Shown: in pieces, positions 1 to 64,000 of the stretch
How the letters are laid out: every line of letters begins with the position of its first letter
Position numbering within the stretch: the stretch's first letter is position 1
Virus record (IMG/VR): IMGVR_UViG_3300044641_004147
Coordinates: 1-64,000 of that record
Length of the DNA stretch: 64,000 nt
From: a virus
Reading direction: 5' to 3' (one strand)
The notes under the pieces: model-generated
The model's input: the letters and a program-made list of their open reading frames with translations, nothing else
What the model was told of the DNA's origin: nothing
The model's database searches: none
Position numbers and translations under genes: made by a program

Positions 1-2
1 CC

Positions 3-860
3 GCAGTTGAAAGCAGTCAGAATCTAGTAGCACAACAAAAGTCTACTACAGATACTTTAACTGCTCAGACCATAGCCGCTGCCGAAGCAGCACAAAAACT
101 AAAAACAGCACTTGAAGAAACACTAACTCCGGCAATTGCAAAATTTGCTGATATATCTGCTGAAATGTTAAAAGCAGTACAGAAGCAACTGGCTGAGTTA
201 GGTATTGGCGGTGCCAGCGGCAAAAAAGAAGGCCCTTCTACTTGGGAAAAAATAAAATCTGCAGGTGCAGGCGCAATTAGTGGAGCCACTAGTGGAGCCA
301 TGATCGGTGGGCTTTATGCGGGCACAGTGGGTACGGCTGTTGCTCCATTAGCCGGTACAGTCGTTGGTGGATTAAGTGGCGCAACAGCCGGCGGCATTAT
401 TGGCGGCGTAACTGGTGCAATTAAAGGGTGGTTTGACGCCAAGGAAGGTAAAGCTCGCGGCGGCATTGCCGAAGGCCCTACTTCTGGGTATCTAGAAAAA
501 CTTCATGGTAACGAAGCAGTTATTCCATTGGATGGCGGAAGATCTGTGCCAGTAAGTTTAGATTTAAATGGCATCGGCAAAAGTCTAGCCGAGATGGTCA
601 GTAGTATGGCTAAGGGATCATCGAACTCTTCTGTGATGTCTAAAGATACCGATGTGTCACTTGGATCAGCATTTCCTCGACTTAATATGGCAGCTGGTAT
701 GGCAGCTGGTGCATTAGGAAACTTGTTTGGATCGGGTTCTAAGTCTACAGATTCTACAAATATAATGCAGGAGCAGATATCATTGTTAAATGAAATTAAA
801 GAAATACTTGCATCCAGTAAAGACATACAGCAACAATATGTTTACAATACATATTCTTGA
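3..860 (+). CDS. C-terminal part of a tape-measure/baseplate-hub-like protein (5' truncated by window edge)
   Basis: Frame is open from position 3 and in frame with ORF 165..860. Ala/Gln helical region, glycine-zipper segment (GAGAISGATSGAMIGG...), ARGGIAEGPxSGY..LHGNEAVIPL motif typical of phage tape-measure C-termini. Confidence 0.55.
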   Translation, partial: AVESSQNLVAQQKSTTDTLTAQTIAAAEAAQKLKTALEETLTPAIAKFADISAEMLKAVQKQLAELGIGGASGKKEGPSTWEKIKSAGAGAISGATSGAMIGGLYAGTVGTAVAPLAGTVVGGLSGATAGGIIGGVTGAIKGWFDAKEGKARGGIAEGPTSGYLEKLHGNEAVIPLDGGRSVPVSLDLNGIGKSLAEMVSSMAKGSSNSSVMSKDTDVSLGSAFPRLNMAAGMAAGALGNLFGSGSKSTDSTNIMQEQISLLNEIKEILASSKDIQQQYVYNTYS

Positions 861-861
861 T

Positions 862-867
862 TAAATA
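862..867 (+). promoter_or_regulatory. T4-like late promoter core (TAAATA) upstream of portal
   Basis: Matches core of T4 late consensus TATAAATA; the same hexamer recurs in most larger intergenic gaps of the window. Confidence 0.65.
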
Positions 868-874
868 GTAAACT

Positions 875-892
875 ATGAGTACTAAACCATGA
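875..892 (+). CDS. Putative leaderless mini-ORF MSTKP, ATGA-overlapping the portal start
   Basis: ATG AGT ACT AAA CCA TGA; ATG lies 7 nt after TAAATA; TGA overlaps portal ATG at 889; portal lacks a clear Shine-Dalgarno. Confidence 0.4.
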   Translation: MSTKP

Positions 893-2592
893 GTTGGAAA
901 AAATATTTTAGGACAGCTAACCCATCTGGCGTAGCCAGTCCCGTTGGCAGCACCAGTAACAACGGTCAGCCGGCATACCGCAACTACCAAAGCAACTTGC
1001 CTGAAATTTATCTAGGGCATCCTAATCGTACAGAAAGATATAACCAGTACGAGCAAATGGACATGGACAGTGAAGTCAATGCCGCATTGGATATTCTTGC
1101 TGAATTTAGCACACAGCCGGATAAAGAAACGCAAATGCCGTTTATGGTCCACTATAAGGATAAGCCAACGGATAGCGAAATTAAAATTGTCAAAGAACAG
1201 CTACAGCAGTGGGTAGCATTAAACGAATTTCATAAGCGCATATTCAAAGTTATGCGTAATACTTTAAAATACGGTGACCAGGTTTTTATTCGCGACCCAG
1301 AAAACTTTAAATTGTACTGGGTTGAAATGAGCAAGGTTGTAAAGTGTATTGTCAATGAAGCCGATGGCAAAAAGCCCGAGCAGTATGTAATCAAAGACTT
1401 ACAACCAAACTTTGAAAATCTAACAGCTACGGCCGTGACTACCACAGACAGTTATGCAAATCACCCACAGGTTGGTGGAGCCAGCGGTAGTTATGTACAG
1501 CCCGGGTCTCCATACTCTGGCGGCAGTAGATTTAGCCATACTCAGAACGAAAGCGTTATCAACGCCGAACACATTGTACATTTAAGTTTAACCGAAGGTT
1601 TAGATTTGTTCTGGCCGTTTGGCAACAGTGTATTAGAAAATGTATTCAAAGTATTCAAGCAAAAAGAATTGCTAGAAGATGCTATTATTATCTATCGTGT
1701 GCAGCGAGCACCAGAACGCAGAATCTTTAAAATTGATGTAGGTAACATGCCAGCACACATGGCCATGGCTTTTGTGGAGCGTATCAAGAACGAAATTGCA
1801 CAGCGCCGCATTCCTACACAGACCGGTGGCGGCACTAATATGATGGATGCCACTTATAACCCACTGAGCACCAACGAAGACTTTTTCTTTCCTGTGACCG
1901 CAGACGGTCGCGGAAGTAGTGTTGACACACTGCAAGGTGGTAGCAATCTAGGTGAGATCACAGACTTAAAGTTTTTTACTAATAAACTGTTCCGTGGTCT
2001 GCGTATTCCTAGCAGTTACCTGCCCACAGGTATGGATGATGGTTCACAGGCAGTGTCAGATGGTCGTGTTGGTACAGCACTAATTCAAGAATGGCGCTTT
2101 AACCAGTACTGCCTGCGCTTACAGCGTATGGTAGTAGACAAGCTAGATCAAGAATTTAAGATGTTCATGCGCTGGCGCGGTATTAACATTGATGGGCAGT
2201 TATTTGATCTACAGTTTAACGAGCCGCAAAACTTTGCTAACTATCGTCAAGCTGAGATCGACGGTGCTAGAATTGGTACATTTACACAGCTAGAAGCATT
2301 CCCTTACTTTAGTAAGCGTTTCCTAATGCAACGATACTTAGGTATGACTGAGCAGGAAATGAGTGAAAACGAGCGTATGTGGATGGAAGAAAAAGGCGAA
2401 TCTGAAGAAGCACCTGCAGAAGATGTGGGCCTGCGTAGTGTAGGTGTAACACCGGGCGGCTTAGATGCTGACCTAGCTTCTGCAGAGATGCCGGCACCGG
2501 AAGGTGGTGAGATGGGAGCCGAAGCTCCTCCGGCGGGCCCCGAAGGCGGTGCCCCTGGAGTCCCGGCACCAGCGGCCGCACCAGCCGTTTAA
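889..2592 (+). CDS. gp20: Portal vertex protein (T4 gp20-like)
   Basis: Motifs LLEDAIIIYRVQRAPERRIFKIDVGNMP, EDFFFP..GRGSSVDTLQGG.NLGEI.DL.FF..KLFRGLRIP; position upstream of protease/scaffold/capsid. Confidence 0.95.
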   Translation: MSWKKYFRTANPSGVASPVGSTSNNGQPAYRNYQSNLPEIYLGHPNRTERYNQYEQMDMDSEVNAALDILAEFSTQPDKETQMPFMVHYKDKPTDSEIKIVKEQLQQWVALNEFHKRIFKVMRNTLKYGDQVFIRDPENFKLYWVEMSKVVKCIVNEADGKKPEQYVIKDLQPNFENLTATAVTTTDSYANHPQVGGASGSYVQPGSPYSGGSRFSHTQNESVINAEHIVHLSLTEGLDLFWPFGNSVLENVFKVFKQKELLEDAIIIYRVQRAPERRIFKIDVGNMPAHMAMAFVERIKNEIAQRRIPTQTGGGTNMMDATYNPLSTNEDFFFPVTADGRGSSVDTLQGGSNLGEITDLKFFTNKLFRGLRIPSSYLPTGMDDGSQAVSDGRVGTALIQEWRFNQYCLRLQRMVVDKLDQEFKMFMRWRGINIDGQLFDLQFNEPQNFANYRQAEIDGARIGTFTQLEAFPYFSKRFLMQRYLGMTEQEMSENERMWMEEKGESEEAPAEDVGLRSVGVTPGGLDADLASAEMPAPEGGEMGAEAPPAGPEGGAPGVPAPAAAPAV

Positions 2593-2605
2593 TTACCGTT
2601 TGGAT

Positions 2606-2611
2606 TAAATA
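2606..2611 (+). promoter_or_regulatory. Late promoter core TAAATA; probably gives a leaderless mRNA for the 2618 ORF
   Basis: ATG 6 nt downstream, no SD. Confidence 0.6.
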
Positions 2612-2617
2612 ACATAT

Positions 2618-2845
2618 ATGTTTATAGCTGAACTTTTTGAGCCAACGCCCACTGGCTATCGTGACGAAAAAGACGACAATTCTGTACAGAAATTGTCTGA
2701 TGTGCGTAAGACTAGACTTAGTCTAGCACAGATTAACCGCTTACGAGTCATGAATGATGTTCGTAAATACGAGCACGAGAAAAAGTTAGGCAGTATCACA
2801 AAACAGTATAAACCGCCAGCAGAAGCCGCTGCTCCGGCGATGTAA
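2618..2845 (+). CDS. Small hypothetical head-module protein (75 aa)
   Basis: Clean ORF between portal and core genes; basic RKTRLSLAQINRLR motif. Confidence 0.75.
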   Translation: MFIAELFEPTPTGYRDEKDDNSVQKLSDVRKTRLSLAQINRLRVMNDVRKYEHEKKLGSITKQYKPPAEAAAPAM

Positions 2846-2873
2846 TTTCAAAAACACGCAAAAAAACACCATT

Positions 2874-2897
2874 ATAACGGTAATATTCCGTTATTTT
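2874..2897 (+). terminator. Weak intrinsic terminator-like hairpin, directly followed by late promoter TAAATA (2899-2904)
   Basis: ATAACGG-taatatt-CCGTTAT followed by T run. Confidence 0.4.
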
Positions 2898-2936
2898 GTA
2901 AATAATACACAGCGTTTATCATTTTAAGGAGTTCAC

Positions 2937-3830
2937 ATGAACAAGTATGAACAGCTAATTGAATATATTATCAATGAGCAAGAAGACAAAGCCCGCGATC
3001 TTTTCCACCAAATCGTTGTAGAAAAGAGCCGCGATATTTACGAATCCCTCATTGACGAAGAGGATTTTGATGAAGCCGCAGTTGGTGGTAATCAAGTTGA
3101 CAGCTTAGTCGATGAAATTGAAGCCGACGAGCAAGGCATGCAGGAAGCCGACGATGACCTAGGTATGGACGACATGGGCAGCGATGCCGACATGGGCGAC
3201 GACATGGGCGACATGGGCGGTGATGCAGATATGCCTGGAGATCTAGGCGGCGACATGGGCAGCGAAGGTGGTGTTGAAGGAAAAATTCAAGACCTAGAAG
3301 CTGCTCTAGACGAATTAAAAGCCGAATTTGACGCACTAATGGGCGGAGAAGAAGGTGACGATATGGGCGGCGACATGGATGACATGGGCGACGGCGAAGC
3401 CGAATTTGACATGGAAGAGCCAGCCGACGAAGGCATGGTTCGTGAGTATGTTGAAAAAGTAGGCAAAGATTGGCCCAAGGGCGAGTCCGAAGGCACAGCA
3501 GTAGGAGCCAGAGGCGAAACTACAGCTATTAACAAGCAAAGCATTGTAGCCGGCAAGAACAACATGGGTGGTACTGCTGGTAACATTGTTAAGGGTGGTA
3601 CAGAGCAAGCTGCCGATGGTAAGCCAACTCCAACACCGAGCAACCAGTACACCAAAGGCCGCGGCGATCTAAAAGGCGCTGGCAACTTTGAAAATGTACC
3701 TGGCGCTAAGACCAAAGGTTACACAACCAAAGCAACCAGCTACGAAAAGCAACACGGCAAAGAAGGTCAAACCACAGACGGTAAGATGGGTGTTGACACA
3801 AAGAGCCTAGTTGGTGGTAAAGTACGCTAA
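2937..3830 (+). CDS. Acidic prohead core/internal scaffolding protein (position of T4 gp67/gp68)
   Basis: Very D/E/M/G-rich; strong SD AAGGAG; lies between portal and protease. Confidence 0.65.
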   Translation: MNKYEQLIEYIINEQEDKARDLFHQIVVEKSRDIYESLIDEEDFDEAAVGGNQVDSLVDEIEADEQGMQEADDDLGMDDMGSDADMGDDMGDMGGDADMPGDLGGDMGSEGGVEGKIQDLEAALDELKAEFDALMGGEEGDDMGGDMDDMGDGEAEFDMEEPADEGMVREYVEKVGKDWPKGESEGTAVGARGETTAINKQSIVAGKNNMGGTAGNIVKGGTEQAADGKPTPTPSNQYTKGRGDLKGAGNFENVPGAKTKGYTTKATSYEKQHGKEGQTTDGKMGVDTKSLVGGKVR

Positions 3831-3843
3831 TTGGTAACCAGTA

Positions 3844-4482
3844 ATGGCACAGTATCTTAAAGAAAATCTTACTTTTGACCATGCCCGCATGGAAGTCATC
3901 ATGGAAGATGACGCTACGGGCAAAGGTAAGAACCTTTTCATGAAGGGTGTATTCATCGAAGGCGGAGTTCGCAATGCCAACGAGCGAGTATATCCTGTAA
4001 ACGAGATTGCTAAAGCCGTACAAACTATTAATGAACAAATCAAGGGTGGCTACAGCGTCTTAGGCGAAGTAGATCATCCTGATGATTTGAAAATTAACTT
4101 AGACCGCGTTAGCCACATGATTGAACAAATGTGGATGGACGGTCCAACCGGCCAAGGCAAGTTAAAGATTCTACCAACACCTATGGGTAAATTAGTTGAG
4201 ACTATGCTATCCAGTGGGGTTAAGTTAGGAGTGTCCAGTCGCGGTAGCGGAAACGTTAACGAAAGTAATGGACATGTTAGTGACTTTGAGATAGTCACTG
4301 TAGATGTTGTTGCACAACCCAGTGCGCCTCATGCGTATCCAACTCCGATTTACGAAGGGTTGATGAACATGCGGCACGGTCACCGGGCTCTAGAAATAGC
4401 CAAAGAGGCTCAGGAAAATCAAAAAGTGCAAAAGTATCTAAAAGAGCAAGTAACTCGCTTAATTAGAGACTTAAAATTATAA
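3844..4482 (+). CDS. gp21: Prohead core protease (T4 gp21-like)
   Basis: N.N.RVYP, LGEVDHP, KLKILPTPMG, LGVSSRGSG and D.VAQPSAP.A catalytic motifs. Confidence 0.95.
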   Translation: MAQYLKENLTFDHARMEVIMEDDATGKGKNLFMKGVFIEGGVRNANERVYPVNEIAKAVQTINEQIKGGYSVLGEVDHPDDLKINLDRVSHMIEQMWMDGPTGQGKLKILPTPMGKLVETMLSSGVKLGVSSRGSGNVNESNGHVSDFEIVTVDVVAQPSAPHAYPTPIYEGLMNMRHGHRALEIAKEAQENQKVQKYLKEQVTRLIRDLKL

Positions 4483-4494
4483 AGGGGAAAACCA

Positions 4495-5589
4495 ATGTTT
4501 GATGCTATCAAGCCATTATTGGATAGCGGCATCATTAACGAAGAAACTCGTAATGCCATTAACGAAGCCTGGGAAACCAAGTTAGTTGAGGCTCGCGAGC
4601 AAGTTCGTGCAGAACTTCGTGAGGAGTTTGCAGGCCGCTATGAACACGATAAAAAGGTAATGGTTGAGGCTTTAGATAAGATGGTAACAGAAAATCTTGC
4701 TGCTGAACTACAAGAGTTTGCCAGCGAGAAAAAGGCTGTTGTTGAAGATCGTGTGAAGATTCGTTCTCACATGATGGAAAGCGCCGGCCGTTTTAATGAA
4801 TTCCTGGTTAAGAAATTAGCCGAAGAAATGCAAGAGCTACGCAAGGATCGCAAGAATTATGCCGAGAACGTTGAGCGTTTAGAGCAATTTGTAATCCGTG
4901 CTCTTTCTGAAGAGATCAAGGAATTCTCACAAGACAAGCAGGCAGTAGTCGAAACTAAGGTTCGTCTAGTTGCCAATGCTAAGGACAAACTTGCTGAACT
5001 ACAACAGAAGTTCATCAAGCGCAGTTCTGTTCTTGTACAAGAAGCTGTTACTACCAAGCTAAAGTCGGAACTAACACAATTGAAAGAAGACATCCAATCT
5101 GCTCGCGAGAACATGTTTGGTCGTCGTATTTTTGAAGCGTTTGCCAGTGAGTTCGGTGTTACTCATCTTAATGAGAACAAAGAAATCCGCAAATTGCAAG
5201 CCAAACTGGAAGAGCAATCTGGTCTACTAGAATCTGCTCAGAAAGTTGTTGAGCAAAAGGAACAGATCGTAGAAAGCAAAGAACGCGAACTACGCATCAT
5301 CAAGGAATCAGCTGATCGCAAGGAAAAACTTGTTGAAATGTTGAAGCCATTGAATAAAGAGAAGGCCACAGTAATGCGTGAACTTCTTGAAAACGTACAG
5401 ACTGACAAACTACAGAGTGCGTTTGAAAAGTATCTACCTGCAGTCTTGAATAACAGTGTAGTTAAGAAAAGCGAAAAAGCAATTCTTAGCGAGAGCCGTG
5501 TTGAGATTACTGGAGATAAGTCTGCTAAATCCGCAGCTAAGGAAAATGACACCAATGTCATTGAACTAAAGCGTTTAGCAGGGCTATAA
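4495..5589 (+). CDS. gp22: Prohead core scaffold protein (T4 gp22-like)
   Basis: Coiled-coil, E/K-rich, GRRIFEAFASEF motif; located between protease and major capsid gene. Confidence 0.8.
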   Translation: MFDAIKPLLDSGIINEETRNAINEAWETKLVEAREQVRAELREEFAGRYEHDKKVMVEALDKMVTENLAAELQEFASEKKAVVEDRVKIRSHMMESAGRFNEFLVKKLAEEMQELRKDRKNYAENVERLEQFVIRALSEEIKEFSQDKQAVVETKVRLVANAKDKLAELQQKFIKRSSVLVQEAVTTKLKSELTQLKEDIQSARENMFGRRIFEAFASEFGVTHLNENKEIRKLQAKLEEQSGLLESAQKVVEQKEQIVESKERELRIIKESADRKEKLVEMLKPLNKEKATVMRELLENVQTDKLQSAFEKYLPAVLNNSVVKKSEKAILSESRVEITGDKSAKSAAKENDTNVIELKRLAGL

Positions 5590-5623
5590 AAAAAATAGTT
5601 TAACCTTAAAGGAAAGAAAAGAA

Positions 5624-6802
5624 ATGACACAAGAACTATTAGAAAGCCGTTGGGGCGAAACTAAAGATGCCCTGTTAGAAGGTCTACAAGGCTCTCGCCG
5701 TACCTCCATGGCTGTTGTTTTAGAGAACACACGCAAGTACCTTGCAGAAAATGCAACCGCTGGCGCTACACAAGCTGCTAACGTTGCTTCGCTTAACCGC
5801 GTAATTCTGCCAGTTATCCGTCGTGTAATGCCTACAGTTATCGCTAACGAAATCATTGGTGTTCAGCCAATGACTGGACCTGTTGCACAGATCCACACTC
5901 TACGTGTTCGTTATGCAGAAAGCATGACAGACAGCAGTGGTTATGCTACTAGCACAACCGCTGGTGACGAAGCACTAAGCCCATTCAAGATTGCTGTTGC
6001 TTACTCTGGTGATGCAGCCACTGGCCGCGCTGCTGGTACAAGCGCTCTTGAAGGCGTTCCTGGCCGCAAGATTAACGTTCAAATCGTTAAGCAAGTTGTT
6101 GAAGCCAAGACCCGTAAGATGAGTGCTCGTTGGACATTCGAAGCCGCTCAAGACGCACAAGCCATGCACGGTTTGGATGTCGAGGCTGAGATCATGGCCG
6201 CTCTAGCACAAGAAATCACAGTTGAAATTGATCAGGAAATCCTAGGCTCGTTACGTGCTCTAGCTGCTACTGAAGCCACTTTCAACCAAGCTACCGTATC
6301 TGGTACTGCTACATTCGTTGGTGACGAACACGCTGCTCTAGCTGTTCTAGTTAACCGTGTTGCTAACTTGATCGCTCAGCGTACACGCCGTGGTGCTGCC
6401 AACTGGGCCGTTGTAAGTCCAGCTGCTCTAACAGTACTACAGAGTGCTACAACATCTGCTTTTGCTCGTACCACAGAAGGTACTTTCGAAGCTCCTACCA
6501 ACACCAAGTTTGTTGGTACACTAAACGGCGCAATGCGTGTTTATGTTGACAGCTATGCTAGCGACAGCACACCTGTTCTAGTTGGTTATAAGGGTTCTAG
6601 CGAGGCTGATGCAGCCGCGTTCTACTGCCCATATATCCCTCTAATGAGCTCTGGCGTTGTTCTAGATCCAGCTACTTTCGAACCAGTAGTTGGTTTCATG
6701 ACTCGTTATGGTTACATTGAGTTAACCAACACAGCATCGTCTCTAGGTAACGCTGGTGACTATGTTGGCGAGATCGCTGTTCAAAACTTGAGCTTCCAGT
6801 AA
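5624..6802 (+). CDS. gp23: Major capsid protein (T4 gp23-like)
   Basis: RRVMPTVIANEIIGVQPMTGP, VEAKTRKMSARWTFEAAQD..AMHGLD.E.EI, AAFYCPYIPL, DP.TFEPVVGFMTRYG. Confidence 0.97.
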   Translation: MTQELLESRWGETKDALLEGLQGSRRTSMAVVLENTRKYLAENATAGATQAANVASLNRVILPVIRRVMPTVIANEIIGVQPMTGPVAQIHTLRVRYAESMTDSSGYATSTTAGDEALSPFKIAVAYSGDAATGRAAGTSALEGVPGRKINVQIVKQVVEAKTRKMSARWTFEAAQDAQAMHGLDVEAEIMAALAQEITVEIDQEILGSLRALAATEATFNQATVSGTATFVGDEHAALAVLVNRVANLIAQRTRRGAANWAVVSPAALTVLQSATTSAFARTTEGTFEAPTNTKFVGTLNGAMRVYVDSYASDSTPVLVGYKGSSEADAAAFYCPYIPLMSSGVVLDPATFEPVVGFMTRYGYIELTNTASSLGNAGDYVGEIAVQNLSFQ

Positions 6803-6840
6803 GCATTAGTTTATCTTACCACTTGGGATGGGAAGACACT

Positions 6841-6863
6841 AAAGGGCCGCAAGGCCCTTTTTT
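6841..6863 (+). terminator. Rho-independent terminator after capsid gene
   Basis: AAAGGGCC-GCAA-GGCCCTTT with T6 tract; GNRA tetraloop. Confidence 0.9.
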
Positions 6864-6871
6864 GTTGGCCA

Positions 6872-6877
6872 TAAGTA
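6872..6877 (+). promoter_or_regulatory. Variant late promoter (TAAGTA), 4 nt before the desaturase ATG
   Basis: One mismatch to TAAATA, just after the capsid terminator; no SD before 6882. Confidence 0.45.
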
Positions 6878-6881
6878 TTAT

Positions 6882-7586
6882 ATGATAGAAATAATTTACA
6901 CTCTAGTAGTTACACACATTACTATAATCTGCGTAACACTATTCTTGCACAGAGGGCAAGCACACAAAGGCATAGAATTTCATCCTATTGCTGGACATTT
7001 TATGCGTTTTTGGTTATGGTTGACTACAGGCATGGTTACCAAGCAATGGGTAGCAATTCATAGAAAACATCACAGACATAGCGACCAACCAGGCGATCCT
7101 CATACTCCTCATGTTTACGGTCTTTGGCGTGTGTTGTTTGGTGGCGCAGGGTTGTATCACGCAGCCAGTAAAGATACTGAAATGGTACAGCAATATGGTG
7201 TAGGCACACCCAACGACTGGGTAGAACAAAATGTTTATGCTAGACACAGTCGTATAGGTATTATGATCATGTTAGCCATTGATATTGCATTGTTTGGCTG
7301 GATTGGATTTGTTATTTGGGGGATTCAAATGATTTGGATTCCATTTTGGGCCGCTGGGGTGATTAACGGCCTAGCCCATTGGTGGGGATATCGTAATGGT
7401 GAAACTAAAGATAACAGTAGAAACATTAGTCCTTGGGGTATTATTATTGGTGGGGAATGCTTGCATAATAACCATCATTTGGATCCTGCTAACCCTAAAC
7501 TGAGTCGCCGCTGGTTTGAATTTGACATTGGTTGGATGTGGCTAACACTCTTAAGATTTTGCGGGCTGGCAAAACTTAGAACCTAA
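6882..7586 (+). CDS. Membrane-bound delta-9-type acyl-lipid/acyl-CoA desaturase (auxiliary metabolic gene)
   Basis: Three His boxes HRGQAH, HRKHH, HNNHH; DPHTP; GYRN; WFEFDIGW; hydrophobic segments. Confidence 0.93.
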   Translation: MIEIIYTLVVTHITIICVTLFLHRGQAHKGIEFHPIAGHFMRFWLWLTTGMVTKQWVAIHRKHHRHSDQPGDPHTPHVYGLWRVLFGGAGLYHAASKDTEMVQQYGVGTPNDWVEQNVYARHSRIGIMIMLAIDIALFGWIGFVIWGIQMIWIPFWAAGVINGLAHWWGYRNGETKDNSRNISPWGIIIGGECLHNNHHLDPANPKLSRRWFEFDIGWMWLTLLRFCGLAKLRT

Positions 7587-7664
7587 TAAATATATAGTTC
7601 ACTCAAAAGAGTTTATGCGGTACCCACCGCGTAGGCCTAGAACGCTAACCAAGGAGAAAAACAA
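7587..7664 (+). promoter_or_regulatory. Late promoter TAAATA (7587-7592) plus structured 5' leader and SD AAGGAG
   Basis: Stem GTTTATGCGGT/ACCGCGTAGGC (7611-7636) with ACCC loop. Confidence 0.55.
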
Positions 7665-8054
7665 ATGGGACGCCCTTTAAATAAAAGAAATTTTGGCGCA
7701 AATGCCGCCAGCAATCTTCGTGTTCGTTTTCACAACGGCACAGCCAGTGTTGATGGAGCAATTGTAAGCCAGCGCGGTAGCAAGAAGTTTAAATGTGTAG
7801 ACAGTGCTGGTACAACAGCCGTTTGCACATTAGTCAGCGTTGCTGATGGATCACTGGCCGCCGGCGAAATGAGCATTAAAGTAGCTAACGATGCTGGCAC
7901 AGTTTTATATGTAACCAAAATTACAGCTCGTAAAGTTACAGCCAGCGACGGTAACACCTACCCATGGAACTTCAGTGCAAGTACCAGTGACGCCGCTGTA
8001 CAAGTTGAAGAAGCTGGATCGGATGCTGTATTCACAGGCAATGTAGATCTGTAA
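7665..8054 (+). CDS. Putative virion structural protein (129 aa, MGRPLNK... N-terminus)
   Basis: Own promoter, strong SD and terminator suggest high expression; beta-rich. Confidence 0.7.
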   Translation: MGRPLNKRNFGANAASNLRVRFHNGTASVDGAIVSQRGSKKFKCVDSAGTTAVCTLVSVADGSLAAGEMSIKVANDAGTVLYVTKITARKVTASDGNTYPWNFSASTSDAAVQVEEAGSDAVFTGNVDL

Positions 8055-8070
8055 TTAACTACAGACAAAC

Positions 8071-8100
8071 AAAAATAGCCGCACTAGCGGCTATTTTTTT
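8071..8100 (+). terminator. Rho-independent terminator
   Basis: AAAAATAGCCGC-acta-GCGGCTATTTTT with T7 tract. Confidence 0.9.
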
Positions 8101-8141
8101 ATCCTTTAGTTTGACATAAATATGTTTAAATAGGAACTTAA

Positions 8142-8714
8142 ATGAAAACGGTAAAACGAGTTTCCACAGATTGGGATATCTACGCTGGAAAAGTTACCAT
8201 CAACGGTAACTTAGTAGTAGTCGGTACATCCACACAAGTTGAGTCGGTGAACACTTTTGTCACAGATAGTTTTATTACATTGGCAGCTGGGCAAGGTGGT
8301 CTGGTAAATGCTGGTATTGAAATTGACAGAGGTACAAATCCTCCAGTTGGATTGCGTTGGAATGCAACTTCAGAAAAATGGCAATATACCAACGACGGTA
8401 TCCTTTGGAAAACTTTCAGCATCACAGTTGTCGAAGAAGACAAAGCTCCTAGACTGGGAGGAAATCTTTTTGTACAAGATTCCAATGGCAACGATTTTTG
8501 GATCACACACAACCCAGGCAAAGATGTAACCATTGGGCCAGTGATTAGATTACCACAGATCACCAGTGATCCGGGTCCAAAAACTGGATTCAGTACTATC
8601 TACGCAAAAGCTACCAAGGCCGGAGACACGGGATTTTATGTAGCCAATGAAAGAGTAGATAAAGCAGAATTAATTACTAAACGCAAAGCGTTTATTTTCT
8701 CAATAATATTTTAA
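8142..8714 (+). CDS. Putative virion structural protein (fibre-like)
   Basis: GNLVVVGT..V.S....V.D..ITL, AGIEIDRG, EDKAPRLGGNL motifs; preceded by TAAATA at 8117. Confidence 0.7.
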   Translation: MKTVKRVSTDWDIYAGKVTINGNLVVVGTSTQVESVNTFVTDSFITLAAGQGGLVNAGIEIDRGTNPPVGLRWNATSEKWQYTNDGILWKTFSITVVEEDKAPRLGGNLFVQDSNGNDFWITHNPGKDVTIGPVIRLPQITSDPGPKTGFSTIYAKATKAGDTGFYVANERVDKAELITKRKAFIFSIIF

Positions 8715-8722
8715 GGTATACC

Positions 8723-9031
8723 ATGGCAATCAAAAGCACAACAATTAACACAGCACTACAGCCTATATACACCAGTGTTGGCACCAATGCTGTGGTAGTA
8801 GCATATTTTTGTAACACATCAACTAACCCTGCATTGTTTAGCGTACATGCAGTACCCAATGGACAAAGTGCAGGTGGTAATAACATCATCTACAGCAATG
8901 TGAATATTACATCTGAAGACACTTATGTTATTGAAAATGAAAAACTAATCTTAGACGACGGCGACAGTTTACATGCCGTGGCTTCTGAGGATGATGTAGT
9001 CATTGTAACAGTTTGTAGCGTAGAAGTCTAA
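8723..9031 (+). CDS. Small beta-sandwich virion protein (paralogue of 20072, 28333, 34235)
   Basis: KLILDDGDSL.A C-terminal motif shared with the paralogues. Confidence 0.7.
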   Translation: MAIKSTTINTALQPIYTSVGTNAVVVAYFCNTSTNPALFSVHAVPNGQSAGGNNIIYSNVNITSEDTYVIENEKLILDDGDSLHAVASEDDVVIVTVCSVEV

Positions 9032-9032
9032 C

Positions 9033-9455
9033 ATGGGACGATACATTAAAAACACGGAACTAAAGACCGGTAGCTATAGTATCCGTACACCATTTGCTCC
9101 GGGCGCAGTTGGTCCTAATGCACCAGTTAATGGATTGGTCAGATTTAATACCACGATCAACAAAATGCAATATTACAGTCAAGGTGCTTGGCGTAATTTT
9201 GCCATTGAAGGTCGTGTAGAGTTGTTTAAAGATAGCTTTATGGGCGATGGTGTTAATAGAACTTTTGGACCAATGCAACAAACTTATCTGCCAGGCGAAG
9301 AAATTTATATGTTGGTCTTTGTCGGCAATGTGTTTCAAAATCCCGGAGTTGCTTATACTGTGCTCAATGATCAAGTTACTTTTACCGGTACCCCAAACGA
9401 TCAACAACCAATTATTATTCTTCACGGATACGGATCTACCGCGGTGTCTGTCTAA
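9033..9455 (+). CDS. Putative virion structural protein
   Basis: GLVRFNTT...Y....W module plus F.GDG...TF ... VFVGNVFQNP..AYT module. Confidence 0.7.
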   Translation: MGRYIKNTELKTGSYSIRTPFAPGAVGPNAPVNGLVRFNTTINKMQYYSQGAWRNFAIEGRVELFKDSFMGDGVNRTFGPMQQTYLPGEEIYMLVFVGNVFQNPGVAYTVLNDQVTFTGTPNDQQPIIILHGYGSTAVSV

Positions 9456-9467
9456 TAGGAAACTGAG

Positions 9468-10301
9468 ATGGCAATAGGACGCATATCAGGACCAATGCTT
9501 TTTGCCAACCTTGAGCGTCAAGGTGTGGATCTTTCCATTGAAGGTAATTTAATTTACTTTGATGTAAATCGTAAACGAATTGGTATTAACACTAACAACC
9601 CTGAGTTTGATGTACACATAACTGGGTATGAAAACACGCAGGCTAATTTATTTGTCAATGGCAACATCATTGCCAGTGAAGTTACAATTACTGACGAATA
9701 CACACTGCCTACTATTAAAGGGCCAGCTGGTACAGTAATTACCAGCGATGGCTCGGGTCAAACCTATTGGGGTGAGGCCGGTGGTGGTGCCCAAATTGAA
9801 AGAAAACAGTGGAGTTATCAAATTTCTGATTTACCAGCTGGTGCTTTTGCTGAGTTTGACATAGATATTGGCATTGCCAGTATTGTTTACAATCTTACTG
9901 TTAACAGGCCTGTGCTAGTTGAAGTTTATGCCACCGCGTTAAAAAACGAAACTAATCCCTATACTTTTTTATCTACACTTGGGCATTTAACTGATGATGG
10001 TACAGTTCTGCTCAACGATGGCAGTGTAATACAGCAAAGACAGTACAGTATATTTGCAAATCAAGAAACACCGGCGCAAAACAGAGTATACGGGCGTATC
10101 ACTAACATCGATGGAGTAGCAGGACCTGTTACTTTAGATTTAACTTACTTTAGCGCAGTTACAGACAATGTTGCTGGGAACTACGAAACTAATGTAGTTA
10201 ATACACTACCACCATATGGCTACACTGGGGAAACAGTACTTTTAGTACCTGCAAACAACATGTATGTCTGGTACAATAACACTTGGAACCAAGTTACTTG
10301 A
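9468..10301 (+). CDS. Putative virion/fibre protein
   Basis: MAIGRISGPML..NLER.GVDL start, RIGINT.NP and GTVITSDGSG fibre motifs. Confidence 0.7.
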   Translation: MAIGRISGPMLFANLERQGVDLSIEGNLIYFDVNRKRIGINTNNPEFDVHITGYENTQANLFVNGNIIASEVTITDEYTLPTIKGPAGTVITSDGSGQTYWGEAGGGAQIERKQWSYQISDLPAGAFAEFDIDIGIASIVYNLTVNRPVLVEVYATALKNETNPYTFLSTLGHLTDDGTVLLNDGSVIQQRQYSIFANQETPAQNRVYGRITNIDGVAGPVTLDLTYFSAVTDNVAGNYETNVVNTLPPYGYTGETVLLVPANNMYVWYNNTWNQVT

Positions 10302-10334
10302 GTTTAGAGTTTTTCTAAGTTGATAAATAACATT

Positions 10335-10376
10335 ATGAGTTTACACAAAACACGCAGGCGCGAGGAGAATAATTAA
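10335..10376 (+). CDS. Putative leaderless mini-ORF MSLHKTRRREENN, TAATG-coupled to the 10376 gene
   Basis: ATG 5 nt after TAAATA (10324-10329); TAA at 10374-10376 overlaps the next ATG. Confidence 0.4.
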   Translation: MSLHKTRRREENN

Positions 10377-12370
10377 TGGCTATCCCAAATTTTTTCTCAG
10401 TTGAAAGAACAGGCTATACTAAGATTTCTGATCTTTTCACTGATGTAATGAAGGACATGATTGAAAACGGATTTACGCTAGTCAATGCTTCAAACGGTTT
10501 TCCAATGACTTCATGGAAGACTACAGTTGTAACTGGGGGCACCGGTCAAGCTGTAGGTAATAAATTATACATCAATGATGGTTCCAGACCAATCTATCAA
10601 GGCAGTCCCCGTCCTAGCCCATATGTAGAAGTTACCAAAGTATCTACCATTGGTAGTAGCTCGGGAGTAGTAACTGGATTATCTGAAGTCAAGGCTGATT
10701 ATGATTTTCCAATTTGGCAAACTCCGCCAACAAATCCAGTTAATTTGTATGCAACAGCATCTAGTACAACACCGCTGACTGTTACAGCGAACCTTGCTAA
10801 TACCGCAGTTACATATTCTTCTGTAGGATTCCCTGATAATGCACCAGTGTATTTTTCTTTTACACTAGAAGCTAGCGGCGATGTTGATCCGCTCAACGAA
10901 AGTCGCCCAGCACCAACACATCCATTTGTTGATGAAGTCAAGCGTCAGCCATGGCGTGTACAATTTGTAGTCGCTGACGAACAAAAAGTGTCAGGATCGA
11001 TTGCAACACCATTGCAGATGCGCTACGACGATGCTGCTGGCAAAGTTATTATCAGTAGAATTACCGACGACTTTGGAGTAGTTATTGACAATGTTGGAGC
11101 CATTGGGGCAGCACAGCCCGGTGGCATTTTCACAGACAGCGATTTAAACCAAGGTCTTTACAATAGAAAAATTCGAGTTGCACAAGAAGAAAAAACTTTT
11201 CCTTTGACTTATATTTTAAGTATCACAGACCGTGGTTTCTTCTTAGGAATTTATGAAGGCTCTTGGTCTACAATTCGTGCGGCTACTACAGTGAACAGTA
11301 ATTATTTTAACTGGGTTCTGTGCCAGCGCCCGGTTGACCGCGGTACCGGAGTTACACTAACTCGTGGCAAGGCTCCGGTGTTCCATATTAACAGCGTAAA
11401 CTACAAATACTACAAATCTGTAGTTCGCGAAGCAGATATTTTACACCCAACCAGTGGACCAAGTCCTACACCGGCTTCGGGCAATATTAATATTGCATCA
11501 TCCGCAGTGTCTGGCAATACTCCAAGTAGCTGGGTTGTCACTGGAACTCCAGATACTAGAACTGGAGAAGCTTCTCAATTCTTAGTAAATTTAGAGCCAG
11601 GTAGCACATTATATGACACTACTGGATATACCATTGGTACAGTTAAATCTATTGTCAATGATGCTAGTTTACTATTAACAAGCAAGCCCGGTAAGATTAT
11701 TACTAATCAAGACTTTTTCTATACACCCCCTAACATCTTAGCATTAAGAGTATTAGCAGATGTACACAGTCCTGATAGTCATGCAATTTTTAATGCAGCT
11801 GAACAAATTGCACTCACTGAGGATAAAACATATTTGTTAAGTTTCCCACACAACTTGACTACTCCTCGTTTCCGTTATACTGAAGAATTAGATATGGTTG
11901 GTATGACCAGTTCTGATGTTGTTATGGCTGGTCAGGACATTCAGTTCACTACCTACGGTGAGTGGGGCCCACGAACATATCGTGCGTTGCCGGCAAATGC
12001 CGCATTAAATACCGGACTAAGATTAGCAGTAATTTGGAAGCCAATGGGACCAAAATGGATTAGTCCAAACGAAGGTTCTCTAGGAGAGATATCAGCTGGT
12101 GACACTATTGATGTTGATTTTATCGCCGAAGAAGCACCAGTACCAGCTGGCGAAACACCAAGAGCAGATCCAACATTTGAAATCGTTCGCGGAAGCATAC
12201 CAAAAGGCCTAGTATTTTATACATCAGGCAAGGTCGCTGGCACAGTTGAACTGTCGGAGTACACAGAAGCAACAATGATTAAATTTACAGTGGCAGCTAA
12301 ACACATCGAAGAAGGTGTTCATGCAGGTTATGCTCTAAGAGATTTCTGGTTCACTTATGTTCCAGCTTAA
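10376..12370 (+). CDS. Virion structural protein, paralogue of 12389 ORF, with C-terminal Ig-like domain
   Basis: Shared motifs WVL.QRPVD, P.F..NSVN.K..K.VVRE.D, RF.Y..ELDM.G..SSDVV, RTY.AL; SD GAGGAG. Confidence 0.7.
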   Translation: MAIPNFFSVERTGYTKISDLFTDVMKDMIENGFTLVNASNGFPMTSWKTTVVTGGTGQAVGNKLYINDGSRPIYQGSPRPSPYVEVTKVSTIGSSSGVVTGLSEVKADYDFPIWQTPPTNPVNLYATASSTTPLTVTANLANTAVTYSSVGFPDNAPVYFSFTLEASGDVDPLNESRPAPTHPFVDEVKRQPWRVQFVVADEQKVSGSIATPLQMRYDDAAGKVIISRITDDFGVVIDNVGAIGAAQPGGIFTDSDLNQGLYNRKIRVAQEEKTFPLTYILSITDRGFFLGIYEGSWSTIRAATTVNSNYFNWVLCQRPVDRGTGVTLTRGKAPVFHINSVNYKYYKSVVREADILHPTSGPSPTPASGNINIASSAVSGNTPSSWVVTGTPDTRTGEASQFLVNLEPGSTLYDTTGYTIGTVKSIVNDASLLLTSKPGKIITNQDFFYTPPNILALRVLADVHSPDSHAIFNAAEQIALTEDKTYLLSFPHNLTTPRFRYTEELDMVGMTSSDVVMAGQDIQFTTYGEWGPRTYRALPANAALNTGLRLAVIWKPMGPKWISPNEGSLGEISAGDTIDVDFIAEEAPVPAGETPRADPTFEIVRGSIPKGLVFYTSGKVAGTVELSEYTEATMIKFTVAAKHIEEGVHAGYALRDFWFTYVPA

Positions 12371-12388
12371 TAAGTTTAAGGAAATAGA

Positions 12389-13825
12389 ATGTCAGTAACA
12401 ACATATACTAAAGATGGAATTGGGAGCGTAAAACATTTAATTTGTTCTCTGGTCCTTGATTTAACCAGTGCCGGCACACCAGTTACCGGTACAGCCGCAG
12501 AGCATATGAAAGTTGTTTACCCAGTTGGATTTGATGCTACTGTAGATCCTAGTTCGCTGCCCGATGATACATTGGTTATTTTAGAATCTACAACTAACAT
12601 AGATCCATTTGCTAGAACAGATCCAGCAGTTGAGGATCCAACTAAGGATCCCTGGAGAATAGCTTTTCACACTAGTCAATGGAAAAACAGATCTTCTGTA
12701 TCTAGAAATGTTTCAGAGAACTGGGATACCCCTGTACTAGACCCTGTACCGGGGGTAAACAGTTTAGCAGTGTATGTAGGAACTCCATCAACATTGTACG
12801 TTGATCCAGGGTCGGGGGATCCGGTGATTGGATGGAACACCAGTTCAGTTCAGAAACTTCCTTATTTTTACGGGTATCCCATTGGCAACGTTTATAATGG
12901 CTATTTAGATTCCCAAGGGAATCCGATATTAGGTGGTCCTGCACCAGAAGCCTCCTGGAAATATAAATCATCCTATAAGGGTTTAGATCTAGTAGAACCA
13001 GTTGGAAATCTTGGAGCACAGTGGACAAACACTTTTGATCCTACATCAAATGCAATTAAATTTAATCCTACATCAACCGGTGTTGTTCCTAGTGTAATAC
13101 CCGCTCCATCTGGTTATACAGCGTCGCCGACTAAATGGGACGGTCCGGATGTTACAGATGCAGGACAACTGTTTATTAATCGCTGGGTTACTTCTGGAAG
13201 AAAAGCTAACGCCTTCGGTGGTTTCGCCGCAGACAGCAGTTACGCTAACCCTATCAGCTATCGTTTAGTTCTCAGTGATCATGGCGTATTTTTAGGATGC
13301 TGGGGACCCGATCCTGAAGAAAGTGGTCGTAGTTTTAGCTGGGTCTTGGTACAGCGCCCGGTTGATAAAAAGTTTGGTGTTGTGCGTGGTCTACCAGAAG
13401 ATCCTGCCAACCCAGGAAATCGTCCGCTGTTCTGTGTAAACAGTGTCAATGGTAAGTTTTTTAAGTTTGTAGTTCGCGAGCACGATAATGCAGTGCCTAG
13501 CAGCCGTAAAGATGCTACAAAGAGTTCCGCAGACAGTGGACAAGTTATTAACCCATACCAACAACAGAGTTTAACTGAAAACGGTGAGTATGTTATTACT
13601 TTCTTGAACAACTTAAACAGCAGTCGTTTCAAGTACAGCGATGAACTGGATATGTTAGGCACAGTCAGTTCTGATGTAGTAGGCGGCGGCAGTGAAATTG
13701 ATGTTAGCGTATACAACGAAGATGACAAGCGTACCTATCACGCTCTGTGGAGCTCTGGTTCTTATGGAACTAAAATGCGTATTATGGTTGTCAAGGATAT
13801 TCCTACACCTAACACACCAGTATAA
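12389..13825 (+). CDS. Virion structural protein, paralogue of 10376 ORF
   Basis: Same C-terminal motif set as the 10376 protein. Confidence 0.7.
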   Translation: MSVTTYTKDGIGSVKHLICSLVLDLTSAGTPVTGTAAEHMKVVYPVGFDATVDPSSLPDDTLVILESTTNIDPFARTDPAVEDPTKDPWRIAFHTSQWKNRSSVSRNVSENWDTPVLDPVPGVNSLAVYVGTPSTLYVDPGSGDPVIGWNTSSVQKLPYFYGYPIGNVYNGYLDSQGNPILGGPAPEASWKYKSSYKGLDLVEPVGNLGAQWTNTFDPTSNAIKFNPTSTGVVPSVIPAPSGYTASPTKWDGPDVTDAGQLFINRWVTSGRKANAFGGFAADSSYANPISYRLVLSDHGVFLGCWGPDPEESGRSFSWVLVQRPVDKKFGVVRGLPEDPANPGNRPLFCVNSVNGKFFKFVVREHDNAVPSSRKDATKSSADSGQVINPYQQQSLTENGEYVITFLNNLNSSRFKYSDELDMLGTVSSDVVGGGSEIDVSVYNEDDKRTYHALWSSGSYGTKMRIMVVKDIPTPNTPV

Positions 13826-13832
13826 TGTACGC

Positions 13833-13892
13833 ATGGTGCCGCTGTCAACGCTGGAGGAGTTGCCTGTAAGATTGAATTTTGTGGAGTGGTAA
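13833..13892 (+). CDS. Putative 19-aa leader ORF MVPLSTLEELPVRLNFVEW abutting the 13893 start
   Basis: TAA immediately followed by ATG; runs through the 5' arm of an RBS-sequestering hairpin. Confidence 0.35.
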   Translation: MVPLSTLEELPVRLNFVEW

Positions 13893-13926
13893 ATGTTTTC
13901 GTCGATATCAAAAGCCACTCCACAAA
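13878..13926 (+). promoter_or_regulatory. RBS-sequestering hairpin at the start of the 1745-aa gene
   Basis: Perfect 12-bp inverted repeat TTTGTGGAGTGG / CCACTCCACAAA containing GGAG, with the ATG in the loop. Confidence 0.6.
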
Positions 13927-16900
13927 CCCAACGATCCACAGGATTCATTGCCAGTCGTGCAATGACCATTGTTCCAATAACTCCATTTACAATCACAGTA
14001 AATGGAGTTGCACCACCAAACCCAAATAGCGTTTCTGTTTCTGCCGGCGCCATTGTAAGCGCATCCATTATTACGCCTGATGACTGGCTTTGGCACCAGT
14101 TCTATCATTATGAAATTGATGGAGTACCATCTAGTTTTGCTGTAGTAAACAAAAGCAATTATACAATCAGCGTTAAACCCGAAGACGCCATTAAGCGTTG
14201 GTACATGTATGAGCCTGCTACACATACCGGTACATACAAATCTGTAGGCGGTACAAACTATCCAATTAATTTTGGAACCAACTACGAGCTAATCCCTGCA
14301 AACTTCCATATTGTTTTAAATCCGTTAGACAACGGAGTTTACTTTTTTGATATCAATGGAGTGCAAGTTAGTAAAGTAAACTTGCCAGCCGATCCTTTAG
14401 ACTATGTAAAAATTCCCGACAGGCAAAGTGTAGTGGTATTAGTTCGCGGCGGTGAAGCCTATGAAATATATTTGAACAATACTACATTTGGTATAGCACC
14501 ATTTTATGCCAGATTAAACTACAGCGAATTTACAGACAATGCTTTTGTTTTTCAACTGCCCGGAGAAGACTTAATTACATATCTTCGCCGAGCTCGAGTT
14601 AAGACCGCGATTCCTCCAGCCACTTGCATAACCTATGATGGCATGTTTCTCTTTGCCGGCGGCAACGGTTCAGTTTGGGTAGTAGACCCGTATGCAGATT
14701 TTTCCTTAGTCAATGAATTTGAGATTGACGAATTTGTAATGAACATTACAACATTGCCAAATAATTCTGGTGTGGTGTTTGTTACACAAAGTCAAAAAGT
14801 TTATAAGATGGACTATGCCGGTAACTTTACCGAGTTGTATCAAGGAACCGCACTATGGCAACCAGCGTTGTTTAACGGTAAGGTTTACATACCTGAAGGT
14901 CAAGGCGGCCTTTTAAAAGTTTATAATCCTGCAACAAACAGCTTTGAAGCAGACATATTGTTAGATGATTTTAGCCCTAGTTACATAACTGTAGACAGTG
15001 GAAAAATGTATGTAGCCGGACACGACAGTGAGCGTGTGCTGGTGTTTGATTCTGCACTAAACATCACAGAAAAGACATTCCCTGACAAAGTTACATTAGT
15101 CAGCGCATTAAACGGAACATTGGTAGCATCTCATTGGATGAAATCTTTTAAGGTTTTAAACTTAGGTGATCTCAGAAGAATTGTTGCGGTTGAATTTTTA
15201 AAACGGCAAGGACCAGTTAGCCATATTGGTACCAGTGCAGTTACAGTGAAAACACTGGGCAACGACGAAGTATATGCTAGAACGCCCGACGGTGCGTGGC
15301 TATGGATTAATGGCCAACGAGCTTACACCGAAGATGTGAGAGGCTCGCTGTTAGCTGACGGAGATATTATCAGTATAAATCGTGCCTGCAGAGTCGCTGG
15401 CCTGCAGAGAACAAATTGTATCATAGGTGATGTTGTTTATGATTACGATGTTGAAGCAGTGGCACAAACATACTTTCCTCGGCACATTGATTTGCCAATA
15501 CAGCCACCGGGTGAGTTTGGAATCCACACAAGAACTATTACTTTACCGCGAGCATTTACTCCTTGTTTAATGAGTATTGAGTACGGAGTAGTTAAAGTCA
15601 ACGGTGCTTACTATTACGGTGACACCAATGTCACCGCTGGCGACATAGTGTCAATTGAGATGGAAACTGCCAACAACAGTATACTACCAGTGTTCACTGT
15701 TGGCGCAAGACAATTTGTAGTGCCAGTGTCAACTAACCCAACATACACTCCGTTAGTCTACGCACAAACAAATACAGCACCAGCAACATCTATCACTGAA
15801 GAAATTATTTTTACAGAATTTGAAAGTTTGTTTGACTATATTGTGCCGGGATACTATACCGCAACAATTAAGAAAAACATTGTTGATATCACTGGCAATT
15901 ATTTTCAGCAATTTGGTGCTGGCGATAAACTTTCTGTGATTTATACTACCAGTCCTAAACTATACGATGTTACAGACATTTATATTTTAGGTCCTGTTAA
16001 TTATAAATTTACTGCACAAAATACCTTAGGCAACCCACTTAATTTTTTAGATTATGGAAATTTGCAGTATCCTTACACTAGACTACTCGACCCATACGCA
16101 CTAAGCACCAGTTCGAGTTTTCTTAGTTCTTGGTACGGTAATGTAGTTCAATATTCTACTCCTATGATTCAGTATATCACAGGAAACCTAACAATAGCAG
16201 GATTAACGACTCCATCGGCTGGCTACCAAGTATTCGATGTAACATCAACTACACTATACCAAGGAATTGAATCTACACCTGATAACAGTTCATTTACATC
16301 CAATTCAGATGTGCCAAGTGATACTCCTATTATAGTGTTTAATCGAGGCACCATTTTTACTATAACACCAGACGGCTGGAGAAATTATTTTAGATCGGCG
16401 ACCAGTAATTCAAAAATTAACTTATTCAATGTTTATCGATTGATGTTTTATGCGTACCAGTCTATCATACAGCCGCCGGAAGAAAGTTTAAACGTCGAAT
16501 ACAGCACTGACGGATTTACCTGGATACTCATGGTTGCATTTCCACCAGGTACACCCTATAACCAATGGACTCGGAAGATGTTTATTGTGCCGATTGGAGC
16601 CAAGTTACAATCGGGGGTATATATCAGATTATCGCAAATCGCTAGAGCAGCGTCACCGCCCTCGGGCGAATTTGATATTTGGGCATTTACTTCGATTGTT
16701 GCCGAAAGCCTAGACGGAGTTTTTGCCAACATTAGCATTACTGGAGGAGATTCTTATTTTGTTCTCGATGGCGAAATACAATCAAGTACCACACTATCTG
16801 TTACAAATGGTGATAAATTAGCACTGGCAAGAAACATAGTATCATACTTTGATTCAAATGTAACTATTGTTCAACATTTACCAACTGGCGACGATGATGG

Positions 16901-19130
16901 CACGGCGGACGTAGTAATTGGTCATTGGGGATTAGTTAATAGAGATATTGACAGTATTACTGGGCCAGAGCCGCAGGGCAGTGCAACTACCAATAATGGC
17001 AGTGTTGGAATTTTTGATGTTAATAAAAATATAAAAGTTATTGATTCAGCAGCAGAGCTGTCAAGGCCTACACAGAGAACTGTACACAGTATCAAAGAAA
17101 AATTAGAACTGGAGCAAGTGGTATCTGGGTTGGCCAATAACACCGAGCTTGACACAGCATTTTTAGTAAATGTTCCAGCATCAAAAGAAAATGTAGATTA
17201 CATTCATATTTTGTCAACACCGCGTAGCGACATTAAACTAACTATGCCTAATAGCATTGATCAAAATTCAATGAGTTCAGATTACTATCAGCCTCGGATC
17301 TCTAAAATTAAGGCATCCACTGAGAGCAAAGATATTGGGTCACAACGAAGAATAAATGCGCCAACTATTAAATTTGACAAGTATCTGTACAGAGTAGAAC
17401 CTGGTTACAAACAGCAGTTTAATGCATCAAAAGAGATCAAAGAGTTAGGTTATACTGCTAGTTTTTTTGAAACAGGACAAATTGATATACCAGCTAGCAC
17501 AGTTCGTTTACAAGGAACGGGTACACAATTTAAAATTCAAAGTTATGCAGAGCGGTTAACATATAATTTTAGATTAGCACTAACATATTTAAATGTTAGA
17601 GATCTTCCTAAATTTTTAGTATTCATTGACTTGATTGGTAAAAATAATAAAATAGACGAACCAGTTATGGCTGGTCCTGCAATATCAGTTCGCAACGAAG
17701 ATAATGTAGAGATAATCTCTGCGTCTACAGTAGACCGGCCAAGTGAGGAAATCTTACCTGACACAAAAGCAGCAACAGTAGAAATTCAGACTGATAAAAA
17801 TATATTTCAGAACAAAACTTACACTGCCACAGTAGATGAAAGCAGTAAATTTTTATCAAACATGTCATTGGCCAGCTCTTCCGGAGCACCAATATTCATG
17901 ACAGATTATTTGTCAGTGGGTAGAACAGAAATTAATAATTGGGTCGACAAAGACACAAGTTGGCAAACCAATGCGTTTTTTATTAACCCTGTTGCTGGAA
18001 TGTCTGCAGACAATAATGAAGTGCAGTACTATCTCGTTGACGATATTATTGCCAGTAAATTTGGAATTGAATTCTTTGATGGAGTTACCGGACAGACTCA
18101 AAAAAGTGATAACTCCTATACAGAAATAGACCCTTCCTTGCCCAACACAGAGACACCCAGTGGTACTACAGCCAGGAGCGAATTTACAAAATTAGAATTT
18201 CTCAGGTCCAGCTACGATCTAATAGAAATAGTGCCAGACCCACTAGACGCTAATAATTATATAGAAGTTGACATGACACCGCTGGTTGCTCATGCGTCAG
18301 ACACCAAGGCTGAACAAGTTTTTATAAAAATTGATGTCAATGATACGCTGGCCCATTTGCCAATTGATCGTTACAGTAACGGTCTTCCGGCCATGGTTAA
18401 ACCAATAGTGGAAAAATATACCATTGGCGCCGGCAGCAATGTTGAAATGGATTTGGAAAAATTAACAACGCCATTTGTACCAGTTAAATTAACATACGAA
18501 AAGTTTCAACTTACTGAAAGAAAGTTTGATCCGTTTACCTGGACCAAAGATCCTTTACTACATTTGATTTTTGTTAAACCCACAGCCGAGATAGAGCCTT
18601 CAATTCTACCACTGTTTTTAAAGCCTATATACCAGAAAGATAATACCCAACGGGGCGGCACAGTTAAGGCAACTCCAAGCAGAGATGCATTGGAATATAA
18701 AATACAGTCGGGTATGAGTATACAGGTAAGTTCTCAAACTTCTGAGATATACATCAAACCACAGTGGGGTCCGGATGATTATGGAATTGACCCTATAGTA
18801 GTTTATAGACTAGAACACGAACAACAAAAAATAATATCTCCGCTGGTAAAAACAGTTATGGAAAGAAATAGGCCCGAGTTTTATTTTACAGCTATTACCT
18901 TACCAGAAATAGATCGCGGTATAGTCTGGGACAACGATGTCAGTGTGGAATACGGTGCTTTTGCCACAGAAAACGATGCGTACCTAGCAGCCAGCAGTTA
19001 TACAAGTTTTAGACCGCAGTTGATATTAGATACTAATTTGTGGACTTATCGAGTGCTACTCGAAACTGGATTAGTTTGCCCATTACCGTCAGGAAGATAT
19101 GCAATAGCATGGTTGATCAGAGGCGGTTAA
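13893..19130 (+). CDS. Large virion protein (1745 aa): beta-propeller-like N-terminal region, beta-sandwich repeats, reelin-like insert
   Basis: Long uninterrupted ORF; YVTN/NHL-like blades; YSTDGFTW Asp-box. Confidence 0.7.
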   Translation: MFSSISKATPQTQRSTGFIASRAMTIVPITPFTITVNGVAPPNPNSVSVSAGAIVSASIITPDDWLWHQFYHYEIDGVPSSFAVVNKSNYTISVKPEDAIKRWYMYEPATHTGTYKSVGGTNYPINFGTNYELIPANFHIVLNPLDNGVYFFDINGVQVSKVNLPADPLDYVKIPDRQSVVVLVRGGEAYEIYLNNTTFGIAPFYARLNYSEFTDNAFVFQLPGEDLITYLRRARVKTAIPPATCITYDGMFLFAGGNGSVWVVDPYADFSLVNEFEIDEFVMNITTLPNNSGVVFVTQSQKVYKMDYAGNFTELYQGTALWQPALFNGKVYIPEGQGGLLKVYNPATNSFEADILLDDFSPSYITVDSGKMYVAGHDSERVLVFDSALNITEKTFPDKVTLVSALNGTLVASHWMKSFKVLNLGDLRRIVAVEFLKRQGPVSHIGTSAVTVKTLGNDEVYARTPDGAWLWINGQRAYTEDVRGSLLADGDIISINRACRVAGLQRTNCIIGDVVYDYDVEAVAQTYFPRHIDLPIQPPGEFGIHTRTITLPRAFTPCLMSIEYGVVKVNGAYYYGDTNVTAGDIVSIEMETANNSILPVFTVGARQFVVPVSTNPTYTPLVYAQTNTAPATSITEEIIFTEFESLFDYIVPGYYTATIKKNIVDITGNYFQQFGAGDKLSVIYTTSPKLYDVTDIYILGPVNYKFTAQNTLGNPLNFLDYGNLQYPYTRLLDPYALSTSSSFLSSWYGNVVQYSTPMIQYITGNLTIAGLTTPSAGYQVFDVTSTTLYQGIESTPDNSSFTSNSDVPSDTPIIVFNRGTIFTITPDGWRNYFRSATSNSKINLFNVYRLMFYAYQSIIQPPEESLNVEYSTDGFTWILMVAFPPGTPYNQWTRKMFIVPIGAKLQSGVYIRLSQIARAASPPSGEFDIWAFTSIVAESLDGVFANISITGGDSYFVLDGEIQSSTTLSVTNGDKLALARNIVSYFDSNVTIVQHLPTGDDDGTADVVIGHWGLVNRDIDSITGPEPQGSATTNNGSVGIFDVNKNIKVIDSAAELSRPTQRTVHSIKEKLELEQVVSGLANNTELDTAFLVNVPASKENVDYIHILSTPRSDIKLTMPNSIDQNSMSSDYYQPRISKIKASTESKDIGSQRRINAPTIKFDKYLYRVEPGYKQQFNASKEIKELGYTASFFETGQIDIPASTVRLQGTGTQFKIQSYAERLTYNFRLALTYLNVRDLPKFLVFIDLIGKNNKIDEPVMAGPAISVRNEDNVEIISASTVDRPSEEILPDTKAATVEIQTDKNIFQNKTYTATVDESSKFLSNMSLASSSGAPIFMTDYLSVGRTEINNWVDKDTSWQTNAFFINPVAGMSADNNEVQYYLVDDIIASKFGIEFFDGVTGQTQKSDNSYTEIDPSLPNTETPSGTTARSEFTKLEFLRSSYDLIEIVPDPLDANNYIEVDMTPLVAHASDTKAEQVFIKIDVNDTLAHLPIDRYSNGLPAMVKPIVEKYTIGAGSNVEMDLEKLTTPFVPVKLTYEKFQLTERKFDPFTWTKDPLLHLIFVKPTAEIEPSILPLFLKPIYQKDNTQRGGTVKATPSRDALEYKIQSGMSIQVSSQTSEIYIKPQWGPDDYGIDPIVVYRLEHEQQKIISPLVKTVMERNRPEFYFTAITLPEIDRGIVWDNDVSVEYGAFATENDAYLAASSYTSFRPQLILDTNLWTYRVLLETGLVCPLPSGRYAIAWLIRGG

Positions 19131-19131
19131 A

Positions 19132-20004
19132 ATGATAAAGATACCAAACTACAATGTTATAGTGCCCAATATACCAGATCTTCGATTAATAACAAAAAGA
19201 AGAACAGATTTAACTGGGGAACGCGGAGAATTATCATTTAATTACACCGCAAGTGGAACAACTTTTTTCAGATTGCCCTGGGTGCCTACGGCCACAGAAT
19301 GGGTAGAAATTTATATTGACGGAATACGACTAATTAATCCCAGAGTGACCAGCGCCGTTGGCGGCAGTCAATTTGAAGTTTTTAACATAGTTGACAGCAC
19401 AGGTGTACTGTTTAATACTCCCATCAGCGGTGAACTTACAGTAATCTGTGATACCAAAGCCACGCCCTGGTATGGAGCACTGAAAATTGATCCAAGAAAT
19501 GTGCAGGCCATTGACCAATATAAAAATTTGCATGATTTTAACTTTTATAGTTGGCCAGTGGTAGGTGGATCAATTAACGGGCTAAACTATAGAGTCTACT
19601 ATGACCCGGGACCAATATTTGAACCCAACAGTTATGTAATTGTCACAGGTTGTAAGCCTTCAAAATTTAACGGTAATTTTCAAGTAATTGCCAGTACAGC
19701 CGACACTGTGGTATTCAGAGGAAATGTAGTTTCACAGGCCGGTACCGGTATGGATGCCCCTGGCAAAATCTCAGGATTTGGCAATGGCATAATTAAACAA
19801 ACCACCAGCATTGGCCTATATTCTGAACCTGTGATTATCACACAACCCCAACACGGATATGCAAGGTTAACCACTGATAGGCAGGGCATTGCTTATATCC
19901 CAAATATAAATTACATAGGCAATGATGCTTTTAGTTGGGCATTAATTAATCAGCACGGACAAATTGGCGATCCTAAGTGCGTTAATATTAGGGTACGAGC
20001 CTAA
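19132..20004 (+). CDS. Putative virion protein with C-terminal Ig-like (Big_9-type) segment
   Basis: QPQHG.......YIPN.NY.G.D.F motif. Confidence 0.65.
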   Translation: MIKIPNYNVIVPNIPDLRLITKRRTDLTGERGELSFNYTASGTTFFRLPWVPTATEWVEIYIDGIRLINPRVTSAVGGSQFEVFNIVDSTGVLFNTPISGELTVICDTKATPWYGALKIDPRNVQAIDQYKNLHDFNFYSWPVVGGSINGLNYRVYYDPGPIFEPNSYVIVTGCKPSKFNGNFQVIASTADTVVFRGNVVSQAGTGMDAPGKISGFGNGIIKQTTSIGLYSEPVIITQPQHGYARLTTDRQGIAYIPNINYIGNDAFSWALINQHGQIGDPKCVNIRVRA

Positions 20005-20071
20005 GCTAAACACCAAACGGGCCCAACGGATTGCCTAGCATAAATATACAATAAAGAGCTAGGATAACCGC

Positions 20072-20431
20072 ATGGCAGCACCGAATTTAATCCAAGTAAC
20101 CTCAGTTTATGGTAGAACCACTAGTACCAGTATAGGTACAGCGGTAACCACTGTGGTTAGTAACCCAACTAGCAGTAACAAATCTTATAAAATTAATTCT
20201 TTGTACATAGCTAATATCGACTCCGCTAGCGAAGTCAAAGTCAGTGTAGACTTTTTTAGATCCGGTACAAGTATTAGAATAGTTGATAGAATGCCCATTG
20301 CCGCAGGCGATAGTTTAGTAGCATTGGGCAGAGATACCAGCATTTATCTCGAGGAAGGCGACAGCCTCAGAGCCTATGCCGATGTGGCAGGCAGAACACA
20401 TTTAGTTTGTAGCTTCGAAATTAACACCTAA
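20072..20431 (+). CDS. Small beta-sandwich virion protein (MAAPN family)
   Basis: SIYLEEGDSLRA motif; preceded by TAAATA at 20041. Confidence 0.75.
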   Translation: MAAPNLIQVTSVYGRTTSTSIGTAVTTVVSNPTSSNKSYKINSLYIANIDSASEVKVSVDFFRSGTSIRIVDRMPIAAGDSLVALGRDTSIYLEEGDSLRAYADVAGRTHLVCSFEINT

Positions 20432-20442
20432 GCTAGTACAGT

Positions 20443-23400
20443 ATGACTATTAAGTACCTAAAATCTACCGCCGGATCCAGTGCAATTAATGTTGGCACAA
20501 TCAGCGGGCTGATTGGTAATATAACCACTTTTTACAAAGCAATAACCATAGCCAACAGTACTGTTACTTCTAGCAGTACTACTGGAGCATTGGTAGTTCA
20601 GGGCGGCGTTGGAATTGGTGGCAGTTTAAGTATTGCCGGTGGTGCAGTTGTAAACGGTACACTTCGTGCATTTAGTGCCAATTTTACCACTAACGCAGTT
20701 ATCGCTGGTACACTAACCAGCACAAATATAAACAACAGTGGCCTAATTACCAGCAGTAGCGGTAACATTGGCATTATCAATTCTACAACAGTTACAGCCA
20801 CCGGACAAGGAACTTTTGGTAGTTTACAAGTTAGTGGATTGGTCAATGCAGGACAAGTTACTGCCAGTTCTGGAACCATATCTACATTTACTGCCACTAG
20901 TATTGGCACTGGTTCATTAAGTGCATCGGGAACAATAGCTGCCGCAACCGTGAGTGCGGAAAATATACAACCCAGGACCGGTCTACAGATTAACTTTGGC
21001 AATGCGGATAAAGTTAGAATTACTGGTGGATCCAACGGGCAAGTTCTTGGCACAGATGGTAATGGTAACTTAACCTGGATCGACGGTCCAGGACAATTAA
21101 ATGTAGGCACAGGGTTAGTTCGCGTTGGCAACACTATTAGTCTTGCTGGCACAGGATTCGCACCCGGAGTATACAACCAAGTCACTGTAGACAACTATGG
21201 TAGAGTGGTAAATGGTTTGTCTGTGACAGAAACATTAGATTCTGTTGTTACCAGAGGATCTTCTACTAATCAAATAATTAGTCTGACCAATACTACTGAC
21301 AGTAATAGTGTAGTATCAGGCGCATTGATAATCACTGGTGGCCTAGGTGTTGCCAAAACTATTACAGCAAATCAGTTAGTAAGTAAAACTAGCATTACAG
21401 CTGAACAGACATTATTTGCACAAGACATTTCTCAGTTTGCCAAGACGGCATTTTTCAATGGCGTAGATAACGGCACCGTACCAATTAAGATCAAAGCTGG
21501 AAGTTTAATTCCTGGGGCTGGGTCTGGCAGTGTTGAATTCGACGGCGACTATCTGTATATTACTACCAGTGCCGGTAGACAAATTTTAGCAGCCAGAGAC
21601 ATTAATGCACCTTCTAGTCCAGTGGCTGCAACCAAGGCAGTGGCCACAAGAAATATTAATATCAGTGCAGCCACTCAAACAGTGGTCAGTGGTATTGATG
21701 TAGTAGACTGTTGGGATGATGTAACTTTATCGGCATTTGATAGAGTTTTACTAACACAGCAAACTAATCCATCAGAAAACGGTGTTTGGGTATTCCAAGG
21801 CGAAGGACAACCGCTACAGCGTGCCTTAGACTTTAACGCACTAACAGGCATATACAACGGTACAATTATATTTGTATCCAAAGGTACAGCCAACGCTGGA
21901 TCATATTTTAAGATTGACACCGACAATCCAATTGCAGTTGGCACAGATAGTATCAGCATAGTTCAGCTATTCAATAAAAACAATATCTCTATAGCCAACT
22001 TTCCAAAAGACACTACTGGTGGATTGATTGCTAGAACAGAGTATGGTGTATCTGCTCTAAGAAGCTTAACATCTGCTACTACTTGGATAACTGTTGTCAA
22101 CGCCGACGGTAAATTAGGTAATCCTACTATCAGTGCTGGCACAGTACCAGTTACCAGTGGTGGTACAGGACGCACCAATATTATTGGATGGATGCGCGGC
22201 ACTGGCACTAGTATTGTAAGTAGCCAAACTATTCCATTGGCAAACATTGCCGGCGCCGGCACAATGGCCAGTCAGAATGCCAATGCTGTCAGCATCACTG
22301 GCGGCAACATTTCGGTAACTAATGTAACAGCGTCTACAATCACTGCTACTTCTGATTTAACAGTTGGTTCGGCTACAGTATCTGGCGCAGTTGCAGCCAA
22401 CACACTGACTGCCAATGCAGCTACAATTGGCAATTTAACAGTCAGTGGCCCGATAAACATTCCAAATTTATTTGGAAATTCGTTGGCACTTGGAGCCAAT
22501 ACCACTGGTAGCTTGAGTACCGCGGCGGTGAGTGTTTCTACTACACAAACGGTAACAGATACTATTGCATTAATGAATGTGGTCTTAGGAAAACTAGTAC
22601 CTCCACCACCACCAACATTCCCTAACAGTCAAAGTTTAAGCGTCAGTTCTTTGACCACTGCTAGGATGACTAATTTTACTCAAACTGATAACACAGCTAC
22701 ACAGGGTCGTAGTGTTGCCGGTGGAACTACAGTAGCATCTATTAGAAGGTCCGGCAGTTATCAAACTAATAATATCACTGGCAGTGGCCCAGGTGACACC
22801 GGAACGGTAACAGTATTCAAGAACGGCACTGCCACTGGATCTAAGGCAATGGTCGGCGGCGAGAACGGAACTTTTAGTGATTTGGTTATTTTTAACAACC
22901 AGGATTACAGTATTGTTAATCCTGCGGTGTCTGCAAACTTTTGGTATAGCTTTGATGCACGAGCTGCTGGTTCTGTGTCGGCTGGCTGGAATGAAGTTAG
23001 AATAGCACATACCGCATCGACTACAACTAACACAGTATATTGGTATTACGACTCAAGCAGCCCTGGTACACCACAATTTACCAACACAATGATCACAGAA
23101 GATGTGGCATCATTGTCCTATAGCAGTACTGTACCACATTATACTTCTAACAGTAGATTTGATATTAGTTTTGATATTAACAAACTCAGTGGCGATACCT
23201 ATCCTACAACCAACGATTTTGTATCTGGCACAGCAGGTGGAGCGTTTAATACTCCGGCAACATTGTCTTACTCTGCTGCCGGCGTTACCACACCACTGGC
23301 TAGAAATTTGTATGCCAGTTCCGGCAGTGTAAACTTAACAACCACAGCAAATATTCGTTCTGGATTTGGATCAAGCAGTTTAGGTCCAAGTCTTACTGTA

Positions 23401-24105
23401 GATAACAGCTATGCCACAGGGTCGCACACATTTGCACCTGGCGTAACAATACTTTATAAAACTGGCACCGGAACACAAATTGAAGAAACCAGTATTCCTG
23501 TAAACAGTGTAGGTGCTGGTTCTGGCAATGGGTACAGAATTGCAAATCCAGGTAGCAGTGACACTCCTGCTTACACTGCCAATGCTACGGCATTTGACAG
23601 CCAATTATCTGTGCTAAACAGCTATGATGCCACAGTAGTTGGCGCAGTGGTAAAACATGATCAAACAAATTACAGCACTGGCTATTTGCCAATAGGTCCT
23701 AATCTAAGCACAGGGCGCAATGGCTCACAGTATTTTACTTTTAAGTTTGTGCGTAGTGTGGTTAGTAAGTTTGACATTAAGTACACCGGTACAATTTCTG
23801 GATTGTATGTAGCACTACCGGGTAGTACTATAGATACAACATCTACACTAAATGGCTGGGTTGACGCGGGCATTGCTTATAATGGTGCTGGCGTACCGGG
23901 TGCTGGTGCCGGTGGTAACGGCAGCAACGGCGCGGCCATTGGCGGTGTGGCAGCAGTTAATTCTGCACAGACCAACCGTCGTGTAACAGTTACTTTTGGT
24001 ACAGTCAGCAGTAGTGCCACTGCAACCAACGAAATTTATGTACGAGTCAGACTCAGTGCAGGACAGAGTTTAACCGCACTAAGCATAGAAACAGCATCGA
24101 ATTAA
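20443..24105 (+). CDS. Long tail-fibre-like protein (1220 aa)
   Basis: STTGALVV.GGVGI repeats, GQVLGTDG.GNL.W, Y.QVTVD.YGRV, DRVLL..QT.PSENGVW, VTSGGTG, GTMASQNANAV.ITGG fibre motifs. Confidence 0.8.
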   Translation: MTIKYLKSTAGSSAINVGTISGLIGNITTFYKAITIANSTVTSSSTTGALVVQGGVGIGGSLSIAGGAVVNGTLRAFSANFTTNAVIAGTLTSTNINNSGLITSSSGNIGIINSTTVTATGQGTFGSLQVSGLVNAGQVTASSGTISTFTATSIGTGSLSASGTIAAATVSAENIQPRTGLQINFGNADKVRITGGSNGQVLGTDGNGNLTWIDGPGQLNVGTGLVRVGNTISLAGTGFAPGVYNQVTVDNYGRVVNGLSVTETLDSVVTRGSSTNQIISLTNTTDSNSVVSGALIITGGLGVAKTITANQLVSKTSITAEQTLFAQDISQFAKTAFFNGVDNGTVPIKIKAGSLIPGAGSGSVEFDGDYLYITTSAGRQILAARDINAPSSPVAATKAVATRNINISAATQTVVSGIDVVDCWDDVTLSAFDRVLLTQQTNPSENGVWVFQGEGQPLQRALDFNALTGIYNGTIIFVSKGTANAGSYFKIDTDNPIAVGTDSISIVQLFNKNNISIANFPKDTTGGLIARTEYGVSALRSLTSATTWITVVNADGKLGNPTISAGTVPVTSGGTGRTNIIGWMRGTGTSIVSSQTIPLANIAGAGTMASQNANAVSITGGNISVTNVTASTITATSDLTVGSATVSGAVAANTLTANAATIGNLTVSGPINIPNLFGNSLALGANTTGSLSTAAVSVSTTQTVTDTIALMNVVLGKLVPPPPPTFPNSQSLSVSSLTTARMTNFTQTDNTATQGRSVAGGTTVASIRRSGSYQTNNITGSGPGDTGTVTVFKNGTATGSKAMVGGENGTFSDLVIFNNQDYSIVNPAVSANFWYSFDARAAGSVSAGWNEVRIAHTASTTTNTVYWYYDSSSPGTPQFTNTMITEDVASLSYSSTVPHYTSNSRFDISFDINKLSGDTYPTTNDFVSGTAGGAFNTPATLSYSAAGVTTPLARNLYASSGSVNLTTTANIRSGFGSSSLGPSLTVDNSYATGSHTFAPGVTILYKTGTGTQIEETSIPVNSVGAGSGNGYRIANPGSSDTPAYTANATAFDSQLSVLNSYDATVVGAVVKHDQTNYSTGYLPIGPNLSTGRNGSQYFTFKFVRSVVSKFDIKYTGTISGLYVALPGSTIDTTSTLNGWVDAGIAYNGAGVPGAGAGGNGSNGAAIGGVAAVNSAQTNRRVTVTFGTVSSSATATNEIYVRVRLSAGQSLTALSIETASN

Positions 24106-24106
24106 T

Positions 24107-24946
24107 ATGGCAATATCTGAACAACAAAAAGTCGACCTGCTGCTCAAGAAACTGAGTTTTGGTGTATCCAAGACAGATACAGCCACGGTTAAAAGCGCCA
24201 GTAACGAAAGCATTCCTAGCCCTTTACTAGTCCGCGGCGACTTAATTTGGGTCAAAGCTGGGGATATTACACAAACACCGCCACTGGGCAACACTGAAAT
24301 TATACAGGTAAAGATAGGTAGTAGCAGTGCAGAATTCAGTCCTGATATAACTAGTACTACAAATCGTACCTGGTTGGCTAATTTAACTGATTGGATTCCT
24401 CCTGAATTTGGATCAGGATATCAGGTGCGTGTGTGGACTGCACCTGCCGGAACAGCTAATCCTACATCCAGTGGCACAAGATTATATCCTGATGGCTCTG
24501 GCAACAACGATAGTTGGTATTTTGATTACCAAGCAGGAGTACTAAATTTCCCAGACACTAACATTCCTGCCAGCGTAACAGGAAATCGTGTTTTTATCGA
24601 GGGTTATAGGTACATTGGCCTAAAAGGGTTTGATGCTGGTTCAAGTCAGGGGTTTGTTAGCAAAGGCCCAGACCCGAGTAATTGGGACACAAACACCATA
24701 TTTGGGCTGTATAATGTAAATAGAGTAAGCTGGTCGGGAACGGTTGGAACACCAACGGAAGCTAACACAGTTGGTCTTTTAACCGTTTATGTTAGTGAAA
24801 ATACAGTAGTACAAAAGTACCAACCAAATGATACAACTAGTCTGTACGGAGCTGAGTACGTGAGAATTAAAGCAATTGCTGGCGCTTGGTCGTCATGGTC
24901 TCGCGTAGTAGCAGATGCAAGTTTAGTTGATGGCGGAACATTTTAA
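24107..24946 (+). CDS. Putative virion protein ending in DGGTF
   Basis: QKVDLLLKK...G..KTD N-terminus, W.FDYQAGVL.F, DGGTF C-terminal motif. Confidence 0.7.
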   Translation: MAISEQQKVDLLLKKLSFGVSKTDTATVKSASNESIPSPLLVRGDLIWVKAGDITQTPPLGNTEIIQVKIGSSSAEFSPDITSTTNRTWLANLTDWIPPEFGSGYQVRVWTAPAGTANPTSSGTRLYPDGSGNNDSWYFDYQAGVLNFPDTNIPASVTGNRVFIEGYRYIGLKGFDAGSSQGFVSKGPDPSNWDTNTIFGLYNVNRVSWSGTVGTPTEANTVGLLTVYVSENTVVQKYQPNDTTSLYGAEYVRIKAIAGAWSSWSRVVADASLVDGGTF

Positions 24947-24964
24947 TAAAAATAGGAAAAGAAA

Positions 24965-26698
24965 ATGGCAAATAAGATCTTAATTAAGCGTTCAAGTAAT
25001 CAGGGCGGAGTACCATCAACCGCACAGCTTGACTATGCTGAATTGGCTATTAATACATATGATGGCAGACTGTTTGCCAAGACAAATTCTGGGTCACCTG
25101 CTGTGGTTGACCTTACTCGCAATGATCCTATTAGGGTCCTTGGCGACGCCAGCAGCACTTATGCCTGGGATCAAAGTACCTATACCAGTAATGTTACTGT
25201 ATCCCTTAACACTGTTAATTCTAATATAGGATCATTTGGCGGCAAAGCTTCTGGTGTCTTGACTATTCCTATTGTTACAGTTAACGCCAAAGGTCTAGTT
25301 ACCGGTGTAACTACTACAACATTCAGTGCCGCAGGTGATTTTGGCAACATGAGCACCCAAAATTCTGACAATGTTAATATCATTGGCGGAAATATCGATG
25401 GTACTGTAATTGGCGGAACCACTCGTGCTGCTGGTAGTTTTACCAGCGTAACTACAACCAATGATGTTGTAGTTGGCGGCAACCTAGTAGTTCAAGGTAC
25501 AACTACCACAGTTAATTCTAGTACAGTGGCCGTTGGCGATTTGAATATTGAATTAGCCAAGGATGCTACCACAGCAGCACAGGCCAATGGAGCAGGTATC
25601 ACTATAGTTGGACCGGCTACTCCTGCTACAATTAACTATGCCAGCGCCGACGATAGCTGGAATTTTAACAAAAAGGTAAATCTTGGCGCATTGAATTTAA
25701 GCAGTGCCACAGCGTCTGGGTCAATCTCAGCTGATAGCTTTTCTGGTACATTAAATGCCACAGCCGGTTCTGGCAATGCTGGTATTGTTTGGCCAAATAA
25801 CATCGGTGGTGGCACAGGTGATTTGGCCAGTATCAAGTATTATGTACACAGCAATCAAGAAGCTACCGTACTGGAAATTAAAGTAGCCAATGACTCGGGC
25901 CCAGCAGCATCTGGCCCAGATTACATTAGATTAAATGCCACTGGCGGAACTGTTGTTGACAACACTCTAACTGCAGATGCTGTAACAGTTAATAATGCCT
26001 TAGCCGCTGGATCGATTAGTACCGCCGGCACATTGGCCGCAGGTACATCTACATTAGGTTTAACATCTGCTACTGCTATTAATGCTACGCCGATTGGCAA
26101 TGCTACTCCGAGCACCGGTTCGTTTACCACAGGTAATTTCAGTGGAATTACAAATTTTGCCTCCAATGTTACTGTTAACACAGATAAAATTGTACTAAGA
26201 TCCAGCAATGGCGACATTATTACCCAGGGTAATTTACTCATTACTCAGGGTAAGATTGTTGTACAAGATTTAGAAATTACTGGAAGTACCACATTAGGTA
26301 GTGTAAGCGCCACTGGTGTTACCAGCACACAAGTTGTTTATGCTAACTCTAGTAATGCACTAACCGGCGAAAGCACATTCACCTATAACGACAGTACCAA
26401 AGTTCTAAGTTTAACTAATTTAGCCACAACTGGTTGGGCCAATATCGCAGGCGTTTTAGTAGTCGGCGGTGCCGTGACACTATCCAGCACATTAAATGTC
26501 ACAGGGTTAACTACATTAACAGCCGCAACACAGATAACCAGCAATGTAACTTATACCGCAGGATCTTACAATACTGGAGCGTTTGGTGTAACCGGAGATG
26601 TTAGCATAGCCGGAAAAATGCAAGTTCAAGGTGCAATCTACAAAGGCGGAAACGAAGTTTTAAGTACCGCAGACACCATTGATGGAGGCACTTACTAA
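24965..26698 (+). CDS. Tail-fibre protein with T4 gp37-like/Mtd-N N-terminus, ends DGGTY
   Basis: ILIKRS....P....L...ELAIN..DGRLF; VQGTTTTVNS..V.V.D.NIEL. Confidence 0.8.
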   Translation: MANKILIKRSSNQGGVPSTAQLDYAELAINTYDGRLFAKTNSGSPAVVDLTRNDPIRVLGDASSTYAWDQSTYTSNVTVSLNTVNSNIGSFGGKASGVLTIPIVTVNAKGLVTGVTTTTFSAAGDFGNMSTQNSDNVNIIGGNIDGTVIGGTTRAAGSFTSVTTTNDVVVGGNLVVQGTTTTVNSSTVAVGDLNIELAKDATTAAQANGAGITIVGPATPATINYASADDSWNFNKKVNLGALNLSSATASGSISADSFSGTLNATAGSGNAGIVWPNNIGGGTGDLASIKYYVHSNQEATVLEIKVANDSGPAASGPDYIRLNATGGTVVDNTLTADAVTVNNALAAGSISTAGTLAAGTSTLGLTSATAINATPIGNATPSTGSFTTGNFSGITNFASNVTVNTDKIVLRSSNGDIITQGNLLITQGKIVVQDLEITGSTTLGSVSATGVTSTQVVYANSSNALTGESTFTYNDSTKVLSLTNLATTGWANIAGVLVVGGAVTLSSTLNVTGLTTLTAATQITSNVTYTAGSYNTGAFGVTGDVSIAGKMQVQGAIYKGGNEVLSTADTIDGGTY

Positions 26699-26735
26699 AT
26701 CGGCTAAATACTTAAGAAGTTTTTTAAGCATAGGC

Positions 26736-26765
26736 AAGGCTAGGACTTCAAACTCCTAGCCTTTT
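26736..26765 (+). promoter_or_regulatory. Strong hairpin in the leader downstream of late promoter 26705-26710
   Basis: AAGGCTAGGA / TCCTAGCCTT 10-bp stem followed by a short T run. Confidence 0.5.
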
Positions 26766-26807
26766 GCGTATGTGTCCTGCTATATAGCACTTGTTTAGGA
26801 AAGCCAC

Positions 26808-28322
26808 ATGGCCAATGTTATTAAGTTAAAAAGATCAACCGTCCCGGGTAGAATTCCCGACGCAAATGACCTGCAGGTTGGCGAAATTGCAGTTAACACC
26901 GCAGATGGTTTAATATACACTAAACACAGTGACAACTCCATTAGAACAATTTCTAACGTTAACTCGTTTATCAGTAACGTTAGTTTTGATACCGTAACTC
27001 TCACAGGCAACTTTACATATCAGCCAATCGAATTTCGCAGTAATGTTGTCAGTACCAGTACAACCACTGGTGCAGTAATTGTACAAGGTGGCCTGGGTGT
27101 AAGTGGCAATGTTGTAACCACAGCAGTCTACACAGACGGATTATTTTACAGCAATGGATCATCGTTACTGGGCACCGGGGGACTGCAAAAAATGTTGTAT
27201 GTTGCCAAAAATGGCAACGACAGTAACCCCGGATCATTTAACGCTCCGTTCCTTACCATAAAATCAGCATTGGCAGCAGCCACTTCGGGTAGTACAGTTT
27301 TTGTTGCACCTGGCACTTACACAGAAAACAATCCTGTAACTATTCCGGCAAATGTCAGCTTAAAAGGTGACGATCTTCGTACAGTGTTTATAGCACCACA
27401 AAACCCTAACAGCGATCTGTTCTATGTATCCAATGGCTGCTATGCCTGGGGATTCACAATCAGAGACTATTTGGCCAACGGCTTTGCTTACAATCCTGCA
27501 ACACCTAATCAAAATGTTTTTGTAAGTCCTTATATACAAAACATTACCAGCAGTACTACCACTGGCACAGCAGTTTACATTGACGGTAGCAAGACCAGTG
27601 CAATCAGTACCAAAGCCATGATTCTTGGTTTCTTTACAATTATTAATCGTGGCGGCAAAGGTGTACACCTGGTTAACAAAGCCTATAGTCAGGCTGTTAA
27701 CATTTATACAATTGCCACTGACATTGGAGTTTTAGCCGAATCTGGATCGTTTATTACACTTAACGGATCAGACAACGGTATTGGTAATTACGGATTAAAG
27801 GCAGTGGGCACCGGCCCAGAAGAATTAACTGGCACAACTTTTGGTGATACACAAATTGGTATTTTTGAAATTCGAAATTTGGCAGCACAGCCCAAGGTCA
27901 ATCAAACTTTGAAAATTGATGGTGATGCTAATTATTACAGCATTGACCAAGTTGAACTGGTAGATGGACTGACCTGGCGTGTTATCATACAAGAAGTTTT
28001 TACAGATCTTGTACCTTCGGGCACCACAGTAAGATTCTATCAGCGTAGTGCTATCATTGCATCAGCACACACATTTGAATATGTAGGTGCCGGTACTAAT
28101 CCTGCTACAGCACTGCCGCAATATGGCGGATTGCCAATTGAAGCAAATGAAGTCATTGAACAAAGCGGTGGTCGGGTAACATTCACCAGTACCGACCACA
28201 AAGGTAATTTTAAAATTGGTGCAAATTTAGTTATTAACCAAGCTACCGGTATTATCAACGGTGACAGTTTTAATAGAAGTATGTTTGCGCTAATGACACC
28301 ATACATACTAGCACTGAATTAA
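26808..28322 (+). CDS. Fibre/spike protein: gp37-like N-terminus plus right-handed beta-helix (pectin-lyase-like) domain
   Basis: IKLKRS.VPG..P...L..GEIAVNTADG; YVAKNGNDSNPG....PFLTI..AL; VAPGTYTE; V.LKGDDLR. Confidence 0.8.
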   Translation: MANVIKLKRSTVPGRIPDANDLQVGEIAVNTADGLIYTKHSDNSIRTISNVNSFISNVSFDTVTLTGNFTYQPIEFRSNVVSTSTTTGAVIVQGGLGVSGNVVTTAVYTDGLFYSNGSSLLGTGGLQKMLYVAKNGNDSNPGSFNAPFLTIKSALAAATSGSTVFVAPGTYTENNPVTIPANVSLKGDDLRTVFIAPQNPNSDLFYVSNGCYAWGFTIRDYLANGFAYNPATPNQNVFVSPYIQNITSSTTTGTAVYIDGSKTSAISTKAMILGFFTIINRGGKGVHLVNKAYSQAVNIYTIATDIGVLAESGSFITLNGSDNGIGNYGLKAVGTGPEELTGTTFGDTQIGIFEIRNLAAQPKVNQTLKIDGDANYYSIDQVELVDGLTWRVIIQEVFTDLVPSGTTVRFYQRSAIIASAHTFEYVGAGTNPATALPQYGGLPIEANEVIEQSGGRVTFTSTDHKGNFKIGANLVINQATGIINGDSFNRSMFALMTPYILALN

Positions 28323-28332
28323 AGGTTAACAA

Positions 28333-28665
28333 ATGGCAATAGCAATTAACGTTTTCAAAACTGTAACCGCAAACTTAACCACAGTTAGCAGTGAAATTTA
28401 CACAGCACCATCGGGCTATACTGCCGTTGTGTTATTGGCACATGTCAGTAACACTGGCAACAGTATAGTTACTGTTACTAGTAATCATGTGCGTTCTGGA
28501 GTCCAGACTAACATACTTACTAATGCACCGTTACCACCCAGTGATGCAATGACCTTGCTATCTGGCAAATTAATATTACAGACTGGCGATAAAGTAAATA
28601 TTCGCGCCAGCGCCAATGCTGCCGCACAAATTGTATTAAGCATACTAGAAACTGCAAACCCATAA
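28333..28665 (+). CDS. Small beta-sandwich virion protein
   Basis: IYTAP.GYT.VVL.A.V.N; GKLILQTGD; LSILET. Confidence 0.75.
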   Translation: MAIAINVFKTVTANLTTVSSEIYTAPSGYTAVVLLAHVSNTGNSIVTVTSNHVRSGVQTNILTNAPLPPSDAMTLLSGKLILQTGDKVNIRASANAAAQIVLSILETANP

Positions 28666-28666
28666 T

Positions 28667-31360
28667 ATGAAGCAAACTCGTCTAGTCAGCGGTCGTGTAG
28701 TAGTCAAAAATCCCGGCGAGGTTGCACAGGATAGGTATCAGTTTCTAGACCTATCAAGTTCAGAACCAAATCTAGGAACGGCTAGCAACGGATCGATATT
28801 AACAACAAATACCAGTGGCGAGAGAATCTTTACCACTAATGTTGCCATTGACAATGCTACATTGTCGGGTAACCTAATAGCCAATGCTGTTTATACAGAA
28901 AATTTATTTTACGCAAACGGTGAGCCATATGTGACCGGGGGCGCTGGCCCAACAGTATCTAGCAATATTTTTAATGGCAGAGTAACCGTTACAAATGCTC
29001 AGACACTCATTGACAGTTTTGATTTAACTGGAATTACATCGGTTCGTTGGGTATTAAGTGCCACAGACACAGTCAACGATGCTTATAAGACCAGTACTGT
29101 TGACAGTAGCAATGATACTGTTAATATCTACTACAATGAATTTGGTATTGTATTAAGTAATCCTAATATTGAAGTAGCCAACTATTATGCTGAAATTGAT
29201 GGCAGTACTATTAAGCTGTACGGTACAGGTACTAGTATAAGTGTACCGGTTACATTTCAAAGAACAACACTGGGATCCAGTACAACCTTGGGTAACATTC
29301 AAGCAGTATCGTATATTGCTGGTACGGTGGGCTCAGGTACAGCCACAGTAGTAAATGTTGATAACTTTGTCGGTACAGGATCTGACACAGCATTTACACT
29401 GTCTGTGACTCCCGGCGCCAAGAATCAAACACTGATTGCCATTGGTGGTATTGTACAACCTAAGTCAACTTATACTCTTGCTGGCAATGTAATTACATTT
29501 AGTTCGGCACCTCCAACTGGCGCACCAATCGAAATTCAAACGTTTGTTACAACCACTGTAACAGGATATACTGGTAGCCGTGGAACTGATGGAGTAGTTG
29601 GGTATACTGGCAGCGCAGGGGCATTAACTAATTGGTCTAAAAAGACGACAAATTACACAGCAGTCTCTGGTGATAGAATAATTGCTGACACAACAGGCGG
29701 AACTTTTACTATTAATTTACCTGCCACACCATTGCTAGGTTCCGCAATCAAAGTCACAGATGGCGGAAATTTTAGCCTAACTCCTTTAACAATAGGAGCC
29801 AATGGTAGTACTATTGAATCACAATCCAACGATGTATTAGTTAATATTGGAAAAGTTGACTTAGAATTTATCTATGACGGCTCAACCTGGCAAATTATTT
29901 CTACCATTGGGCCCCGAGGATATACCGGAAGTGCAAGTGGAGGTGCAGGAGTAGGATTTACAGGCAGTGCTGGGGCACAAGGAGCCTCTGGCTTTACAGG
30001 CAGTGCTGGGGCACAAGGAGCCTCTGGCTTTACAGGCAGTGTCGGTACCTTTACTGGAACTACAACCGAAGTAATAAAAACTTCAAATACAACAGTTAGT
30101 ACAAGTACTTCCACAGGTGCTTTAGTTGTTGCTGGGGGTGCAGGTATTGCCGGCGAATTGTACGTTGGCGGAACAACATACGTCAGCGGTAGTATTATAC
30201 CTACTTCAAACAATACAATTAATATTGGTAGTCCTACTGCACGTTTTGGTACAATTTATGTTTCTGCAAATACCATTGATATTGGTGGCGCAACAATTTC
30301 TACAACTCCATCGGGCGACTTAGAATTTGAGACGGCATCGGGTACGATACCAATTACAGCAAACACAGTAAACTTTTTAAATACAGTATCAACTACTTCA
30401 ATTGCACAAGGTGACTTTTCTGCTCTGGCTCCGGTGAGCCCATTAATTAACCAAGTTTTTGTAACCAATAGTTCATATCAAAATCTTGACGACACCGCAG
30501 TTGATGTTGCAGGTGGATATATTAAAATTACAGGATCGGGGTTTGTTGAGAATAGTACAATATTGATTGGCAATACTCCAGCAATATCAACAACATTTAT
30601 AAGCTCAACCGAAATTCGAGCTCAAATTCCTACAATGTCTGCAGGTACTTATGTTATATTTTTAGTCAACGGAAATGGCCAATTGGCCATAAAGTTAGCA
30701 GGCATTACATATAGTGGATTTCCAACTTGGGTCACTGGAAGTACATTGACCAGTAGAACATCTGGAACAGCGTTTAGTCAACAACTGTCTGCCACCGGGG
30801 CAACTCAGTATTCGTTAGCCGCTGGATCTGTTTTACCAACTGGATTAACATTGTCTAGTAGCGGTTTGTTGTCTGGTAATATCACTGTTGCATCTAATAC
30901 AAACTTTACCTTTACAGTCAATGCAGATGATGCAGAAAATCAAACCAGTCCACGTACATTTAGTTTGCTAGTAAATGTAGAAGTATTGTTGCAGTATCTG
31001 GTAACATGGAGTAACAATGGTGTTGGGGAAATGGCATGGGACTATGGTAGAACACCAGGCGGACTTATTTTCAACACCATTGATAGAAACGGTGTTAGTA
31101 TGAACACAGCCCGCTGGCCAACTGCACCAGGATCTGTCAGAATAACCTTTATTGGAACTAGTACCAATATAAACGGAACATACAATTTCTCGAGTGTAAT
31201 TTTACCTGGTCAAAGTGGCGGTTTTGCTGGAGTTACAAATAATGCTTATCAGGTATTAAGATCTTCGGTATCAGGGGGCTGGACTAATGTCTCTGATCCG
31301 TTTATGGCGGCATTAAACGGCGAAACAGTAATTGCTACTGTGTACTTGCTACCAAACTGA
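28667..31360 (+). CDS. Modular fibre/decoration protein with GFTGS repeats, IPT/TIG and putative Ig domains
   Basis: YTAVSGDRIIADT.GG.FT..LP (gp34-like repeat), ITGSGF..STILIG, LPTGLTLSSSGLLSG. Confidence 0.8.
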   Translation: MKQTRLVSGRVVVKNPGEVAQDRYQFLDLSSSEPNLGTASNGSILTTNTSGERIFTTNVAIDNATLSGNLIANAVYTENLFYANGEPYVTGGAGPTVSSNIFNGRVTVTNAQTLIDSFDLTGITSVRWVLSATDTVNDAYKTSTVDSSNDTVNIYYNEFGIVLSNPNIEVANYYAEIDGSTIKLYGTGTSISVPVTFQRTTLGSSTTLGNIQAVSYIAGTVGSGTATVVNVDNFVGTGSDTAFTLSVTPGAKNQTLIAIGGIVQPKSTYTLAGNVITFSSAPPTGAPIEIQTFVTTTVTGYTGSRGTDGVVGYTGSAGALTNWSKKTTNYTAVSGDRIIADTTGGTFTINLPATPLLGSAIKVTDGGNFSLTPLTIGANGSTIESQSNDVLVNIGKVDLEFIYDGSTWQIISTIGPRGYTGSASGGAGVGFTGSAGAQGASGFTGSAGAQGASGFTGSVGTFTGTTTEVIKTSNTTVSTSTSTGALVVAGGAGIAGELYVGGTTYVSGSIIPTSNNTINIGSPTARFGTIYVSANTIDIGGATISTTPSGDLEFETASGTIPITANTVNFLNTVSTTSIAQGDFSALAPVSPLINQVFVTNSSYQNLDDTAVDVAGGYIKITGSGFVENSTILIGNTPAISTTFISSTEIRAQIPTMSAGTYVIFLVNGNGQLAIKLAGITYSGFPTWVTGSTLTSRTSGTAFSQQLSATGATQYSLAAGSVLPTGLTLSSSGLLSGNITVASNTNFTFTVNADDAENQTSPRTFSLLVNVEVLLQYLVTWSNNGVGEMAWDYGRTPGGLIFNTIDRNGVSMNTARWPTAPGSVRITFIGTSTNINGTYNFSSVILPGQSGGFAGVTNNAYQVLRSSVSGGWTNVSDPFMAALNGETVIATVYLLPN
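29957..30041 (+). repeat. Exact 36-bp tandem repeat (2 full copies plus a partial) encoding FTGSAGAQGASG
   Basis: Unit TTTACAGGCAGTGCTGGGGCACAAGGAGCCTCTGGC at 29957 and 29993. Confidence 0.9.
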
Positions 31361-31458
31361 CCTTTGTAGTATTCTGCAATTTGCGGACACCACGACTGCA
31401 ATTTTTTGGCTAAATACTATATAAGCCGCGAATATTTCGGCGAAAATACAAGTACAAT

Positions 31459-33342
31459 ATGCCTACAGTAAATCTTACTACTCTTTTAGCAAGCGGCGAT
31501 TTTCTCGGATACACTGGCAGTGCCGGTGCCACCCCTGCAGGGTATTATGGCAGCACTGGCGGCGCCAGTATTGCGCCCAATCTTTATGTTGCAGGAACAT
31601 TAACAGTTAATAGTTCAATTGTACCCACAGGCAACGGAACAGTCAATCTAGGAAGCCCTTTAAACAGATTTGGCACACTATATATTTCCGCAAATACTAT
31701 CGACATAGGCGGATCACAAATTACCACAACCGGAACTGGCGACATTTCTTTTTCGACAGCATCCGGTAATGTTGCATTAAACGCAAACACAGTTAGTTTC
31801 TTGAGTGGTGTTAGTGAAACTGGTGGCGCAATAGGTTTCACCGGAAGTCGCGGAGATTTAGGTTTTACTGGCAGTATAGGCTTCACGGGCAGTATTGGCA
31901 TTGGTTTTACTGGTAGTCAGGGTATACCTGGCGCAGCCGCAGACAAAGGCTTTACGGGCAGTCAGGGCAACTTGGGTTATACAGGTAGTATTGGCCCGAC
32001 AGGCTCGCAAGGTATTCCTGGAACAGCCGCAGCAGTTGGCTTCACTGGTAGCGCAGGAGTAGGATTTACCGGCAGTACTGGTTTTACTGGTAGTCAGGGT
32101 ATTTCGGGCGCAGCCGCAGACAAAGGATTTACGGGCAGTCAGGGCAGTATTGGATTTGCTGGAAGCCAAGGTATACAAGGTGTAATTGGATTTACGGGTA
32201 GTCGCGGTGCATTTGATGCCATTGGTTTCACAGGTAGTCGGGGCGATACAGGTTTTATAGGTAGTCACGGCAATGCTGGGTTTGTAGGCAGCACTGGTTT
32301 CACTGGTAGCACCGGGGTAGGATACACGGGAAGCGCAGGTGGCGAATTGTTTACCACAGGTAATACCGCACCAGTGTCTCCAAAGGTTGGAGATTGGTGG
32401 TATTACACTAACGGCAATACGTTGTTGAGATATATGAATGTCGGTGCCGGTACATTTTGGATTGACATAACCGGTTCAACTCATAATTTCGGTCTAAGTG
32501 CAAACACCCAATTGGCAATTATACAATCATCAATGGTGGCACCATTGATGGAATATCTTGTGGTTGCTGGTGGTGGCGGAACTGACGGAGGCACACATGG
32601 CGGTGGTGGCGGTGCTGGCGGACTACTACAAGGATCAGTATCAATTGGAATAAATTACACTTACACTATTGTTGTTGGCGCCGGCGGAGTTAATCAATCC
32701 AATGGATCTAATAGCAGTATTTCTAGCATCAACTTTGAGAACTTGATTGCAATTGGCGGAGGCTTTGGCGCCGGTCCGTCGAGTACAAGTGCAGGTGGCA
32801 GTGGTGGTAGTGGCGGTGGAGCAACAATGTATTTTGCTAGCTCGTTTGGTACCGGAACAGCAGGTCAAGGTAACAACGGTGGCGCAAATGGTGATTATAA
32901 TAATATTACCACTGGTCGTGCTGGCGGTGGTGGTGGAGCCGGCGGCGCAGGATATGCAGGAAACGAAGCAACTACATCATTACGCGGCCAGGGCGGAATT
33001 GGCGTAGAATCGTCTATATCAGGCGTATCTACCTATTATGCCGGTGGTGGTGGCGGCGCAAGTTGGCAAGGTGCAACAACAGGATTTGCAGCCGGGGGCC
33101 TAGGTGGTGGCGGAGCCGGTGGAAGACAAAATAATGCCTTTAGTCCAACAAATGGTAGCGAAAATACTGGCGGAGGCGCAGGTGCAGAATTTGGTATTGG
33201 AAGATCTGGAGGATCTGGTATTGTTATTATACGATACCCCGATACTTACCTTATAGCCACTACTACTGGCAGTCCGACTATTACAGTGTCTGGTGGATAT
33301 AGAATATACAAATTTACCAGTTCCGGAACCATAACATTTTAA
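31459..33342 (+). CDS. Collagen-like (GFTGS) fibre with C-terminal glycine-rich domain
   Basis: Long Gly-X-Y run; EYLVVAGGG...GGSGIVIIRY...YKFTSSGTITF; preceded by TAAATA at 31411. Confidence 0.8.
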   Translation: MPTVNLTTLLASGDFLGYTGSAGATPAGYYGSTGGASIAPNLYVAGTLTVNSSIVPTGNGTVNLGSPLNRFGTLYISANTIDIGGSQITTTGTGDISFSTASGNVALNANTVSFLSGVSETGGAIGFTGSRGDLGFTGSIGFTGSIGIGFTGSQGIPGAAADKGFTGSQGNLGYTGSIGPTGSQGIPGTAAAVGFTGSAGVGFTGSTGFTGSQGISGAAADKGFTGSQGSIGFAGSQGIQGVIGFTGSRGAFDAIGFTGSRGDTGFIGSHGNAGFVGSTGFTGSTGVGYTGSAGGELFTTGNTAPVSPKVGDWWYYTNGNTLLRYMNVGAGTFWIDITGSTHNFGLSANTQLAIIQSSMVAPLMEYLVVAGGGGTDGGTHGGGGGAGGLLQGSVSIGINYTYTIVVGAGGVNQSNGSNSSISSINFENLIAIGGGFGAGPSSTSAGGSGGSGGGATMYFASSFGTGTAGQGNNGGANGDYNNITTGRAGGGGGAGGAGYAGNEATTSLRGQGGIGVESSISGVSTYYAGGGGGASWQGATTGFAAGGLGGGGAGGRQNNAFSPTNGSENTGGGAGAEFGIGRSGGSGIVIIRYPDTYLIATTTGSPTITVSGGYRIYKFTSSGTITF

Positions 33343-33354
33343 GAAAAAAATATC

Positions 33355-33948
33355 ATGACATTTGTTGCTACGCCAATTGATAATCAACTTGTTACTGTTA
33401 ACGGTATTGTTTATCGTTATAATTCTTCTCTGAATGCTTGGTTTAAGTATCAAATAACTTCGGCAAATGTTATCGTCACAGACACTGCTAATATTGTCTC
33501 TAATACATCAAGTACCAGTACCACAACCGGAGCATTGACAGTTGCCGGCGGTATTGGGGTACAGGGCAATATATTTGCTGGTGCAGTATATACCAATAGT
33601 TATTTTTATGCCAACGGGTCTGTATTAAGTAGAGATGTTGGTTATACTGGCAGTGCTGGAGCGGGCTTTACTGGCAGCAGTGGTTATACCGGATCAATTG
33701 GCTATACAGGCAGCAGCGGCACAAATGGCTTTACTGGTAGTGCAGGAGCGGGCTTTACTGGCAGCGTAGGAGTAGGCTTTACCGGCAGTCAAGGTATAAT
33801 TGGTTATACCGGTAGTGCAAGCAGCGGTGGCGGTGCAACATTCTTGACAGTGGGCACAAGAACTACAGCAATAAATGTTGGTGTAGCCACAAGCAGTTCA
33901 TTGAATGTTGTGGGCCGCGCTGGAAACGTAGCAGTAAACTTTACATAA
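33355..33948 (+). CDS. Short collagen-like fibre protein
   Basis: F...P...Q....NG..Y.Y.....W N-module, STTTGAL.V.GG module, G[FY]TGS repeats. Confidence 0.75.
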   Translation: MTFVATPIDNQLVTVNGIVYRYNSSLNAWFKYQITSANVIVTDTANIVSNTSSTSTTTGALTVAGGIGVQGNIFAGAVYTNSYFYANGSVLSRDVGYTGSAGAGFTGSSGYTGSIGYTGSSGTNGFTGSAGAGFTGSVGVGFTGSQGIIGYTGSASSGGGATFLTVGTRTTAINVGVATSSSLNVVGRAGNVAVNFT

Positions 33949-33967
33949 ATATTAAAACGAGCATAAT

Positions 33968-34231
33968 ATGGCTAATAGAATACCTTTAATAGTTAACCCC
34001 AGTTCTAATCAAATTCAGGAACTGCCTGCTATTGACAACTTAGATCTTGCAAACAGTAGCATTGTTGGCATCGACAATCTATCTGCAACTACCGCTACTA
34101 TATCAGGAAATTTAGTAGTCACTGGAACCATTGTAGGCAATGTTGCCGGCATAGTCAGTGGAGGCAGTGGCAGTGGCAGCAGTGGTGTTAGTTCAAATGC
34201 TCGAATAATGGCAATAATTTTTGGAAGATAA
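33968..34231 (+). CDS. Small virion protein
   Basis: MANRIPLIVN...QIQELP..DNLDL start, IMAIIFG end; preceded by TAAATA at 33946. Confidence 0.7.
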   Translation: MANRIPLIVNPSSNQIQELPAIDNLDLANSSIVGIDNLSATTATISGNLVVTGTIVGNVAGIVSGGSGSGSSGVSSNARIMAIIFGR

Positions 34232-34234
34232 AAC

Positions 34235-34591
34235 ATGGCTAATCCTAATATTTCTAATGTTAACAGTATAATAGGCGATACAGCCTATTTGAATGCCGGG
34301 ACTAGTCCTGGCACAGTAGTCTCCGGCGAAGCAGACAAAGTTAAAAAAATTGGAGCCATTGTTGCAGCCAATTATGCTAACACTGATCAAACAGTTACAG
34401 TATTTGTACTGCGTTCAGCTACCAGTTTCTTTATCGCTAATCAAATCACAGTACCGGCAAAAGCCACAGTGTTGTTGCTAGGCAGGGAACACAGTTTCTA
34501 TCTATTAGAAGCTGACGCACTAAGAGCACAGGCCAGTGCATCGGCATCTATTACAGTCACCATAAGTTACGAAACATTATCAATAGTTTGA
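34235..34591 (+). CDS. Small beta-sandwich virion protein (MANPN family)
   Basis: Paralogue of 20072: FYLLEADALRA..S....ISYE. Confidence 0.75.
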   Translation: MANPNISNVNSIIGDTAYLNAGTSPGTVVSGEADKVKKIGAIVAANYANTDQTVTVFVLRSATSFFIANQITVPAKATVLLLGREHSFYLLEADALRAQASASASITVTISYETLSIV

Positions 34592-34602
34592 TTTAGTCTA
34601 AT

Positions 34603-37600
34603 ATGAGCAAAAGAAAATTAATTGGCAAATCAAGGTTACTTAATCCCTATGACAAAAGTGGTGTTTACACCACGGATGAAATAACCAACATTGAATTAGA
34701 AAATAAAAATCTATTACTAACAGGCGTAAAGCATCGCCGTCACGATGTCTACACTGAATTTACTGGTAATGTTGATCCTTACTACAATCATGTGGTCTGT
34801 CATATTCCAGGTGCAACCTACGACACCCATGTGCTTAAAGATCAGTCCGGTAACAACTTTGATGAATTTTTATACGCCAACGACTATAGAATTGAAGCAG
34901 GCATCAATGAGTCGGGTCCAAAAGAATATCACTCGATATATTTTTGGGATCAGGCATATCATGTAACAGATGCAGCCAGTTTGCGATTAGGAACAAATAA
35001 TTTTACCATTGAATTCTGGATGAAAACTGGACGAGCATTTGGCGCAGAATCGTACATCATGGGCAAAGGTTCCGGTGGCGGCCGCGCCAGTGGTGGCACC
35101 GGATGGGTAATCTATCTCACCTCAGGAAACCTAATAGGATTTTACGACGGCTTAGGAAATACTTCAACACAGAGCACCACAGCAATTACGCACGATACTT
35201 GGACGCACATTGCTATAGTGAGATCTGCTGGTGCAGTGACCATTTATCAAAATGGTGTTAGTGTGGGCACTGGCACTAGTTCGGGTAATTTTACAGATAC
35301 TGCAACCATGGTCATTGGCAGAGACAGAGACACTGGTGCTAATTATTATGGTGGGTACTTGTTTGATCTTCGTATTCGTACATCTGTAGTATATTCGGCT
35401 AATTTCACACCGCCCACAGATCTACTGGATATGAGCAATTCTATTCTTAGTATATCTGGTTCAGAACCATATCACCCTTATCACACAGGCATTCAACGAG
35501 AAGGTCGTACTGTCACTAACTGGGGCGGCTATAACAGCGTTAGAAAATATCCAGATCATCCGTTCATTGTTAAGTTTCCTAGACCCACTGGCAGCGGTAT
35601 GAGCTGTTCTGTTCGGGCAAACGACCGAGGGTACCAAATTGCAGACAGTAAACCTGGGCGAAGTTTACAATTTGGTACAGGAGCATTTACTATAGAGTGC
35701 TGGGTTTTCGTATCATATGCTGGAAGAGCCTCTCAATTTGGTATAGCAGGCAAAGGCACAGGTGATGCAGCCGCTGCTGGAGCCACTGGCTGGAGTTTTA
35801 TCTGTAACGGAAGTCAACTTCAATGGAGTGATGGCACCAGTGCTTTGGTAACTGGCACCAACGCAGTTTTAGGCGGCAGTGCTTGGAACCATGTGGCAGC
35901 AGTAAGAGAAGGCACCGGTACAAATCAGTTTAAGATGTATGTCAATGGTCAATTGGCCTATACTGGAACGCTGGCCTCTAACTATAATCAAACTAGTCCG
36001 CTAGTACTCTGTGCTAGTAGAAACCATCAATATCAACCGCAAGGTGTCAGATTCTTTGGGATGAAAATTAGTAATGTTGCCAGATACACTGCACCATTTA
36101 CTATTACACGATCTACTTTTTACGACACAGTGGCCACTAACGATGCTAACACCTTGCTTTATATGTTTGATACCAAAGACAAACGAGCAAGACCATTTAA
36201 GGCACAGTATATCAGCGACGGCTACGAACCGCTGTCGGCTAGAGCCAGAGGCACCACAGGGCAGCATAGACTAGGAAGCCGAGGATTGTACACTGGCAAT
36301 CACAGTGTTTCAAATATAGCTGGTGGCGCCAGTAGTACATTGTTTACATCCACTACGCAAGGAAGTTATAGCTTTGGCACCAGCGATTTCTCTATAGAAT
36401 TTTGGATATGTAATCAGTACGAATGGGAGCCTATTATGAATGCTGCTCCTAGATTTTTATTTGACTGTCGAGCTAACTTCAACGATGGTACTGGATTTGC
36501 AATGAGATATAATTTCAGAGCATTGCAGATTATAACCGGAGGTATGGTTATATTAGCTGACTCATCGGCCTATTTTCCACAGCGAGCATGGTCTCATATT
36601 TGTTTGCAAAGAACTGCGGGACAATTGGCATTGTATGTCAATGGAGAAAAAAGAGCAGAAACATTTTATGCCGGCACCATGGCAGCGGCCAGCAATAAAA
36701 TGTATTTTATGAACGGTGCCTTTAATGTACGCAACGATCAGCGTTGGTACGGATGGATGTCTGACATCAGAATTTTAAATGGCTCCGGAGCTTACAGTGT
36801 CGGAACTTCAAATCCGGAGCGTATTCGTGTTCCCACTCAGCCGCTAACGGCTATTACAAATACAGTTCTGTTAACAGCAGGACAACCAACACTGAGAGAT
36901 TATTCCAGTGTTGATAATCTTGTTTGGGCAGGTAATAGACCAGATGCAACTCATACTAGTTCTTGGGATGTTTATATCAGCGGGTTTGGACCTTATACCA
37001 GTCAAGATAAATCCTTAGGAATGACCACTGATTTTTGGGACGGTAGTTATTCTGGTGGTCACTCAGAGCCGGACTATAACACTGGCAATGACGCAATGAT
37101 AGAGATGACTTGGATGACTAGGTTAGCCAAACCTTGGACTTTAGAAACATGGTTCTATCAACCTCAAACCGATCCTAATGCCATTGCAACAGTACCGACT
37201 GCGGTATACACTGCAACGTCCAACAATGAAAACGGTTGGCAACTTATAACAAACTATGCTGCCGGAGCTAACAGCTACAATGATGTGTCATTTGTTTGGC
37301 GCTCACCGAGACTGGCCGCCGGAGCCAATGAGTTTTTGAACACTACTACCGGTAATGGAAATATACGTCCACACAGTTGGAACCATGTAGCAGTGGTCTA
37401 TGATCCTAGCAAAACTACTAAAGCTGCACTTTTTGTTAATGGAAAAAGAGTAGCCACACGGGCATCGTTTACACAAAGTTATTCATTGGCCTATACCTAT
37501 AGAATACAACACAGTGGATATCACGGCGCTGGTGATGTTAAAATAAGTGACATTGCCAGGTATGATGTTGATCAAACTACATATACCGTTCCGACTGTGG

Positions 37601-38409
37601 CGTCATGGACTAGAGATGCTAATACAGCGTATCTTCTACGCATAGACAATGGTCTATTAGACAGGTCGCAAAATATGACTTATATGCTCGATGGTCTAAT
37701 TAGACCCAGTTATCAGTACTCCAAGTGGGGTTCTGGTAGTATGGGCATGAATAATTTAAACAGCACTGCAAATTACGACAGAATTTATATGAACCCAACC
37801 GCTGGTGGTTGGGCCGAAAGAGTCTGGGACTACCGTTACGGAGACTATACTGTTGAAGGGTGGGCTCAGTGGAAAGATGCCACAGCCGGCGGAAAAGCTA
37901 CGCCTACTAGTGCCCCTGGAGCCTGCATGTACCATCAAGGTAATTATATATGGGTAGGTATTAATGCCAGCGGTAACTGGACTTTGCTGCACAGGGCCGG
38001 AGCAACTACTAACTTTACACCCACAATTATTAACTCAGTTGCAGTGGCCACTTCAACTGCTGGAACTTGGAATCACTGGGCCCTGGTGCGTAAGGATGGA
38101 GATTATCATTTATATGTTGATGGGCTGTTAGTAGCCAGGCATCTAGATGGAAACCATGGAACTTACACCAGCAATGGCCCTACATCGGATGCTCAAAGCA
38201 GTCATAATGATTTTTACAATGTCAATGATGCTCGTGTAGGCTACGAGTATAACGAGACTACCGGAACTTGGTGGTGTGGGCACTTAGAAGATTTTAGAAT
38301 GACTGCATTAGCAAGATATAGTCCGGGAGTAGTCAATGGAATATGGGCTATGTGTCATAATGGCACCAATATTTCAGCACTGCCAACTGGACCATTTCCT
38401 ATTAGGTAA
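34603..38409 (+). CDS. Multi-LamG/concanavalin-A-like lectin adhesin (about 5 domains)
   Basis: Repeated [FW]T[IVL]E.W ... W.H.A.V ... [YF]VNG ... [DE].RI motifs. Confidence 0.85.
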   Translation: MSKRKLIGKSRLLNPYDKSGVYTTDEITNIELENKNLLLTGVKHRRHDVYTEFTGNVDPYYNHVVCHIPGATYDTHVLKDQSGNNFDEFLYANDYRIEAGINESGPKEYHSIYFWDQAYHVTDAASLRLGTNNFTIEFWMKTGRAFGAESYIMGKGSGGGRASGGTGWVIYLTSGNLIGFYDGLGNTSTQSTTAITHDTWTHIAIVRSAGAVTIYQNGVSVGTGTSSGNFTDTATMVIGRDRDTGANYYGGYLFDLRIRTSVVYSANFTPPTDLLDMSNSILSISGSEPYHPYHTGIQREGRTVTNWGGYNSVRKYPDHPFIVKFPRPTGSGMSCSVRANDRGYQIADSKPGRSLQFGTGAFTIECWVFVSYAGRASQFGIAGKGTGDAAAAGATGWSFICNGSQLQWSDGTSALVTGTNAVLGGSAWNHVAAVREGTGTNQFKMYVNGQLAYTGTLASNYNQTSPLVLCASRNHQYQPQGVRFFGMKISNVARYTAPFTITRSTFYDTVATNDANTLLYMFDTKDKRARPFKAQYISDGYEPLSARARGTTGQHRLGSRGLYTGNHSVSNIAGGASSTLFTSTTQGSYSFGTSDFSIEFWICNQYEWEPIMNAAPRFLFDCRANFNDGTGFAMRYNFRALQIITGGMVILADSSAYFPQRAWSHICLQRTAGQLALYVNGEKRAETFYAGTMAAASNKMYFMNGAFNVRNDQRWYGWMSDIRILNGSGAYSVGTSNPERIRVPTQPLTAITNTVLLTAGQPTLRDYSSVDNLVWAGNRPDATHTSSWDVYISGFGPYTSQDKSLGMTTDFWDGSYSGGHSEPDYNTGNDAMIEMTWMTRLAKPWTLETWFYQPQTDPNAIATVPTAVYTATSNNENGWQLITNYAAGANSYNDVSFVWRSPRLAAGANEFLNTTTGNGNIRPHSWNHVAVVYDPSKTTKAALFVNGKRVATRASFTQSYSLAYTYRIQHSGYHGAGDVKISDIARYDVDQTTYTVPTVASWTRDANTAYLLRIDNGLLDRSQNMTYMLDGLIRPSYQYSKWGSGSMGMNNLNSTANYDRIYMNPTAGGWAERVWDYRYGDYTVEGWAQWKDATAGGKATPTSAPGACMYHQGNYIWVGINASGNWTLLHRAGATTNFTPTIINSVAVATSTAGTWNHWALVRKDGDYHLYVDGLLVARHLDGNHGTYTSNGPTSDAQSSHNDFYNVNDARVGYEYNETTGTWWCGHLEDFRMTALARYSPGVVNGIWAMCHNGTNISALPTGPFPIR

Positions 38410-38412
38410 CTT

Positions 38413-38643
38413 ATGCTAGATTTTCCCATTGAACCCAAAGACCTTGATGTGCATATATTTGAAACACAAAATTTTGTGTTCCATAGTAATGCCAATGCTT
38501 GGTGGCCTGAAGGCATAACTGAAGCTGTAAACACTGCAATTGATAGGAATTATGTTAATTACTATCTTTCTTCGGGCATATATGTGACCTTAGATAAAGC
38601 AGTTTTAGCAAATTATCAAGCACCACTACACCCTAGTAGTTAA
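38413..38643 (+). CDS. Small hypothetical protein carrying the FP..P N-terminal module
   Basis: N-terminus resembles those of the 33355, 58733 and 60122 proteins. Confidence 0.55.
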   Translation: MLDFPIEPKDLDVHIFETQNFVFHSNANAWWPEGITEAVNTAIDRNYVNYYLSSGIYVTLDKAVLANYQAPLHPSS

Positions 38644-38704
38644 CAACCCGTTACCAAAATCTCTCTGGGCTAAATACACTAACGCCTAAGGGAGATATGG
38701 AACT

Positions 38705-40663
38705 GTGGCAAATAAGAACTTTGTAGTTAAGAACGGCCTTACGGTCGGCAATTTAGACATCGTAGCAGATTCTGGTGACTTAACCACCAGCGGCAATGTC
38801 ACAGTCAATACACTCTACGCAGACACTCTGGTTAAAACCGGTGGCGGAACATTTACAGGATTTTCGGGCTCTGCAGGATCTGCAGGCTACACAGGTAGCT
38901 CAGGTAACCCGGGCGGCTACACTGGCAGTCGTGGCGACACTGGATTTACAGGCAGCACAGGCAATTTAGGCTACACTGGTAGTCAAGGTGCTGGTTTTGT
39001 AGGTAGCCAAGGTACTACAGGTTTTGTAGGCAGCAGTGGGCAATTTGGTTACACCGGCAGCGATGGTGCCACAGGTCCACAGGGCTACAGTGGTAGTCAG
39101 GGACAATCAGGCGCTACAGGCCCTACAGGTGTGGCCGGCGTTCCTGGAACTCAAGGCGCATCGGGCGTAACAGGTCCAACTGGTCCAACTGGTCCAACCG
39201 GAGCCACAGGTGCTCCAGGCCTGGGTATTAACATCAAGGGCTCAGTTGCTACAACAGGTAATTTACCCAGCACAGGCAATTTAAACAACGATTCCTATAT
39301 TGTACAAGCAGATGGACACATCTGGGTTTGGAGCGGGTCTGCTTGGTTTGATGCTGGTTTAATCTTAGGCCCAACGGGTGCCACAGGAGCCACAGGTGCT
39401 GTAGGAGCCACAGGAGCCACAGGGCCAATTGGTTTTACAGGTAGCTTTGGAGCCACAGGTGCCACAGGTGCCGTGGGCGCCACAGGTTTCACAGGATTCA
39501 TTGGTAGTCGCGGCCTGCAAGGCTTTGTGGGCAGTGTGGGTTTTGTGGGCAGTCAAGGCACAGGCTTTGTAGGTAGCCGAGGTACACTAGGATTCACAGG
39601 TAGCCAAGGCGCCGGATTTACTGGCAGTCGTGGCGAAAAAGGATTTACTGGCAGCGAAGGTAGTTTGGGTTACACTGGTAGCTCTGGCGCCACAGGACCT
39701 TCGGGTATCGCTGGCTTTTCTGGCAGTGTTGGAGCAGGTTATACAGGCAGTGAAGGAACAATAGGCTACACTGGTAGTATTGGTTACGCAGGTAGTTCTG
39801 GTGCAGGTTTTACAGGTAGTCAAGGCACCGAAGGACCATCTGGTCCGCAGGGTTTACAGGGCTTACAGGGCGTTGCTGGATTTGTAGGCAGTGTTGGCGG
39901 CCCTGGGCCATCTGGCCCATCTGGTCCAGCTGGTCCAGTTGGATACACTGGTAGTTCAGCTGAAGGCGCTGGAATAAATCCAAGTTTGGCCATTATTAAT
40001 GCCAACACCTGGACTTCGACTAGCACAACCACCGGAGCGTTACAGTTAGCCGGCGGCGCTGGCATACAGGGTAATGTTTATGTAGGCGAATCACTGTATG
40101 TTACTGGTAATATATTACCAACCAGCAATAACTTAGTAAACTTAGGTAGTCCTACACGCAGATTTAATACCCTATATGTGTCAGCTAACACCATTGACAT
40201 TGGTGGCGGCACTATTAGCCTGGATAATCTGGGTCAGTTTAACATCAAAGGTGTTCATGGTAATCTAGTCATTGGTGCAAATACAGTTAGCTTTCTGAGT
40301 AATGTAGCCAGCACTGGTTACGGCATCATGCCGCCTAATACAATTAATTTGTATCAAGCAGGTCCGTTAAAGATTATTAATGGCACTATGCGTTGGTATG
40401 CGCCATACAATTGTTTGGTAACCAAGGTCTATCCAAGAGTGGTCAGCAGTGCTGATGCAGCAGTGCATATTAGGTTGAAGAAAAATGACAATACATTAAT
40501 TACGCTGGTCATTGGCGCTAATCAATTTGATTCAGCACCATATATTGCCGGCATTAATATGTTGGCCGGAGACTATTTTACAGTAGATGTAATACAAATT
40601 GGCAGCAGTGCCAAGCCTGGTGCAGAATTGTATGTTCAGTTTCAGTACCAATTTGTGGTATAA
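38705..40663 (+). CDS. Collagen-like fibre protein (GTG start)
   Basis: NFVVKNGL N-terminus; long GFTGS/GATG/GPTG Gly-X-Y tracts; SD GGGAGA. Confidence 0.8.
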
Positions 40664-40673
40664 TAAATATAAA

Positions 40674-40688
40674 ATGTTGGGGATTTAA
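40674..40688 (+). CDS. Putative leaderless mini-ORF MLGI abutting the 40689 start
   Basis: ATG TTG GGG ATT TAA ATG; first ATG 4 nt after TAAATA (40664-40669). Confidence 0.4.
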   Translation: MLGI

Positions 40689-42509
40689 ATGGCTATTATT
40701 AAAGTAAATGGAACAAGTATGCAGACCTGTGCAGTCTTCGAAGACACACGGCCTACAGGTAACAGGTTTTATTTTTGGCAAGACGCACACAAGGAAACAA
40801 ACTTAGAATATGTACTAACTGGCTTATTGATTCACAATACTGCCGCTACTACTATTTCAGGGTATGGATTTCCTAGTTTTAGTCCAAATACCACTGATTG
40901 GCGTCATACTGGTATATTAATGCTAGGTGGCGAAGTTGTACATTGCAGTCATCAAATTACCACTAATAACGATCGCAGAAATAACTTAGATTTCACTATG
41001 TTAACCAGCATGGATCCTGCAAATCCTACTCGCAATCATAGATATGTCACAGACACAACCGGCAACAATGCTTTATTCAGTCAGTTCAACCATATGCAGG
41101 TTCCGGCCGCTGCCCCTAGTGTTACATACCAAACAAGATATAATGTAGTTGGCGAAATAGATTCTCAACCTCCAACTAAGGCTAGCTCAGTAAACTATTA
41201 TCAAAGTTGGGCAGTTTTCTGGAGACAGAGCACCGGTAACATGATTCAAATTACCAACAACTATAACAGTTCAAGTGATACTAACTGGCCAAACCATCTC
41301 TGCCCAGGTCGTATTCAAAGTGTATTAACTGGTCCTGGTACTACTACATTAACCTATGCTGCCCCGACTACTTATCAAAACGTTATGTTCCAGTTTTTAG
41401 GAATAGCCACAAACGGTCAGGCTATATTTTTAAACAACTCTCTGGATAACGATCACACGCAATTATTGATGCGTTATAATGATGTTGACAATACTATAAC
41501 AACATTGGCAACATTTAACGCAGCCGTGACCGCAGCCGGGACCAGTGCTGGTGGCAGTCGCGGAACAGCACATGGAAATACACTGACTAAATTTAGCAGT
41601 AAAACATTTACAGATCCTACCAGCGCCGGTAATACTGCATGGTACACACCATTTGTTGATAGCTCGGGTAACTTCCATCCGCACTTTTTCCAGTGGAATA
41701 GAACTGCTGATACATTTACTCGTAACAGTAATATCACAGTTAACTGGGGTGCTGGTACTAACCAAAGTACAAACTGGTTACCGGACACCCTGAGTGCAGC
41801 CAGCTCGTCGACTGTGCATATGATTCAGCGTTTCTGGTATAACGAAACATTTACAGTATCTGGCACCAGATACTTAACATTGATTCAATGTCACGGGTCC
41901 GGTGCAGTCTATGACAGTGAACCTAAATATAGAACATTTATAACTTTCAGCATTGATGCAGCTGATCCAAAGATCTTAAACTATCACAGTCGTGCAATTA
42001 TTCCTGTGACACCTAAGAATATTATCTGGCTCAATGACGATCGTACACAGATGGGTGTGTTTACCTGGAATAACTTCTACATCTATACATTTACAGCAGG
42101 CAGTGGCTGGAGTCAAACTGCCAACTTACCATTTAGATTCGAAGCAGTGGGCCGAGACCAACTTGGAAGAATCTGGGCCGTGGACGGTGGACAATACACT
42201 TTTGGCAGATTGCACTTGATTACACCAGCTGTGCCAACCACAGTGTCTGTGGTCATGGCTCAAAGCAATTATAATTATCAAGGTTCAGTGGTTAATACCA
42301 CTGCTACAGTAAATGCCTATGACCAATCTGGCAATAGAATAGCCGCAGTGGTTACACTGAAGATCGAAGGCAGTTCAATGCGTTTGGTCAGCGGCGGCAC
42401 AGAATACACAGAGCTAGCAGTGACTACATCTAACAGTGCAGATACCACTGTTAATATCAGAGTAGTTGCAGCCGGAACCAGCAACATTGTTGCTTCCGTT
42501 AACATTTAA
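40689..42509 (+). CDS. Putative receptor-binding/virion protein, paralogue of 42782 ORF
   Basis: Shares F.DPTSAGN.AWYTP..DSSG.FHP.FFQWNRT.DTFTRN and C-terminal Ig-like domain. Confidence 0.7.
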   Translation: MAIIKVNGTSMQTCAVFEDTRPTGNRFYFWQDAHKETNLEYVLTGLLIHNTAATTISGYGFPSFSPNTTDWRHTGILMLGGEVVHCSHQITTNNDRRNNLDFTMLTSMDPANPTRNHRYVTDTTGNNALFSQFNHMQVPAAAPSVTYQTRYNVVGEIDSQPPTKASSVNYYQSWAVFWRQSTGNMIQITNNYNSSSDTNWPNHLCPGRIQSVLTGPGTTTLTYAAPTTYQNVMFQFLGIATNGQAIFLNNSLDNDHTQLLMRYNDVDNTITTLATFNAAVTAAGTSAGGSRGTAHGNTLTKFSSKTFTDPTSAGNTAWYTPFVDSSGNFHPHFFQWNRTADTFTRNSNITVNWGAGTNQSTNWLPDTLSAASSSTVHMIQRFWYNETFTVSGTRYLTLIQCHGSGAVYDSEPKYRTFITFSIDAADPKILNYHSRAIIPVTPKNIIWLNDDRTQMGVFTWNNFYIYTFTAGSGWSQTANLPFRFEAVGRDQLGRIWAVDGGQYTFGRLHLITPAVPTTVSVVMAQSNYNYQGSVVNTTATVNAYDQSGNRIAAVVTLKIEGSSMRLVSGGTEYTELAVTTSNSADTTVNIRVVAAGTSNIVASVNI

Positions 42510-42520
42510 GAGAGAGTAAC

Positions 42521-42772
42521 ATGGGAACTAAAATTGTAGAGAAAAAAGGCCAGGGAGCCGACGGAAACGAAATCACTGTGAAAAAGATTCAATTGAGTTT
42601 TGACGGTACTAATCTCAATGCATCGGAGCTTAGAAACGACGAATCCGGTACCGAAGTTGCAACACTGTACTTGGTACAGCCGTGGAAATGTTTTTCGGAT
42701 GGTACCATTGGTAATTTTACTTCAGAAGAAGATGCATTTAACTGGGCAGAAGATAATCTGTACCTGTTCTAA
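42521..42772 (+). CDS. Small acidic hypothetical protein (possible chaperone)
   Basis: QPW.....G....F..EE.A..W; lies between the paralogous pair. Confidence 0.65.
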   Translation: MGTKIVEKKGQGADGNEITVKKIQLSFDGTNLNASELRNDESGTEVATLYLVQPWKCFSDGTIGNFTSEEDAFNWAEDNLYLF

Positions 42773-42781
42773 GGACTAACC

Positions 42782-44692
42782 ATGGCAATTTTAAAAAATA
42801 TATACTATCCAGTTATAACCGCAGCAGTCACTGAAGATCCTACTCCGGGCAGCAGCAAAATTTATATGCAATTTGAAGCATATGATCGTGTGACACTGTC
42901 ACCGCTGTTTAATCAAGGATTGAATCACAGTACCACTGGAGTTGATTTTGCTGGGTTTGGCTCCAGTTATGTAAGAAATGATAGCTGGCAAGCCGGGCAG
43001 ATGGGAAAACTATTGCTCAATGGACCGGTAACTGAAGTGAACATATCTAACACCAGTAACAACAGTATTTGGAACATGGTCGATCCTACCATGTGGCACA
43101 GCATGGACCCTACTAGGCCTATTCGTAAGGTCAGATATGACACCAACGGAACGACTTCAGTCATAGGAATGTACGCTCCAAAGATTGTAGGACCCGACGA
43201 CGGTCGTGGCGCCGCCAACGGTACCTGGGCAGAAGCCGGTGACGGCCATTGTTGGACACAGACCTGCTTGCGTTACAATCCAGTAAACATGGAAAGTTCG
43301 TTGCCTTACTCAAATCTCCGCCGAGGCAATCAAGGTGCAGGTACTCACGGTATGCGAGCCGGCATGTGTTTTTACCCAGTGTATTTTAACACCAGCACCG
43401 GTAACATGGTTATGTTGCAGTGGGCTGGCGCAAGAACTAGTCCCGACAACGACAACAACAACACTCCTGGTTATAACAGAGCACCATCCACTGGTTATGG
43501 AGCTAGATTCACTAACTACCTGAGTACTTCCTACGGCTGGTCAGGAAATACATCAACTTATTTCCAAAATAGAAATTCACAGTTCTTAGGCGTCGACACC
43601 GGTGGCCGCGCTATATTTTTAATCAACGATGTAGCATCTGATTTCACCCAACAAGTTATCAGATATTTTGATGTGGATAATACCACTTCGGTGTTGTTTA
43701 CTAATACCACTGCTCCTTCGGCTGCTGGTACTAATGCCGGTGGCAACAGAGATACTGCATATGGCAGTTATTTTGCAAAATACAGTACCTTGACTTTTAG
43801 CGACCCTACCAGTGCTGGTAATGTAGCATGGTATACTCCTTATTTTGACAGCTCGGGTAAATTCCATCCATTTTTCTTTCAATGGAATAGAACCACAGAT
43901 ACATTTACTCGAAACAATGACATAACTGTTAACTGGGCTGGTGCAACAAACCAAGAAAATATTTGGAGTCCTGACACAATTACGGGTAGTATGAATAACT
44001 CAGCCTTTGGGTTACAGAGATTTGTGTTTACTGATACATGGACTGTAAGCTCTACTAGATATCTAATGTTTGGTCAAGTCCACGGAACCGGAACTGTTTA
44101 CGATAACATACCCAAGGCAAGAACTTTTGTAGTGTTTACAGTAGATGCGGCTAACCCAAAACTGTTAACATATCATAGCTCTATAACAATTCCTACAACA
44201 CCTAGAAATATAATCTACTTTAACGAAAACACTAGGACACAAATGGGAGTGTTTTCTGCATCGGCCTTTTACACATATAACTTTGCGCCAGGAACTGGCT
44301 GGGTATTAACTGGCACATTGCCGTTTACTTTTGCTGCCTGCGGTGTAGACAGCCTGGGTAGAATTTGGGCCATGGCACCAGGTCCGCATGGCTACGGTGA
44401 AATACACATGATTACATTGAATGTACCAGTGACCATTTCTGTGACTTCTCCACAGATCAGTTACAATTTTACTGGTACAAATATTAATTCTTCATTAACT
44501 GTCAATGCCTATGATACCGCAGGAGCAAGAATAGCTGTGGCTGTCAAACTGGTCATCGATGGAGGTTCAATGACCTTTGCCGGCAGCACATTGACTACTA
44601 CTATAAATACTTCGGCTTCTGCTGATACTACTGTTCCGGTTGTTATTACAGGTTCGGGCATCAGTAACGTTATTGCCAGCGTAGTGTTGTAA
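42782..44692 (+). CDS. Putative receptor-binding/virion protein, paralogue of 40689 ORF
   Basis: Conserved C-terminal half, divergent N-terminal half. Confidence 0.7.
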   Translation: MAILKNIYYPVITAAVTEDPTPGSSKIYMQFEAYDRVTLSPLFNQGLNHSTTGVDFAGFGSSYVRNDSWQAGQMGKLLLNGPVTEVNISNTSNNSIWNMVDPTMWHSMDPTRPIRKVRYDTNGTTSVIGMYAPKIVGPDDGRGAANGTWAEAGDGHCWTQTCLRYNPVNMESSLPYSNLRRGNQGAGTHGMRAGMCFYPVYFNTSTGNMVMLQWAGARTSPDNDNNNTPGYNRAPSTGYGARFTNYLSTSYGWSGNTSTYFQNRNSQFLGVDTGGRAIFLINDVASDFTQQVIRYFDVDNTTSVLFTNTTAPSAAGTNAGGNRDTAYGSYFAKYSTLTFSDPTSAGNVAWYTPYFDSSGKFHPFFFQWNRTTDTFTRNNDITVNWAGATNQENIWSPDTITGSMNNSAFGLQRFVFTDTWTVSSTRYLMFGQVHGTGTVYDNIPKARTFVVFTVDAANPKLLTYHSSITIPTTPRNIIYFNENTRTQMGVFSASAFYTYNFAPGTGWVLTGTLPFTFAACGVDSLGRIWAMAPGPHGYGEIHMITLNVPVTISVTSPQISYNFTGTNINSSLTVNAYDTAGARIAVAVKLVIDGGSMTFAGSTLTTTINTSASADTTVPVVITGSGISNVIASVVL

Positions 44693-44708
44693 TCAAAGGA
44701 TAAGAACA

Positions 44709-47700
44709 GTGACTCAAGCCACCGGCGGTACAATATCGTACTATATTAGAAACAATGTTGCTTACAAAGTACATACATTTACTACCAGCAGTACTTTAAC
44801 TGTAACCGAAACAGGCAACATTGACATTTTAGCTGTAGCCGGCGGTGGTGCCGGGCATGGCTATGTTGGCGGTGGAGGTGGTGCTGGTGGACTACTGTAT
44901 CAAACAAACTTATCAATTGCCAGTAATTTAACTATTACCATTGGTGCTGGATCCACTGGTGCTCAATACGGAACTACACAAGACGCTGCCAATTCGGCCG
45001 CCGGTGGGAACACCACTGTAACAGGCACTGGCGTAAGTTTAACTGCTGTTGGCGGAGGTAGTGGCGGTGGATATTCGGACTCCAATGGCAGTGCTGGTGG
45101 ATCTGGCGGTGGTGTTGGTGGCGAGCAAACCGGCGGCGGTACTGGCGGTGCTGCCACTGGCAGTCAGGGTAACCGAGGCGGAAATAGCGTAAGTGGGCGC
45201 AGTGGTAATGCTACCGGAGGTGGTGGTGGCGGTGGTGCAGGTGCTGTTGGTGGCAACAGCATAGGAGCAGGTACAACCACAGCTGGATCAGGTGGTGCAG
45301 GTAAACGCGAAGGTGTGGACTTTTTCATTGATGGCTCTGGGCTATGGTATGCAGGCGGTGGTGGTGGTGGCATGTTCAATGCTGGAACTGCTGTGGCCAC
45401 CGGTGGCAATGGCGGAGCTGGTGGAGGTGGCGGTGGTGGCGCTTTTGGCAGTGTAAGCACTCCCGGTGCCGGAGGAATTGGCCGCAACACTGGCGGAATT
45501 GGTCAAGGCAGTGATACTGCTGGACGAGGTGGCGACGGCGGAGCCAATACCGGTGGCGGCGGCGGCGGAGTAGGTCACTATAGCACAGGAACTAACGGCA
45601 GAGCCGGATCTGGTGGATCCGGTATTGTTATTGTTCGGTATTCATTTACACCCACAGGATTAACTGCTACACGAAATTCTGCAACACTGACACTAAACAA
45701 ATACGCAACCAATACCAGTACAGCACCAGTGACTGGCACCAGTGGCTCTAATGTTTACTCGTATTCTATTAGCCCTGCACTGCCAACGGGTTTATCTATT
45801 AACACCAGTACCGGTGCCATTGTTGGACAACCGCAGACTGCGGTCACTGGTGTTACCTATACGGTTACAGTCAATGATGGATTTATTTCCGAAAGCAATA
45901 CATTTAGTCTAACTACCACTACAAATTTGGCAACATCTATTGAAGCTGCCGGAGGTAGTTTAGGTTATTACTATAACAGTACTAGAAATACAATTTACAA
46001 AACACACACATTTACTTCAGCAGGAAATCTAGTGGTAACCACTCCGGGTACTATTACCATTTCTGCCTGGGGTGGAGGTGGTGGTGGTGGTTGGACCGCA
46101 GGATCCGGTGCAGGTGGCGCTGGAGCTTTTGTACAGGGCGATTTTGCAGCCAGTGTAGCATCTTACGGCATTGTAGCCGGAGGTGGTGGTTTGTCAAGAG
46201 CCAACGATGTTGGCCCCGGCGCAGCCCCAACTGGTGGCGGTGGCTTGCCAGGTAACGCAGGTTACGGTGGCCAAGGTGGTGGATACAGTGGATTTTTTGC
46301 AACCACTACTATTAATCAAGCTGGAGCATTATTGATTGCCGGTGGTGGTGGTGGTGGTGGCTGGGAAGGCAGGGCCGGCGGTGCTGCCGGAATTGCCGTA
46401 GGAAGCCCGGGGCAAGACGGAACAACATATGGCGGCCGCGGTGGCAGTCAAACAGCCGGTGGCTATTCGGCCAGTGGAGCCGGCAGCGCACTACAAGGTG
46501 GTAATATTGCTGCTCAAGGTGACGGAGGTGGTGGCGGAGGCGGCGGCGCTGGCTACTTTGGCGGAGGCGGTGGAACCAGTGACGGTACCGGATCTGGCGG
46601 CGGAGGTGGCAGCAGCTATTTTGCCGGCAACATAACCACTACTACAGGCGAAGCCGGCTCGGGAACGATATCTGGCGGAACTACCAGTGCATTATATCGT
46701 GGTTGGGGTATAGGAGGAGCGTCCGGGGCAAATAACGGAAATCCTGGCGCAGTGATTGTATCTTATCCGTTTGAGCCTTCGCCGTTGATAACAACAGTTG
46801 CAACTCCTAGTGTAACTTTAAATCGTTGGACCAATAACGGCGGCGTGACACCAATTACAGTCACTGGTGGACTGGCACCATATTATTACACAGTAAGTCC
46901 TGCAGTACCAGCAGGGCTACATTTTAATACATCAACTGGACAAATAACCGGTCAACCAATTACGGCCACTGCATCAACTGTTTATACTGTTACTGTAAGA
47001 GATTCTACTATTACTCTACTTGGAGCACCAGTTAATAGCGCCATCGATACTTTTACGCTGACAACTACTATAACATTACCCGGTGCCCAAACAGTCACTG
47101 GAGGCAGTACATCTACTACTTCTGCTAACGGACTAAACTATCAAGTACATACATTTACATCTTCGGGCAATTTAACTCTAGGTCAAACAACTACACTAGA
47201 GTATCTTGCAGTAGCCGGTGGTGGAGGTGGTGGCGGACGACATGGTGGAGGTGGTGGCGGTGGCGGATTAGTTACCGGCACCATAGCTTTACCTGCTGGT
47301 ACATATCCAATTATTGTAGGAGCCGGTGGCTCGGGAGCACAAACTGACACACAGGGTATCGATGGTGTTGATTCGGGTATAATTCAAAGTCTGCAACACG
47401 GCTCTGGTGAGTTTGATGGCAGATCAAGCTATATACAGTTGGCTAATAGTACAGCACTGGCATTAAATGGAGTGTCTTGGACTATAGAATGTTGGGTAAT
47501 GCCAACTGGTGATTACTCAGGACAAGGTAGAACTATTTTCAGTAAGCGAGTGTCTGGCGCTACAACTACTGCATATTATGGATATTTACAGGCAACAACT
47601 GGATTTGTAGGATACTACAACGGAACAACAGAATTAACATCATCGACTGTGCTTACTCCTAGAGTATGGAGTCATATTGCATGGGTTTACAACGGTACTA

Positions 47701-50588
47701 ACATAAGAATTTTTGTAAACGGAGTATCTGTATTAAACACTGCAACAGCAGTTAGTGAAATCAATGAGCCATTGGTAATTGGTGGAACACGGGGATACAA
47801 TGCTTGGTTCCATGGATACATAAGTAACCTTAGAATTGTTAAGGGTACAACACTGTACACAGCAGACTTTACACCGCCTATAGGCCCATTAACAGCTATC
47901 AGCGGAACAAGTTTGCTAACACTACAACATCCAACTGCTTGGGTAGATAGTTCAACCAATGCGGCTGCTATCACTACCAGCGGCACTCCAGTACAGAGTC
48001 CGTTTAACCCATTTAACAATCTGGATGCATCCGGGGGCGGTGGTGGCGGTTCTTATTCTAGTAACGCACCAACTGCGGGTCGTGTTGGAGGATCTGGTGG
48101 CGGCGGCGGTACCAGCGGGGCAGCTGGCGGCGCAGCCTGGATAGGACAGGGCAACGCAGGTGGACAAGGTAACAACGACGAAGGTGGTGGCGGTGGTGGC
48201 GCCGGCACTCCTGGTCAAACTGCTGTAGGCAGTGTTTATGCTGGTGCTGGTGGTACGGGCGCAATATCAAACATTGACGGTCTAAACTATTACTATGCAG
48301 GTGGCGGTGGCGGTGGATCTTGGCAACAAATTGCCGGCGCCGGCGGACTTGGCGGTGGTGGCGGTGGTGGTGGTGGCGATACGGCAACAACCAATGCTGG
48401 TGCAGGTGGCACCGGCGGCCGCACCAATGGTGCTGCTGGTGTAGCAGGATTTAGTGGAAATGTCAACGGCGGTGCTGGCGGAGCCAACACTGGTGGCGGT
48501 GGCGGATCCAGCGGTCAGCGTGACTTCCAAAGCTATACTGGCGTAGGCGGCAATGGTGGTTCGGGTATTATAATCGTTAGATACATTACCGGTCCTGGGC
48601 AGTTGTTAACTTCAAAAGTAATACCAGAAGTATTATTTGGAAAGTACGATAATACACCACAGATTCCGGTCGCTCCAATTGGTGGAACAGCACCATACAC
48701 TTAGTCTATTAGTCCCAGCTTACCTGATGGCGTGTTATTTTCCTCTGGTAACGGTGCGGTGTACGGTACACCATCTGTGGCAGTATACGATGCTACTTAT
48801 ACTGTTTCTATCACAGACTCATCAGCAACACCGGTTACTGCAACAAATACCTTTGTATTGAGCACCAGCGTTAGCTATCAATATGCCATAGATTTAGTGG
48901 CAAATAGGCTGTTAAAAATTACCACTGAATATGGAATTTCAGACACCGACAGACGATCGGCTTATATCGAAAGTCCGGGCGCACAGATCATTACAAATAA
49001 CTTACAGTCTAATAACAAATCTTTGATATACGGCAATGTGTTGTCTGTGTCTAGTCTGGCTAATGTTACATATGGAATTGGCCCGGATATAGTAACCACA
49101 GTCACAGTGCCCACTACATTTAATAACTATGTCAATGTCGGTGGAAACCTAAAGACATATTACGGTAATATTGTGGCCAATGTCAGTGGATTCTTTTTAT
49201 CTAATGCATTTTATGGCACAGCGGGCTCATACACCTGGACTGTGCCTGCTGGAGTATCTAGTATCAGTGTTGCCGGAGTTGGTGGCGGTGGTGGTGGAAG
49301 CCAAAAAACTACCGGAGGTTCTGGTGGCGGTGGTGGTCAGTTAACCTATATCAACAATGTACCAGTTACTCCCGGGGATACTTATACCATTGTTATTGGT
49401 ACCGGGGGCAACACTGGCAGTAACTTTGGTGTCAGTGGTGGTGATACCTACATGTTCAAAAACACAGGAAATACTGTGCCAATATTATTGGCCACCGGCG
49501 GTCGTGGTGGAGACAGCATGTACTGGACAGACACTTCTAGTTTTGTTTCGGTATCTAGCTCTCCGGCATCAATGTCATTTTACACATTTCGGGCCACGAG
49601 TCCGTTGAATCAAACTATAACCTATAGTTTTTCTGGACCATTACCCGGTAATGTTACTGTAAATTCTTCTACTGGTGTATTGGGCGGAGTGCCCGAAACA
49701 GTAGGAAATGTAACCAATTATCCAATCACTGTGTCGGCAGTGACCACAGCACAAACAATTACAAAGCCATTTACTTTGACAGTTAGACCATTAACTGAAG
49801 TTACTTATGTTGCAATCGGTGGAAATACATTAGGAACTGCTACCACAGGATCCTTTACAGTGTTAAACACACCTTTTGTTGATGTTTGGGGATGTGCCGG
49901 CGGTGGTTCTACAATTGCGCCAGGAGCTGAACCGGGAGCCGGCGGTGGTGGCGGTGGCGCTAGCCAACTGAATGGTTATAGACTGACCGTGACTCCCGGG
50001 GAAACACTTACTTATAGTATTGGAAGTTATGGTCAGCCTACTACTATCAGTCGTGGCGGTACGGTCATCTTCCAATTAAATGCTGGTAGTAGTACTACCA
50101 ATTCTACTGGTGGTGCCGGCGGCACTGCTAACAGTTATTCAAGTCATGCGGGTGGTGCAGGCGCCAACGGAGGTGGAAGATTCACCGGAGGCAGCACCGC
50201 ATCCAATGTGACTGGTTGTGCCGGCGGAGGTGGTGGCGGCGGCTACGGTGATAATAGTCCTTATACCCTTGGCGGGGCAGGCGGCAATGGCGGCACTAGC
50301 AGCGTTCCGGCTGGATCAATTTGTATCGGCAGCATAGGGGGCACAGGTGGTGCTAGAACCAATCCACCAACAAGAGGTGGAAACATACTATTGGCTGAAG
50401 GCGGTAGAGTCACCAACGAAGGCTGGCAAGGCATGGGCGGTGGAGCAGGAGGAGGAATTAAGATAAATGCTATCAGCACTACCAATTTCTACGGAGGTGG
50501 CGCTGGTGGCGCTGGTGCTGTATATACAGCTAACCAAACACCCGGTGGACCTGGTTGCCTCTACGTATATTGGAATGCTAACAGTTAA
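44709..50588 (+). CDS. Giant glycine-rich/Ig/LamG fibre gene (~1959 aa) interrupted by one in-frame TAG at 48702-48704 (annotated as ORFs 44709..48704 and 48732..50588)
   Basis: Both ORFs share one frame; reading through gives APYT*SISPSLPDGVLF, matching upstream Ig repeats VYSYSISPALPTGLSI and APYYYTVSPAVPAGLHF. Confidence 0.75.
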
Positions 50589-50619
50589 ATACTGACATAA
50601 AGAATTTAAGGAAATATAA

Positions 50620-53600
50620 ATGCCATTAGCAACTGGTGGAACTTTAACAACCATTACAGTAGGATCAACTACCTACAATGTTCATACATTTACCAGCAGT
50701 GGAACCTTGACTTTTACTTCGGGCGGATCTATAGAATATCTTGTAGTTGCCGGTGGAGGCAGCGGAGGTGGCGATGCAGGCGCAGATGGTGGAGGCGGTG
50801 GAGGCGGATTTTTAAGTGGTACTGCGTCTGCTACAGTATCTCCTTATACAATTACCGTTGGAGCCGGCGGCGCTGCTAATACATCTGGATCGGACTCAAG
50901 TTTTTCGCTGGCAGGCACTGCCATTGGTGGTGGCCGTGGCGGCAGATTTATTGCTTGGAATGCAGGCGAAGCAGGACAAAATGGCGGATCCGGCGGTGGC
51001 GGTTCTGGAAACTATTTTGGTGGCCAAGCAGGCGGTACTGGAACAGCTGGCCAAGGTAACAACGGCGGCAGCGGCGCCGTGTTTAGTAATGGCAGCTACA
51101 AAGGTGGTGGCGGCGGAGGTGCCGGTAGCGTTGGTGGCGCTGCAGGTGCAACTTCGGCCGGAAACGGTGGCAGTGGTGCCGTCAGTTCAATAACTGGTGT
51201 TAATATAACTTACGCCGGCGGCGGTGGTGGCGGATCAATTCAAGAATCTGGGGCCACCACCGGTGGCGATGCCGGTGCTGGCGGCGGCGGAGAAGGCCAA
51301 AGATCGGGTAGCAGATCTGCCACTTCTGGTCTGACAAACACAGGTGGTGGCGGTGGCGGTGGTGCCGGTGCCGGCGGCTCGGGTATCGTTATTGTTCGAT
51401 ATATACCAGATGCTGGATCGGGCGCTCCAGTACCAGTTTCATACCCTGTAGCCACAGGAGGAACTTCGACTACCCAAGAAGTAAATTCTATAGGAACAAA
51501 GCAAGTATACAATATACATGCTTTTACAACCAGCGGAAATTTAACGGTAACACAAGGCGGTACTTTTGAATATATGGTTGCAGCCGGGGGCGGTGGTGGT
51601 GGGTCTGACATGGGCGGCGGAGGTGGTGGCGGAGGCTTCTTAACCGGCAATATTACATTAAATCCTGGTACTTACACTGTTACTGTTGGCGCTGGAGGCA
51701 CTGGAGCTACTGCCGGTACTGATCAGCCTAGAGCCATTTCTGGCGGTAGTTCGGCTATAACTCCATTTGGATTTAAAGGACACAGTTATAGTTTTGACGG
51801 TATCGGTGATGGTGTGAACTGTGGAACACAGAGCGCATACGCAATTGGATCAGGGGCCTTCTGCCTAGAGGGTTGGATATATAACCATGTAGTAAAAGAC
51901 TATAGTACATTATGGACTACACGACCCGACAACGGTGCCTATGGTGATGCGTATCATATCGGCTGGAGTGCTGTCGGCGGCATAAGTTTATATGTAGGCA
52001 GTGCAGCAGTAGTTGGCGGTGCGTCGGGTACAATTAGAGCTGGTCAGTGGCAACATATTGCAGCCTGTCGTAATTCTTCTGGCAATACTGCATTTTTTGT
52101 TGATGGCGTGCGTGTCGGTTATGTAGCCAGCTATACTAATAATTTTACAAGATCATTATTGGGACTAGGGGATTTTCCAACTACCAAAGTTGAAAGCATC
52201 AACGGTTATATTTCAAATGCTCGTATTGTTGTTGGCAATGCAGTCTATAACCCTACACAAACAACTTACACTGTACCAACTGCTCCGTTGACAGCAATTT
52301 CTGGCACTGTTATATTAACAGCACAGGACAATTCATTTATAGACAATTCTCCTAATAATTTTACTTTGACTGCACAGGGAAATAGTCAGACCAGTCACTT
52401 TACACCTTTTACCGGTATGGCCATTGGCGCAGCCGGTGGTGGAGGTGGTGCGTCGGATCATACTAGTCCTGCTGCTACCAGTGCTGCTGCATCTGGTGGC
52501 TCCGGTGGTGGAGCCGCAGGAAATAATGCCAACAGAGGTATAGGAATCACAGGACAAGGTAGTGCTGGCTCCAACAGTGCCGGATCTTGGTATCCTGGTG
52601 GTGGCGGTGGCGCTGGCGGAGCTGGCGCAACTAATCCTGCCAATGGTGGTGTTGGTCGAGAAAGTACTATTTTAGGAACTAGTTATTATTGGTCTGGCGG
52701 CGGCGCCGGGGCAGGATACACCGGAATTTCGGGCAATGGCGGCATTGGCGGTGGTGGCGGTGGTGCTCCTAAGAGTACTAATGGTGGTGGTAGTCCAGGC
52801 GCAGGTACTTACGCACAGGGTCAAGTTCCTTATATGCTGGTAGGAAACCACGGAGCATACGGAACATTGAACGCACAAACTAATGTGCCCGGAGGCCCCG
52901 GAATTATCAACTCTGGTGGTGGCGGTGGTGGTGGTTCTCACATCGGCACTTCGAATCCTGGTGGCAATGGTGGTTCGGGCATGGTAGTAATAAAATATCT
53001 GGCCAGTGCTAATGCGTCGGGCAGTGGTGGAGCTGGTGGACCAAATGCTGGTGGTGGCGGTGGTGCCGGCAACGACGGATATCTAGGACGAGTAGTACCT
53101 AGTGTAATAACAGTGTTTACCAGTTCGGGTAATTTAACAGTCACCGGTGCCGGCACCGTTGAATATCTTGTTGTTGGTGGTGGCGGAGGTGGCGGATCTG
53201 ACATGGGTGGTGGTGGCGGAGGTGGCGGTTACCTAGCAGGATTTACCACTCTTAGTTCTGGAACATATTTGGTTACAGTAGGAGCCGGAGGCGCAGGAGC
53301 GCCAGCTGGTATCAGTCAACCTCCGGGATCAAACGGTGGAGACAGTGCCATTCAAACTTATGCGTCTGGCATTGGAAACAACTACAGCTACTACTTTGAT
53401 ACCTATAACGACTTTATAAGTTTTCCTTCTAATGCAGCTTTTGATATTGGCAGCAATGACGCTTGTAAAGAGCTATGGTTCTGGATGTACAAAGATGATG
53501 GTACATATCATACATTCTGCGGACAAAACTCTGGTACGGGCAGTACAATACGACTTGCTTACAATAATGGTCAACTTTATTACAGTATTAATAACGATAC

Positions 53601-55524
53601 AGGTAGAGGTATTACCTCAGTTGAAGCACAAACTTGGTATCATGTGGTACTGACCTATACCAGTGGCACAGCCAAATTCTTTGTAAACGGACAACTACGA
53701 GATGTTACCACAGGCTTAGGCAGTATTACTGCCAGAGCAGAAACATATGTTATTGGACAGGAAGATAGTATATGGATGGATGGTTACATCAGTAACTTTA
53801 GATTCTGTAATGGCAGTATACCTACTCTGTATCAAACTGCTAGTACCACAATTGGCGCACAAATTTTTACGCCGCCAACTGCATCATTGACCACTACCAG
53901 TCAAGGAGCCACAGCGGCACATGTAAGATTACTAACTTGCCAAAGCTCTACAGTAGTTGATAATTCTACTAATAACTTTACGCCAACTAAAACTGGTGAG
54001 GTTATTTCTGTAAGATTTAATCCGTTTGAGAGATTGACCTCAGTGGGTGGCGGTGGTGGTGCCAGCGAATATAGTAACAACAACAGCCCGGGTCGCTCTG
54101 GTGGCAGTGGCGGTGGCACAGCCGGTGATAGTAGTACCACTTTTGGCCGAGGAATTCGGCCTAATTTACAAGGCTTACTGGGGCAAGGATTTGCTGGCGG
54201 TGCCAGTGGGGGCAGGTACTATCCTAGTGGTGGTGGCGGTGCCGGGGGCGCAGGTTCTAATAGTCCCGGCAACGGTGGCAACGGTGTACTAAATTCTATT
54301 TTGGGCGTAGGCTATTACTGGGCTGCTGGCGGCGGTGGTGCTGGTTATAGCAGTAATCCTGGTAACGGCGGACTAGGTGGTGGCGGAGGCGGAGCTCCAA
54401 AACAAAGTAGTGCATTTGGTGTTGCCGGCACCGGTGGTTATCAACCGGGCACAGATGGTACAGTTGGTAGCTTAAATAGCCAAACTAACGTTCCTGGAGG
54501 CCGTGGGGGCACAAACACCGGATCTGGTGGCGGTGGTGGTGCTCATTATAATAGTAATAATAATGGCGGAGCCGGTGGGTCTGGCATTGTAATTCTTAAA
54601 TATCGTCCAGACCAAGTTACTTTGTCGGGCGGTAGTCTTAGTTTAACTCTTACTACCTTGGATAATATCTATGGTGGAGGGTTCGGTGCCACTGGCAGCT
54701 CGTTGGCTGCTGGCAATAGAGGTAGCTTATTTGGCGGTGGTGGCGGTGGATCTGGCTCAGCCAAAGGTGGCGGTGGCGGTGGTATCAGCGTTATTGGTGT
54801 TCGTGATGGCTTGGCCTTAGGAGGCACTGCGGGCGGAACTGACGGCGGCAACGGACAAGCAGGTATTTTTGGAGAACCTGGTAGCAACGGTAACGGTGGA
54901 TTATACGGCGGGGGTGGTGGTGGTACTACTTACAGCGTACTAGATCCTGCGGTAGGAAACGGTGCCCGTGGTGCATTGGCAATTTTCTGGCAAGGAAATA
55001 TTTTACAGTATCCTACAGTAATACAGGCCAATAATGTGTCTGCTTTTGGTACGCCATGGGCATTGGCTCCTGGCGGAAATATTGCCCAGGGCTATTTACT
55101 TTCTAATGTAACCATTGAAAGTTTAGAAGCCGGAATAAGCGGAAACACCAGCACATTATTGGAACTAGAAGTGCGGTCCGAATCTAGGCCCACTGCCAAC
55201 AGTAATTTGGGTATTCTCACTGATACTATAGCAAATGCTAATATTAGAGCTGTGCTCAGTGTGAATTCTGTAACTGCAACTACTCCAATTACCGCGGTAA
55301 ATAACATTGCAGTCCAAGAACTTCAAATTATTACTTATAGAACCGATGACGAAATGATGTTGGTCACTGTGCAAAATACTGGTGGTTACACCAATTCTGC
55401 ACAGCGTATTGATCGTATCACAGAAGAAAACGATCCACGCAGAGTTAAGGCATATCTATTAAACTATATTGTTGGAGTTACTGGAGAAGACAACGATATT
55501 ATCCAGACACAAATCTGGTTCTAA
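50620..55524 (+). CDS. Glycine-rich fibre/adhesin with two LamG domains (1634 aa)
   Basis: Repeated HTFTSSG / EYLVV.GGG / GGSG.V...Y units; internal duplication; preceded by TAAATA at 50586. Confidence 0.8.
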   Translation: MPLATGGTLTTITVGSTTYNVHTFTSSGTLTFTSGGSIEYLVVAGGGSGGGDAGADGGGGGGGFLSGTASATVSPYTITVGAGGAANTSGSDSSFSLAGTAIGGGRGGRFIAWNAGEAGQNGGSGGGGSGNYFGGQAGGTGTAGQGNNGGSGAVFSNGSYKGGGGGGAGSVGGAAGATSAGNGGSGAVSSITGVNITYAGGGGGGSIQESGATTGGDAGAGGGGEGQRSGSRSATSGLTNTGGGGGGGAGAGGSGIVIVRYIPDAGSGAPVPVSYPVATGGTSTTQEVNSIGTKQVYNIHAFTTSGNLTVTQGGTFEYMVAAGGGGGGSDMGGGGGGGGFLTGNITLNPGTYTVTVGAGGTGATAGTDQPRAISGGSSAITPFGFKGHSYSFDGIGDGVNCGTQSAYAIGSGAFCLEGWIYNHVVKDYSTLWTTRPDNGAYGDAYHIGWSAVGGISLYVGSAAVVGGASGTIRAGQWQHIAACRNSSGNTAFFVDGVRVGYVASYTNNFTRSLLGLGDFPTTKVESINGYISNARIVVGNAVYNPTQTTYTVPTAPLTAISGTVILTAQDNSFIDNSPNNFTLTAQGNSQTSHFTPFTGMAIGAAGGGGGASDHTSPAATSAAASGGSGGGAAGNNANRGIGITGQGSAGSNSAGSWYPGGGGGAGGAGATNPANGGVGRESTILGTSYYWSGGGAGAGYTGISGNGGIGGGGGGAPKSTNGGGSPGAGTYAQGQVPYMLVGNHGAYGTLNAQTNVPGGPGIINSGGGGGGGSHIGTSNPGGNGGSGMVVIKYLASANASGSGGAGGPNAGGGGGAGNDGYLGRVVPSVITVFTSSGNLTVTGAGTVEYLVVGGGGGGGSDMGGGGGGGGYLAGFTTLSSGTYLVTVGAGGAGAPAGISQPPGSNGGDSAIQTYASGIGNNYSYYFDTYNDFISFPSNAAFDIGSNDACKELWFWMYKDDGTYHTFCGQNSGTGSTIRLAYNNGQLYYSINNDTGRGITSVEAQTWYHVVLTYTSGTAKFFVNGQLRDVTTGLGSITARAETYVIGQEDSIWMDGYISNFRFCNGSIPTLYQTASTTIGAQIFTPPTASLTTTSQGATAAHVRLLTCQSSTVVDNSTNNFTPTKTGEVISVRFNPFERLTSVGGGGGASEYSNNNSPGRSGGSGGGTAGDSSTTFGRGIRPNLQGLLGQGFAGGASGGRYYPSGGGGAGGAGSNSPGNGGNGVLNSILGVGYYWAAGGGGAGYSSNPGNGGLGGGGGGAPKQSSAFGVAGTGGYQPGTDGTVGSLNSQTNVPGGRGGTNTGSGGGGGAHYNSNNNGGAGGSGIVILKYRPDQVTLSGGSLSLTLTTLDNIYGGGFGATGSSLAAGNRGSLFGGGGGGSGSAKGGGGGGISVIGVRDGLALGGTAGGTDGGNGQAGIFGEPGSNGNGGLYGGGGGGTTYSVLDPAVGNGARGALAIFWQGNILQYPTVIQANNVSAFGTPWALAPGGNIAQGYLLSNVTIESLEAGISGNTSTLLELEVRSESRPTANSNLGILTDTIANANIRAVLSVNSVTATTPITAVNNIAVQELQIITYRTDDEMMLVTVQNTGGYTNSAQRIDRITEENDPRRVKAYLLNYIVGVTGEDNDIIQTQIWF

Positions 55525-55543
55525 CAAATTAAAGAGGAAAAAA

Positions 55544-55921
55544 ATGGCACATTTTGCTAAAGTAGAAAACGGTACAGTTACACAGGTTATTGTAGCAGAA
55601 CAAGATTTTATCGATTCTGGTGCAGTAGGAGATCCTGCAAGTTGGTTACAAACTAGCTATAATACACGCGGCGGTGTACACTATGGTCAAAATGGTGAAC
55701 CCGATGGCAGCGCAGGACTACGCAAAAATTATGCAGGAATTGGTTACACTTACGATACCGGCAGAGATGCGTTTATTCCGCCTAAGCCCTTTGACAGTTG
55801 GGTACTCAACGAGAGCACTTGTCTTTGGGAAGCGCCGGTGGAAATGCCGCATGATGGTCAGCGTTATACCTGGGATGAACCCACAACCAGCTGGGTTTTA
55901 TTACCCGAAATGAACCCTTAA
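55544..55921 (+). CDS. MAHFA-type small phage protein, possible fibre assembly/partner protein
   Basis: Start reassigned to ATG 55544 after SD AGAGG; W.QTSYN, RKNYAGIGYTYD..RDAFIPPKP..SW.L.E..C.W.AP motifs. Confidence 0.75.
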   Translation: MAHFAKVENGTVTQVIVAEQDFIDSGAVGDPASWLQTSYNTRGGVHYGQNGEPDGSAGLRKNYAGIGYTYDTGRDAFIPPKPFDSWVLNESTCLWEAPVEMPHDGQRYTWDEPTTSWVLLPEMNP

Positions 55922-55947
55922 TCGGTTCATTTACCGGGCATAGCAGC

Positions 55948-56009
55948 TAGACTGCGCTTGACCATAAATATGTTAACGAGGACAAATTATGGTCGTTGAG
56001 CGCAGTCTA
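55948..56009 (+). promoter_or_regulatory. Long hairpin overlapping late promoter TAAATA (55965-55970) and pairing the ATG of a 28-aa ORF
   Basis: TAGACTGCGCT/AGCGCAGTCTA (11 bp) plus GACCATAA/TTATGGTC (8 bp). Confidence 0.65.
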
Positions 56010-56075
56010 TTTCTTTGTGTGCAAAATCAAAGATCAGTCCTACATACCCAAGATAATAATAAAAAGGTTGTGTAA
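55989..56075 (+). CDS. Putative 28-aa leader ORF MVVERSLFLCVQNQRSVLHTQDNNKKVV, TAATG-coupled to the 56075 gene
   Basis: SD GAGG upstream; TAA at 56073-56075 overlaps the next ATG. Confidence 0.45.
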   Translation: MVVERSLFLCVQNQRSVLHTQDNNKKVV

Positions 56076-58720
56076 TGGCAATTCTAAGAGTTGAACCCAA
56101 TATAATTAACAGTAACGGAGCCTATACCATGGACTCTGTTACTGCCAACACTGTTGTGGTCAGTGGCACTATACTGCCCACAGTTAGCAATGTAATTAAT
56201 ATTGGTAGCCCTACACAGCGTTTTGGTACAATTTATCTAGCTGGAAACACCATTGACTTAGGTGGTGCACAGATTAACAGCACTGAAGGCAACATTAGTT
56301 TTGCTACTACAGCAGGTAATATTGAACTTACTTCACTGCTTATTGACTTTTTGTCCAATGTTGCAGTACAAGGTTCGCCGGGAGCACAGGGAAATATTGG
56401 CTATACAGGCTCTTCGGGCACCGCAGGAACCGCAGGTTTTACAGGTAGTCAGGGTATACCGGGTAACCCAGGCGGATATACAGGTAGTACAGGTTTCGTA
56501 GGCAGTCAAGGCGACCCTGGCGGATATACAGGTAGTCGTGGATTTACTGGTAGTTCTGGATCCGATGGTGCCGCAGGATCACCGGGCACAGCAGGTTTTA
56601 CAGGCAGTGCCGGCCCTGCCGGCGGGTATACCGGTAGTCGAGGCAACACTGGATTCTCTGGTAGTATTGGCAATACTGGTAGTACAGGTTTTACAGGTAG
56701 TCAGGGCATCCCTGGTGCAGCCGCAGATAAAGGATACACAGGTAGCCAAGGCGATACAGGTACTCCAGGGGCCACGGGCGGTCTAGGATACACTGGTAGT
56801 CAGGGCATTCCCGGTGAAGCTGCCGCAGTAGGATATACAGGTAGTCTAGGTTTTGTAGGCAGTGCTGGCACCACAGGAGGACTGGGATTTACTGGTAGTC
56901 AGGGTATTGCTGGTGCAGCCGCAGATAAAGGATACACAGGTAGTCAAGGCGATCTAGGTTACACTGGTAGTGTAGGATCAATTGGCGTCACCGGATTCAC
57001 AGGTAGTCGGGGAGCTTTTGATGCAGTAGGATTTACTGGTAGCCAGGGCACAACTGGGTTTGTCGGTAGTCAAGGCAATTTAGGATACAGTGGTAGTAAA
57101 GGCGACACCGGCTTAGGATTTACAATTGCTAAATCATATGTTAGCGTAGCCGCACTGACAGCAGATACAAGCCCAACAAGTATCGCAGCAGGACAATTTG
57201 CCATAATTGAAACTGGCAACGTTAACGATGCCGAAAACAGTAGATTATATTTGTGGACTGGTAGCGCATACAATTATGTAAATGACTTATCTGGTGCAAT
57301 CGGTCTAACAGGTCCGCAAGGATCTACTGGCTTTGTGGGTAGTCAAGGAACTACTGGATTTGTAGGAAGCCAAGGTGGCAGTGGTTACACAGGTAGCCTA
57401 GGAGTAGCTGGTGGCATAAATTATGCAGTTACTAATTCTGGAGCCAGCAGTTATACCATTGCTGGGTCTAGCAATCCTACACTGACACTGATCAAAGGGT
57501 TTACTTACTATTTTACAGTTTCAGCTAGTGGACATCCTTTCTGGATTAAAACAGCACAGGCCACAGGCACAGGTAGTGCTTATACTAGCGGTGTAACCAA
57601 CAACGGTGTTGAGTCTGGTACAGTGACATTTACGGTACCATTTGATGCCCCGGCTACTCTTTACTATATTTGCCAACACCATGGCTCAATGGTTGGTACG
57701 CTGAATATAGTAGAATCTATGCAGGGGTATGTAGGTAGCCAAGGCGTTGGCTACACCGGATCAAAGGGCACTGGTGCAATAACAACAGCATCTTCTGCTC
57801 CTGCTACACCCAACACTGGTGATTTGTGGTACAACACAGTACGAGATGTTCTACTGCGATATATGAATGTGGGCACTGGGTCGTTCTGGATTGATATGTC
57901 AGGACCGGTATACAATTTTGGCATCAGTGCTGTAACTTCAACAGCTATCTATCTTTCTGCACAAGGACCAACGGTTGAATATTTAATGGTAGCCGGTGGC
58001 GGAGGCGGTGGTGGAGGCGTATCTGCTGCATACAATTCTGGATCGGGAGGAGCCGGCGGCCTGTTAACTAGTTCTGCGGTATTTACACCTGGTACAACAT
58101 ATACCATTACAGTGGGTGCTGGCGGAGCAGGTGGCGCTACTGTGGCCGGTACCACTGGATCAAATACAACATTAAGTGGTTTAAACATCACAGCGTACGG
58201 CGGTGGTGGAGGCGGTGGTTCGGGCAATGGACTCAATGGTGGTTCAGGTGGGGGTGGCGGCGGCCCAGCTGGAGCCACTACAGGTGGTAAAGGTGTTTAC
58301 CCTGGATCAACCTATATTGATGGACCTCGACAAGGATACGATGGTGGCAACGGACCCGGTGGTTATGGTGGCGGTGGTGGCGGTGGTGCCGGCGGAGCAG
58401 GCAGCGGCGGAACTGCAGGAATTGGAGTGTCCAGTTCTATTAGCGGAACATCAGTTGGATATGCCGGAGGTGGTGGCAGTTCGGGCTATGGTGCTGGTAC
58501 CGGCAATGGCGGAGCAGCAACAAGTAATTCTGGTAGCGGTGGAGCAGCAGGATGGGCATCTCCTCAGAATGCTGGAGGTGCTGGCGGATCTGGAATTGTA
58601 ATATTACGATACCTTGACACATATTCCGCACCATCACTGACCACCGGAAGCCCAACGGTTACTGTTGCCGGCGGGTATAGAATATACAAATTTACCACTA
58701 GTGGTAGTATAACATTTTAA
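56075..58720 (+). CDS. Collagen-like fibre with cupredoxin-like and glycine-rich domains
   Basis: GFTGS tract; GHPFWI...LYYICQHHGSM.G; terminal YRIYKFTTSGSITF. Confidence 0.8.
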   Translation: MAILRVEPNIINSNGAYTMDSVTANTVVVSGTILPTVSNVINIGSPTQRFGTIYLAGNTIDLGGAQINSTEGNISFATTAGNIELTSLLIDFLSNVAVQGSPGAQGNIGYTGSSGTAGTAGFTGSQGIPGNPGGYTGSTGFVGSQGDPGGYTGSRGFTGSSGSDGAAGSPGTAGFTGSAGPAGGYTGSRGNTGFSGSIGNTGSTGFTGSQGIPGAAADKGYTGSQGDTGTPGATGGLGYTGSQGIPGEAAAVGYTGSLGFVGSAGTTGGLGFTGSQGIAGAAADKGYTGSQGDLGYTGSVGSIGVTGFTGSRGAFDAVGFTGSQGTTGFVGSQGNLGYSGSKGDTGLGFTIAKSYVSVAALTADTSPTSIAAGQFAIIETGNVNDAENSRLYLWTGSAYNYVNDLSGAIGLTGPQGSTGFVGSQGTTGFVGSQGGSGYTGSLGVAGGINYAVTNSGASSYTIAGSSNPTLTLIKGFTYYFTVSASGHPFWIKTAQATGTGSAYTSGVTNNGVESGTVTFTVPFDAPATLYYICQHHGSMVGTLNIVESMQGYVGSQGVGYTGSKGTGAITTASSAPATPNTGDLWYNTVRDVLLRYMNVGTGSFWIDMSGPVYNFGISAVTSTAIYLSAQGPTVEYLMVAGGGGGGGGVSAAYNSGSGGAGGLLTSSAVFTPGTTYTITVGAGGAGGATVAGTTGSNTTLSGLNITAYGGGGGGGSGNGLNGGSGGGGGGPAGATTGGKGVYPGSTYIDGPRQGYDGGNGPGGYGGGGGGGAGGAGSGGTAGIGVSSSISGTSVGYAGGGGSSGYGAGTGNGGAATSNSGSGGAAGWASPQNAGGAGGSGIVILRYLDTYSAPSLTTGSPTVTVAGGYRIYKFTTSGSITF

Positions 58721-58732
58721 ACGGAATTTATA

Positions 58733-60109
58733 ATGGCATTTCCAGGATCACCGATTAATGGACAAATAACTGTAGTTAACAATATTAGCTACACTTACGA
58801 AGCGGCATCAAATGCTTGGTATAGAACTGGAGAAACTTCGGCTAATCTAATAACCGTAGACACAGTTTCAATATCATCAAATGCCACTAGCACCAGCACT
58901 ACCACAGGAGTATTAACGGTTGCCGGTGGCGCAGGTATTGCGGGTAATGTATTTGCTGGTGCAGTGTATACTAACAGTTATTTTTATGCCAATGGCTCAG
59001 CATTTGCCGGAGGTACTGGTGGAGTTGGATTTACCGGATCTGCTGGTGCAGGTTTCACTGGCAGCGCAGGATTTGTTGGATCTGCTGGAACGGTAGGATT
59101 TACTGGTAGCACCGGAGTAGGATATACAGGAAGCGCAGGTGGTGGATCATTTACCACTGGCAATACTGCACCAGGTTCTCCTGCAACTGGAGCATTCTGG
59201 TTTAATACCAATGATGATACTTTGTACCAGTATATGAATACTGGGTTAGCGTCTTATTGGATTGATATAACAGGATCAGAATATAATTTTGGTGTAAGTG
59301 CAGTTACTCAAGGAGCCATAGCTTCAACCGCTGCTTCAACACCGTCAATTGAATATTTGGTTGTGGCTGGCGGCGGTAGTGGAGCCAAAGGGCAGTCAAG
59401 TGTAGGAACTGGTGGTGGTGGTGCAGGTGGCCTGTTAACTGGTACCGTAGTTCCAGCTGTTGGAACTAGCTACACTATTACAATAGGTGCGGGTGGCGCA
59501 GAGCAACCTACAATGAATATGCCTGGTAATGCAGGCAGCAACTCTTCCATTGGTGCTTTAGTTTTAACTTATGGTGGCGGCCGTGGCGGATTCTGGAGCA
59601 CTAACTTTGCTGGTGGCGGCGCTGGCAACGGCGGATCAGGTGGCGGCCGTGGAGGTAGTACCTCTTTTATAGGTTATGGAGTATACCCTGGATCTCCATA
59701 CATAGATGCTCCTAGACAAGGTTACGATGGCGGCAATGGTACTGGAACAGTAGGCGGTGGTGGAACCACTGGCGGAGGTGGTGGCGGTGCTGGAGGCGCA
59801 GGCACTGGTTCAACAGGCGGTATAGGGTTGAGTAGCAGTATATCAGGATCGGCTGTTACATATGCTGCTGGTGGAGCCGGCGGCGCTGGTACTGCTGGTG
59901 GATTGACAGGAGCAGCCAATACCGGAAACGGTGGCGCTGGCGGAAGTGGTGTTGATGCAGGCGCAGGTAAAGCCGGAGGATCTGGCGTGGTTATTATAAG
60001 ATACCCTTCGCAGTATTCGACTGCAACAACAACCGGATCACCTTCCTATACTAATGTAAATAATTACAAAACATTCATATTTACAAGCTCCGGCACAATA
60101 ACATTTTAA
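58733..60109 (+). CDS. Short collagen-like fibre with glycine-rich C-terminal domain
   Basis: MAFPGSP..GQ module, GFTGS repeats, WIDITG module, EYLVVAGGG...FTSSGTITF. Confidence 0.8.
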   Translation: MAFPGSPINGQITVVNNISYTYEAASNAWYRTGETSANLITVDTVSISSNATSTSTTTGVLTVAGGAGIAGNVFAGAVYTNSYFYANGSAFAGGTGGVGFTGSAGAGFTGSAGFVGSAGTVGFTGSTGVGYTGSAGGGSFTTGNTAPGSPATGAFWFNTNDDTLYQYMNTGLASYWIDITGSEYNFGVSAVTQGAIASTAASTPSIEYLVVAGGGSGAKGQSSVGTGGGGAGGLLTGTVVPAVGTSYTITIGAGGAEQPTMNMPGNAGSNSSIGALVLTYGGGRGGFWSTNFAGGGAGNGGSGGGRGGSTSFIGYGVYPGSPYIDAPRQGYDGGNGTGTVGGGGTTGGGGGGAGGAGTGSTGGIGLSSSISGSAVTYAAGGAGGAGTAGGLTGAANTGNGGAGGSGVDAGAGKAGGSGVVIIRYPSQYSTATTTGSPSYTNVNNYKTFIFTSSGTITF

Positions 60110-60121
60110 AGAGATATAACA

Positions 60122-61510
60122 ATGGCATTTCCATCATCTGCAGCAAATGGTCAAATAATTTCAAATAATGGCATTGCATATATCTACAACCTTTCCACAA
60201 ATTCTTGGAAAAAATACGCCTCTACAAGTGCTAATATTATTACCACTGACACAGCCAATGTAACATCAAATACTTCAAGTACTAGTACCACAACTGGCGC
60301 CTTACAAGTTACCGGCGGTATAGGTGTGCAAGGTAATGTCTTTGCCAGTGCAGTGTATACCAACAGTTATTTTTATGCAAATGGAACAGTATTCAGCGGT
60401 GGCGCAGGTTCTACTGGTTTCACTGGTAGTGCTGGCTCAGTTGGGTTTACTGGTAGTTTGGGTACAACTGGTTTTGTGGGTAGTCAAGGATCCTCAGGAT
60501 TTACAGGTAGTTTTGGATCAACTGGTTTCACTGGTAGTACTGGCGTAGGCTTTGCTGGCAGTGCCGGGTTTACAGGTAGCACCGGTACAGGATTTACTGG
60601 TAGCACCGGCGCACAAGGTATAATTGGATTTACTGGCAGTTCCGGAACTGGTGGCGGAGGTGGTGGTGGCTATACAGGCAGTGCCGGAACACCAGGCACC
60701 TTAGCGTCTGGTCAAGCAACTAATACATTCACGGGCAACGGATCTACCACAGCGTTTACTCTGTCAGTGGCACCTGTTAGCAAAGATGCAGTTACTGTTA
60801 ACATTGACGGTGTTACACAACAGCGCAGTGGTTACACAGTTAATGGCTTTGTTCTTACCTTAGATGAAGCTCCATTATCGGGTGAAGTCGTTGAAGTTAC
60901 TGTGGCCACATATGGCACCACAAATTTTGTAACTAGAACTTATACTGGCAATGGTAGCACAGCCAATTATGCAGTTACACTAGGCGCCACAGTTGATTCA
61001 GTGATTGTCACAGAAAATGGCGTGGTACAGACTCCAACATCAGATTATACTATCACAGGCAATGTACTGTCATTTGTAGGAGGAGCGCCAGCAGCTGGCA
61101 CAGCCATTGGCGTTAGAGAAATTCCTGCAGGCTCTGTTGGTGGTAACAGTGTTTACAGTAGAACAGCAATCACTGCCACAGCCGGACAGATTAGTTTTGC
61201 TGTGGCATACAATGTAGGATTCTTAGAAGTATACTTCAACGGTGCTTTGTTAAATGCCATTGACTACACAGCCACAAACGGATCCACTGTAGTATTAACC
61301 GATTCGGCTGCTGTCGGAGACATTGTAGAGTTTATTACATACAATGTAGTGCCAGTTACACAAGTACCCACAGCTACATTTAACAGTACTAACTTAACAG
61401 CTAATTTAGCTATTACCGCTGGCTACAGTGCGGTCAGTGTGGGTCCAATAAATATTGCTGACGGAGTATCTATTAGCATTGCAGATGGACAGAAATGGGT
61501 GATATTATAA
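60122..61510 (+). CDS. Collagen-like fibre with repeated FTGNG..T.F domains
   Basis: TFTGNGSTTAFTL...V.IDGV.Q; TATAGQ..F...Y..G...VY.NG.LL...DYTATNGSTV.L. Confidence 0.8.
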   Translation: MAFPSSAANGQIISNNGIAYIYNLSTNSWKKYASTSANIITTDTANVTSNTSSTSTTTGALQVTGGIGVQGNVFASAVYTNSYFYANGTVFSGGAGSTGFTGSAGSVGFTGSLGTTGFVGSQGSSGFTGSFGSTGFTGSTGVGFAGSAGFTGSTGTGFTGSTGAQGIIGFTGSSGTGGGGGGGYTGSAGTPGTLASGQATNTFTGNGSTTAFTLSVAPVSKDAVTVNIDGVTQQRSGYTVNGFVLTLDEAPLSGEVVEVTVATYGTTNFVTRTYTGNGSTANYAVTLGATVDSVIVTENGVVQTPTSDYTITGNVLSFVGGAPAAGTAIGVREIPAGSVGGNSVYSRTAITATAGQISFAVAYNVGFLEVYFNGALLNAIDYTATNGSTVVLTDSAAVGDIVEFITYNVVPVTQVPTATFNSTNLTANLAITAGYSAVSVGPINIADGVSISIADGQKWVIL

Positions 61511-61511
61511 T

Positions 61512-62540
61512 ATGCCAAGTAAAGCAAGACAATTAGGATCGGCAATTAGCACAGGAGGTGCACTGAGCGGGGGCGCCGGGGCTACACTCACAGTAGGAAA
61601 CACAGCACAGCGGCCAGCAAGCCCTGTCAATGGCCAGATGTATCTGAATAGTACAACAAGTTACGTACAAGTTTACTACAACAACACATGGAATAATTTG
61701 AACTTTGTTGGCGGAATAGTTGCAACCGGTGGAACTGTAAGCATCGTTGGTGGCTACAAATATCACACTTTTACTTCGTCTGGCACTTTTGTTGTAACAC
61801 AAACCGGTCCTGCATCAACTATCGATATTATAGTCGTAGGTGGCGGTGGCGCAGGTGGCGGCGGCGGATATTCCCAGGTCCGAGGTGGCGGCGGCGGCGC
61901 AGGTGGCGTATTAGAAAACATTGGAATTTCTGTTTCAACAACAAGTTATGCTATAGTAATTGGTGCAGGTGGAGCTGGAGTTGCTGGACTTGGTGGCACA
62001 GGTGGTGCAGGAACTAATACTACAGCATTGGGATTTACAGCATCGGGCGGCGGCGGCGGTGGCTCTTACCTTACAGGGCCTACCGCAGGCGCATCAGGTG
62101 GCGGTGGCGGAACAGGAGAAGTATCTGGTAGGTTACCGGGTGCAAGTGCCACACAAGGATTTGCCGGTGGCAACGGTGTTGCATACGCTAATAGTACCGC
62201 AGCAAGCGGTGGCGGCGGCGGTGGAGCCGGTTCTTTGGGATTAAATGCGTCCGGTGGCACTGGCGGTAACGGCGGCGCCGGAAAAACAGCCGCAATATTT
62301 ACAACGTTTGGTGTCGCCGGTGTGTTTGCAGGCGGCGGCGCCGGCGGCGGTGGCGTTACTTCTGGAATTGCTGGCTCAGGCGGTGGCGGTGCTGGTGCAG
62401 CAGGTAGCGGTGCTGGCGGCGCAGCAACAATAAATTCTGGTTCGGGCGGCGGTGGTGGCGCATCGGGCGGCGGCAACCCCGATGATCGAGCAGGCGGTGC
62501 CGGTGGTTCGGGTATAGTTATCATAAGGTACGCAATATAA
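61512..62540 (+). CDS. Glycine-rich virion protein
   Basis: GNTAQRP.SP..G.MY.N module, ATGG...GYKYHTFTSSG, GGSGIVIIRY. Confidence 0.8.
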   Translation: MPSKARQLGSAISTGGALSGGAGATLTVGNTAQRPASPVNGQMYLNSTTSYVQVYYNNTWNNLNFVGGIVATGGTVSIVGGYKYHTFTSSGTFVVTQTGPASTIDIIVVGGGGAGGGGGYSQVRGGGGGAGGVLENIGISVSTTSYAIVIGAGGAGVAGLGGTGGAGTNTTALGFTASGGGGGGSYLTGPTAGASGGGGGTGEVSGRLPGASATQGFAGGNGVAYANSTAASGGGGGGAGSLGLNASGGTGGNGGAGKTAAIFTTFGVAGVFAGGGAGGGGVTSGIAGSGGGGAGAAGSGAGGAATINSGSGGGGGASGGGNPDDRAGGAGGSGIVIIRYAI

Positions 62541-62541
62541 T

Positions 62542-63180
62542 ATGGCAAGCACAATAAACGCATCAACAACTTCAACCGCAGGTTTGGTCTACAACGCAGA
62601 CGCCAGCGGTATACTACAGTTACAAAGCAACGGCGTCACCGGATTGACAGTAGAAGCCAATGCCAGTGTAACTGTTAATACAACTTTGCAAACACCTAAT
62701 GGTCGTGTAGAACCATTGGTGTTGGGTACTGCACAAACAACAACCAGTGGAACAAATATAGATTTTACTGGAATTCCCGTATGGGCCAAGAGAATCACAG
62801 TGATGCTAAATGGTGTTTCGACCAACGGAACAAGCGGACTGATAGCACAGTTAATAGTGGCCGGTACTCCTGTTACTAGTGGATATATTGGAGCCAGTGA
62901 TCACGCGATTTCTGGCATAGGCCCGGCCGCACACACCACTGGTTTTGGATTATCGGATGTAAGCACACTGGCAGCATACGCAATGAATGGCTGTTTGACA
63001 TTTATTAAATTTTCGGATACTGTCTGGAATGGGTCGTTTGTTGGATCTAGTATTACTGCTGGCTTTGTATTAGGAGCAGGATATGTGCCGGTCACTGGTG
63101 ATGTAACTGGTGTTCGTATAACTACGCTAGGTGGAGCAAACACCTTTGACGCCGGCACAGTAAACATCATGTACGAATAA
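62542..63180 (+). CDS. Putative tail-fibre-related protein
   Basis: MASTINA...D.SG.LQLQ; TSGT.IDFTGIP.WAKRITV...GVST; TFDAG..NI.YE. Confidence 0.75.
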   Translation: MASTINASTTSTAGLVYNADASGILQLQSNGVTGLTVEANASVTVNTTLQTPNGRVEPLVLGTAQTTTSGTNIDFTGIPVWAKRITVMLNGVSTNGTSGLIAQLIVAGTPVTSGYIGASDHAISGIGPAAHTTGFGLSDVSTLAAYAMNGCLTFIKFSDTVWNGSFVGSSITAGFVLGAGYVPVTGDVTGVRITTLGGANTFDAGTVNIMYE

Positions 63181-63192
63181 CAGGAATAAACA

Positions 63193-64000
63193 ATGCCATA
63201 CGGAAAATTAGCATTAGATCAAATTGAAACTTCTGGCAGCTTGGCTGTCACTGGAAATGTCACAGTGTCTGGCAACTTGTCGGCTGCAAACATGTCAGGT
63301 CAAAATAGAATTATCAATGGAGCTATGGTAGTAGATCAACGCAATACCGGAGCCAGTCAAACCATCACTGCTGCCGCTGCACTAGCCTATACAGTTGACC
63401 GTTGGTATGCTTATTCAACTGGGGCTAACGTAACCGGGCAACAAATAGCTGGTAGCGGATTCAATTTGTTTGCTTATAGATTTACAGGCGCTGCCAGTGT
63501 GACTGCAATAGGATTTGGGCAACGTATTGAATCACTCAATTCAGGTGACATGGCAGGAACTACAGCCACACTCAGCGTAGAACTTGCCAACACATTGTTG
63601 ACCTCTGTGTCATGGACTGCATTTTATGCCAACACCACTGACACGTTTGGCACATTGGCCAGCCCAACTAGAACACAAATAGCCACAGGCACATTCACTG
63701 TAAACTCAACATTAGCTCGTTACAGCACAAGAATAAATATTCCCAGTGCAGCCACTACCGGTATTGAAATTTTGTTCACGGTAGGGGCACAAACTTCAGG
63801 TACTTGGACCATAGACAACGTTCAACTTGAGCCCGGTACACTGGCTACACCATTTAAGCGTAGGCAGGTTGGAGAAGAATTGTTATTGTGTCAACGCTAT
63901 TACGAAGTAAAAACAGCATATTCTGTCACCAAAGGTGCTCAATATGACAGTGCTTCTTGGATTTTTGTTCCGCAATATGTGACTAAAAGAGTTATTCCTA
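63193..64000 (+). CDS. Tail-fibre/carbohydrate-binding protein (3' truncated by window edge)
   Basis: ATG after SD AGGA; read manually: NRIINGAMVVDQRN...YTVDRWY...VQLEPGTLATPF...EELLLCQRYY. Confidence 0.75.
   Translation, partial: MPYGKLALDQIETSGSLAVTGNVTVSGNLSAANMSGQNRIINGAMVVDQRNTGASQTITAAAALAYTVDRWYAYSTGANVTGQQIAGSGFNLFAYRFTGAASVTAIGFGQRIESLNSGDMAGTTATLSVELANTLLTSVSWTAFYANTTDTFGTLASPTRTQIATGTFTVNSTLARYSTRINIPSAATTGIEILFTVGAQTSGTWTIDNVQLEPGTLATPFKRRQVGEELLLCQRYYEVKTAYSVTKGAQYDSASWIFVPQYVTKRVIP

Follow-up and report, generated by a model that had tools for sequence, protein, structure and literature searches.

Does a phage that places start codons just behind its late promoters use the resulting mini-ORFs to load ribosomes onto its structural genes? 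The question is raised by a 64,000-nucleotide stretch of viral DNA (here referred to as the window), positions 1 to 64,000 of IMG/VR virus record IMGVR_UViG_3300044641_004147, a 93-kb contig that corresponds to ~26% of a genome. A sequence-only reading of the window had noted TAAATA-type motifs followed within 4 to 7 nt by an ATG, some opening genes and three opening mini-ORFs that end exactly at the next gene's start. It proposed a dedicated system in which leaderless mini-ORFs load ribosomes and pass them to structural genes, tuning stoichiometry or bypassing SD-dependent initiation. Here, we examined the motif, its spacing, and its conservation among related phages (Table 1). The explanation that we consider probable is that late genes carry T4-type promoters and are either leaderless or short-leadered, that the mini-ORFs are mostly by-products of this layout, and that one of them, the uORF starting at 10335, has been kept.

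Table 1. Features of the window and of the remainder of the contig. N gives the number of bases between a box and the following ATG.
Feature	Position	Strand	Remarks
TAAATA core	862..867	+	21 nt upstream of portal ATG; N7 to ATG 875
Mini-ORF MSTKP	875..892	+	Lineage-specific; TGA 890-892 overlaps portal ATG 889 (ATGA)
Portal protein, T4 gp20 type	889..2592	+	Pfam Portal_T4 9.5e-101; phrog_213
TAAATA core	2606..2611	+	N6 to ATG 2618
75-aa gene, T4 gene 67 position	2618..2845	+	Predicted leaderless; phrog_13986
TAAGTA, one-mismatch box	6872..6877	+	N4 to desaturase ATG; just 3' of capsid-gene terminator hairpin
Fatty-acid desaturase	6882..7586	+	No SD; Pfam FA_desaturase 9.7e-16
TAAATA core	10324..10329	+	N5 to uATG 10335
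13-codon 5'-terminal uORF, MSLHKTRRREENN	10335..10376	+	Reads through SD; ends TAATG (10374-10378)
664-aa sheath-like structural protein	10376..12370	+	phrog_12249
Paralogue of sheath-like protein	12389-13825		Next gene after 10376..12370
TAAATA	40664..40669	+	Directly 3' of stop of fibre gene 38705-40663; N4 to ATG 40674
Mini-ORF MLGI	40674..40688	+	TAA abuts ATG 40689 (TAA-ATG, 40686-40691)
606-aa fibre-like protein	40689..42509	+	phrog_20698, phrog_22549; weak C-terminal matches
Tail tube gene	start 85481 of contig		Proposed leaderless; N4-7 box
Further genes, proposed leaderless	87995 and 92410(-) of contig		

A late-promoter-like box at two distances from genes

The plus strand of the window carries 15 intergenic copies of TAAATA, in agreement with the earlier count of about 15, versus 14 within coding sequences, which occupy ~97% of the window. 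The core 6-mer is often preceded by GG or A. Across 253 promoter-like sites from nine related phage records (1.11 Mb), the spacer between TAAATA and the next ATG is bimodal, with 48 genes at N4-7 (26 of them at N5), a second class at N18-34, and almost nothing at N8-17; the control motif TTTATA gave a flat profile in the same survey. The motif-plus-ATG class exceeds chance, both in this genome (10 versus 1 for a reversed-pattern control) and, for TAAATA-N5-ATG, in the nine records (54 versus 14), an excess that we attribute to genuine leaderless genes. The T4 genome has no excess of TAAATA-N4-7-ATG (16, versus 20 in the control).

As an A/T-rich -10 box that lacks a -35 element and lies upstream of virion genes, TAAATA resembles the late promoters of T4 (TATAAATA, served by the gp55 sigma, the gp33 co-activator, and the gp45 clamp), and we infer that it acts as the core of a T4-type late promoter. 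The head genes here are also of T4 type (gp20, gp21, and gp23), and a T4 gp55 query found homologues in the records of 8/8 relatives (E values of 1e-7 to 8e-6) and none in this partial contig. Unlike in T4, the core is a 6-mer, the full octamer being nearly absent (one forward-strand occurrence in the whole contig), and approximately one-fifth of promoter-proximal genes have their ATG at the predicted +1. The position of that +1 is borrowed from T4, where the late box spans -13 to -6 (PMC1524935): transcription would start 6 nt past the last A of the box, so that a spacer of N5 puts the A of the ATG on the predicted +1 and implies a leaderless late mRNA. The sharp mode at N5 is consistent with this placement. 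A gp55-like sigma would then read TAAATA promoters and drive two kinds of late message, a leaderless kind, with the box 5 nt (range, 4 to 7) before an ATG whose A would be +1, and a short-leader kind, with the ATG 18 to 34 nt past the box and usually an SD.

Alternatively, TAAATA-N5-ATG might not mark a transcription start and might instead be an A/T-rich initiation enhancer or a gene-junction signal within longer upstream transcripts, with nothing leaderless. Transcription starts are predicted here from sequence; with genes closely spaced and in the same orientation, some transcripts must read through (junctions with a gap of ≤1 base are common in this genome); and in some relatives the TAA stop of the portal gene forms part of the TAAATA ahead of the 75-aa gene. 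Yet the same box recurs at a second fixed distance, N18-34, before SD-bearing genes, which fits a promoter, and it follows terminator hairpins, for example ahead of the tail tube gene. It also matches the T4 late box in phages whose relatives encode gp55-like sigmas, and the empty N8-17 interval is as expected if the 5' end lies either at the AUG or an SD distance away from it. We regard this reading as very improbable and continue with TAAATA as a late promoter.

Genes that would begin at the transcription start

All five sites at which a box had been reported 4 to 7 nt ahead of an ATG are present, although the desaturase box is ATAAGTA and not TAAATA. The conserved case is the 75-aa gene at 2618, rightly described before as a real gene without an SD. 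Of 78 relatives, 77 have it in the arrangement TAAATA-N4-8-ATG (52 of them at N5), with neither SD nor leader, and its start appears genuine, the N-terminal pattern M-x-x-x-E/D-L/F-F/Y being kept among relatives from the first residues on. The gene product is homologous to gp150, a virion protein of PA5oct (BLASTP to structural protein, 1e-11). Judged by this conservation, the earlier view of an ATG at N4-7 as a probable leaderless start stands.

In this genome, the leaderless set would comprise the prohead-type protein gene at 2618, the tail tube gene, and the genes at 87995 and 92410(-). Gene 87995 has N5 likewise in records G026 and G020. The tail tube gene has the leaderless layout here and an SD leader in those same two records, so the two modes interchange; the capsid gene has a plain SD leader. 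The desaturase gene is possibly leaderless and may join the set, but TAAGTA-N4/5-ATG precedes only three genes in the nine records, which makes the promoter status of TAAGTA uncertain.

Cultured phages offer limited comparison. A megablast search with 12 kb returned no match among them, and the leaderless layout is missing from PA5oct and Vibrio phage 2.275.O, the cultured relatives of the head module: in both, the gene after the portal has an SD or a coupled start, so that both are uninformative on this point. The PA5oct paper reports sigma-70-type promoters only. The lambda cI mRNA transcribed from PRM, the leaderless benchmark in PMC4965119, likewise has a 5'-terminal AUG without an SD, but it concerns a single regulatory gene behind a sigma-70 promoter, whereas here the arrangement would extend to a class of late genes that includes virion genes (tail tube).

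Mini-ORFs between promoter and gene

Since the downstream flank of the promoter is A/T-rich, an ATG would sometimes arise by chance at N4-7 of a short-leader promoter and create a 5'-terminal uORF. The frequency agrees with this expectation and fails to support the proposed loading system: at 196 leadered promoter sites in the nine records, 18 have an ATG at N4-7, versus 17.3 expected from position-specific base composition. The window itself has 3, versus 0.94 expected (Poisson P = 0.07).

The positions at which the uORFs end are less clear-cut. All three window mini-ORFs end, as had been claimed, with a stop that overlaps the next gene's start or directly abuts it. In tests of uORF ends, which are small, were chosen after the data had been seen, and correct only partly for shared ancestry, exact stop/start junctions were found in 5 of 18 N4-7 uORFs (null, 9.9%; P = 0.03) and in 4 of 13 once homologues were collapsed (P = 0.036), and ends at -3 to +16 of the main ATG were found in 13 of 18 (null from same-offset pseudo-ORFs, 30%; P = 3e-4) and in 8 of 13 once collapsed (P = 0.03). 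However, the genome that first suggested the idea supplies three of the four collapsed exact junctions, and outside it the count falls to 1 of 8 nonhomologous uORFs against a null of 10%.

At the portal locus, 72 of 80 relatives have a TAAATA 18 to 24 nt (mode, 21) upstream of the gene's ATG, and 77 of 80 have one within 90 nt; the leader is short (~15 nt), with a weak GAG(A) element. Conservation of the overlap upstream of gp20, put forward earlier as a check on the loading proposal, is lacking: of 78 sequences, only the window and L044 have the mini-ORF geometry. The position matching ATG 875 is GTG in L003 and L005, which are the nearest relatives; elsewhere, ATT or another sequence stands there. 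Furthermore, AUG is strongly depleted in portal leaders, with a uATG in 4 of 67 unique leaders versus 19.9 ± 3.7 expected (0 of 2,000 shuffles were as low). The MSTKP mini-ORF would thus be a by-product, one G-to-A change away from L003 and L005. A further idea, that MSTKP is what remains of an extended portal N terminus (L016 starts MATKPQ...), was rejected: the 21-nt window leader can be aligned with its L003 and L005 counterparts at every base, and the box stands at the modal distance from the ATG.

The MLGI mini-ORF is probably a by-product as well. Its downstream gene has a possible weak SD (GGGGA), and relatives of the encoded protein were absent from the viral contigs searched; five related records gave one weak C-terminal match. 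We propose that the uORFs which persist at such promoters are brief ones that terminate at the main start or slightly beyond it, and that there they would be harmless or would hand the ribosome on. Translation of a uORF to melt a hairpin over the SD was rejected, as the leaders are unstructured, with folding no more stable than that of shuffles (z, -0.25 to +2.4); with no structure masking the starts, the sequence gives no evidence that downstream genes depend on upstream translation.

The uORF before the sheath-like gene

The gene at 10376 encodes a sheath-like paralogue; the main gp18-like sheath lies at 81511-84720 of the contig. Its SD, described earlier as good, is GAGGAG at 10363-10368, 7 nt ahead of the ATG, and the block GATAAATAAYWTTAT at the 10324 promoter is kept in 18 distinct leaders of relatives. 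Here and throughout a subclade composed of the window and L083, L108, L096, L097, L098, L113, and L099, an AUG at the predicted 5' end precedes an SD-led gene: the ATG stands at N5, and its frame is open to -3 to +16 of the gene ATG in 8/8 sequences. The geometry is conserved in the subclade and the peptide is not, and the uORF is absent in outgroups. Stops come early in the remaining frames. Searches of the sheath-like protein against cultured phages gave distant partial matches only, of no use for the leader.

All three mini-ORFs, that at 10335 included, could be neutral accidents, with the subclade pattern reflecting one inherited G and a chance lack of stops. The flank TAAATAAYWTTAT is kept irrespective of whether G, A, or T follows it, and the ATG may therefore have arisen just once; the sample covers only about five independent lineages; and the chance of 10 to 13 open codons in this composition is ~0.3 to 0.5 per lineage. 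Against this, frame 0 is open in every subclade sequence with the ATG, whereas sequences with ATA or ATT at N5 have a frame-0 stop >10 nt before the gene ATG in 5 of 8 cases, and 7 of the 8 subclade sequences have a stop in frame +2 partway through the leader. The leaders also diverge widely, with lengths of 35, 36, or 41 nt, so that openness has been upheld through many substitutions and length changes. We consider a wholly neutral origin unlikely. Under the explanation that we prefer, the 10335 uORF has been held open across the subclade and is probably translated, coupling to the SD-led start or serving as its standby; a coupling or standby 5'-uORF of a kind already known in E. coli is plausible on the pattern of conservation.

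Whether this amounts to the dedicated loading system first proposed is a separate matter. In its favor are the three window mini-ORFs that all end at the next start, the proximity of N4-7 uORF ends to main starts, the sheath-like geometry kept while the peptide changes, and an N7 uORF in L127 and L128 that likewise ends in TAATG; a standby or loading role has also been suggested for the 5'-uAUG of E. coli ptrB (PMC4965119). On the other hand, uATGs at N4-7 are as frequent as composition predicts, the portal geometry is nearly unique and AUG appears selected against in portal leaders, and exact junctions outside the prompting genome match their null. The uORF of L132, a close sister of L127, has been lost through a 1-nt deletion. 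The uATG of the main sheath gene yields only a start followed by a stop here and MFL followed by a stop in G026, both ending before the SD, and abundant virion genes either have a plain SD leader (capsid) or are themselves predicted to be leaderless (tail tube). We judge a dedicated system to be quite unlikely. What survives of the proposal is plausible coupling at 10376 alone; as a general system, it is poorly supported by uATG frequency and portal conservation.

Relation to known systems

On SD-led mRNAs of E. coli, a 5'-uAUG is bound by 70S ribosomes and often translated, and it can either increase or decrease expression of the downstream gene (Beck, Fleming and Janssen 2016, PMC4965119). 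The layout at 10376 is alike in combining a 5'-end AUG with an SD-led gene, here on a predicted message, but differs in that a phage late promoter precedes the uAUG and in that conservation extends to only one of the window's three uORFs. Short leaderless ORFs in mycobacteria (Shell et al. 2015, PMC4633059) are similar in that a mini-ORF is the first cistron of a polycistronic message; in the mycobacterial polycysteine attenuators (bioRxiv 10.1101/834739), the Cys-run peptide is the signal, whereas here frame geometry is kept and peptides are not. Termination-reinitiation at ATGA or TAATG resembles all three sites in the overlap or abutment of stop and start. It differs in the upstream cistron, which here has only 4 to 13 codons and is predicted to be leaderless, and two of the three downstream genes have an SD-like element of their own.

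A broader possibility for this freshwater giant-phage clade is that ribosomes generally enter at a 5'-terminal AUG supplied by the late promoter: directly in the case of leaderless virion genes and, for some SD-led genes, by way of throw-away uORFs that stop where the next gene starts. Selection would then have kept the conserved sheath-like uORF as a device for loading or coupling. We hold this view to be doubtful.

Implications

We found no description of leaderless messages from T4-type late promoters in the literature searched. For annotation, the box fixes exact start codons and flags promoter-proximal ATGs. The mini-ORF idea shrinks to a single lead, the 5'-uORF that is conserved ahead of the sheath-like gene; if true, this would extend to a phage something already demonstrated in E. 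coli. If late messages start on the AUG, a large group of uncultured T4-like giant phages would make abundant virion proteins without an SD, unlike T4, and their hosts, whose capacity is assumed here, would have to translate leaderless mRNA well.

Results

The window spans nucleotides 1 to 64,000 of an IMG/VR contig of 93,346 nt with a GC content of 44.6%; the + strand carries nearly all genes, and most are preceded by an AAGGAG-type SD. Its capsid protein shares 66 to 67% identity with the counterparts in three giant phages (Vibrio 2.275.O, Pseudomonas PA5oct, and Serratia BF), and a nucleotide-level search against cultured phages returned no match. Intergenic TAAATA occurs 15 times in the window versus 14 times within coding sequences, with intergenic DNA making up ∼3% of window length. 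Rereading the sequence placed all five box-and-start pairs of the sequence-only reading where it had put them; the box is TAAATA at four and TAAGTA at the desaturase gene.

Features of the contig and box-to-ATG spacing (Nx, number of nucleotides between box and ATG; empty cells, nothing reported)
Feature	Position	Strand	Box and spacing	Remarks
Portal mini-ORF	875		TAAATA-N7-ATG	MSTKP-stop; ATGA overlap with portal start
Portal	889-2592	+		Portal_T4, 9.5e-101; T4-type head gene
75-aa gene	2618		TAAATA-N6-ATG	
Prohead protease	3844-4482			T4-type head gene
Major capsid protein	5624-6802			Gp23, 7e-97; T4-type head gene
Terminator-like hairpin	6843-6866			G+C rich, with T run; directly 3′ of capsid gene
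Desaturase	6882		TAAGTA-N4-ATG	One-mismatch box; starts 16 nt past hairpin
13-codon uORF	10335		TAAATA-N5-ATG	Ends TAATG; GAGGAG inside
Sheath-like pair	10376-13825			664 and 478 aa, both phrog_12249; near head genes
Mini-ORF	40674		TAAATA-N4-ATG	MLGI-stop; TAA abuts next gene's ATG
28-codon ORF (region 55965-56077)	55989-56075			Ends TAATG
Main sheath leader	81475-81513		TAAATA-N6-ATGTAA	17.5 kb past window end
Main gp18-like sheath	81511-84720			1069 aa; phrog_10581, 1e-197
Tail tube (start region 85470-85483)	85481		TAAATA-N5-ATG	phrog_4542
Gene	87995		TAAATA-N5-ATG	
Gene	92410	-	TAAATA-N5-ATG	

Relatives were fetched via the portal protein (80 sequences, 71 to 83% identity), and spacing was surveyed in eight whole related records plus the contig (1.11 Mb), which together hold 253 intergenic TAAATA sites with a same-strand gene at most 100 nt away. 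The distance from box to ATG is bimodal across these sites: 48 genes lie at N4-7 (26 at N5), a second mode falls at N18-34 (25 at N21), and N8-17 is almost empty, while the control motif TTTATA gives a flat profile. The T4 late box, TATAAATA, spans −13 to −6 (PMC1524935), so that N5 spacing puts the A of the ATG at +1. With T4 gp55 as the query, homologues were found in 8/8 relatives' records and none in the contig, which is partial (completeness estimate, about 26%). From the two spacing modes, the T4 box position, and the relatives' gp55 homologues, we infer that TAAATA is probably a T4-type late-promoter core and that this promoter drives both leaderless and short-leader messages.

The 75-aa gene, which corresponds in position to T4 gene 67 (after the portal), lacks an SD, has TAAATA 4 to 8 nt 5′ of its ATG in 77/78 relatives (N5 in 52), and keeps a conserved protein N terminus among the relatives compared. 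Its product has a homologue in PA5oct, gp150, which mass spectrometry identified as a virion protein. At gene 87995, N5 is also kept in two related records, G026 and G020. The pattern occurs 116 times in the clade versus 68 for reversed-pattern controls (N5 alone, 54 versus 14), an excess that, unlike in this clade, was absent when looked for in T4, PA5oct, and Vibrio phage 2.275.O. In sequence terms, the leaderless late-gene layout is robust. In the nine-record survey, TATAAT has a minor peak at 6 nt 5′ of gene ATGs (7 genes; one N5 case at contig 77733), which hints that some sigma-70-type early genes may be leaderless too.

The sequence-only reading had proposed that leaderless mini-ORFs load ribosomes and hand them to structural genes at stop/start overlaps. 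As a general system this is unsupported: among 196 leadered promoter sites, an ATG at N4-7 was observed 18 times versus 17.3 predicted from position-specific base composition. The window alone has three such upstream ATGs (uATGs) versus 0.94 expected (P = 0.07), and deeper leader positions carry ATG more rarely than expected (1.0% versus 1.85% per position). N4-7 uORFs end between −3 and +16 of the main ATG in 13/18 cases versus 30% for pseudo-ORFs opened at the same offsets (P = 3e-4), and at exact junctions (abutting, TAATG, or ATGA) in 5/18 versus 9.9% (P = 0.03). A single site and its homologues make up six of the 18; with homologues collapsed, 8/13 end near the main start (P = 0.03) and 4/13 at exact junctions (P = 0.04), three of these four coming from the contig where the idea arose. 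Ends of uATGs at other offsets match the null. The picture is one of ordinary uATG frequency at N4-7, with some filtering of permitted uORF end positions.

At the portal gene, TAAATA lies 18 to 24 nt (mode, 21) before the ATG in 72/80 relatives and at most 90 nt before it in 77/80; the window's distance, 21, is the modal value. Conservation of the overlap geometry upstream of this gene (gp20) is refuted by the relatives' leaders. The nearest relatives, L003 and L005, whose leaders can be aligned with the window's, have GTG at the position of its ATG, others show ATT or lack a related codon, and the one comparable uORF (L044; N4, MGIYQ-stop, ATGA overlap) is of independent origin. A uATG is present in 4/67 unique portal leaders versus 19.9 ± 3.7 in shuffles (0/2000 as low), with GTG and TTG at the expected level, which points to selection against AUG in this leader; a loading device would predict the reverse. 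The ends of all four exceptions fall in the range −3 to +14, consistent with harmless geometries being tolerated. Relatives L004, L006, L016, L021, L027, and L055 have a portal N-terminal extension of 9 to 11 residues, e.g., MATKPQGPTGGSWK.

The leader of gene 10376, which encodes a sheath-like protein with an adjoining paralogue, was compared with 18 distinct relative leaders. Every sequence in the nearest subclade (L083, L108, L096, L097, L098, L113, and L099; protein identity, 39 to 65%) has TAAATA-N5-ATG and a uORF of 10 to 18 codons that continues across the SD to an end at −3, +1, +10, or +16. The encoded peptides are unrelated save for codons overlapping the SD. Frame +2 has a mid-leader stop, and frame +1 is shut immediately by the TGA within ATGA, each in 7/8 subclade sequences. 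Distant relatives keep the promoter flank with ATA or ATT at N5; a frame-0 stop falls >10 nt before the gene's ATG in 5/8 of these, and several carry a hairpin instead. In L127 and L128 an N7 ATG opens a 14-codon uORF ending TAATG; their sister L132 has lost this uORF via a 1-nt deletion. Within the subclade, the geometry is conserved and the peptide is not. The leaders are not structured. Leaders without an N5 ATG (L102, L103, and L127/L128) often start with a short perfect hairpin, e.g., GAATACT-TT-AGTATTC, which may be a 5′ stabiliser replacing ribosome binding at a 5′ AUG. Moderate evidence, from about five independent lineages, suggests that the uORF is maintained, and we give slightly better than even chances to the prediction that ribosomes translate the 10335 uORF and that it influences the start downstream.

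A search for relatives of the fibre-like protein downstream of 40674 yielded none usable; the 25-nt spacer there includes GGGGA, a possible SD, and the site gives no sign of anything beyond chance. In front of the main sheath gene, the ATGTAA at the predicted 5′ end sets a stop codon right after the start, and the SD AAGGAAA comes next; the corresponding place in G026 (158052) reads TAAATA-N6-ATG TTC TTA TAA (MFL-stop), and G020 has no uATG. The 28-codon ORF begins 18 nt past TAAATA with its own SD, GAGGA; both the ORF and its overlap with the start of an 881-aa fibre gene were confirmed. It is probably a small coupled upstream gene, not leaderless.

Discussion

In Escherichia coli, 70S ribosomes bind AUGs at the 5′ ends of SD-led mRNAs and often translate them, mutation of these AUGs moves downstream expression up or down, and the one of ptrB has been suggested to act in standby or ribosome loading (PMC4965119); in mycobacteria, operons are commonly headed by leaderless short ORFs (PMC4633059). 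The proposed mechanism is therefore of a known kind. It is plausible at the sheath-like gene, not supported in general, and refuted by conservation at the portal. Less familiar is the fusion of a T4-type late promoter to start codons, for which a literature search found no paper. The tail-tube gene is predicted to be leaderless here and has a 21- to 23-nt leader with an SD in G026 (162078) and G020 (188167), with the same box and terminator; genes thus appear to switch between the two message modes in evolution.
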